Positions 1-64,000 are shown, counted from the first letter of the stretch. The stretch: DNA of 64,000 nt from Laetmonice hystrix (GCA_965235115.1 OZ249436.1:31560001-31624000); one strand, 5' to 3'. Program-made: numbers and translations. Notes: a model not told the origin generated them from the sequence alone.

Positions 1-2793
1 CAGCACCAACACCTTGTTGGAAAGTCTCTTAAAACAGTATTTCAAGGAACAGACTTATATAAATCCCAGGTGTATTTTGGGCCGTCAATTAAGCATCGTC
101 CACTGCACATGTGAATTACAATGTATATATACAAATATTATCCAAAGAGAAAACTGCTATGAAATACAATACTAACATGTACAGCTGCTATCATTTGGAA
201 TTCTGTGTGATCTGAAACAATGTCTACGGATTGCTTCCCTTGAAACCTCAAGAATACACTTCCTCATGTGGGCACTAATGATTTAAATTCAATTGGCGCT
301 GCGGGATTTCATGCAGTGCAAGTGTAAATCGGAAGACCTGCATTTCGGCATCGCAGTCTACCGTAATGGTTTACGTTAACATGCAATGAATGACCAGTTC
401 AGTAAACCGTTGTCTCCGCCATTGTTTTTGAGGATAAACAGTTGCGTGAACTGACGGGTGAGATCGGGGAGCAGTCGCCACTACCACAAAACGTACGGCT
501 AGAATGGAGAAACACTGAGGTGGAGGGCCTGGCAGGAGGGGAGATTTTCTGCACCTTATATACCGTAGCTTAGCAACTCAACAACAACAGGGATGTCACG
601 GACACTGACGCAAAACGTACACATGTCTATAATTAGACTGCCTACTATAAAACCACTCTGTCTGGATCGGTAACGATCAACTTGAATAGTTTCTGTATAA
701 GAATTGTTCTTCTGACGTTAGAGGTCAGGGTGGCTTGGTGCAATAACTCTTGTAAATTTAGACATAGTAAAATATTTGTTCTCAAGAAATAATTTCGATG
801 CTTTGTACATTCTACAAAAGAGCAGATATCTGCTATACTATATCATGTATATAATATAATCTTTTGTGGAAACTGGTGATAAAGAATGCAGTCTTTTATA
901 AATCGATACCTTTTAAGTTTTAATAAAAAACGACGCGTATAACCCACAGATAGAAAGACCTTAACCTGCGTTTTATGGGCTAATGGCCAAATCAACCAAC
1001 GACAATCCATATAGTATCTCTTTGAACAGGAATCTTTATAAAGGTTATCACAGAATAGATTCCAACTTCTTTTAATGAGCGGTACATATGAGGAAGTCTA
1101 TTACTAAACTTGAACTAATGTTAAAATAATTTCCTCAAACTTCTGTCTACGATTCTCACAAGATTCTTAACATATTCATGTACATACCTAGATTATGGGG
1201 GCTTAGCATGATAAATCCCAAATCTTGTTCTGTTCTTAAATTCCATTATTTTTTCATTAAAATCTTAACAAATAAGCAACACTTAAAGGGGGAAACAGAG
1301 TGGCAGAAATGCACGGTGTTGGCCAAATTTGTTATTACAAAAACTAGAAAATAAATAGGGTAATTGAAAAAAAATATATAAAACTTGTCTGCGTTTAGAC
1401 TACCTTTTCATTTTTTTGTGAATGGTAAGATACTACACGTAGAACGACCACTCCTGCTGGCAGATCTGTGTGCCAGGGTTCAATACTGATGAAAAACAAC
1501 AACTAAGTGAAAGCTGAGCCTGCTGACTGTTGTTTCGTATGGCACAAAGCTCCAATGGTATTCTGCCACCTTTCAGATCATCTGGCCGGCTCAAATATCA
1601 GAAAATTACTCTACTATAGGTTAGCCTTGATGATGATCAGCCTAACAAAGGTTATCACATATAACTGCTGTAGTGTCGAAAATCTCCATGAAACTTACCA
1701 CTGGATTACATAACTAACTCACCTCACGTACATCAGAAAAATTGTCTATTGGTAAACTCCTACCTATGTAACAGTTTAGTTCTGGGAAAATATTATGTCA
1801 GGTCTTCCATAATTATCGTTTCTTTTTAGACCCAGCAAACCACATTCTTTAATCTCTTATAGATTCATCAATTCATTTTGGTACAAACATATGCGTCTCT
1901 GACACAAGCGTGAAGATCTGTACCTAATGCTAAGTGTACCGAAACCCCACGATACAGCCAAAGTACATTTTCTTCTTTGATTACATAATATCTATATTAC
2001 ATCTGTGCCTTCCACATTCCATTAAGTACACTTCTCACTCCTAAACATTGAGAAAAGCCATACCTCTCAGTGGTTCATGAGGCCTTATGCTGGTATGGCT
2101 TTCACAGTGCCGCCTGCTGGCAATGCCGTGAACCAATACGTGCCAGCACATATATATATACAGTCTATGTACACAGCAATTGTTTCATCCAAATACCGGC
2201 ACCTACGGCCCAAAATTATGGCAACACTTAAGTCTCTAATAGAGAATTATCGATATATACTTAGGACAGTTGTATTACTGCACTCTATGTTAAGAGTAGC
2301 TTGTCTGGTCTTGTTCAGCTCACTTCGCCCACTGAGGGTGGTATAATAGTAGGTTTTGCCGACTACCTGTACACCTTATAGCACCACCTCCTGAGCTCAA
2401 ATTCAAAACTCAGCTTCCAAGTGTCATGATCTGAATCAGTGGTCAAGTAACTAGAGGCTACAGTAAATGTCACCCGAGGCTTTACCTGGTATTACCACAT
2501 CATGACAGAAGCCAAGGCTTCAGGTGAACCTGGTATCAAGTTTTCATGACCTGGTCTGGTAACAAGTAAGATCACCTCTGCCTATACTCTAACAGGCAAA
2601 ACTACAGAACAAAAAACTTGGACTTAACTCCGATTAAAATCTGGCAACGATTGATGGATATGGGTTCCCTTTTTGTTTCTCTCTTCTTTGTGTGTTATTG
2701 TTTTTTGTTTTGGTTTTCACTCATTCTTGTGGACATGAAACAAGTTTATGTTATGGACAACGGTACTGATTGGCTGAGCCACATGTGCCATCC

Positions 2794-5700
2794 TTACAGG
2801 TGTGTTTCCTCACTGATGGCCCTGGCTGCTGCTGTATCAGTCGGTCCAGCGTGCTGCATGCCATCCTCCTCTGCCACAGCCAGTGGTGCTGGCCTCTCCA
2901 GGTTCCTCTCTAGGCTAGACCTGCGGTCAGGAGGAGGTGGAGGTGGCGGTGTTGGCCGGGGTGGCCGCCCACTCCCCTGCCGGTTCAATGTGCCCTCTCC
3001 CGTTCCTAAACTTGGCTTTGTTGTAGGTTTCTCTGGCTTTTCCGGTTTCTCTGGACGCTCGACGAGAGCGAAGGAAGGCGGTCGGTCGGGTTTGTCTGGA
3101 GGCGGCACCGAGGGCCGTTCTGGGGGCGGACCTCGTGGTCGCTCTGGGTTTGGGCTGCTCGGTTTTTCTGCTATTGCTGGCTTCTCTGGTTTTTCCGGTT
3201 TCTCTGGTTTAACAGGTGGAGCGGGTGGCGGTGCATTGGGCCGCTCGATGAGTGGACTAGCTGAGCTGTTGCGATCGACTGGCGGCGACACTGTGACACC
3301 AGGTGTGTCTGACAGCGCCGAGGGGCTGATCATGGAAGACTGCGAGAAGGAGGGTTTCTCAGCAATGGCTGGCTTCTCTCCAGAGGGCAGCCCCGGAGGC
3401 AGTGGTGCTGGCTTTTTGCTGGGGCGCCGAGGAACCTTGGGACTTGCACTGCCTGATGAGCTGTAACAGAATCAAAACATGCATAAACACAGACTGTCGT
3501 CAGGAGTCAATCACATCTTGTATACTGGTCTCCTCGCCTCTTCCACAAACCCTCTAATACACCGATTCGGGATATTCTTGATTCCTTAACCAAAAACTAC
3601 TGGGGTATCAGAATATTTAACCCTTTCAGGGCGAACGATGCCTTGAGGCATTACTGCCCCAGGGCAGACGATGCCTTGAGGCACTTTTTTGTCGACCTTG
3701 ACCTCCACGTAAATCTGGCCCATTGATAGCAAAGATTGTCAATCACCCAACTACAATTGTCGAGTAGCTGTACTAACTCCTCCCCCTTACATATTACATT
3801 GATTGCTATTGTCTTTTAGACATTTATGTGTCTCAAAATCACGTTTTTCGAGACGAAATCCAAAATGGCTCGCCCACGTGGGGTGGTGCACAAAACTGGG
3901 TCAGCCTCTGTGACGACTGTCACGTAACAAACGTCGCCGGCATAGGGTTAATTAAAGGGATCCAATTGCCTCAACTTTTCCAGAGATAACCCGTCCATTT
4001 ATATTTTGTGATGTCAATGCAACACGGCCGTATAGTAGCGGAATAGTAGTGGTACAGAAGAGGTATGACTTGCAGTGAACTAGCGGTAAACTTGTGGTGT
4101 GCTACCACTGAAGTGGATCAAGTGCATTACAATGAACTACATGTACCTCATTATGTGTCAATTTACTTCTAACAATAGCAAAAGTGGACGAGTAAACAAT
4201 GCCATTTTTTGCTTGGATGGTGAAAAATGAGACCGCATTTTAACACGATTTGTTGATATTCTACAAAAGAGGTTTGGCATCTGGTCTGAGATGAATTTGC
4301 AAAACATAAAGGTAGGTATATCGGAAATAGTTGAAATCTTTCTAACATCAGACGCAATTGGTTCCCTTTAACCCTTTCAAAACACGGCACTATACTACAT
4401 GAAGAATATAGCAATGAAAACACTCATGCATTCCCATGTAAATAATTTGACTTCCCTCATACACAATTATAGAATTACGACTACAAATAACACTGAATGG
4501 CATGAAACAGCCTTATGTTTAGAACAATGTCACTGAATGGTGAGGGATCAAAAAAGCGAGTACCTGTCGGAAGGAGATCCTGCTGTAAGTAAGTTATCCT
4601 GGGACGCTGACAGAGAGGCTGGTGGTGTGGGTGCCTTTGTCATAGGAGCTGCGGCCGTCTGTGGAGGCGGGGCCATCACTGGGGCAATGCTGATTGGCAT
4701 GATAGTGGGTGGTTCCGCAGGGATGGGTGCAGAGCCGCCGCCATTGGTTGACCCACCCATGGGTGAACTGGAGCTGGCCACACTGAAGTCGACATCTGTG
4801 GACCATGTTAAGGTAAGGTTAACAAATGCGATGTTCAATATCAAAATTTATCCTATGTGGCAGTCCATTGTAGAATTTAATTTAGATTTTTGTAATTTCA
4901 TTGCTTTAAAATCCAAAAAATTGACCGTTTCTCCTTAATTTACTATGTACATAGGATGAATGTCATTAAATTCCTCTACAACTATGTAAAAGATTTCATC
5001 TGAATTTTAAAAAAAAATATTTAAATACTTCAAGTTTACTGTTAAAAGATCTGAATTTCACATAGAGTTTTACGAATTCTCGCCCTACTCGTAATGACAG
5101 CTAGAATTGACATGCAATGTCAAGCTTCTGCTAAAACACAGACTCTATTCATGGCAGTCAAGTCTACAACTTGAAACTGCAAAATCAAAACAATTACAAA
5201 ATCTATGTACCGGTGATACTAAATTCTGTCCACAATACTGCAAGGTACTTTTTCAGCATTTTTCACCTCATAGTGACAATAAGGCTGAAGAACATTGGCC
5301 TGTAAAGGAAGCCTTTCACAAATCAAAAGCTTTGGAACGGAGAAATAACTCAACCAGCTACTTGGGAGTTTGATTCACAACACACACAGTGTAATCAGTC
5401 CACCACGGCTCAGATGGCAAAGAGATAAAAGTCCACCATGACTCCCATGATACTAAGATCAAGGTCGCTCCAATTACGATGGCTCAGACGTACAAATTAC
5501 GTATATAAGTCGCCGATTTCTCCTTTCTACGCTGAATTCTCCTGTAACCATCCTTTTTTTTCATTATCCGGAGAGCAAATGATCAGCACAGATCTATATG
5601 AAATGAGATTGGAAAAGACAAATACATAATACTTAGTCGAATTTGTACTTTTAGGCCATAGTACCAGTTCTTGATGCCATCAGGCCTTCCCACACCTAAA

Positions 5701-8700
5701 AGCAGAGCCTTTTCCCTTAAAGAGATGACTGTAGGACAAAATCCCCACACATGTCCCGGCTCAAGTTTGATAAAAAAAAACAGTAAATAACAAGACAGAC
5801 ACTGACACAGTCACTCTCGATTCAGCCAATCAGAACTGACCCAATTTTTGATGGTTGTCATGGACCCACTGATTCCAATAAATATATAATTATAAAAGGC
5901 TGTGTCAATCAGCACAAGCAAGCCGATCTGGACTGGTCTTGATTTTAATGGCATTGTACCTAAAGTTATCCCTTTGCCAAGTGTGGTGTACCTATTTACA
6001 AAGGTTTTTCATCTTTACTATTCCATGCAACATGCAGGAATTGTAAGACACTAAGAGAAAACAAAATCAAACACAAATCAATTGGTATGCTGAAATTCCA
6101 ACAGATTAAAATATTAACTAATTGTTGATGTACAACACTCGTATGTGCCACTAAAATCAAGATGTCTTAAAATAGAAAACAGCACAGCCAAGATGTCATT
6201 ACAGTGATATTTTATTGCTGCAACGTTTCCACACAAAACTATCAAAGCAGGAATAAAAGCTTGTCCTGCAACTATGTCTGCCAGTTTCTGTGCACAGCTG
6301 TTCTACATGCCAATCATTCCATGCCAAGATGCTGCAGGCTGGTCGATTCCAAGGTCAAAAGGCGAATTCCAAGGTCAAGCACCAGAAGGAAGGTCATGCA
6401 CCAGTAGTGAGGTCACTCCCAGCACTGTGAAAACCGTCACGCCACTCCATTCCAGATCCACATTCCCAGTTCCTCTTTTTCGGATCAACTTCTTGATGCA
6501 ACTTTTCCAACCGCGATCAGCTGTGACCAGTGGTCTTAATTCCAGACACCAGCGGCAGTCATAAGCAAATCGTTGCTGGTTCGCACACATTGAACGGCTG
6601 ATGAAAGCGATATTACACTTGTCAACGGGATTTCTTTTCAAAGCATCATGACGCTCCATATCTTCATCGCAGTATTGGAATAAAAGCATTTGTGTAACGA
6701 AGCCTTTTTTGGTTGATGGGATATGTTAGTTGTTAGTTTGTGGCATGCGTGAGGAGGGTATGGTAGGATCTGGAACAGGGGGGGCGGGGCCCAGCGCAGG
6801 GAGGGCCGGAACTATCAACAGACTATGTACGACACAGAGAGCAACAGAGGCAGCGAGAGGGGAACGCAGCGTGGCAAGGTGATCATACGGTACCTGCAGC
6901 GCCACCCTGTGTTGGCAGAGACAGCCTCTTGTTCATGTGACCGTCGAGAAGTCCACGGACAGTGGTCAGGTAATCGGACCAGCCATCGCTTGGGCCAAGG
7001 GACTGCAGTGCGAACACTGTGTTGTAGACATCGGAGTGGACACTCTTTGGGGGTGGCGGTTTAGGGGGCGGGGTAGTAGAACGTGTCGTGGGAACAATGT
7101 CCCTCTTTGTGAATCCTCTCCCTAGAGTGGCCGACTCGGAGAGCAGGTCTCCATGTAAGCTTCCATTCTTGATAGTGCTGCTGTCTGCCCCTACTTCGTC
7201 TTTGACTGGGCGCAGTCTGTGGCTGGAGCTTGCCCCGACACTGTCCTCGCTGCTTGTACTCGACTTCTCATCCAAAGTGTACCCCTTGAATGGGAGGGAG
7301 GCTGCACCAACCACACTAGTCCGGTCTCCGTTCTCATAGCTGCTGGTTTTCTGTGCTGTTCGGGGCGGGGTCCGTGGCAGTGTCAAGCCCGGGGGCACAG
7401 ACTGGCTGCGCTCATGCTGTTGGGCAGGAGACAGGGGCGCTACGAGTGTCGAGTGCGTCATGCTGAAAGCAGCATTCAGAGCGTGCGTGCTGCGTGGCCG
7501 GCCTACTCGTGGCACCATCTGGTGGTGATTTGGTGGGGGCGGAGCATACGAGCGGCGCCCATCGAGGCGGGGACTGGCCATGCCCAGGCCCGTCTTATGG
7601 AAGTCAATATCTAAAGAGGTGGGACACAGGAGGCAGACAGTAGCTTTAGTACCAGCCACATGCACGGTTCCCAGACTGCCCGCTGCCATGCCCTCCCTCA
7701 GGCCAAACTCTGGCCCTACCATACTCCCCAACTACATCATCATCATACTCTCCACACCATGCCCCTATAACAAGCAGCCCTCTACCTATAATCTCCTGCT
7801 GTTTCTATAACACGTTACCCCTCTGAAAACCACCACCCCTATCAAATCAGGCTACACTGACTGGGCCAACCTACCAACTACATGTACTAATGAACTTTCG
7901 ATCCACGGTCTTCTTCTCAGCAACCCTGCCCGGAAGACCTGCCCGGTAATGACTACCGCTATCCCAGCTACCCCTACACAGCTACAATCTCCCGGTAGAG
8001 GGCTTCCGCTTCCTGTGTTGAGTTGGTCTGATTGGTAGTGGACTATCAGATCTGTATAGAGAGTTCTACTGCCACTAATTATTCAGCTACAGGTCCATGA
8101 GACCAGCCTGTATGTTCAGTTCACTCTCTAGCCACCCCAGCCTTCAATGTTTCCCCTTCCAAAGGCAATACCTTCAAATCGACCGTTCAAAATACCAGAA
8201 GGACCCTCCCCTCCCACACCCTCTGACTCGGCCTGGCCTCTGACCTAACAGTAACAGCATAAAAATCATAACACTCAAAATCACAAACATCCACTTTAAC
8301 TCTACGAACTTTTCTTTCTACAGCTACATATAAATATGGACTGCCCCTCTGACTATCCCACTTGAAAAATCAAAGGGTTCTTCCCACCTTCCACAATCAA
8401 ACACACTCGTAGGGTCTGGGCTCGCACTGTTGGGTGATACACATAAATACTTTCAATGCTAGCGATGTCGACATGCCCTAAACAAACAAAACATGCTCAA
8501 GTATGCCTAGCTCATGGTTGTCCCTGGTGAATTTCCTCCCAGGCCAGCTGACTTCTGATATTGTGTCCAATCTAGTCAGTTGCAGGGAGACACACACAGC
8601 CTTTTCACGATCTGCCCAGAGGACACTGACAGACAACACCAATAGACGAGCAGCAACAATCAACATCAAACACCACTCACAGAACACTTACCTCTAACCG

Positions 8701-11700
8701 AGCCATGTCCCCCCCCCCACACACACACACATCTTACCTTCACAATGCATCCCTGCCTCTCAAATCATTCTAGCTTATAGCAGCAGTTAGGCCATGGCAT
8801 TTCACCAAGATCATAACAAACGAGGTGAAAAGGGAAACAACTAACCAACATAACCAACTAATTTCTCCCATTTGAAACCTTTCCAACCACTCAAATCGGT
8901 AAAACTTCTTTCCTAACAATGAAAGAGAATCTACGAATTTTAAAGCTGAAACTTGATTTCAGTGAGAACCAATCGTAGAGTTGTCCAACCAAGACAAAGA
9001 TTGACTGCCTCTGGAATACCTGACCATCCAACTGACAACTGAGAATGAAGACCTAACCACTTTCTTGGGAAAAAGAAAAGAACGTTACAACTTTCGACGT
9101 TCCACCAACACCTGTCTATTCGTGAAAGGGATTAAACACTTTGGTTGATCTCTATTTTATTCACAAGGTTTCAGGAGCAATGAAACATGTCAAACAAACA
9201 TACCTTCAGGAAGTGAAACTCAAGAATCTTTCTTCTTTGCATAGGTCCCCAAATCTGTGAATACCTCATCCCCAACAGAGGCAACCCCTGAGCTGGCATG
9301 GAAGCACAAACCTCTACCAGCCGCATTCACATAGCAGGCACAGATCGACAACCACTCAATAAATGGGTCAGATTAAGATTTTTTAGGTCACAGTGACCTA
9401 GTTTAAGTATGATGAAACTTGCTATCGAATGACTGGTGGAAATCCTATGACCCATTTATGTGGTAACGGAGTAGAAATAATTTGTGCAGTAACGGAGTAG
9501 AAATAAACAATCAGATTACAGATATTGTACAAATGTAACTTTGACCTGTATCAGACAACGACACATTTCAATTTTCGAAGTATGATCAAAACAATCCCTG
9601 AAAAGGACGTCAATTTCATACTTGTTTAAATCAGCCCTTAGTAACCCATCCAGTCTGGTTTGGCAGTCCTGACAAGTCCTGTCTTTGACTATGTCTCTGT
9701 CTCAACACACCTATTATGTTTAAGAGTAACACCGGACTAATCAATTCTGTGTTCACCAATCAGACCAGATTTTTGAGGTTTCATCCTATGTAGAAACACT
9801 GAAATCAACTCAAACTATTGTTTCTGAGGCAGAAAGGTTAGGGGTCCTTCTATGACTAGAATTCCACTCAATTCTTATGACAAATCTTAACTTCCAGTGA
9901 GGCAGGGTATTTAATTAAGCATAAGGTAATAATAATTGCATCTGTACACGGTACATCGTGAAAGGCGGGCAGACATTTTGTTTTTAAAGGAAAAAAGTAC
10001 TAAAGATGGCAGCACCGTACATACCTCCAGGGAAGAACCAATCGGCGTGCAGTATCATCTGCTCGACAATTGAACTTTGTATACTTGTGTTCAGTACGCT
10101 TGGGCTGCAAAGATCAACACCAACTTAAAAGATGTTGGTTGGTCACTGAATTTTCCAATTTTGTTTTTTCTCAGTTTAAAATCCAGAGCCATTCCTGTCT
10201 AAAATCACTGACATCACTGTCTAAAATGACTAATTAGTACCGTTTTCCATTAAAGTATCTTCCGGAAATCCACTTGTACAAAATAATTGCAGTTAGGTTC
10301 AGCAGTACAGTCCTTAGGTTTGTCCCATCAAATAATTAAATGATCCCGAAAGGAGAGAGAACTAAAATCGACCCATTACCTCCACTGACTTCGGATATCT
10401 GGCCCCACATTCCAAGACCACTACCCACTTCAGAAACATCTTTGTTGCACTGGTTGCTATTGAACCTACCCGCCGTCGCCTGGTGCCCACATCAAGTTGG
10501 GGCCCATGACTATAGCAACATTGCTGGCAGACATCTTGTTTAAATCCTGGCTCTCCGTCAGCTTGGCAAGAAATTTGATAAGGTACCTGTGGGAGCGAGG
10601 GGACATAATATAAGGGAGGACAAGTGTAGCTCACCAATTCTGTTTTCTTATGCATCCTCACAAATATCGTACACATCACAGATGCCATTGACTGTAACAG
10701 TAAAGCTTGTACTGGCTCTAGTCATCTGCCAATATCATTACAAGAGTTTGTTATTGACCAAACTAGTAGTCTGCATTAAATGAAGCAGACAACCACCACA
10801 AAAATATACCGTACCTCGCATTTAAGGAAAACATATATTTTGTAATGTACTTACCTAAGATTATTATAATTTGGTTTTGGTAATTTATCTAATACAACCC
10901 ATAAGGCTTGCAGTCGTTGGTCCTGGGGTCTGAAAGGTCAAATGGCACTCAGTCAGGTTACATAAGCACAGCTGATTGAGACTGTATTTAGAAATGCAAG
11001 AAAGTTAAAAATGAAGAATCACAAGTTACTTACAGGTGTGCAGCTTTCATCCAGTCTGAGTACAGGTCAAAAGTCATAAGGGGTTCTGGAAGTTCTCGGA
11101 GGTACAGCTTGAGAGCGCCAGCAACACAGTGGATGTCTCGGACATGGTCACTCATCTCCACTATACCAAAGTCAAAGGCCGCCTGAGAGCGGATGGGAAG
11201 GGGAGAGAAACTAGCGTTAACACCCTGGTAATACAGTAAATCATTGTAGAATTCCATCTAGGTTGTCATGAAGACCTACTCATAATATAAAAGACATTCT
11301 TTCAGTATCTTCCGTGAAGTACAATGTGTTACTTTCACCCAAACGTGACTGTTAAGGCATTAATAAGGCCTTCATTTTTTTGGGTCACCAAAGATTGGGT
11401 TTCCCAAATTCAGGTGCCAGACATAATGACTTACTTTTAATTTCTTGACTTTGGAAGCACTTCCTGCCACTCGGAACAAACCCTGCAAAGTACACAAATG
11501 AGAGATCCTGACGATTCAAATCACTCTACCAATAGCATAACCTCTGAGGCATGATTCTACATCTCCTCTAGTACTAGACAGTCTTAACAACAGATCACCA
11601 CGTGTGCTTTGAGTAGACTGTCTTTGCTGTTTGTTTATAGATTTCAACCCAGTTTCAGACCCAGTGAGCCACCAGTTTCTTTACTCACCTCTTCCTCAAT

Positions 11701-14700
11701 GCCTACAGTCAGCAGGGTACAGACACAGTCTTCTATCACGGCGGCGATGTCACGATTGTTTCGCTTTAAATGGTCCTCTAGTGGCTCTCCATACACAGGA
11801 GTGGAAGAAGCGAATTCTGAGAGATAAAACATGTAACGCCTGACCAGTCTTATTGATATCATATGATGCCTTGCAGACTTGATCCTGCAGCTTCTATTTT
11901 GATATTAACTAAAAGTCCAACTTCTTGCTAAATTTTCTTTGGTAAATTCACATTAAAAATCGAACCGCTTGAAATCTACAACGGTTTTTACAATTTTAGA
12001 CAACTACCACTTTCTGGCTAGTACTTGGTCCTTCTTTCAACTGATGCAAATTCGTTGAGAATAGCTGATTAAGTACATGTATATGGGGGGGGGGGGTATA
12101 TCATCAAGGCAGTGTGGCTTTGCATACTGTTCCCAGATTTCTCATTTTCATGCGTGTAGTCATCAGATAGGTTGATAACGAGTCAGTACCAGGTGTGGCA
12201 AATTTAAAGAAATACATGTAAATAGAAGTCACATATATGTGACAATTTAAATGCATTGGTATTGCTACTACTGTAGTTCTTACTAATTCCGGGCCCCCAG
12301 ATTTCTTGACAGGCTTCCAGATTTCAAATTCTGGTAGCCCGGCTGGCTCCCAGATTTTTTCTAACCCTGTAAACCCTCTTGCTTACAATTAAAAATGTCT
12401 TTATTCTCTCGGGTCTAGATGATAACCCTGAAACTCACCTATCTGTTCCTCCATTTGTGGTAGCAGGCGCTCCAGGACGTCCAACGCCTTCTTGTGGTAC
12501 TCAACTTCCGACCTCACCATCTGCCAGGAGCAAGGTCAAAACAAGGTTATGGTCAGCAATACAACCCTGTTTATCCCCCTTTGTATCAGTGTATCGGGGG
12601 CACCCCCCCAAAAGTTCCCTTTTACAACTAAAAAGCCTTATTTTTACAAACAAAAGTGCCCTTTTTTACAACAGACCCCCCCCCCCCGCCCCCAAATATA
12701 GCACGATGCTAGACCCCTGAATATAGACCCTAGATCCGCCCCTGCATAGTGCCAGAGTGTATTGGGGACAAAGTACCGGTTCAAAACCGATTAAACAAAA
12801 GAAACAAATTAACACCCACCTCCAGAAATAGCATGAACAAATTCTCTTAATTTTTCCCTTACAACTTCTGGCTTTCATGACCCACAGGGTCTCTTAACAG
12901 AGCTGCCTACCCAAAAACACAAGTTTGAGTATAACCAATTGTGATTTCGAGTATAAATGGATGACTTTCGAGTACAATTCTCCCAAAACCTTATGTATGC
13001 TAAATTTTCCTTAGTGTATGCAGTTAATATTTGTTAATACAGTTGATGTAATTAGTTAAGAAATACATCAATGATAAATAAATAACAATAAACAAAACCT
13101 TTGAAAAATAAGCACAAATATACATTTTCAACCTTCATATACTATATGGAGACCACACTGTGGCGCTAAGTATGTGCGTTAACCATGTGTGGCGCTGGGA
13201 TGGGTCACCCCGCCATAGAGCATACTGTATGTACATATAAGGAATTAATGGAGGAATGGCAGAAGTGCATAAATGCGCACAATTATGAGTATACGTCGTA
13301 CAACTATCGAATTTCGTGATATTGCGTACAAAATACGCAAAATGTGTAGTGGTAGGCAGCTCTGTCTTAAGGTCAACCCTCCAAAGGTCAACGTCCTCGG
13401 GAACTCACCTCTAGAATCATGCGACTGTATTCCGATTCCCGTGATAAAAACGTATACATGTCTGTAGCAAGCTGGTCCTGGAAGTATATTTAATACCAAA
13501 GAGGTGAGATCACGGCAATGATCACGATCACGATCGCGATCACGATCATGTCTGTAATCCTGACATCATCTGAATTCAATATGATTTCTGTGATACCAAA
13601 ATTAGACAAATTTTGCCACCTTCTTTCAAGTACTTGATTTGCTATTTTCTTTCCCATGTCTGTAAATATGCTGCCGAATGAAAATGAATACAGACCCTGC
13701 ACTGCTCTACGCGATGGGCAGCCTCCTCCATTTCATCCCTCAGAGTGTCTGTTTTGGAAGCAGATGTATTACCCGCATGGTTCTGCTTCACGGACGAGGT
13801 GTAGCGAGAGCGAGACGAGTCCATATCAAGGGTAAGTTTGGCGAGGTGTTTGCGCTGCTTCACAATGGCTGGAATATCCCCCTTATGAAAAAAAATGGGT
13901 ACAGTTGTTTTCATTTGTCAGAGGGCAAAAATGAGATGTTCTGGTAGTTGTGAAACAAAGAACAGATAATCAGTTTCATAAAATGAGGTACTTAATGTTT
14001 CGCTTACTTCTAGTAGTTGTTGCATGGGCCCAAGTGTTTTGCTCTCCACGTTCATCTCATGTTGAACGTAGTCTCTTGCGATTGACATGGTCGTGTTGCC
14101 ACACAACTGGAACATCTGGCCAAGCAAGGTTCCTATCATCAGCTGCGATGCTGACTCCAGCATGCTTGATGCTAGCAAGGATTCTGGCAACTTTTTCTGG
14201 TAAAGGAAAAAAGGCAGTAAAACGTCAATTAATGCTTCCTGAAATAGTTAGGAATTATAACAGGTAATCACTAAACTATCAGTTCCATTCATCAAACTAC
14301 TTCCTTTTTCACAGGTCCTTATGAAGCATATCAGTCGGTGTTAACATTATATTGTGAATGACAAAGCTTGAGCAGCTTACCATGCGTTTGTCGTGGTCTG
14401 GTCCGCTGGTCTGTATGCAAGCAGACAGCCGTTTGTGTGTCGTGTGACATACTTGACGAATTAAGTCGACACGCTTTTCAAGGGTGAGCTGGTCTTCTGA
14501 CAAAACCTCCGATTTCTCTGCCCTGCAAGACATGGAAGAACACAATCATGTATAGACCGTTGACTGTTTAAACGGATACATGTATGATTACGCTGAAGAC
14601 GATGTCGTTAATTGCCTATTTCTATTACCTGAATTAAATCATCAACATTGCACACATTCCGGGGAACGTCAGGAAAAATTGCTCCCATATATATATTACC

Positions 14701-17700
14701 AAGGATTTCTATTTGCTATATTTACTTAAAAATGTGGTGGCAGGTCAGAACATGGATTCATTGAGTCGGGAGGTGGTTGCTACACTTGAACAAAGGAGTG
14801 CCCTGCAAGAAGATGTACTCAGCTGCTGCACCTGGTGGACCAACTTTTCAACCTGACCTTGTCACAGGTGTTTAGTCAGATGACTACTGCTAGCAGGTGG
14901 TACCCATGCCTAGCTCAGTGGCTGGCTAGTTTTCAGTAGTTAACATTATCAGTCTTTTCATATTATTCGTGCAAAGCTTTGACTCAGCTATTGTGCCACT
15001 TTAACATTTTAAAAGTACTCTCATGAAAACTACCCGCCAATTCAAGCAGATGAATAAATAGTGGTAGATAACATTTTAATAACAGAAATGGACATTATGA
15101 ATCCGCATTATGTTAAGACCCTGTCCTCTAGCCTCATACTTACCGTACACCTTATGTATGTCACAAGATATATGTAATTGAAAGGCCTGCAGCCTTAGAC
15201 AGATGGACAGGGAGGGACAAATAATTAGTTTTAATTGTCTATTACCCCTTTGGTCCCTGAGCATACCAAATGTCACAATGAAAACTACTCATGAATCATA
15301 AACATATTATTGGAACTGTATCTTGGGTTAAATAACAGTAAACTCTACGTATTCTGTTACAAAATCAGCAAGAAATATACCACAAACATACAGGGCTTAA
15401 AAAAATACAAATATAAATGTGATGGCATTCATGCAAAAGATAGGTTGACTATCATTTCCCATGGGTATACATATAAGCGTGTGCTTTATACAGTGAATCA
15501 GTCACATACACCACATATAATTAACCAAAAACAACGCCCGTGTTCAGATAGGCAGCTTTGATGTCAAACACTGTATCAAGCTGCACGTTTCTACATTATT
15601 TGTTCAAGCTGGAACATTGGTGTATGATCAGATTACTGGCGCCATCTATGATCTATGACTAGTGTACAGTACAGTTTGTACACTGACTGTGCCACCTTTC
15701 TGAACTTGGCCTCTTGTTTTATCGTCAGGTATATCCAACCAGTGACTCATCGGCAGTTCCCAATCAAGGCCTCTAGTGCCGGGAGTTGACACCAGAGGTC
15801 TCTAGTGGCCCCTGCAATCCTGATTACTTAAAACAACTTATTGTCCTATCCATTCACACATAATATAAGACTGATGATAAAACTACCGGTACTAATAATG
15901 TTTGTCTGGTGCATGTTTTTAAAATCAGTTCTTCTCCAAAAAGGTACAATCTCCACTTTGTACAGGTCTTGAGCTGAAACCTTGTCCTTGGTCTATCTCT
16001 GAAATTGTAGCAAATATATACCTTTGCTCAACTGAATTTGAACAAAAACAAAATTTGAAATAGAAGAAATCCAACATGGGCCCCCCCCCCCCCACTTTCT
16101 GCCCATGGATGCAGCATTTTTCAGTATGTTTTTTTCCTTAAACATCTAGTACGTACAGGTTCTTACCTTGTAGTAGCAAATTTATAATACATGTATATCC
16201 CAACATGTACATAGTGGTGTCGATGACACGAACTTAAGTACCTGTCAAATAACACCCGTTTTACAGACGTTTATGAATCTGCACACTGAACTTGGCTTTC
16301 ATGAGTCGCGTGGTACATTGCCATTGGCATGCCATGACAACAATCATAAAATTATGAGAGGTTGTGAAGTGCATTGTCTATGACAATTACTGATAAAACA
16401 TCAAATGTGAACCACACTGGCAAAATACTAGCAAGCTTTAGACTGTGCTTCATCTCACAATGTGCGATGTGAACTAACAATCTTCTACACTGTGGTTCAA
16501 ATAATCTGTTACTAAGCCAACAAACTCGAACCAAACTGCCCTACACCGCAGACAAGTCGAACGCCGAGGCAGTTTGGCCGGGTTGAGCACCAGGTTGGGA
16601 CATCTACCCCTAGGTCAACAAACCTGGCGGCTGAGTCAGGCATGTATGTGATGTAAACCAGTCTTATCAGTCTCAGTATTACCGGTATATTGCTTGACAA
16701 AAAGTTATATCAAATTGCTTCAACACCTTCAACCCATGTTCACAAGTAGTAATACAGCTAATGGGCCTAATCGCGACGGTCAAGGGTAAAAATGCTCTAG
16801 TTCAAATGCCGCTCTACTAACAGCAGAGATAAATTAATATCACATTTACCAGATATGTATTAGAGGCCTTTGTTTACGGGGTCTCGCTTGTATCACGCAC
16901 ATTTATAACAACTGAATGGCATCATGCCGTCCTGACCTGGCACTTTCCCCCCCTGGTTTACTTCATCATGTCGGCCTACTTTATACACATACCATACACG
17001 CACTACCATCAGGGTCAGGGAGGGGGGGGGGGTTGTGCGGGGTATTGGGGGGGGGGGGGTACTCCCTGCATGTACACTCGCCAGTCTGCTTACCAACTTC
17101 ACAGGTGGCCGAACTCTGCACGCCGCCCAGGTCAAACATGTTATACACGTTAACTATGCTCAACATCATATTGCACATGTGTTCAAGGTCATTGTGCAGA
17201 GGGGTGGCCAGTAGAAACCATGATCAGCTGGACAGTGGTCACTGCTGCTAGATTTAAACTAAGCTTTAAGTTTAAACAGCAAACTTTATTATAATCCACT
17301 TGTCCTTTATCATGGGTTCGGAGTGTCAAAGTATCTAATATTAGTACCGACCAAAACCTTACTGGCACTGCCTTCGAGACATTGTTCTATAGCACGGCAA
17401 GGAACCTAGGTTGCAATCTTACCAGCGAATAAGCTTCCTTACGGTACGAATGTTCTCTCATTGAAGGCACTTTCCTATTTCCTAGTCCTTTTAAGTAATT
17501 TGATACCACATTCAACAGAGTCCTGGTATTTATACCCAGATCTTTGTCCTGACAACATGTTCCGGTAGTACTTTGTCCTTGCACACATTCACTGTGTATT
17601 TGAAATCCTGTTAACTTAGTTAAGCCGCTCTAATGGTAGCACATATCCATAGCACATGACTGTCTTAATTCACAATCAGTGTCCTGTGATTTGTTTAACA

Positions 17701-20700
17701 TTATGCACTCAACATTTGGTCCTGTTATCAGTGGCGAATCCAGGATTTTCAATAGGGGGCAGCGGCGCTTATGATAATAAAAATCCTACGTTGGTGGCAA
17801 AAGAGCAGGAGGCAGACCCCTATGACCCCCCCCCCCCCCCCTATCTGCCACTGGTTATGTATACATCACCTCATGTATTATGGGGATAATTACCAAAGTT
17901 AATAATAATGGGGAGTAATTTGGCACAAGAAAAGGAAATAATGTAAAACTACATTGTACTAATAAAGGTGAAAAATTTCACAGCAGAATCAAGTTTTCTA
18001 GATTACCTACCACAGCCCTGTCTCAGTGTCTGACATTGACGATGAGGACCTGATTTTGAATTCATTCAATCAAAAGTAAAACTTTATGAGTCATGCCATT
18101 GTCGTGGCCTTTTAAACACCATTTCGTGACACGACAGGCCTAAGAAAACGGCCCACGACTTTCCCTCAGGCTACTGTGTCTCGAGCTGTGATCTCAATTT
18201 AATGATGTCAGACCAGTCAAGGTAAAAAGGAAACTTTCTGGTCGCCCAACATGTAGAACCTTGTCAAGATTCAGAAATAGAATTGGGGGGGGGGGAACAA
18301 AAATAAGAAGAAGTTAGAGTGAGGAGCCTTTTGTGTTGTGAAAGCAACTGACAGTGATACTGATAGACATGTCACTAGCGATTTTAATAAATCAATTAAA
18401 GACCATTTCACTTACAACATGCAGCAATTGGGGTAGATTTCCCCCAGGCAATAATTGGTCTCGTCAGGATACTTTCTACAAGGTCATGATGTTTACTGGC
18501 CTGTCCACTTCTGGCCTGTCTGTAAACCGGGTCATTTTATCAGGTCCCCTTGAGTACTGCACCACAGGGGTGGTACCAGACCCTTTCTGCGTTGGCTAGA
18601 AAATATCAAAATTGGTTGTTTGGTTTGTTAACTATATGAAATAATGTTTAGAACATAAAGGAGGAAGAAATTAAAAAAAATGACTGCCAGACTGGCTTGT
18701 CCCACACGGTGACACCGTGATCGTGCCCTAATTTCAGAAACTACCGGTACATGTATGGGGATTTCCCCTACCAAACGTCATATATTAGAAAGAAGTGACC
18801 GTTGTTGGACGATATTCAATCAATTCAACTTACCAAAGTGTATGCTCATGTCGCATGATTAAAATGACTTGCAATGGTCAGTGCCTCCCCTAGTGAAAAA
18901 TAGCAGGCGGGGCGCCCTGCCTTTACAAGCACCCGCCCTGCCCTTTTGAAGAACGCCCTGCCTCTGTTAGCAGCACCCTGCCACCCCCATTGCCCCAAAC
19001 TATCCAGGAAATGATTTAGCTGTCGTTACACACCTCAAAGAAGCATATATCTACATACATTATAGTACAATACCATTTATAACTGATCAATCTTTAGCAT
19101 CAATTTCAGGAAAAGAAGAAAACAAACTTTAATTTTCGTTTCTAAAAATGTTTTTTTTTGGGGGGGGGGATAACCCAGATCCCTCTCGATGACACTTTAC
19201 GCCTCTGGCGCTTGCCCTTATGCCTTAGGCAAAACATGCCCCTTCTTCAACATATTGCCCTGCCTTCCTGAAATCCTGGGGGAGGCACTGATGGTCTTGT
19301 TTCATATGCAGAGCGACCGGCATTGTTTGGGATCATGCATGTATCATGCACAACGACCCAAGTCTTCTTTATCATGATTTATCCCTCCACTATATCTTCA
19401 CAACTACCGGCAATAACAGCACTTGTCTTGTAACTTACAGTGCATCCCCTAGTGAAAAATATCAGGGTGCGGCGCCCTGCCCTTTTGAAGAGTGCCCTGC
19501 CCTTTTGAAGAACGCCCTGCCTCTGTTAGCAGCACCCTGCCACCCCCATTGCCCCAAATTTTCCAGGAAATGACCCAGCTGTCGTTATACACACCTCAAA
19601 GAAGCATTTCAATCACTATAAACGTATACATACATTATACAACATGTATAATAATACCATTCATAACTGATTAATCAATACTACTATAGTATAGCATCAA
19701 TTTCAAGAAAAAAAGAAAGAATTTTACTTTAATTTACTGTCCTAAAAATGTTTCGGGGGGGGGGGGGGGGGTTATAACCCAAATCCCTCTCGATAACACT
19801 TCTGGCGCGTGCCCCTATGCCTTAGGCAAAACATGCCCCTTCTTCGACATATTGCCCTGCCTTCCTGAAATCCTGGGGAGGCATTGTATTATTACAAATT
19901 ATCAGAGGTTTTCACCAAATATTATTTGAATTAACCCAATTGTAACAGTCCGATGATCAATACGATTGGTTACCCCAGTCTATCTGTTATTTGATTAGTC
20001 TTGACAGGATAAAATAAAGAACATCTCTAATGAACAGCAGGCTTAGACATATTTATGGGATCTTGCCGTTATAACTGCAGTCTTTCTGCATAGATTTCCT
20101 GAACCCCATTTAATTCCACATATAAATTTGGCATCCTTCTCTTCTCGTCTACAACTGCTCTCCTAATCCTAACTACCCTTCGGCCTTGGGCCCTGACCCC
20201 TAATTAGTTGTAGAGAACCAACATTGTGTTATCAGTTCATCAATTTCAATTTTGTCACAATCTGTCAGCAATGTTGTACTTATCATACAGCATAAATAAA
20301 CCTGTATGCTATTTACTCTGGCCACTGTTCAATATACCGGTCAGTGCCATGATAAGGTTTTAATATATATGGTAAAATGTCTGCTGCTCGTCTTCTTTCC
20401 TAGTACACGCGATAGTTATCAGAGTTTTGCTAGAGAACAGTTTTGCATCTCTCTCACGATCTGCACACCACACAGCTGTTCTTACTTTCTATTCATGACG
20501 GTTTTATGATGGCCACAAACCAAAATCCAAGCAACTTTTACAGGGTAACAAGTTCCCCATCACATCAATCAAATTTTCAACTGAGGACTATGGATGTCAA
20601 CAAAATCAGCCTGGCAAACTCTAGGCCAGTTAACCATCTGAGATATCTGCACTAAAATGCTCGAGATAATTTTCTTATGCTTAGGCTGTATTTATAATCC

Positions 20701-23700
20701 TGGTGCATGCACATTTACTTTCACACTAAAACATACGTATACATGTAATGTATACATGTAACTTACATATCATAGTCACAATGAGGACATATCAATATGT
20801 ACCAGACAACCATAACGTTTGTTGTAGGATCTAACTAAATAGTCTTGTTTGCAGCACTCTTTAAAGGGATAGCCTAACGGATATGTCTGTATTGTGGGCG
20901 AGTATATGTATACTGCACTACATGTCAGTATACATGCACATATATAGCCTCACTATTGCACGCTAGAGTCAGCATCTCTGATAATACAAGTAGGAGGTAT
21001 GAGGAACACATCAAACCATCCGACCTACATCCTGCCTCTTCCAATACCTCTGGCACATCAAGATCTAGGTCACCTTAGCCACGGTAGTCTCCATACATGT
21101 AGGCCAGTTCGTTACAACTCCCATTGACTCACCTACTGTCCTACTGAACATTTAGGTGTTCATTATTCAAACAGACCAAATTCTGCAGATTTTTCACTTT
21201 TCATCTACGTTTCCTATTTAACATGATCAGCATAGTAGGCGTTAATAAACCAGTAATTCTAGACACCTTTTTACCTGATCGGGAACCCAACTTGCATTTA
21301 TGAGGACTCTCCATATATCGGACCTGTAAGGCATTTACAGCATTTTTTCCTTTTTGTCAATTTTGCCCCGGGTAAACGGCTAGAGCAGGCATCTGGTCTT
21401 ACATACATGTACATTAATGACTTCTGTGACACTACTACGGGTATTATTATCTCAAAAGGCATTAGAACTTCCCTATTGATCCAGTCATTGGCCAAATACA
21501 CTGGAAAGTCAGGGGTCCGTTCCACTAACGAAAGACGTCTTTAGCAAAGACGTCTTTGGAAAGACGTCTTTGGAAAGACGTCTTTGCGGGGCAAATGTTA
21601 AAGAATAGGAGGTTAGTGGAACACCCGTCGCCGCAAAGACCTCTTTGGGCTCAGCGACCATCTCAAAGACGTCTTTTGGGCTTAGTGGAACGGACCCCTG
21701 AACCTCATGGTCGGTGGAGCTTCTGATGGAGCAGTGCTGAATCCATCACCCAAGTCATCATCTGCCTATCCCAGTACAACAACATTGTAGGCCTGGATTA
21801 GACATTTATACGTGGTTTCTGGCACTGGAAGAGGTCAGTCCGCCATTTTGTCCAAACGTGCTTCAGGCAGACTCGACATGATTGAATTGTTTCCATGAAA
21901 TATTACCCTAACATTTTATGGACTTTTAATAAACAGCTTTTAAATTGATAACAGTTCCTTTCCTCCTGACCTCCTTGCTAAAATCTATGTACCGATAAAT
22001 ATCTAAATTTGGAAGGTTCTGTGGAACCCTTGCAACTGACGTGTTTCACTTGTGTAAACGTGTTACTATCGCAGAGATATTTACAGCTTCTCCTGACTCT
22101 CACCTGAATTAACGAGCAAGATGGTATTTAAATGTCACACCTCAATTCTTTGACCCTTACATCAATCAATTTGTGCAAGTGGATAAATAAAACTGGAAAA
22201 GTCACTGTGCCAATACAACTGTGCAAATTTCTAACCTCCACAGGGTTGAGTAAAGTAAAAATAATAACAAAAAAAGTTTCGGCATTGTCTGTTTGCGAAG
22301 AAGTTCCTAGACCACAGTACATCATTTACCGGACACCATTGATAGTGGTATATATGGGTCCTATTTTTTATGCCCGTGTCCCAGTGTCACACGATAAGAA
22401 ATTTGTCCATGTCCCATGTCACCTTTTAAAACGATTCAATCATGTCTCGTGTCACTTTTTAAGCTCCAGTCTAAGACTAAGACTGGCTCCAGTGTAAGAC
22501 TAAGAGTAAGACTGTAACAGTGTAAGAGATGTAGGCCTAGATGGATATGACAGATCTATGTCGCTTTTACGGTAGGCCTACGTCGCACGTCGCTTTTTAA
22601 TAATTGTCGATGTCGTGTGTCACCTGTTAAGTAAATCAATGTGTCTCATGTCGATTTTTATTGCAATTCTGGATGTCTCACGTCGATTTTTATTGCAATT
22701 CTGGATGTCTCACGTCGAATTTTATCAGCCATTTGGGAGCTGTGTCCGTCGCACGTTAAGAAGAGGATGTCGCAATGTCGCCCTTCATTTTACGGCCGTG
22801 TCGGCGTGTTGAACATGTCGAATTTTACCATATACCCCTATTGATGTGCTACTTCCTCCCAGCAGTTGAAAAATGGCCTGCTCCTGGACAGTGTTAGTGA
22901 ATGAACACGTTTATTTCATACGTGCCAACTATATAATATGCCGAATATTATCTAGATGACACTGCATACAGCCAACCCTCAATAGGGCAGCCGCACTAGT
23001 ATGGACAAGGTCAATGGTCAAAGGTCATAGTCTTTTTGCTGGCTCTGACTGCCTTCAGTCTACGTTTTTATCAGCGGTAGTCCAACTTGCGACCAGCAAC
23101 GCTTCTAAATGTTGTGCTCAGTTCTTCTAAACAATACAATTTAATACTTCACAGCTCAAGATACTTGTATACCAATTTTGATTCTAGTTACGAGCCCGTG
23201 CAAAACTGGGTCAGTCCACTGCTTTGAGAAAATTTAAAAGAAAGTCTAGGAAATTACAGTCAGACCTCGTTAATCTATGCTTCTTCAATCTATAAAGTAC
23301 ATCACAATCCAAACACACTTTCTGGTAACCTCTTCTACCATTTTTTCAGTCAGCCATGTTTCAGAATCACAACACTTGTATTTTAATGGACACCAAGCTG
23401 TTCAGATAAATAAGGTGACTGTACATGTTACGTACATCATTTTGCGACCTTAATTAGCTACGACTATCCAAGACTATCTATCTCAGTCAGTTTGTGTTCA
23501 CGTCGTATTATGTTGTGGGCCTTCGTAGCACATCATTACTACATCTTCCACAATTGTGGCCATTTTCCGTAACACAATTGCATACAAAACAAATGTTCAC
23601 AAACCATCATGACACTTACATTACGTGTTACGACACTACAACATCGCTATGACATATGATATATGGCCACAAAAAGCCAAAGCGCAAGGATTTTTTTGAA

Positions 23701-26700
23701 CGTTTTGAAACTTATGCCATGATGAAAACAAGACGACTTTGTTGCAAACTTTTGCAACTGTTCAGGACTTTCCCCAACTACATCTACGACACCCCCAAGA
23801 CTTCCTTAGAAGTATACATGACTTGCCATGATCTGACAATGGCTTGAATCAGCCTAAAAATCGTGAAGGTGAGAAAGGGGCCTTGTAAACGTCCCTGCAT
23901 TGGACCAATCGTTTCAATTGTTATCTTAAAACATGATATCTACAATGGATGGATTACACCGATTAGTGCGGCAGAGAGTGGTCCCCATAGTGTTGACTGC
24001 CACTGAAGGCGAGTTTCCCTTAGAGCTGGTTCACACTGAAGATTTCCCTGGGGTAATACCCGTGTCAGTGGTGGTGAGTGAGTGAGTGGGGGAGTGAGTG
24101 AGTGAGTGGGGGAGTGAGTGAGTGAGTGAGTGAGTATTGGTGGTCTCCTCATCCACGGCTACCCCACCCCCCATGACACCCTCCGCTCCCCACCACCCAC
24201 CACTCAACATTCCCTCTCACCAGCTTATCAACACTGTCTGGACTCACTTGACCCTGTGGATCCCCTGTATGTTGTATGGCGGTGGGCATAGATCTCTTGT
24301 CTTGATCATTCCCAACTCAAAAACACGGCTGACTATTCCACATTTTGACAGACATTTTCAACAGAATATTTCTATTAGTTGGAGATCGTAACAAAACTTT
24401 TAAAAAAACCTGTGTACTGACTGAGGGACGGGGCTGGTCAGACTGGCTTATAAACCTGAAGTATGCCGTCCGTAAAATTGGCCAACCATCAGGTTTGTCC
24501 GTGGTGAAGATCCCCACTCAAGGCAGCCCTGGGCTCTAGCCTGGCAGAGGCTGTGCCCCCATGGCAGTACATGTAAAATTGTTGTCGGTTGATCATGAGC
24601 CGGCTGCCCTCAGTTCGCTGCGGCGTCGGCCTACCACCCCCACCCCCACCACAGCCGACCGACCGCCCCCTGACAGCTCCCTGACTCACTCAACTATTTC
24701 TGACGCAGTTGGGAACAAAAAGTCACATGCTATTTACGTCTAGTTACCAGAATTCACGATGCTCGCGATTTTACTTTAGAACTAACCACTGTAGCCTACA
24801 TTTCTAGGAACGGTTCTGGCACTTCAGGGAACTGTACCCATCTTCTCCGTGACACATGAAATTCTTTGTTTACAAGGACTAACTGAGTTCTGGTTTACAA
24901 GCATAACCAACTCTATCCTCATGTTGATGACGATCATGATAAACAGGCAACCCCCAATTTCTCGGACTAGTAGTAGCCAAAGGCCAAGCAACACATAGAG
25001 CCCGTTTCTGGGAGGCAAGGGGCTGGGACATGGGGTGAGTAGAGTTCACCAATTCCCCTCTTGGGAGGGCACCCCCTTCAACACAGGTGGACCCACTCAG
25101 GTCTCTCCGTGTTCCCCAGGTTTGCATCAATCCTACACCGGCGACCATGACCAGGTCAGGAGGACTGCTCTGTGCATCCAATACTTGCAGTGGACAGCCA
25201 CCCTTCACCCCTGCTGGGGCCTACAAGTACAACCTGGGTCCTCAAACGATAATCTTAACATCTGGATAAACCCCAGATCATACCGGGACTGAATACATCT
25301 ACACATCGAATACATCTCGACACCGATTCGAATACATCTCAGGCTGACAAATCCTGAATACACCTCACCCCACACCCTTGAGTTGATAGATCCTGAATAC
25401 ATCTCACCGTCACCCCACACCCTTGGGTTGATAGATCCTAAATACATCTCACCGTCACCCCACACCCTTGGCCTGACAGATCCTGAATACATCTCAGCCC
25501 ACACCCTTGGCCTTACAGATCCTGAATATATCTCAGCCCACACCCTTGGCCTGACAGATCCTAAATACACCTCACCCCACACCCTTGGCCTGACAGATCC
25601 TGAATACATCTCACCCCACACCCTTGGGTTGATAGATCCTGAATACACCTCACCCCACACCCTGGCCTTGGCCTGACAGATCCTGAATACATCTCACCCC
25701 ACACCCTTGGCCTGACAGATCCTAAATACACCTCACCCCACACCCTTGGGTTGATAGATCCTGAATACATCTCACCCCACACCCTTGGCCTGACAGATCC
25801 TGAATACATATCACCCCACACCCTTGGCCTGACAGATCCTGAATACATCTCACCCCACACCCTTGGCCTGACAGATCCTGAATACATCTCACCCCACACC
25901 CTTGGCCTGACAGATCCTGAATACACCTCACCCCACAAGGCCTCCTCAGCCTTGTGTTGATCAATACCGACAGATTTCATTCCCCTTCACCCAATTTACC
26001 ATGTCCAATAAACCTGTGAAACAAGGTCGATGATCTAACCGGGTCATGAACGTGGCTTCCAGCTACAGTTATCTCTAGTTATTCAGGTCAGAATGCCGAT
26101 TTCTCCTCAGAAGATTTACAAGCAATGTTCCATCCGCCTATATCTCAGTGACCCCAAGTCACACTTTCCCTGATTCAGCATTCCTTAGGAATCAGCCTAA
26201 ACCAAGGATTGGGCATCTTGAAATAGATTTTGATAAATTAGTAAGTTGTAGTGTCACCGACTAAAGAAAAAGTTTTGTTAAACATGTAGACCTGTCGTTT
26301 TCCGAAACATTTCACTCCAGTACTATTACTAGCGCCCAGGTCTACTGTCTAGAATGTTTCGGAGGCAGGTAAGTTGGACTCAGTCTCCGTGCTTAAAAGT
26401 TTAATCTGTATACGTACCTCACAATCTGTTCAAACACACTTTCTGGTAACCTCTTTGAACTACCATTTTCTATTTTAAATGACTCAGTAATCCATATCAT
26501 ATGTTTCACAATCTGAACACCTGACTGTACTTGGCTTTAGTTTGATTTTGAAATTTCTAAATTGAAACAAAACAAGTGAACAGACACTGCCACTTTATTT
26601 GGGAGACTCTGACTGAGCCTGGTTACTGATTAGTGATACTGATAGGAACATTTGATAAGTCACTTAGTAGTCTATCCAAAGATCTATGAATGATCCATGT

Positions 26701-29700
26701 CAGAACTTGGAAAACGATGTCCCTCTTTAACTATTTAAAATGCACACGACCTAATCTCTATAGCTTAGATGTGGAATTATTATCTATAGATCCCATAGAT
26801 CATTCAATGTATTTAAAGTTAAACCCTAATCTTACCACATATAAGAACGAATTGGTTGCCAAGATCTGTGTCAGCAGCACTATACCCGGTACATCTATGT
26901 CAGTTCATACAATGACAAGGGCGTGGGTTGCTGTGTTGACCTATTTTTTCATGTCACTAGGTCAGTGTTGTGTTGCTGGGCATCAGATGACTTGGTAATA
27001 CATGTACTCCTACTTTAATAGTAACTGCTGGTTGGTAGCAGTAAATACGTAGACCACTAACTAGTTACCACAAGATAATCACTCCAAATCTTCCTGAAAC
27101 GTTTATCAAAACAGTTTTATTGCAAGGAAACTTCTAACCAGATTTGCTGAGCACTATTTATCACCTTTTGGCAGAGATGACAGACCTATTATACTATCAA
27201 TACCTAACAGCAACACTGGGCCTCAATCATACTGTAATGGTAGTGAGAGGAGCCCCACTTACTGGGACTGAGTGGGAGGAGATAGAGGAAGCCTAACAAT
27301 GCCACAACAAGCTCAGTGTTCTCCCAAGGATAAAAAGCCATGCTCTGTTAGGCCAAAGGTCTCTAGAGATCCTATGACAGTAACCTCTCCGGGGCCCAGT
27401 TTTTAGTTCGTCATTTTATCAGTCTTGAGCCTGGAATTTTAACTTTTAAGACTGACATGTGTTAGGGTCTCTCATTGGTTGACTTCATTTTAAGGACCGT
27501 TCAGAAGCTCTAAAACCAGAGTTAAGTCTTAAGATTTCAATAGGCAAACATTTGACCAAATATTGCAGAGAAGATGAGTTACTAGGTGTGACTCAACTGA
27601 GACCTGTTATTTCAGATAGTTCGACTAGAACTTTACAAATACGTGGGGTACCCGGTTATAATGCAGCTAACCTCCTGGAGATGTGAGACTGAAGAGATCT
27701 GAGACTGTGACACCAGCTGTTTCAAGTGAAGTGGATTAGTTTCCCATTATTATGCATCAATGGGGAACGTGAAACTGTAGAGAACAGCTCGTCGTGAGGA
27801 CCAAGCTGGTCCATGACCTAGCCAAAGAATTCGGCTCTGTGCTCTGTACAGAGCCGAAGGTCGCTGTTCAGAATTTCCGAGCGTACCCGGACAAATCCTT
27901 TGTTTTCCATGAAAAGCCCTCATTTGTCTCTATGATATGTTGATGAAATATTGATAAATAAACTCAAACTAACTTATCTCTCATATCTGCAAGCTGGAAA
28001 AGCACGATGCGACACAATAAAGACAGTCACATCTCTCGAACCGAGAAATTTCAATGCTGGTTGACCGTCGGAGAGATGCATGCTGGGATATCAAAGGCAA
28101 CATGGCGGCCAGTAAAACGCCGTTAAACGGGTGATCTAGACATGAATTTGACGTTGTACTATTAGAAACACTGCTTCAGGACCCCACACACCTACTGTCG
28201 AGATAAATGGATGCCGGTGAGTTGATCAGTGCAAGCGGTGGTGGTCTGGCCTGGGTGTGGTCTGACCCGCCAGGAATTTAATTCAACTGCCTGTAAGCCT
28301 TGCTGGCTCGGCGCAAGGCTTAAGTAGTACTACGTAGGCTAGTCCATGACCGAGCTGGTCAAGGATGCTGAGGGGTGGGGTATACTGCGTATCATACCCG
28401 ATACACAGACTAATGCAAGCACTATCCGTCTTGAGAAAAATATGCTCTTTACCTGGGTCAAAATTTCCTATTATTCTCTGAAATTTACACTTTATACCTT
28501 CATTGAAAAAGCTTTGAACACAGTTCTTTTCTACGTTTACATAATACCAGGGCTTGTCTTTTGAGGCGCGCAATTGCCCTTGCGCACCATAGCGCACCTA
28601 AAATTGTTCCAAGGTGCACAAAAGACTGCGCGCCTAGTAGCCTACCTATAATATTAGTTAAAACTTGGCGCGCCTAGCCAACTTCCTCTGGAGTGACCCT
28701 ATTCTCTCAAGCAGAGGTCTGTCCAATTTTCTGACTGACTTATATGCTAGGTACCTGTAGCCTAAGGTAGGGCTGGTTCTTCTTGGCTTGTGCCTCTTAT
28801 GGTATAATCGGGAACTAATTACCGAGTACGGACGCACGTCAAAGTAAAAGACATAATGCTGGCTTACAATGAACCTTATTGGTGGACTGATTGGCAAGTA
28901 TTAAAACTTGTTTGTAGGTCATCAGAATAAAATGCTCGCCTAGAGGTTCAAATTGAAGTTTAGGCGAGTAATTATTTGCTCGCCTGACCTTTTCAAAGGA
29001 CAAGGCCTGTAACACTGCACTCTATATTATACACTACATTAGGCTATAGCCAGTCTAGGCCTAGGCCAGAAAAGGGCTTTAATAGATAAATAAATAATAG
29101 TAATAATAATATACATGTTACAGACCCTCCTGTCTTTTGAAAACCTGCAGTGTTTCGTTTTTCACTGTTCTAAAATATACAGGTATAGGAAGTTACTAGC
29201 ATTAGAATATGGGTCCACGTTCTGTGCGCCCACCATTGTAGTAGGGCAAACCGCCATGAATGCGCAGGCGCACATGTATAATTTGTTTGTCAACATAAAG
29301 TCAATAAAGGCCATGTGGGTTGAAGGGGTGGGGTGGAGCTTGATGAACTCTCAGAATTCCAGGGAGAACGATGGCTATATATATGGGCCATTTTATATAT
29401 ACTCAGTATGAACCCAGTTTTTCACTATCATTAATGCCCACAATAAAACCTTTTTTACAAATGATATGTAGTGGGGGAATAACTTCAATAAGATTCTAGA
29501 CTGTAGCACCGGATGACAGATGTTGTACAGTGTTTTGAGAACGACAATCCTCGAGTTGAGAAACTCAAACATACCGTGACGGGTGATGGTAATCATATTC
29601 AGAATACAATCGTGGCAAGTTTGATCTCAGCGGCGACCGTAGGGCCTACACTTCAGCTGTCTTGCCCACCTCAATCCATGGCAGGACCGCGGAGCTTGGG

Positions 29701-31425
29701 GCGGAGCGGGGAGCGCAAGCCTTAGGGTCAATGGCACGTGTTTTTGAAAGGAGGGCAGCACCCCCTTAATAGCTATGCGTTAGGCCCCTATGAGCGATAG
29801 ATCAAATGATCACTGCATATGCAATGGATACAAAATTAATGGTATGGGCTATGGCAATAATTCTTGGGATGTTGACTTATTGACATGGATCCCTAGAACA
29901 TAACTTTGAATCAGGGTTGGCAAAAACCCGGGTTTTAAGCTTATTGCCCAGCCCAGTGGGTTTTACCGGGTTTACCCGGGTTTTACGGGTAATACTGGGT
30001 TTTATGACAACACGCTTCCCCAGGTCCAGCTAAAGTGGTAAACATTTAAAATATTCATAATATTTTTCATTCAAAAAATACTCATGAGAATGTACTAAAT
30101 TGATACACACTGGAACCCGTGAGTCTGGTGTGATTGTATCATGGTAAAGAGTAGATAATCCCTGTCCGATACTCCAGACCGTCTGGCAACTCATGACTAC
30201 ACTGAATCAATACACTGGAATCAGTGAACCGGTAAAGAGAGGGGTGCACCTGTGCCTTCTAGCTCCTCTGTGTATACTGACTGCCTTGTCTAAACTCTAC
30301 ATGGTAGTCAGATTCTATAGGTAGGCCTCTGAATATAATGTCCTGCAACTGAGAAATTTTCAGTCAGTGTGTATCAGTACTTGACTGTATAGCTATTCAG
30401 GTACTGACCTACCAGTATGAAGCATAGAGACCCTGTTTGGCAATTTTTTTCCATTTTTTGAGAATTGTATATGATTTTGTTCTTATTACCCAGTATTGCC
30501 CACTTAGCTGATTTTAGGGATATTGCCCAGCCCGGGTTTTCCCGGACATTATTACCTGCCCGGGTATTGCCCGGCCAACCCTGCTTTGAATTCCACAAAA
30601 ACAGCCCTCCCGAATTGCTCCTTTAAAACAATAACGGCAACACAGCATATACTGATATAGGTTCACCCACATGGCTCAAATTAACTGGATTCGCATCGCA
30701 ATTTGCTCTATTGCGAATCAAATTAAGAGATGAGTCACAAAATATTGCCTAATACTGCTTCTACAAACCAAATAACTCAGTATTTATAGTGAATCAAAAT
30801 TTTTAAAGTATTTCGAGCCCTGACCTATTATGTAAATCTAACAGTAATACTCAGCTAACGAAGCACAAATTGCCACAAGGCCTTGCCACGCCCCCGCCCA
30901 CCCAGCTTGGGGCGGAACACGGCTGATCAGCGGGGGCCACGACCACCAGTCCCGTCGCCCGCCTCCCCCTGCCCTGGCCTTGGCTGTCAAACTGGTATCT
31001 ATCAGCCATCGACCTTGTCCCTCACTGTCAGTCACAGACAGGCACAGTGACAGAGTTGACTGACACAGTCGACACAGTCACCACAGACAAAGCGTAGCCG
31101 TATGCCAAATTCAATCGATTACTTCGACCTTGCCTCCATAAACATCATGACAAAGTGCTGAATCTGAGAAGTGGCAAGTCGGTCAGACCCGGTTTGGTTT
31201 CGAATGGTGTAAGTAACTGGGCCCCTCATCCTGACCGTCAGAGGCCCGAGACAGACCGCCCGAGACAGCGAACGTTCGCAGGTTCTCGCCACTTTTCTGC
31301 CGGCCACAGTCCTTCTCGGAAGTCAAAATCACAAAGTCAAAAACCGCGATGACTCACCTTCCCAAGTTCTGATCCGCTATCTGCTTCACTCGCAGTAAGT
31401 TCTTCTTCCAGTCTTTCTTTAACAT
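2794..31425 (-). CDS. ARHGAP44: BAR-domain Rho GTPase-activating protein, RICH family (ARHGAP17/ARHGAP44/SH3BP1-like), ~743 aa, 14 core coding exons
   Basis: Exons (minus): 31425-31358 (MLKKDWKKNLLRVKQIADQNLGR), 14522-14381 (AEKSEVLSEDQL...), 14196-14008, 13881-13696, 13477-13409 (DQLATDMYTFLSRE), 12520-12439, 11816-11689 (PVYGEPLEDHLK), 11482-11435 (GLFRVAGS, arginine finger), 11182-11034 (VAGALKLYLRELPEPL), 10929-10855, 10586-10470 (NKMSASNVAIVMGPNL), 10104-10025 (HADWFFPG), 4795-4564, 3460-2794. All GT-AG with matching phases. Pro-rich tail ends EETHL (class I PDZ-binding-like; recalled vertebrate RICH proteins end ESTAL). Probably co-ortholog of ARHGAP17/44, so the symbol is approximate. 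Confidence 0.93.
3621..3947. mobile_element. piggyBac-like MITE in last intron of the RhoGAP gene
   Basis: TTAA|CCCTTTCAGGGCGAACG ... CGTCGCCGGCATAGGG|TTAA: TTAA on both sides, CCC/GGG termini, internal direct repeat ACGATGCCTTGAGGCA. Confidence 0.75.
6883..7610 (-). CDS. Alternative exon of the RhoGAP gene (717-nt in-frame cassette 7610-6894, or alternative terminal exon ending at TGA 6883)
   Basis: Acceptor cctctttag|AT ATT GAC TTC in phase 1 after the WFFPG exon. Open frame of ~240 Ser/Pro-rich codons. Possible donor CAG|gtaccg at 6894/6893. Minus-strand AATAAA at 6211-6216. Confidence 0.75.
17729..17853. mobile_element. Short MITE of CAG(T/G)GGCGGATCC family
   Basis: Ends CAGTGGCGAATCC ... 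TATCTGCCACTG, flanked by GTTAT direct repeat (17724-17728, 17854-17858). Confidence 0.65.
18879..19290. mobile_element. MITE with CAGTGCCTCCCC TIR, copy 1
   Basis: TIR CAGTGCCTCCCC/GGGGAGGCACTG; 5-bp flanking duplication ATGGT; highly similar to 19438-19886. Confidence 0.8.
19438..19886. mobile_element. MITE with CAGTGCCTCCCC TIR, copy 2
   Basis: Ends CAGTGCATCCCC ... GGGGAGGCATTG; colinear with 18879-19290. Confidence 0.78.
21510..21700. mobile_element. PIF/Harbinger-like MITE with internal palindromic repeats
   Basis: Perfect 19-bp inverted repeat CAGGGGTCCGTTCCACTAA/TTAGTGGAACGGACCCCTG; GGGG/CCCC core flanked by TCA/TGA; about six copies of palindrome AAAGACGTCTTT inside. Confidence 0.7.
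24074..24135. repeat. (GAGT)n microsatellite
   Basis: Interrupted GTGAGTGAGTGA run. Confidence 0.85.
25290..25937. repeat. 39-bp minisatellite (~15 copies), intron 1 of RhoGAP gene
   Basis: Unit ACACCCTTGGCCTGACAGATCCTGAATACATCTCACCCC; explains the repetitive ORFs (GLTDPEYISPHTL)n. Confidence 0.92.
28548..29009. mobile_element. hAT-like MITE
   Basis: 17-bp imperfect TIR CAGGGCTTGTCTTTTGA / TCAAAGGACAAGGCCTG; flanks TAATAC / TAACAC. Confidence 0.6.
29912..30583. mobile_element. Non-autonomous hAT element
   Basis: TIR CAGGGTTGGC/GCCAACCCTG; perfect 8-bp TSD CTTTGAAT (29904-29911, 30584-30591); subterminal CCCGGG/TTGCCCAG repeats. Confidence 0.88.
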
Positions 31426-32086
31426 GATGCCGTAATCGTATCCTCTGCCATATGGGATAAATACTTGGATATTCTTGGTCTCACCTCCTTTCGGACATCA
31501 TTCCACCTCATCGACATCGCCCACAGACACACAGACACGGTAGAAGGAAGCACAGGCACTCCTCCTCCCGGAAACGGAACCCCTGAGTTTATGTTATATG
31601 CTGCCATCTGACGAGTACAGAAGGCACTATAGTGCAGATTTCCAACTCCGCCAGGGGGCTGACTCTCTCCCGGCTCATGGTCGCATTAGCCGGCGTTCAT
31701 ATGTAGGCCCCTATTATGACACGTCAGAGTTGTACCATAGGCCTAGATCAATGAGTTGTACTCAGCTGGCCTTTTAGTCGAGCACACACTACAGTGAGGG
31801 CTCCCCACATGTAGTGACTGGCCTTATACTCGAGCAAACACTACAGTGAGGGTTCTCAACATTGTACTGTCTGGCCTTATAGGCTACTCGAGCAAACACT
31901 ACAGTAAGGGCTCTCTACATTTATTGGCTAGCCTTAGACTGGAGCAAACACTACAGTGAGGGCTCCCTACATATATTGACTGGCTTCAGACTGCAGTAAA
32001 CACTATACAGTGAGGGCTGCCCACATGGACTGACTGGCCTTATGTAGACTCTATACGCGAGCAATCACTCAGTGAGAGCTCGCAAC

Positions 32087-32271
32087 CAGGCCGATCTAGG
32101 GTCAGGGGGTCCTAGGGGGGTCCAGCATAAAAAGGGCAAATCGAGGGGGGGTCCGTTGTAAAAACAAAAGGCATTTTGGTTATAAAAAAATTAATCTGGC
32201 AAATTTGAGGGGGGGGGGGATCCGGACGTCGCCATGCACCCCCCCCCCCCCCCCCCGCGGATCCGCCACTG
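32087..32271. mobile_element. GGCGGATCC-family MITE inserted in satellite
   Basis: Right end GCGGATCCGCCACTG, degenerate left end CAGGCCGATC; GCAAC on both flanks; satellite register resumes after it. Confidence 0.7.
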
Positions 32272-34053
32272 GCAACATGTACTGACCGGCTTTATACTCT
32301 AGCAAACACTACAGTGAAGGCTCCCTACATGTATTTAATGTCCTTGGGCTGGAGCAAACACTACAGTGAGGCCTGCTTCATGTATTGACTGGCCTTATAG
32401 GCCTACTCAAACAAAGACTGAAACAAACACTACAGTGAGGGCTCCCTACATGTACTGACTGGCCTTAATTATTCTCTAGCAAACATTACAGTGAGGGCTG
32501 CCCTAACTGGCCTTAGACTGGAGCAAACACTACGGTGATGGCTCCCTACATGTATTGAGTGGCTTCATACTCGAGCAAACACTGCAGTGAGGGCTCTCTA
32601 GATGTATTGACTGACCTAAGACTGGAGCAAACACTACAGTGAGGGCTACCCACATGGACCGACTGGCCTTATACTTGAGCAAACACTACAGTGAGGCCTG
32701 CTTCATGTATTGACTGGCCTTATACTCGAGCAAACACTACAGTGAGGCCTCCATACATATACTGAGTGGCGTCATACGTACTCATACGTACTCGAGCAAA
32801 CACTACAGTGAGGGCTCCCTACATGTACTGACTGGCCTTATTCTCTAGCAAATACTACAATGAGGGCTACCCTAACTGGCCTTAGACTGGAGCAAACACT
32901 ACAGTTAGGGCTCCTTACATGTATTGAGTGGCTTCATACTCGAGCAACACTACAGTGAGGGCTCTGTGCATGTATTAACTGGCCTTAGACTGGAGCAAAC
33001 ACTACAGTGAGGGCCCCTACATGTATTGACTGGCCTCAGACTGGAGGAAACACTACAGTGAGGGCTGCCCACATGGACTGACTGGCCTTATACTCGAGCA
33101 AACACTAGGGTGAGGGCTTCACACCTGTCCTGACGGCCTTCTACTCGAGCAGACACTGCAGTGAGGGCTCTCTACATGTATTGACTGGCATTGAGTTGGA
33201 GCAAACACTACAGTGAGAGCTCCCCCACATATGTAGTGACTGGCCTAATACTCGAGGAAAGACCACAGTGAGGGCTCTCTAGCACGTATTGCCTGCGCTT
33301 AGACTGAAGCAAACACTACAGTGAGGGCTTCCTACATGTATTGACTGGTGCTATATTCGAGCAAACACTACAGTGAGGGCTCCCCACAATGTACTGACTG
33401 GTGTTATACTCGAGGAAAGACTACAGTGAGGGCTGTCTACATGTATTGAGTCGCGTCATACTCGAGCAAACATTACAGAGAGGGCTCCCTACATGTATTG
33501 ACTACCCTTGGGCTGGGGCAAACACTATAGTGAGGACTCCCTACATGTAATGACTGGCCTTGGGCTGGATCAAACAATACAGGGAGGGCTCCCTACAATT
33601 GACTGGCCTTATACTCGAGCAGACACTACAGTGAGGGCTCCCTCCATGTAATGACTGGGTTGGGTTGGAGCAAACATGCAGTACAGTGAGGGATCTACAT
33701 GTATTGACTGGCGTCATACTCGAGGAAACACCACATACTCTGTGGCCTTATACTCGAGCAAACACAATGTCATGTACTGACTGGCCTCATACTCTAGCAA
33801 ACACTACAGTGAGAGATTCCCACTTGTACTGACTGGCCTTATAGTCTAGCAAACACTATAGCGAGGGCTCCTCACATGTACTGTCTGGCCTTATAACCGA
33901 GCAAACACACAGTGAGGGCTCTCTACATGTATTGGCTAGCCTTAGACTGGGGCAAAAACTAGAGTGAGGGCTCCCTACATGAATTGACTGGCCTAATTCT
34001 ACTCGAGCAAACACTACAGTGAGGGGTCCCCACTTGTATTGACTGGCCTTATA

Positions 34054-34496
34054 CACTGGCGGATCCGGAAGGGGGGGTTCAGGGGGTTCGACCCCCCCCC
34101 CCTAAAATTTTGCAGATACACACATTTTAACTTAACATTATAATTTAGAAGTATTTTTCTTTCAGTCGCAAGACAAAAACCACCTAAACAATTTTTGCCA
34201 CGCTACGCTCGGCATGATTTCATGCTATAGCCAAAGATGCTGTTGGACTTGAGGAGGCCCTTTTGGCCTTGGTCACATTGGTCATTGGACAGCTTATTTT
34301 GTGCTCCAAAATGCATCGGATTGCAACAAATTACACCTTGAATTTCAAATTTTTTCGGGGGGGGGGGGGGGGCATATGCCCCCGGACCCCCCTAGGAAGG
34401 CTTCGCGCCTTCGGTGCTCGTACAGTCACGTCTGTGTTACCCATAAACACGTTGACCCCCCCCCCCCCCTAACGGAAAAAGCTGGATCCGCCCCTA
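34054..34496. mobile_element. GGCGGATCC-family MITE inserted in satellite
   Basis: CACTGGCGGATCC ... GGATCCGCCCCTA; splits a satellite unit at GGCCTTATA|GTCTAGC with TTATA repeated near the right end. Confidence 0.75.
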
Positions 34497-35385
34497 GCTG
34501 TTATAGTCTAGCAAACACTACAGTGAGGGCTCTCATATAGAACTCTTTGTTTGCTACAAGGAACCCTCCCCTGTATAGAACCTTTTGGTTCCGTATGTGA
34601 AACCTAACTTTCCTAATGAACCCTTTTACCTCCATGTGGAACTCCGAAGTTTTCCAAAGAACCTCTATTTCTAAGAGTGTAGGGGCCTATACGAGGCCTA
34701 TATAGATTAGGCTATAGGCCTACTTTTATGTATAGGCCTAGGCCTACTTTGATGAACAAACGATTTTTTCCTGTGTTTGGTGGAAAGATTTAGGCCTAAT
34801 TGTTTTTATCTCCCCCAAAAGGACCCCCCCCCCCCCCATGCATGTGCTATGGTTGGTTCGTCCCTAAAGGTCCATGTCGAAATAGTCATTAGGCGATTGT
34901 CCTTGCAACGTCCATGCGATTTTACATAGCATAACCCTTCACTTGAGGCCTAGGTAGGCCTAGGCCTACTGTATTTTGATGGAAGTATTTCAAAAAGATC
35001 GCCTGGCCCTCGCCAGATAATTTATCTGGCGCCCGCCACATATTACCTTGGTCTATAACTTATCTGGCGCCCGCCAAATAAATTGGCCGCCAGTTAAACA
35101 GATATCAAGAATGGTGGACATTCAGTCCACATTTCCTGCCCATGAAGGCACTATACACATACAGTATACAGGCCTACATACATCTTGTCAAGTCACATGA
35201 CAAACAAAATGGAAGCGCCCATAATGGCCCAGTCTCGGTCACCCGACTACCGGCTTGTATCAAGACTGATAATGGCTCTGAAGTGGTCGGTAGGACATTC
35301 TATTTCAAAATACACGTAGCCTAGCTATTAATATTATCACTTGGACATCTCCGCTGGCATAGATCTACTTTGGAAGTAGCTGACA

Positions 35386-38300
35386 ATGTCAGGAAGATTG
35401 CGGCTATGTGCGTGTTTGTTGAACATATCCGAGGCCAGGAACAGGTCTGTAGTAGAGGCTGTGGCAGAGTCGGCTCTGAAGTCTACCTTGACAAGTTGGC
35501 CTACTGGCAGTGGTACACCCGGGGAAGGGCCGGTTGTGGTAGGTGGCATGCCCGCCTGCAGTGACGGAGATACAGGCGGAGGTGGCGAGACACAGAGGTC
35601 ATCTAACAATGGAGGTGAGTTCACGGCCCAAATACCTCACGGCCGCCATAATTATGGGGGGTTTGTAAAAATAATGCACTTTTTGTTGTAAAAAGGCCAC
35701 TTCTGGAAATTTGAGGGGGGGGGGGGGGTGGTCCAGACATCTGCGACCTGACCCCCCCCCCCCAAAAAAAAAAAAAAAAAAAAAACCCTTCACCACTGCA
35801 ATTTATAGTGTTACCATTCTGTATTTTAAAGGGTTAGAATGGCCGATGAAGAGTGCAGTACTGAATGTGTTCCAGGATTATGATTACAACCGGTCAGTCA
35901 TCACCATAATGGGCAAAGCAGAAAATATTGGTAAGCCTGATTATTTTTTCAACTATATATGTGCATAAAGTACAAGGTCAGGCGAAATTAAACCTGTGGT
36001 CTTTTCATTTAATGTGTCTATAGACCTTTCTCTGTACTGTAAGGTTTGCCACAGAAAACATTAAGAATCATTTAATATATTGGGCAAGGAGATATCCGTA
36101 AAACAGCCTGCAGTAGTCATCATCCTGAAGATTTCCAAATGATCACGAGTAAGCTTATATAACCTGGACAGCCCATATAGAGGTAATTTCAGCGCACATA
36201 TGTTCAAAGTAGATGCAAGAATTTGTTGATAACGGTCCAGCAGGGGCAGTTTATGAAATATGGTAAGTTTTCTTTTTTTGGGGGGGGGAGGGGGTCCCGA
36301 TCTGAAACTTTCTATAGTCTATTAAACTAAGATGCCGCCAAGCACTTGGTTATACTCGGATATCATACATGCTAAACATGTACTATTATTGTTCAAATGT
36401 TCTTGACTTGTCACCTGTCACATATTTGAGGGGTTTTTTTTTGGGGGGGGGGCAGCCTTTACGAGACCCAACCTAGCTACCTTGGAAAACACACAACCCA
36501 GAGTTCTGTACACTTTTTGCAGGAGGGTTAACCCACCGAACCGAATTCAAACCCTACTGCAGAGGGTTGTACAACAGTCATATTTACTATTTGCACTGAG
36601 GAGCCTCCCAACTGCGTGGTTTACATACCTTTCCTCTTGTTTTCTTTACTCCCACAGCTCAAAGTGTATTTGATGCCTGTCTCACTGCATATGACCTCAT
36701 CGACCTCCGTCAGCACGCAGGAGGTCATCCACGGCTCGGCGCGGTTGACCTTGTACCAATTCATCCACTGGCCGATGATGTGTCTTTGGAGGAGTGTGGC
36801 GCCATTGCTCATGGTAAGGGTGAACTTACTAATAAAAACTGGAATATACTCTGGAAAATGTCATGCACGCTTACATTGAAAATGGTGTCAAATTAATTTC
36901 TTTAAAACTACGAATAGTGTAAATAGTACGGAATAAAACAACTAAGAAAGCATTAACAGATCCAGGCCCCAAAAAAGGTACCGCCCAGGACGTTTGCCCA
37001 GTGTATGGACACACTTGAAAAGATGTATTTATTAATTTATGGTAGTGGCCAGGCCAGAGTGTTTCACCTCCTTGAAGAGACTGGTCACGGTTTTTATTTT
37101 CATACCAGAGACAAAATTTAAATTCTAATTCTCTCTAATTCTATTTCTAAACAACATGTGATTAGTATATCTCCAGTTGATCAGCTGAGTTCCTAATTCG
37201 TCCTCGTGTTTCCCTCCAATGTAATAACTTTTACAGATATTGCATCACGATTGGTTGCTGCTCTGCCGGGAGTGTCCATCTTTCTGTTTGGCAGTGCCGA
37301 CATCCCTCAGCAGCGTGATCTCGTGTGCCGGAGAAAAGCTGTTCGGTGGTATAACGGTGAACACGGGAGTAGTTTCACAGGCATAGAGTCAGACCTAGGG
37401 CCTCCACCCACAGGTCGCTATGGCCTCACTGGTAACTGATCTTCCTCAGTCTCTACTGCTAATTTGTGCCTCTTTCCCCTATTTGTTCTGTTTGGGGAAG
37501 AGGCACGGACTACACCCAGTAAAAAGACAACCTTTTTTTATTTGGACCCACAATTCTGGTCGTGAGTCGTGATTACCCAGAAACTGGACCCAGGGGGGTG
37601 CTGGAAATAACCAACTTCGTATACGCGCTGCAAATTGGGAGGGGGCTGTGGGCATTCCCCCCGTTGACCTTTAAAAAAATTTTGGGGGCAAATTGAGGAG
37701 GGTGCTTGAGAACCCCAAGCACCCCCCCCCCCCTGGGTACGCTACTGCATGTCATCGTTATTATTTATTAGTGTAAGAGTCTACTATGCTTCAGGGGCGG
37801 ATCCTGGATTTTGGTAAGGGGGAGCTTAGGGGAAGAATTTGCGGGGGAGGAGGGGGGGGTCAGCAGGTTCAATTCAGAGAGGTCTATGGGGGACCTCTCC
37901 CCGATCCACCTCTGTATTTGCATAGTTAATAAAAGCACATTAAATTAAGAGACGGAAAACGTTATAGTAATATGACATTTAAATGTTTTGATAGCTATTT
38001 CAGCATTGCATTACACCTACCCGGAACTTATTATTATGAAGCAGTACGAGGCATTGATCTGAGAGACACCTTGTGGTTGATGGGTGCATTAAACATCAGT
38101 TGTTTGTTAACCGTCTTTCGTACCTCACAAAGTAACAGACACAATTATGAATTTTGTAAATGACTGCTAAAACTCCAAGGGTAAAATTTTCTAGCTTTCA
38201 TATTTTTTCATCATTAACCTTCTCAAACTCGTATGTTTGCTGATGCCTGCATCGAGCTTATTTGCATACAAAAGTTGCTTCCCCCGGGTTATTTTGAAGA

Positions 38301-38963
38301 CTGGGATTACCATAACCTCCTTCGAGGGTCTAATCCTTGTTTTTGTCTTTTTTGCCTTACTGGCAGTCTGGAAAACAGACCTAGGCCTGCATAGTTCATT
38401 CACTCGCTCGCACATCTTGCAGAAATTCATTATCGATGCTAGGTCTAAACCTATAACTCTTATAGGAGATAAAGCCTGTGTCTAAAAATTCCATAGAATA
38501 TGGAATGCGTCCAAAAATAATTCACGTCATTTTCTCACTTTCAGGTGTTGGTGCGATACCATACGTCATGAACTGCAACGTAACTATAGCAACGCAGGAT
38601 GTGAACTTTGGCCGGGAGATTGCAGCCTCAGTACGGGCCAAGTCGGCAGGGGGCCTGCCAGGCGTCCAGTCAATGGCGTTTGCCCACGAGGGACAGGTGG
38701 AGATAGCGTGTAACGTGGAGGCAGTCTGTCGTCAGGAGCGACCGTCGGAGGAAGAGTTGGTCTGTTCGTTTGGCAGCTACTACCACGTCCCTGCCACTGT
38801 CATAGAACGGCGGGTGGCAGAGATGGCAGCCAAGCGTGGAATCCACACTGTGGGCACGGCCCTGGTCGGTTTCTCCCCGGGAGAGGCTAGGAGATTGGCA
38901 ATCCAGGTGTTAGAGCAAGGGGACGCTCAACACTGGAGGAAGAGGGAAACCCCAAGAATGTGA
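35386..38963 (+). CDS. FTCDNL1: Formiminotransferase N-terminal subdomain-containing protein (FTCDNL1-like), ~365 aa, 5 exons
   Basis: Exons 35386-35614 (LRLCACLLNISEAR), 35832-35930 (VLNVFQDYDYNRSVITI), 36658-36813 (HPRLGAVDLVPIHPL), 37237-37431 (VSIFLFGSAD, RYGLTG), 38545-38963 (GAIPYVMNCNV, GGLPGVQSMAFAHEGQVEIACNV). Phases consistent; motifs match recalled vertebrate FTCDNL1. Confidence 0.92.
37792..37914. mobile_element. GGCGGATCC-family MITE in FTCDNL1 intron 4
   Basis: CAGGGGCGGATCC ... GATCCACCTCTG termini. Confidence 0.6.
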
Positions 38964-39698
38964 AAGTCGCGAGGCTTTCTGTTTAATTCCGAACTGACAG
39001 AGTAAAAGGAAAGAAAGAAAACTAACTTTTAACAAATTTCCTTTAGCGACATCTGGTGGCGGTACTTCAAATTAATGGGATTTTAACTTATAGACGAATA
39101 TGAATATTTCAGGGGGCCCTTTTAAAATAACACCTGAGGGGGCGCATGTAATGTGTTGCGCTATATATGGGACAATGCATTCATCAGGTAGAGGGGTAAA
39201 CGAAGAATGATTTTGCATACCCTAGTTTTTAAGGACCCTTATTCAGAATTACAAATTTATATAGGTAATATATTTTAAGTTTTGGGGATATAAAAAGAGC
39301 GAAAAAAAGAAACAGCGGTCCATGCATGCAAATATATTTATTGTGATTCATATATCCAAGCCTCTGTATCGCGTGACAGTCAAGGTGAAGGAAGTGATTA
39401 CATTATGTACAAGCATGTATATAAGTATAGAGTACCTCTGAGATTATTTTGTTAAAGATCATGCACTTAATAAAAATGGGTATGTCGGATTGACTTGTGG
39501 TCACGTGTACAGACTATTCATTTTATTGTCTACAACCAAGTTATCAATAGCTAACATAATAACCGTACTGATGCTAATGTACTACAGGAGCAGATCTTCA
39601 CACTCCTCTAGCTTGACAGTGATTTTCGGGATTCTTATATCGAGGTATTTCTTACATGTAACTTTCCTACAACACTTGACAAATTCCGTTTAATTGAT

Positions 39699-46451
<6,753 letters not shown>

Positions 46452-47339
46452 GGTAAGTAGATACTACACTGCGAAAGATGCTGTCGTTTCGATGCAGTCT
46501 TCGCAGAATGTGGAGCTGCACTCTTTTAAATGCCTTCTTAACACTAGACTAGATGGAGCGCGTTGTGATGTTTACGTCTTAGTCCGTCATGGAACCCCCC
46601 CCCCCCCCACCCCACCCCCACCCATCCATATATGGCAGGCGATAGGCGCGCGATACCGTCACATTTCGACATCCGGAAAGTTGTATTATGATACATCTCT
46701 TATCGGCAACACATTGGCTACTTAGGATCCCTGACAGGATTCAAATAAACTTTCTTCCTATGTGGGTCTATTTTCATGACTCCTTCGCATTTCTAGGCTA
46801 CTTTCTCTATTTGGTCAGGCCTGCAAAGCATTCTATCTCATAGTTTATCTTTAACCAATAAAAAAGAACGTCAACATTCCCTATGTAGCCGTTCAGGCTC
46901 CGAGATATTTTTTAAAACTGCATGGTGTTATTTTGGCCCTTTAATAGACTAATAGATTAATCAGGATATGGACCGAGGCTTATTTGATTCTTAACCTATA
47001 TCTATTAGGCCTGTAGACGGTGGCATGGTAAGGTGCGGTCCAGGTGTGGTTTGTGTTGTAGCAAAATGGAAAAGCTGGCTTTTTAGAGTTGCTTGACTAA
47101 CGAAGGCAATAGTATTACGTCTCCTCCTAAATACATGCTTGGTAGAAAAAAGATAGGGACATAATACCATTACCTATATCTTGGGATAGGCTAACGGCCA
47201 TGTCAACAGTTTTCTAGCCTAGCGTGACTGAAAGGTTGGTTCGTCCACTGAGTTGGTGGTCGTAGCCCTCAATCTAGGATATACCTGACGCCTGTGTCAG
47301 TTAGGATAGGGAGCTGTACAGGTATCAGTATGGGCAGGG

Positions 47340-48660
47340 TCCATGGCGTGTAGGCTAGGCTCTATTATGTCAGTAAGGACACGGATCTTTGGGTGTACAG
47401 TACTGTATCAATATGATAGGGTTCCCTGGGTGTAAAATACTGTAGGCCTATAAATAAGGATAGGGATCACTAGTTGTACTGTACTGTGCCAGTAAGGATA
47501 GGGATCACTGTTTCTACTGTACTGTACTGTGTCAGTAAGGGTAGGGATCACTGGATATACTGTACAGTGTTAGAAAGGGTGGTGTTCACTGGATATACTG
47601 TACTGTACTATGTCAGTAAGGGTAGGGATCACTGGGTGTACTGTACAGTACTGTGTTATTAAGGGTAGGGATCACTGGGTGTACTGTACTGTGTCAGTAA
47701 GGGTAGGGTTCACTGGGTGTACTGTACTGTGTCAGTGAGGGTAGGGATCACTGGGTGTACAGTACTGTTTCAGTAAGGGTAGGATTCACTGGATGTACTG
47801 TACTCTGTCAGTAAGGGTAGGGATCACTGGGTGTACTGTACAGTAGGCCTACTGTGTCAGTAAGGGTAGGTATCACTGGGTGTACAGTACTGTGTCAGTA
47901 AGGGTAGGGTTCACTGGATGTACTGTACTGTGTCAGTAAGGGTAGGGATCACTGGGTGTACTATAGTGTGTCAGTAAGGATAGGGATCACTGGATGTACT
48001 GTACTGTGTCAGTAAGGTTAGGGATCACTGGATATACTGTACAGTGTTGGTAAGGGTAGGGTTCACTGGGTATACTGTACTGTACTATCTCAGTAAGGGT
48101 AGAGATCACCGGGTGTACTGTACAGTGTTAGTAAGGGTAGGGTTCACTGGGTGTACACTACTGTTTCAGTAAGGGTAGGGTTCATTGGGTGTACAGTACT
48201 GTTTCAGTAAGGGTAGGGTTTACTGGGTGTACAGTACTGTGTCAGTAAAGGTATACCGTAGATCTCTGGGTATACAATACTTTGTCAGTAAGGGTAGGGT
48301 TTAGTGGGTGTACAGTACTGTTTCAGTAAGTGTAGGGATCTCTGGATGTACAGTTCTGTGTCAGTAAGGGTAGGGTTCACTGGGTGTACTGTACTGTGTC
48401 AGTAAGGGTAGGGTTCACTGGGTGTACAGTACTGTGTCAGTAAGGGTAGGGTTCACTGGGTGTACAGTACTGTGTCAGTAAGGGTAGGGTTCACTGGGTG
48501 TACAGTACTGTGTCAGTAAGGGTAGGGTTCACTGGGTGTACAGTACTGTGTCAGTAAGGTTAGGGATCACTGGGTGTACAGTACTGTGTCTGTAGGGATA
48601 GGATCACTGGCTATACAGTACTGTGTCAATAAAGATAGGAATTGCTGGGGGCTAAGTACC
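47340..48660. repeat. 38-bp minisatellite (~30 copies) upstream of olfactomedin copy A
   Basis: Unit GTACTGTGTCAGTAAGGGTAGGGTTCACTGGGTGTACA with 43-bp variants; no counterpart seen upstream of copy B. Confidence 0.92.
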
Positions 48661-50383
48661 TTGTCATTAATGAGATAGGGATCGAGTAGACTCTACATAC
48701 TTCGGATCTTTTGAAATTTGGTGATTAGGGATTAAATGCGTCCTATGGAAATGCATATATTACATTGTATTTGGATCAATAAAATCAATTTAAAAATTTA
48801 ATCACTTTGTTGGGTGGTGTGACTTTTTAAGGAATGTAACTCTTAAAATGGACCAATATTATGGAATAGCCTACCCGTTAAGATAAGAGCATTAAAGGAT
48901 AAAAACAACTTTTAATCGGAAATTAGGAGATAGTATGTTTCTGTGGGACAATAACAGATAATTTAGATTGTGTAAAGGTAATACTTTATATCATTTGTTG
49001 TGAATGCTATATTTGATTATGGACTAGTGTAGATATTGTGTGTTGTGTACATTGATACTGTGATGTATAGGAAATTGTGTGATTGATGTTGGGTGACTAT
49101 TGGCTCTACCCCAGGATCCTGCATTTGTGACAGCACGATAATCGGCGCGATATCCTGGTGAAATATGTTCAATACAAAATGTTTTAAAAAGCTGCTTGAA
49201 CATGGCTTTGGATCCAAATTGGCACAAATTACAGAACTATAAGTCTGTATGTCACAAACTCGACTGTTTCTCTCATAGCTTTGCAGAAACTCCGTAATTT
49301 TAAGCGTGCATATTTCGCGTTTTCCCGCGTAAATTGTGTAACTTGGACTTTCACCAAAGTCATTGCCTCACAAATAATAGCGTTCAATGTTATACATGCA
49401 TGCATCAACTTCACCGCTGATGAATAAGATTTGCATCCGATCACGATGAAAATGATAACTAATTCACATTTATTACCAGTTACATTATACTTACTTGTTT
49501 CGGTACGATAAGATATTTGGCTAATTACGAGGGTTTTTTTCAATCAGACCTTCAACTTTGGGTCACACGTTGGAAATATGGCCTCGTGCCCTCTGATAGA
49601 AAGGGCGCGTGTAATGGTGTAACAATCCATCTATAATTTATTCCGGATTTCACAAAAGTCCCATCGAGGTCACCGAGGTGTAAAGAGAAAGATTACTCAG
49701 ATTCCAAGCTGCATGTAGAGATCAGTCAGTGACGAGGCAGTGACGTGCTTGGGCAAACCCTAGACGTTCTTCCTTAACTTGACTTTCTCCTCATATATAT
49801 ACCCCACCCAGGCCAATATACTTGTGAGGTACCATATTGGGGCCTCACGCATGTTACATTAATGACCCGGAGAGGAACCAATATAACTCTCCAAGAGATC
49901 AACCGATTTAGGTATGACCGGGGTGGATACTAATGTTGGGGAGGTATTATCGGGGTACTAATTTTTGGGAGGTATTATAGGGGTAGATACTAAGGCTGGG
50001 GATGGACAGTTGCTGGGGATAGTAGTTTATTCCTGATGTAAAAATGAGAGCTATCCATGCGTGCAAATTTCATATTTATTGCTGTTCAAGGATACAAACC
50101 TCTTTATGTTATAACAATCAAGTTTATAGAAGTAGATACGATTTACACGTATAGTATGACTTAGATTATTTTGTCAAAGACCATGCACTAAAACGGGTAT
50201 ATCAGAGTGAGTATACAGAATACTAATTTTCTTGTCTACAACCATGCAGGGTATCCCAAAGGAATGCTACGACAGGAACAGATCTTCATACTCCTTTAGT
50301 TTGACAGTGATTTTCGTTACATTGAGGAATTTTCTTATTCCTGTACGTTTCCCAAAACCCTTAACAAAATCTATTTAACTGAT

Positions 50384-52508
50384 TCACTCAGATTCGTGTT
50401 TGTGTTTCCATATGACACTAATCGTCACAGCGTGCCCATAGTCCCACCCGAAAAGAATTCGTTCGCGGGGATTGTAGGTCACATAAGCCAGTGACCCGTA
50501 CAGACTGGTGACGTCATACTGGAGCCTCGACTCTTGCTGTGTTTCAGGGTCAAACACTTCCTGGTTTGTGTGTATGCCGCCAGGAGGCAGGCGCTGGCTG
50601 TAAGAGTTGTAGGTGTAGGCCTATACCTTCCCGCATATCATGAAAGCCCCTCCTTTTCCCGTTTGCTTTATCTTCGACACCCATGTTGGGGAAACAACCA
50701 ACGTGTCGGGGTCAACGCGCCCAACTGCGAGTTCTCCACCACTGGTCTTTGAGTACAGTATCCACAGGCCCTTTTCGTCAGCATGAAAGGACACGTACGA
50801 ATAACCACCCCAGGAAAATGACTTGGATGTATGACTTAGTCCCCTCGTTAGTACAGACCCAGTAGATATATTATACTTGTATATAGTGCCACTGTATTGA
50901 TAGAAAAGTGCACCTCGATACACTAAGGAACCCGTGCCTTCAGTTGTGACTTTCTTGACGTTGTTTCTTCCACTGTCTCTGACGAAGCTAGAATAGTCGG
51001 TATATTTGGAGAAGTATCGAGCGGTCTTATCGTAACCCTCTCTGTACCAGATTTCTTGTCGCTGTGCCGACGTGAGGGGTAGAGGATCCTTATAAAATGT
51101 TCCGTACCGGTAACTGCTGCTGCTGCTCACCCAGCGATGTGTGACGACGTCCCCAAACCCGACAACCTCGTGTTCAGAACACCAGTCTAGATCGAATGAA
51201 GGACGATACACAAAATGACATCAAGGGAAAGGGAGGCCGAGAGGCAGGGAAACACATTCTTTGTCATGGATTATTTTGATCATTTAATGACGTTGTTAAT
51301 ATCCAAGAATAACCATTATTACTTACTTCCAAAGCTGTGTTTGAGTGGAAGCGTGTCCCCTTCGAAGAACGACGGGTTCACATTTTCTCTGCATCTTGAT
51401 ATTCGATCCCTCAGCCCTCTTAACTGAAAATATATTATGTACTGTTTAATAAACGAGACTTATTATCAAGCACATGAAAAATGATGAGAATTTTGCAATG
51501 CTTCTAAGTTCTATAATAAATGTGAGATACCCCGCTCGCGGACGTGCAAGGAAGACTTTTAAAAAACTTAGTGTAGTAATAGTGTAGTGCCTAAACCCCG
51601 AGTTCAAATATGTGGACTACTTCATCTTTCATCTTCTGGCGCTGTGTGTGTGGGTTCCGTTCCCACATTTCGGTAGTCAGGTTAAGGATTGTCTCCAGTT
51701 CGTCCTCTAGCCCAGGCACCGCATTCAGTCTCTCCGAACTCCCATTGGCATGGCGCACGAGGTTGGCCAGGATGTGCAGATTACGTTGCAATTCTACAAG
51801 TGGTGTATTTGAGGGAGTAACATTCGAATCCTTCTGCACATAAATCAGGTATGTTTTCTTAACTGGAGAAACGTCGGAGCGGTTCGAGCAGTAGAGGTAC
51901 TGCAGAATTCTAAAGTCACCCATTGTAGACTTTACCTTTACGGAAAATTAGGGCCTTAACACTCCAGAAAGGTACACAGATGACGGAGAAGAGGCAGATC
52001 AACAGGTCAGCAGACTGGTACATACCAAAGAGTTCCGTCACCGAAGTGTCGACAGACTGCTTGTTGATGTGTTCGTCCAAGTAGAGAATCCGAACGTGAA
52101 AATCCTCCAGGCGTTCATAGATCTCCGTGAAGTCCATTTTCCTCAGAATATTCTCCGCAGTACTCAAGCGTTCAAAGACGTCCTTCAGTGCTCGGTATTG
52201 GTGGATCATCGTCCAATCACTTTGAATGTTACATATGCATTGACCATCCTCTCGGCAGCCTACCACCTTTCGGTGTTCATCAAAATATATCACAGTAAAA
52301 ATGAAACTTTGAGTAAATCAGACCAATAAACTTTACTTGTTTCTACATGCCCCATTCTCTCATAGAACTTCAGTTTTTATAACAATCGTGAACAACCTAC
52401 CGACAAAAGCCCATTTTCGCCGATAGTCTCTTTCTGCGATGTCACACAAAGAATGCTACAAAATAGCAGTCCCAGCGAAATAGCCTCAGAGTAGGAGCTG
52501 AAATCCAT
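50384..52508 (-). pseudogene. Olfactomedin/noelin-like copy B with premature TAG (nonsense allele or young pseudogene)
   Basis: Exons 52508-52401, 52266-52026, 51862-51621, 51423-51327, 51186-50384, same structure as copy A. A 6-bp insertion relative to copy A gives MICGKV-TAG-GCC-YTYN with the stop at 50623-50621. The frame is otherwise open to the ancestral TGA at 50386-50384. Confidence 0.82.
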
Positions 52509-53465
52509 GGTAAGTGGTGAGTCTTTCAATGTACGTACGACTTACAATATCTAGGCCTACTCTTGTCGATACAATAGGGCCTACTGTGAAAGATGGTGTC
52601 CTTTCGATGCAGTCTGCGCGGAATGTGGAACTGGACTCTTTTTAAATGCCTTCTTATCACTGGACTATGGATGGAGCGCGTTGTGATGTTTACGTCATAG
52701 TACGTCATGGAAACCCCCGTCCATCCATGTGGCAGGCGATAGGCGCGCGATACCGTCACATTTCGACATCCGTAAAGTTGTATTATGATACATGTCTTAT
52801 CGACAGCACATTGGCTAATTAAGATCCCTGACACGAATCGAAAAAACTTCCTTCCTCTGTGGGTCTATTTTACATAGAATTTCGCATTTCTATCCCGCCA
52901 AACGGCTACTTTCTATATTAGGTCAGGCCTGAGAGCAAACTAACTCATAGGTTATCTTTAAACCAAACGTCAACTTTATCCATATGTAACCGTTCAGGCT
53001 CCGAGATATCCAACTGCAGGGTGTTATTTTGCCCCTTTGATAGGCCTGGGCCTAATAGATTTATCAGTATGGACCGAGACTTATATTTCGTTCTTACCTA
53101 GTACAATTGTTTAAGACATGGGTGTAGCCAGAGGGGCTAGAGGGGTTCGGATGAACCCCCCTTTTGCGGGGCACTATAAAATAAACGTCCAGCCAACTGT
53201 TCAAGCTGCTCCTCGTTTCGAGGCTGCACATGTAGGCTTATTAAAGGCAGTCATTAGATCAAAATCAACAAAAGTGACTTTTCCACAGGGTATCCACAGG
53301 GTATCCTTCTAGATAGTTTAGACACATTAAAAACTATCGGCACTACCGTAGAGACGTAGGCTTATAAGCAGCGATTTCCACGAGATTCAGAAAACTTTTT
53401 ACCGCTCCTTGCCTCAACGGGCCTGCACACTGAAGGCACGTGGCGTGTGTTTACTGACGTGACAC

Positions 53466-53703
53466 CTGGGGTGCGTTTCAATAAAGCCCAAAGATATCTT
53501 TGAAAACCTCGACGGAGTTATATACGTTCTGTATCTTTTAATATTGAAACGCACTCCTGCGGTGGAATGCGTTTCAATATCAAAAGATATCTTAGTCGAA
53601 GATGTCTTTTAGACTAGTGCAGTCTGGATGGGGAGAGAGCGAATGTTTCAATAAAAACCTCGCACCTGGCTCCAGCGAGGTTTCCAAAGATAATGCACCT
53701 GGG
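53466..53703. mobile_element. Harbinger-like MITE remnant
   Basis: GGGGTGCGTTTCAAT / ATTGAAACGCACTCC inverted repeats and AAAGATATCTTT palindromes resembling those in 21510-21700. Confidence 0.45.
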
Positions 53704-55683
53704 TATGGAATACCGGCGACTATGGTATTCAGGAAGTCCACAAAGTAGTCTTATCTGTACTTTGCAGTAAACGTCCTATCTGAACTTTGCCGAAGTTTCA
53801 TTTCAGCCAGAGGACGTGTCATTTTACCGACCCTCAAGGATACAATCCACTAGTCGGTTTTTTCTCTTCAAGATCGAGTTTAAAGGAGGACTCATGAGCT
53901 CCATGCTTTAAACCCGAAATTAGCAACCTTAGTAGTTTAAAGACCCCCCACCGCGACAGCCAGGCAAACGCCGTACCATATAGGCCTAACTAAAACTCGG
54001 TTGTTGTCGTTATTGTTGTTGGTCGTTGTTTTGCGTGGGGTTTAAGTTATCACGGGGGATGTACCAAGAACGTAAAGTATGCGATCTAAAGGACGGATCC
54101 TGCAAGGTTTTAACGTATAGGCCTATAATGACATATGTATGATGTCTATAACTGAACTGGAAGGGCGAGAAAATCCCGAGAGTATGTTCATGAACAAAAA
54201 TATATTTTATTTCAATATCACAGGAAAGTCAAAGTCGTCGCACTGTACGCTTACTATCCACACTGAGTTGTTTGACCACCCTATGACGTCACAGGCCTGC
54301 ATCACGTGTTTTCGTCCCAGCCAATCCTAGCCCCATGTCCCTGAATGCGACAACCACCAACCGACAAGTACATGTACCACTACACTATACCAAAGTAACC
54401 CACATTTGAGAAGACGAAATCTACGAAGACAAATAATTATGATCTAAGAAAGAAAATTATGTTTTAAGTTTCTATCAAAATGTGTTGTCTGTGATTTCTC
54501 GCTGTTCTAAGCTGTTACTATTACAGGTTAGTAATTAGAGACCTCTGGGGATTAGTCTACATTGCGCAAGGGCCTGTTAGGGGCCTACTCTGTTCTCATT
54601 TTACAGAAACAGGCTAGTGGACTTGTCAAAGGATAATAATCTGGAGCAGCCAAAAGGGAATACCCACGGGGGTGTACTAGGCCTTGTATACAAAATGGTC
54701 TATGCAATATATATTCGACTGCTTTCTAATGTTTGGCAGGTTTACAGAAGAAGATGATATCAATCGATATATAGAGACCTATGCCCAAGATGGCCCGTAA
54801 TTTGGTCCTATTACATGTACTTCTGATATAAGGGGTGCGGATTAGATGGGGTCCAGGTGTGTTTTTTGTTGTTGCCAGAAACAGTGCATGCTACCTTTAC
54901 AGACCAGTTGTAGCAGATGAGTTATGCTGAGCTTATTGGTTTGACTAACAAAAGATGTAGTATTAAACGAGTATTCCACCTATATTCACGCTTGGTAAAA
55001 CCAAAAGCAATGGAGAGGAAAAAACAGTTTCCTAGCCGAGCGTGACTGAAAAACTGGTTCGCATACTAACTTGTTTTTGTTGGACACAGAGCTGAGCCGT
55101 ATGTCTCGGAAACTACAATCTGCCCTGACTGGAGAAAGTAGCGCAGATATTTCTTTGGTTTGCAGCGAAATCTAAACGCTAGGTGGCGGTAGCCCTCGAT
55201 ATAGGATCTACCTGTTAAGTCGATAACCTGACGCCTGGTGGCGCTGGAAGCTTCAATGTGTTGGCCATATTGTGTCGACAGGCTCTGTTCTCTAAGTGCC
55301 AATATAGATCAACTTGCTTGAACATGGTTTTGGGCCCTGTTATTAAAATATCGGTTTCACTTAGAATGTAGGTCAGGACACATAATATTCAGTTCTTTTC
55401 GTTGTTGTTTTACTTCTGGCTTCATTTATACTAATTATACTCATCCGAGTTTTTCCTGAATTGCCTAGCTGTATATTAGAGGCTTAGGCCCATGTTATGA
55501 AGAATATCTCCTCTGATAGCTCCTTCAATATCCGTTTTCACAAAGATAGATTCATTGAAATCCGCGGCTACTTAGCCCTGCGGAAATTAGGTCTACACGT
55601 TAAAACTCGACCGTTTCTCATTCTGTCCTAGCTCTGCAGTTTCAAAGGATAACGCCAATAGCATTGCCGAAATATTGTAAATG

Positions 55684-58600
55684 TTATTCATCATATCGAT
55701 AATCAGACAGACTAAAGTCTTGCCCTTGGGAAGAAATACCCAGATTGTCACTGAAAGTAGAGTATAGTGTCCCACCACCGTCTCCTTCAACACCGTTCGA
55801 CGTCAGTCCAAGCTCTGGAGAACGAGCATCGTCTGAATTAATTTCATAGACGGGTTCAATTTCCGAAGAGTGACCTGTCTCTTGTAGGGTTTTCTCAAAG
55901 AGTCGCAATCTTGAGTTGATGAGATCCTTGTATTCGTCCGAGGATAGGTAGTCTCTGATTTTTTGGAGCCCCGTCTGCAGACGATCGCGGGAGTCACTCG
56001 TTTCTGACGTCTTGATAGGGTGTAGACCCTAAAACAGTGATTATAAAACAACCCACGGTAAGCACAGGGGTAGAGTAAGTACCAGGTATATCAGGTCGTC
56101 AACTGTATGCATAGGCCTAATGTGAGAAAGCTAGTCAGTACTTTTCTGGCGGAGAATTAACCCTGAGTATCCGTCACTTATATGCAAAGGGGCCTTTTCC
56201 TTAATTTAAATGTCCATATTCCGCGTTTTCCCGCGTAAATTACGTAAACTGGACTTTTACCAAAGTTATTGTCTCACAATGTTGTAGATGCACCTATACT
56301 TTGATTCACCTCTGCCGAGTAAGAATTGAAGTACACATGCACTCATAATTGTCAATCTGTGACTCCGATCACGCTTAAAATGACGACTAATTCACATTTA
56401 TAAGCAGTTATACATGTACTTATATTTCCGGTCATGTATTTTGCTGATATAACCTGTTTTCAATCAGAACCGTCACCTTTGGGTCACATGTAGGAAACAC
56501 GACCACGTACCCTAAGATAGAAAGTTACCGTAGGCCAACACAATGGTTTACACATAAGTAAAGAATGTAGCGTTTTAAGTGACCAGGGACCCGTTTCAGT
56601 GACGTTATACGAGCTCTTATATAAGACCACTTCGCTCGGAAATGAGAAGAAACCTGTATGCTGTGTTCCCTGTTCTGTTTGTGAGGCACCGATGCTTACG
56701 AAAACTATCCCCAGCTCCTTTTAGATATTTTTAAAAAAAGCATCGTAACTTTCACGCGTTTATTAATAGTGCCCCACAGGCTCCCGCCACCAGACATTCA
56801 GTGTGTATGTGTATATCTAGACTAAGAGCGTTTAGTTTGGAAATGACACTTCTGTCTTCTATAACGTCAACTTAAACTCTATGTTTACTTCCGGTTTGAC
56901 GAGTTTTACCGGATTGAACGGCAGTGGAAAATACCCAGCTCTTGGATCGAGGGTTGTGATTGGTGGGTGGTGAAGTTTGAGTTATGGGAGTGGAGAGTTA
57001 GAAGAACCAAACCAGATTTCCATGACAAAGGGTCACAGAGTGCTCCAGCCCTACTACCCTATCACCGTTATTATTGTCAATCAACCTTGGTGTCAGTCAG
57101 ACTTGTTCCAGTTGTGATAGCAACATTTCCGTTTCGTCCTGCGGCTTCGGGGTTTGCACCGGTTTGCAATATTTCTTATCAGAATTGTAAAGAAAACTCA
57201 TTAGTTTAGCCTTAGGCGCTGCCTTGGAATTATCTTAAATATACATGTATACTGGTCACTAGACTTAACTATAATTATAAGAAAACTGTAATTTTGCGGC
57301 CTTTTTAAAAGTATTGTTCATAAACTTTTAGACACAACCCATTATGATGCACATTTAGACCTGTGATTTTTCTGTTCACACTCACGGCATACAGTAAGCC
57401 ACAGATTATATGAGTTCGGCAACTTACACGTAGAGCCTTTAGGGATAGTTCATCTTCTTCATATTCTCGCTTTCGGCCGTAAGACTGGACGTGGTCAGGC
57501 AGTTCCTGAGTGCCATGTAGGACCAGGGTGACACTCTTCACCCGGCCAACGTTCTCCTCCCCGCTTTCCTAAATTAATTAATAAATTAAATAATTAACAT
57601 AACATACCGCCGGTTAATGGGTGAGGATTTCACGCCACGGATATCAACACCAATTCAGACAACCCGGGGAGGAGGGGCTGATCAACACAAAAATAATATT
57701 CAGCGGACGGTGCAAAAAAAAAACTCATGACGTTTATAATCGGCAAGAAAAATTACTCTTGCTGGGTTTGGTAGCCTGATGAAAAAATAATTTCACAATA
57801 CACCATCGCCAGGGCTATAAAATCAATGTTATAATGATCCACATGAAGACCTCTAGCGGCGTGTGGACTGTTTCTCGTACCCCGTCATCAGTGATGTTAA
57901 CAAGCCAGTGGCCGGCCGGGTCTTCACCCCACGTGTGGACAGACATAAACGGCCAGTTCACGAAACCGGCCGATGACGTATCACCCGGTCTCTTCGTCAG
58001 GAGGGTCGTCCGGGTACCTGACAACGACAGCGCACACTTTATAAACATATATTATACCTTTTCTGGATAGCGTTCGGCAATCTGGATTTTGGAAACATGT
58101 AGGCTATTTAAACATAAGAAAGTAAGGCATTTTTTATGAAAGAGCAGGCTATAGGCTAGATGTGAGCTTACTTGGAACAGTGGCGGATCCAATGGGAAAG
58201 CATTAATTAGGAGGCTAAAAAAATATTTTTTTCCAATCCTGGATCCGCTCCTATGTATATGGCCTATAGCCTATAGGCCCAAATTAGAGAAACTGTCCTA
58301 CATGCCAGAATCTAAGGGTTATTCGGAACTTCTGAACTAGACCACTAGGGGTCACCTCTAGTCAACCCTACAAACGGTGTTAGGCTATTAGGCCTATAAT
58401 ACCTAGTTGTATAGCCTATAGGCCTACTTTCTGTAGCCTATAGATCTATCATAGGTCTATACCCTTGAACATTCCAAACATTGACACAACTTTTATCATA
58501 CTGTAAATAAAAGCGATCCTACCACTCGGTGACGTCAGTTCGATCTGTAGCGCCCCCCTGCGGCTATATTCCATATTGACGGCGAGCTGCACGTGCTCCA

Positions 58601-61600
58601 AATACTTCACGGCATTTGATTGACCAGCACAGCCTGAAGTTTTGATTTTAAAAATGACACTTCCCCCACTCCGCATACGTCTGAAAAACATTATTTTAAT
58701 GAAGATTAAATTTTTAATTATCCAGATGCTAATTAAGCCTAATATGACCTACTTATAAGAGATGTAGGCTATAAGGTGTGGTCAGCGTCTCGGTTAAAAT
58801 GTGCTTGGTTGTTATGTTAGACCTTGCTCGCAGCCACCTAGTGTCATATTTGTAAACTACGACCATTCTGTGTCAACTGTCATTGCATAGGAAGTTTTCA
58901 GGGCACTTCCCTCCTGGACATTTGCCCCCCTAGGACATCTGCCCCCAGACATTCGCCCCCGGACATTAGCCCCCGTAGGACTTTTGCCGTCTAGGACATC
59001 TGCCCCCCTCCCCGACACCCCCCCCCCCCTCCGGACATTAAGCCCCGTAGGATAGGGTTAGGGTTAGGTTTGGGTCCTAGGGGGACAGAAGTAGATCTAC
59101 TACCCGTAGGACAGGGTTAGAGTTAGGGTTAGGGTTAGGGTTATGTTAGGGTACTAAGGGGGCAGAAGTAGGTCTACTACGGGGGTTATATGTCCGGGGG
59201 GGTGGGGATGTCTGGGGTCACTGGCACAGCGACAGAGGTTGATGGGGGTGGGGTACAGAAAAAGTAATTATGTCAAATGCGAGGCGAGCAAAGCGAGCAA
59301 AGCGAGCACCGCAAGTGTGAAGCGAAAGCATTTAAGCTGCATTTTTCTGTTTTATGGTGAATTTATGTGGCGGGCGGTCAGGGCTGCACCCGGGAAGACA
59401 TGGACGCAATGGAAGAAACTGCGCCCAGGAAGACATGGATGCAATGGAAGAGGCTGTGCCCAGGAAGACATGGACGCATCGAAAGAGGCTGTGCCCAGGA
59501 AGACATGGACGCAATGAAAGAGGCTGTGCCCAGGAAGACATGGACGCAATGGAAGAGACTGTGCCCAGGAAGACATGGACGCATCGAAAGAGGCTGTGCC
59601 CAGGAAGACATGGATGCAATGGAAGAGGCTGTGCCCAGGAAGACATGGACGCAATGGAAGAGACTGTGCCCAGGAAGACATGGATGCAATGAAAAAGGCT
59701 GTGCCCAGGAAGACATGGACGCATCGAAAGAGGCTGTGCCCAGGAAGACATGGATGCAATGGAAGAGGCTGTGCCCAGGAAGACATGGACGCAATGGAAG
59801 AGACTGTGCCCAGGAAGACATGGATGCAATGAAAAAGGCTGTGCCCAGGAAGACATGGATGCAATGAAAAAGGCTGTGCCCAGGAAGACATGGACGCAAT
59901 GCCAGAGACTGTGCCCAGGAAGACATGGACGCAATGCCAGAGACTGTGCCCAGGAAGACATGGACGCAATGCCAGAGACTGTGCCCAGGAAGACATGGAC
60001 GCAATGCCAGAGACTGTGCCCAGGAAGACAGTCTGGTTATTAAAAGCCATGCTTCTACAGCTTTAAAACATATGAACCTTTGTGTGAGGCAAGTTTGATA
60101 ACGATTCGTAGCGCGGTGTATGGAAAAAGTGGCGGTGGTGCCGGTGGCGGCTTTCCCCTCTCGCCAGGGCGTCCCCACTGCCAAACCGGGCCTCGCTTTT
60201 TCAGATTCCCGACTTTTTTTCAACAACAAAATTATTTTTTTTCGTTTTCCTCACTTTTCACTTCCTGAATTTTGTGCGTTTTGTTGAAAGAAATATGTTT
60301 TCATTTTCCTGACTGCTTATGCAAAAAGTAAGGAAAACGGAAGTGAAAAGTCGAGAAAACGGAAGTGAATAGTCCGGAAAACGAATGTAAAAAGTCGGAA
60401 AATATAAAAATAATTTTTTACATGCATGTCCTTTCCCAGCCACCGTGCCACCGTGCCACATCACACATTATTTTCAACGGATATCATGCCGTACCCCGCT
60501 GCAGCCAAAATTGATCATGGCTGCATCCGTCACCTAGCACGGGCCAAAGCCACCAAAAGTCAACTGGCAAATGTTTTCGGGGGCATTCTACTAGTAGGAA
60601 CAATAGAGAAAGGTCCACTTGATTAGTAAAGTGATGCGGTTTGGGGCGAGTCTAAATAAAAATTCTCAACGCCCGATGAGGGACTCGGACCCGCGACCCT
60701 CAGATTAAAAGTATGATGCTCTACAGACTGAGCTAACAGGGCGCTCCGAAACGATTTGTCGTCAACAATATTTTTTCTACCACTTTATTCTTTATAATGA
60801 TTTGACTAAGAATCATCTATTTCAATAACTTTTACATTTCTCTTTCCAAGTCATAAGACTGGATTCTGTGAACTGACCTAGCTCACCCCCCACCCTCCAC
60901 CCCCACCCCCACCCCCACCCCCACACACACCATCGACGTAGAGTACTCTAGGTCTATGCACACACTAAGCATACTGTATTCAACAATCATACACAACAAC
61001 AAGAAACTTTACCTGGGAAGGGCTGGGTTCTTCTTAGAGTCGACTTCACAGACAAACTTGGGGGGCACGGACTTGAACTTCTTGGGGTCGGCGCTGTTGA
61101 CGAGTGAAGCCGCGTTTAGAAGTCCAAAGCCGAATCGGGAATTTACATAAAAACCAGCCCCGTTTTTCTGTGGGTCAAATAACAATTGTCAGTAGGCCTA
61201 CAGACTAACATAAACTACATAACATCCCTTCAGGTTCGAATGGCATGTTACCTTTAAAAAGTAGGCTATTACCAGAATGACGTCGTATAAGATATATGTG
61301 TGAAATTGTTAAAGATCGGCCCACGTTCCCTGCAGAAAATTGGAATAATTCTGTCGAGGTATGCCCAATGGAATATGGTTACCTTCCAGCCCTTTGACAG
61401 TAAGAGGGGTTTAATCTCAGATGTCCACGCGATAAGATGCTTACCTTCCAGCCCTTTGACAGTAAGAGGGGTTTAATCTCAGATGTCCACGCGGAATATG
61501 CTTACCTTCCAGCCCTTTGACAGTAAGAGGGGTTTAATCTCAGATGTCCACGCGATAAGATGCTTACCTTCCAGCCCTTTGACAGTAAGAGGGGTTTAAT

Positions 61601-63497
61601 CTCAGATGTTCACGCGGAATATGCTTACCTTCCAGCCCTTTGACAGTAAGAGGGGTTTAATCTCAGATGTCCACGCGGAATATGCTTACCTTCCAGCCCT
61701 TTGACAGTAAGAGGGGTTTAATCTCAGATGTCCACGCGATAAGATGCTTACCTTCCAGCCCTTTGACAGTAAGAGGGGTTTAATCTCAGATGTCCACGCG
61801 ATAAGATGCTGCACATCTCTCCATGTCAGACTGGGACTGAAATACACAGCAAGTATCTAACTATCGACATCGCGGCAGGCATCACTCAAGGTATCTCAGC
61901 TTTATTTTGTTTGGAACATTGAGGGGAAAAGCGAGGATTTTCAAAGGCGAAGGTCGCGTTTCTGCCAAATATTAGCAGGAAAGGATGCAGGCGTGACATA
62001 GATATGATCGTCCGTTGCTATATAATACTAGCACTTACTTTGTTTCCAGAACGAGGGCGAGAATTCCTACCGCCAGGGGCGCTGATGCTGAAGTGCCCGT
62101 ATGTGACATGGTGCATTTATCATGGAGGTCTGTGCTGATCTAGATGCATTTCAAAACAATATCATTGCAATTTACTATAGATATTCATTGAAAATAAAGC
62201 CGGGGAAATTTTAAGGACATGATTAAAACTCTATTTATCAATTTAAACCATCTACGGAATTGGAAACGAAAGCAATGAGCTAATCTGTTTTACACCTCAT
62301 CAGCTCCTTTCGTTCTCAGGACAGAACTCACGGGTCCCTACGACTTTCCAATTTCGTTTCACATTCTCTTTTAATCCCTGGCAGCGATTACTTTTTACCT
62401 TCGTTTCCTACAATTGTCATAGCGTCACCTTCCCAGTGGGACTACTCAATTATTCCGATTCTCTTGAGGTGGTTTACTCTTACGCCGGCAGACTCGTTTT
62501 CTATCACTTTAAAAATATTGCCGGATTGCGTTACTTGCGTTTTTTCTTTCTGCAATTATTACCACCTCTAGCTCAGCATACGGTCTTGTCCATTTTATTG
62601 TATTGTGACCATTTCACGTACTATTTTCTGATCACTGATGGTACCGGAAGAGTAGGTGGTTGCCATGGTGGAGGCACATTTCTCGGCGTACCATGGCGAC
62701 TGGCAGTGCTGGGAGGCCGAGGACACAGATATGGTATAGATGGAGCCAGTGTAACCGTCACAGTTACAGTTGTCGTCGTGCATGCCACCGTTTCCAGACG
62801 CCCACACGTACAACACCCCTTTACCTCCGCGGCCCTTTGAAGTAAAAGATAATCCCTTGGATTAGAAATACTTGTAAACGACCTCAGGATGGGCTACTGT
62901 TCCAAGGTTATGAGGGTTATTTATTTAGAATTGACATGGTGTAAGGCTACTAAGGTGACGTCCATGGTTGAAGACAGACTTTTAAAGCTTCTAATGTTAT
63001 AAAATACAACGGACTAATTGGTCATATTTTATAGGCACCTAAAATTTATTTTATGGCGGTTGTTTGAAAAAGTCTGGAAGAATATTCTGTGCCAGATTTA
63101 GGCCTGCAGTTTGTTTTGCCACAGTTCAAAACTTTTACGAAAAATTAGCAAACTTTTCTAAAAAGCCCTGCAGTTTCAAAACTTTTACGAAAAGTTAGCA
63201 AACCTTTTTTAAAAGGCCTGCAATTTCTCTTACCATAGTTCAAAACGTTTACGGGAACTTAGCAAACCTTTCTGAAACATTAAAAGAACCGAAAAAGAAC
63301 TGATGGAAGTGTTTGAAGGCCTACCTTTGTGATACCTTCTTGGAATGCTTTGGAAGCGAGCTGGCCGGGACCCTCCACTGTCTTACCGTCATCATTGGGG
63401 CCCCAGGAGGCGCTAAAGATGTCCACCACACCGAGGCCGTGCGACAGCGCATGCGCCTCAAGGCGGTCGGTCACCCGGCCGTCCAACATCCGGATTC
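55684..63497 (-). CDS. PCSK1: Prohormone/neuroendocrine convertase 1 (PC1/3)-like subtilisin protease, 3' part (5' exons beyond window)
   Basis: Exons 63497-63325 ([23 protein letters not shown]), 62834-62622 (WASGNGG oxyanion Asn, CNCDGYT), 62139-62039 (HTGTSASAP catalytic Ser), 61836-61752 ([15 protein letters not shown]), 61167-61013 ([24 protein letters not shown]1-like), 58680-58523 and 58017-57881 (P domain, [11 protein letters not shown]), 57568-57428, probable last exon 56028-55684. Phases consistent; last exon less certain. Confidence 0.9.
58178..58253. mobile_element. Minimal GGCGGATCC-family MITE
   Basis: CAGTGGCGGATCC ... GGATCCGCTCCTA, 76 bp. Confidence 0.55.
58910..59215. repeat. 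Repeat element with GGACATTTGCCCCC subrepeats and short TTAGGG tracts
   Basis: GGACAT(T/C)TGCCCCC x4-5; interrupted (TTAGGG)n at ~59054-59070 and ~59113-59151. Confidence 0.55.
59383..60030. repeat. 35-bp minisatellite (~18 copies) in PCSK1 intron
   Basis: Unit GTGCCCAGGAAGACATGGACGCAATGGAAGAGGCT; explains the overlapping repetitive ORFs. Confidence 0.93.
60670..60742 (-). tRNA. tRNA-Lys(TTT)-derived sequence, probably pseudogene
   Basis: GCCCTGTTAGCTCAGTCTGTAGAGCATCATACTTTTAATCTGAGGGTCGCGGGTCCGAGTCCCTCATCGGGCG resembles eukaryotic tRNA-Lys(UUU), but D-loop GG is TG, T-loop TTC is TCC, and the anticodon and acceptor stems are mispaired. Confidence 0.75.
61379..61810. repeat. 61/62-bp tandem repeat (7 units) built from the 3' end of a PCSK1 exon plus its splice donor
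   Basis: Minus-strand unit GCATCTTATCGCGTGGACATCTGAGATTAAACCCCTCTTACTGTCAAAGGGCTGGAAG|gtaa; donor G at 61751, 61689, 61628, 61567, 61505, 61444, 61382. Confidence 0.93.
63105..63280. repeat. Three diverged ~50-bp repeats in PCSK1 intron
   Basis: TTCAAAACTTTTACGAAAA(A/G)TTAGCAAAC repeated three times. Confidence 0.7.
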
Positions 63498-64000
63498 CTG
63501 ACAAAATGTAGTGGCAACTGATTAAACAAAACCAGGCAATCCTTGTAACAGTTCCATCTTCTTTATTTCAGGCACGTCTATATTCCATGACGACAGCTCC
63601 GGAGTAGCCTATAACCCAGTCTTCACCTATTTCGAACGCGACGCCAAACGTCTATATTCAAAGACTTCATTACTGACAAAGATCAATTACATAGAAGGTT
63701 CGGTAATTAGGGATTCGACTTAATTCAAGTTTTTTGGGGCACCTACTATACTAGTGGTAGGTTTATTAGACGGAGAAAAACAGAAATGTATTAGGCCTAC
63801 TATAGTAGGCCTATATAAATTATAAAACGTAGGCCAAACAGGAGGCCTATAGCCACGTATCCTAATGCCCTATAGTGCCTATCTAAATCTCTGGCCTACA
63901 GAAACGTTGTTTTCAACGTTTATTATAGACTCTAACCTTCTTTTAAAAACTTATTTTTATTACGCTCAAAATGTATCCTTGAGGTGTGTGTGCCTGCGAA

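Follow-up and report, generated by a model that had tools for sequence, protein, structure and literature searches.

Six-base insertions at plain TA make a recurrent palindrome in Laetmonice hystrix, a probable excision scar of a cut-and-paste transposon

Why one eight-base palindrome, TAGGCCTA, recurs throughout a stretch of the Laetmonice hystrix genome, and what process made its copies, is the question raised by this locus. The window (the whole stretch of DNA analysed, 64 kb) contains, by Pfam, a BAR-RhoGAP gene, a formiminotransferase-domain gene, two olfactomedin copies, and a proprotein convertase gene. In a protein comparison, the best match reached 74%, and named matches 42-54%. The initial annotation, made from sequence alone, had counted about 24 copies of the palindrome against about one expected, and the excess is confirmed: there are 26 exact copies against a shuffle mean of 0.73, and 0 of 100 shuffles reach 26. 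Of the 22 positions it gave, 21 are right (34792 should be 34791), and four copies had been overlooked (22532, 22573, and the chained 34739 and 34961). With 12 tandem arrays masked, 23 copies remain (0.83-0.94 expected), and in the proposed enrichment check of TA-NNNN-TA words, run on the window, TAGGCCTA ranks first among 136. GGCC flanked by the 15 other palindromic dinucleotide pairs occurs 0-3 times each, compared to 23 times with the TA flank, which ties the excess to the word with TA on both sides. Next to the TA, on its outer side, the base varies (G15, A13, C10, T8; n = 46), and the duplication is TA only. One-mismatch forms are also in excess (33 vs 19.4 expected), but three of four control words show a similar excess, which makes this weak evidence. 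The motifs tend to lie close together; 14 neighbouring pairs are at most 60 bases apart (2.4 by chance), and rebuilt TAGGCCTA targets had a neighbouring TA in 9 of 23 cases, compared to 696 of 4027 other TAs. A 67-base stretch at 52516-52582, with one TAGGCCTA and one TAGGGCCTA, is missing from a related repeat at 46310-46998.

Comparison of sister copies reveals the ancestral state of some sites, and it shows that TAGGCCTA is the product of a six-base insertion at plain TA (Table 1). Six bases were gained at plain TA in four such comparisons (32398, 47443, 47844, and 50616), and five bases at 31880. The initial annotation had read a plain ancestral TA at 32398, 47844, and 50616; this agrees with the sister units of the 52-bp satellite, the sister units of the 38-bp array, and olfactomedin paralog A, respectively. 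The TAGGCTA variant it had noticed in the satellite at 31880 is likewise a +5 insertion, and 47443 is an additional case from the 38-bp array. The satellite unit with the 32398 scar also bears a further 12-base insert. The inserted GGCC is constant across unrelated flanks, and is thus independent of them. No other GGCC lies within 60 bases of 47844 and 50616 or within about 48 of 39164, although one does lie within 7 bases at three of the six sites examined. Because the flanks differ at every site and GGCC is absent around 47844 and 50616, there is no local template. Five units of the 38-bp array (47368-48639) have +5 inserts near a TGTAC core, some of which can be read as TA-NNN-TA; these are probably due to slippage. 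At 53357-53362, in a high-copy repeat, the window reads TAGGCTTA, and a minority of contigs are without 6 or 4 bases, giving TA or TATA; this is possibly a decayed scar that spread with the repeat.

The olfactomedin gene is duplicated at 39319-42047 (copy A) and 50054-52299 (copy B), and the copies are 90-98% alike. Copy A is scar-free, and a 25-bp C-rich array lies between its matching parts. The peptide GKVYTY of copy A reads GKV*AYTY in copy B, where the Pfam OLF domain is split in two at 50616 and resumes beyond the stop. Because the insert interrupts an open OLF frame with a stop, the direction of change is insertion, and the scar is the derived state.

Table 1. Scars and related TA-bounded words in the window (7-mers, TAGGCTA/TAGCCTA; GnCn, numbers of G and C between the TAs).
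Position	Strand	Feature	Basis or remark
4138..57249		20 TACATGTA outside tandem arrays, second enriched TA-bounded palindrome	word counts
22532..22580		two TAGGCCTA (22532, 22573) overlooked in the initial annotation	word count
28335..31745		7-mers 28335, 28638, 28758, 29040; TAGGCCTA 29056, 31738; longer G/C forms 29640, 29781, 31704	ancestral state not seen
31880..31886	+	TAGGCTA (+5) in another 52-bp satellite unit	same unit position as 32398
32398..32405		TAGGCCTA at TA of a 52-bp satellite unit	TA without insert in sister units
34680..34968		cluster upstream of formiminotransferase-domain gene: G4C2 34680; TAGGCTA 34708; TAGGCCTA 34715, 34733+34739 (chained), 34791, 34955+34961 (chained)	word counts, Pfam for gene
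39164..39165		plain TA in TATATA; other allele +6, giving TAGGCCTA	contig alignment
43735..47221		TAGGCCTA 43735, 44179, 46195; 7-mers 46070, 46794, 47187, 47215; G2C3 46265, 46279	ancestral state not seen
47443..47450		second TAGGCCTA (+6), diverged edge unit of 38-bp array	sister units
47844..47851		TAGGCCTA (+6) in a unit of 38-bp array	sister units
50616..50623		TAGGCCTA in coding exon of olfactomedin copy B	in-frame stop on minus strand
52552..56119		TAGGCCTA 52552, 53981, 54118, 56112; G3C2 52575; G4C2 54578	
58100..58440		cluster inside proprotein-convertase gene: 7-mers 58100, 58152, 58267, 58381, 58412, 58434; TAGGCCTA 58389, 58419	word counts, Pfam for gene
58267..58273	+	TAGCCTA; plain TA (5 added bases missing) in one X2 contig	one contig, one run; beside a deletion of about 31 bases
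61193..63813		TAGGCCTA 61193, 63792, 63806; 7-mers 61262, 63605	

Differences between alleles were sought in contigs of three runs (X1, X2, and X3) of one sample, aligned to 34101-41200 and 48701-59300 (17.7 kb in all); 12 of 24 indels are listed for the first stretch and 12 of 88 for the second. The scar at 39163 segregates. TAGGCC is inserted behind this position in X1 and X3 contigs, while the window and X2 have plain TA, and the X2 contig is identical to the window over 39076-39372 (0 differences). The X1 contig with the insert has 15 other letters over 1380 bases and full depth, as a second allele would. A GGCCTA gain at TA between haplotypes, which the initial annotation had proposed to look for, is therefore found at this site, and it speaks against an assembly artefact. 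The +5 scar at 58267 probably segregates as well. Among the 13 TAGGCCTA in the compared stretches, 10 are ungapped in at least one contig, two are unbridged by the listed pieces, and one is 50616, whose insert is missing from the contigs of all three runs. One X2 contig without this insert has 1 other letter compared to copy B and 47 compared to copy A, which suggests that only one copy-B allele carries the scar; because the contigs merge copies A and B, heterozygosity at 50616 is something we infer. Over 34894-35745, the contigs of X1 and X3 contain 7 gap letters without an assigned position, and the other six-base indel among those listed, at 37523, is unrelated to the scar. The indels listed for the two stretches in this sample include no allele in which a scar site is occupied by a complete element. 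A steady-state estimate that assumes neutrality puts the rate at about one scar to 325 point mutations and predicts 0.5 heterozygous cases in 17.7 kb, compared to one clear and one probable case seen.

We consider it likely (probability about 0.77) that TAGGCCTA is the end-joining scar of a TA-targeting Tc1/mariner/pogo-type cut-and-paste transposon with G-run ends. Such an element would insert at TA and duplicate it. At excision, the transposase would cut two bases inside each end and leave TA-GG 3' overhangs on both flanks, and germline end joining would fill both overhangs to give TA-GG-CC-TA. Loss of one base before joining would give TAGGCTA or TAGCCTA, an end cut deeper in the G run and kept would give G3C2 and G4C2, and reuse of the scar's TA would give chains such as TAGGCCTAGGCCTA. 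Because every hop would leave a scar, scars can far outnumber elements. The changes observed have the form of footprints: a single TA became TA-(2 to 4 bases)-TA (four +6, one +5, and one allele pair), the inner bases do not depend on the flanks, and the length variants keep parts of both ends (G2C2, G2C1/G1C2, G3C2, and G4C2). From the process put forward in the initial annotation, the GGCCTA insertion at plain TA, its direction, and its segregation stand as observations, while its cause is one that we infer. Chained copies and the satellite cases, which have a template nearby, could be due to slippage.

Footprints of Tc1/mariner elements consist of the first or last 2-4 element bases between TAs, and excision leaves 3' overhangs (PMC6943129). 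In Tc1, these are non-complementary 2-base 3' overhangs (PMC4490562), and the footprint is taCATGta (as cited in PMC3520976). The scar described here works like a Tc1 footprint and is a candidate member of that class. Excision footprints in worm germ cells (PMC4490562) and rice (PMC4423477) are varied and often have deleted flanks, in contrast to the uniform scar found here, yet a word count makes only uniform products visible. A uniform inherited scar at such density requires a germline that uses end joining freely; in C. elegans, end-joining repair is mainly somatic (PMC13148408). Fot-like pogo elements with G-run ends exist, and one has a TA duplication (PMC7386202). The G-run-ended rows listed there, most of which have TAA/TAAA duplications, come from a red alga, an amoeba, oomycetes, and fungi; no animal is among them, and no TIR starting GGCC is among the pogo-table rows listed (PMC7386202, supplement 3). 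A literature search, with most subscription papers outside its scope, found no title on TAGGCCTA as a natural footprint.

The spectrum of variants indicates which end products are kept. Observed and expected counts in the window are 23/0.83 for G2C2, 24/5.2 for G2C1+G1C2 (TAGGCTA/TAGCCTA), 4/0.46 for G3C2, and 4/0.13 for G4C2. There is no excess in the window of G2C0 (TAGGTA, 20/27), G1C1 (TAGCTA, 7/8), G3C0 (8/7.5), or G3C1 (0/1.4), and other palindromes of like composition are not enriched. Runs of at least 7 G/C are about 15-fold enriched in the window; with poly-G runs this frequent, G3C2 and G4C2 may be slippage products. Metagenome contigs were scanned for three close TAGGCCTA copies, which gave 118 loci from an estimated 3200 or so such stretches; 117 loci were read, 113 were non-redundant, and 77 had at least 500 bases after masking of the seed and tandem repeats. 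None of these loci is similar to the window, and several have animal-type genes. Their counts are 149/3.0 (G2C2), 103/25 (G2C1+G1C2), 17/1.3 (G3C2), 4/0.3 (G4C2), 107/90 (G2C0), and 65/52.8 (G1C1). Because the motif was the criterion for picking the loci, the magnitude of the excess is biased, and the point is the matching spectrum. Comparison of repeat copies within these loci yields 149 gap rows; a change from TA to TAGGCCTA accounts for four of the 19 six-base rows (3 distinct sites), and a change from TA to TAGGGCCTA for one seven-base row. Some other TA-bounded words were also observed. Short TA-GGG...CCC-TA stretches at 56016-56031 and 58346-58370 (12 and 21 inner bases, ends partly complementary) could be longer footprints or chance. 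TACCGGTA is mildly enriched in the window (4 vs 0.5) and in the metagenome loci (13 vs 2.7), as is TACCGTA/TACGGTA in the window (11 vs 4.3), and the two may represent a third family of scars, derived from CC(G) ends. TACAGTA/TACTGTA is not enriched (16 vs 11.4 expected in the window).

The same counts bear on a possible variant of the footprint reading, in which a GGC-starting element is cut three bases in, in the style of Sleeping Beauty; it is counted within the probability given above and makes up about one third of it. Pairing of its overhangs via the terminal GC would produce TAGGCCTA, and pairing around a mismatch in the centre would produce TAGGCTA/TAGCCTA. This explains the two commonest forms equally well, along with the missing excess of TAGGTA and TAGCTA (20/27 and 7/8), and the Sleeping Beauty footprint has the identical 7-base form (PMC6943129). 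However, G4C2 is left unexplained (4/0.13 in the window, 4/0.3 in the other contigs), the full 3+3 product TAGGCGCCTA has 0 copies in the window and 0 in the metagenome contigs, and the pogo-table rows listed in PMC7386202 include no GGCC-starting TIR. If GG ends each lost a single base independently, TAGCTA would also be in no more than slight excess, about 4 in the window and about 10 in the other contigs (65/52.8 seen).

The donor predicted by the initial annotation, a TA-flanked TIR element starting GG and ending CC with a transposase, was not found within the 64-kb window. A scan for TA-GG...CC-TA inverted repeats gave 8 weak pairs (14-15 of 20 matches), none a credible element, and pairwise comparison of 354 TAGG starts in the window gave paralogs and tandem units only. 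None of the longest 25 of 240 inverted pairs in the window is TA-GG-ended, and Pfam identified a transposase in 0 of 138 window ORFs of at least 75 aa, a threshold that shorter or spliced pieces would escape. In the 113 metagenome loci, the end scan gave low-complexity pairs only, and 0 transposases were identified in 56 of 168 ORFs, a set that excludes the ORFs of three bacterial-looking loci and the shortest ORFs. Two other transposon classes were considered as the source. Hairpin-type footprints (hAT, CACTA) add bases that are an inverted copy of flanking DNA, which does not fit added bases that stay constant while flanks vary. PIF/Harbinger elements target TWA and duplicate three bases (TAA/TTA); here the base outside TA is mixed and TA alone is duplicated, in disagreement with this.

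Several other mobile-element-like structures are present in the window. A G-rich CAG...CTG miniature element at 32086-32271, inside the 52-bp satellite, is flanked by a 5-base direct repeat, and we take it to be hAT-like. Related CAG(G/T)GGCGGATC ends are at 12744, 34054-34496, 37792, 42281, 43652, and 58178, and contig depth is very high at 34101-34574, in the region of these ends. At 44228-45178, a foldback element (44259-45015, 137-base arms 92% alike) is nested in a second element, presumably Harbinger-like, that has GGCC-starting 31-base arms after TAA and a related end at about 34850-34945. A high-copy repeat at 58860-59210 has inverted GGACA-rich arms and internal AGGGTT units.

A second TA-bounded palindrome, TACATGTA, has 33 copies in the window, 13 of them within normal-length units of the 52-bp satellite; outside arrays there are 20 copies vs about 1.5-1.7 expected. 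The initial annotation had suggested that it may be the analogous scar of CA...TG-ended elements. The excess outside the satellite (20 vs 1.7) is real, but the array, paralog, and listed allele comparisons in this window include no case of its insertion at plain TA. The two families differ in placement. Only one of 47 GG-family motifs lies in the first 20 kb (1 of 25 with clusters collapsed, p 0.0006), compared to an even spread of TACATGTA (7 of 20). This part of the window contains exons of the RhoGAP gene, and its CpG o/e is 0.54 vs 0.72 elsewhere. Over 16 bins, density against CpG o/e gives rho 0.52 (p 0.04) for the GG family and rho -0.25 for TACATGTA. That GG scars shun CpG-poor DNA is a lead only, from one window, a post hoc test, and autocorrelated bins.

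Such placement, a donor found neither in the window nor in the metagenome loci, and the high rate required (about one scar per 325 point mutations) would also fit a donor-free host process in which TA breaks receive a constant GGCC tag, for instance through a domesticated transposase or a fixed-template end-joining polymerase. We regard this as unlikely; the duplicated TA and the family of variants are what excision predicts, and we know of no host process that adds such a tag. It is somewhat less probable still that slippage, local template switching, and copying inside repeats made most copies with no dedicated process. The chained TAGGCCTAGGCCTA does equal a tandem duplication of six bases, the two satellite cases have GGCC 5-7 bases upstream, and at 53357 the form present in the window, TAGGCTTA, is shared by most contigs of the high-copy repeat, so that words of this kind can be spread by repeats. 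However, this would not explain insertion where GGCC is absent within 60 bases (47844 and 50616) or 48 bases (39164), the unrelated flanks, or the lack of enrichment of palindromes of like make-up.

Selection for protein binding, which has been put forward for TACATGTA in Phytophthora, is very improbable as the origin of TAGGCCTA. Copies do cluster upstream of a gene and in CpG-richer DNA, and PMC3520976 favours a binding site over a footprint for TACATGTA. Yet TAGGCCTA is present in satellite units and as a stop-making exon insert, and it arises by one 6-base step; selection may keep copies but does not make them. A sequencing, library, or assembly artefact has hardly any chance of being the cause even though the three runs are of one sample, perhaps the assembled one, with library type unrecorded, because 10 of 13 TAGGCCTA in the compared stretches are ungapped in at least one contig, the contig bearing the 39163 insert resembles an allele, with full depth and 15 other letters, forms with one mismatch are slightly more frequent than expected (33/19.4), and unrelated contigs have the identical spectrum.

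Excision events of the past usually leave nothing to see, and estimates of transposition rates are therefore based on the copies that survive. With a fixed scar that can be counted, the places and frequency of germline departures would be on direct record, and population sequence alone would suffice to test the rate of excision and the choice of target. With excision as the source, we tentatively suggest that hops of a GG-ended element and germline end joining together form a standing mutational process in this animal and other invertebrates, in which roughly one 6-base insertion is fixed for every few hundred point mutations. If so, the process is still segregating and shuns CpG-poor (likely methylated) gene bodies, unlike TACATGTA, and the scars mark where two element families, which differ in chromatin preference, landed in the germline. 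The scar has stop codons on both strands and can thus knock out genes, which makes it a source of in-frame stop mutations such as the one in the broken olfactomedin copy B. It also calls for caution in taking a palindrome enriched near genes for a transcription-factor site. Excision footprints as a mechanism are textbook knowledge; new are the end sequence, the abundance, and the inheritance of this scar, and from this window the stop-making exon insert, the segregating +6 allele, the probable segregating +5, and the matching spectrum in unrelated contigs.

Some of these features are shared with known systems. Excision footprints in rice species were likewise inferred from natural allele and genome comparison (PMC4423477), but they are varied, with 8 of 94 perfect, usually deletions or filler, and no single dominant word. 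Fot-like pogo elements belong to the IS630-Tc1-mariner group and have GGGG, GGGT, or GGGC ends, and one Entamoeba element has a TA duplication (PMC7386202); the rows listed are non-animal with mostly TAA/TAAA duplications and come with no footprint data. Sleeping Beauty (TACAGTA/TACTGTA; PMC6943129) and Passer (0-4 bp; PMC9976928) share TA-bounded retention of terminal bases, and the Sleeping Beauty footprint is a reverse-complement 7-mer pair, like TAGGCTA/TAGCCTA here; unlike here, both have CAG-type ends and were studied in cell assays at engineered sites. The Tc1 footprint taCATGta of C. elegans (PMC3520976, PMC4490562) shares TA plus two bases per end plus TA, an 8-base palindrome, and a net gain of six, with CA/TG inside compared to GG/CC here. 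It is called rare there, and worm end joining is mainly somatic (PMC13148408), whereas the scar described here is inherited, abundant, and segregating.
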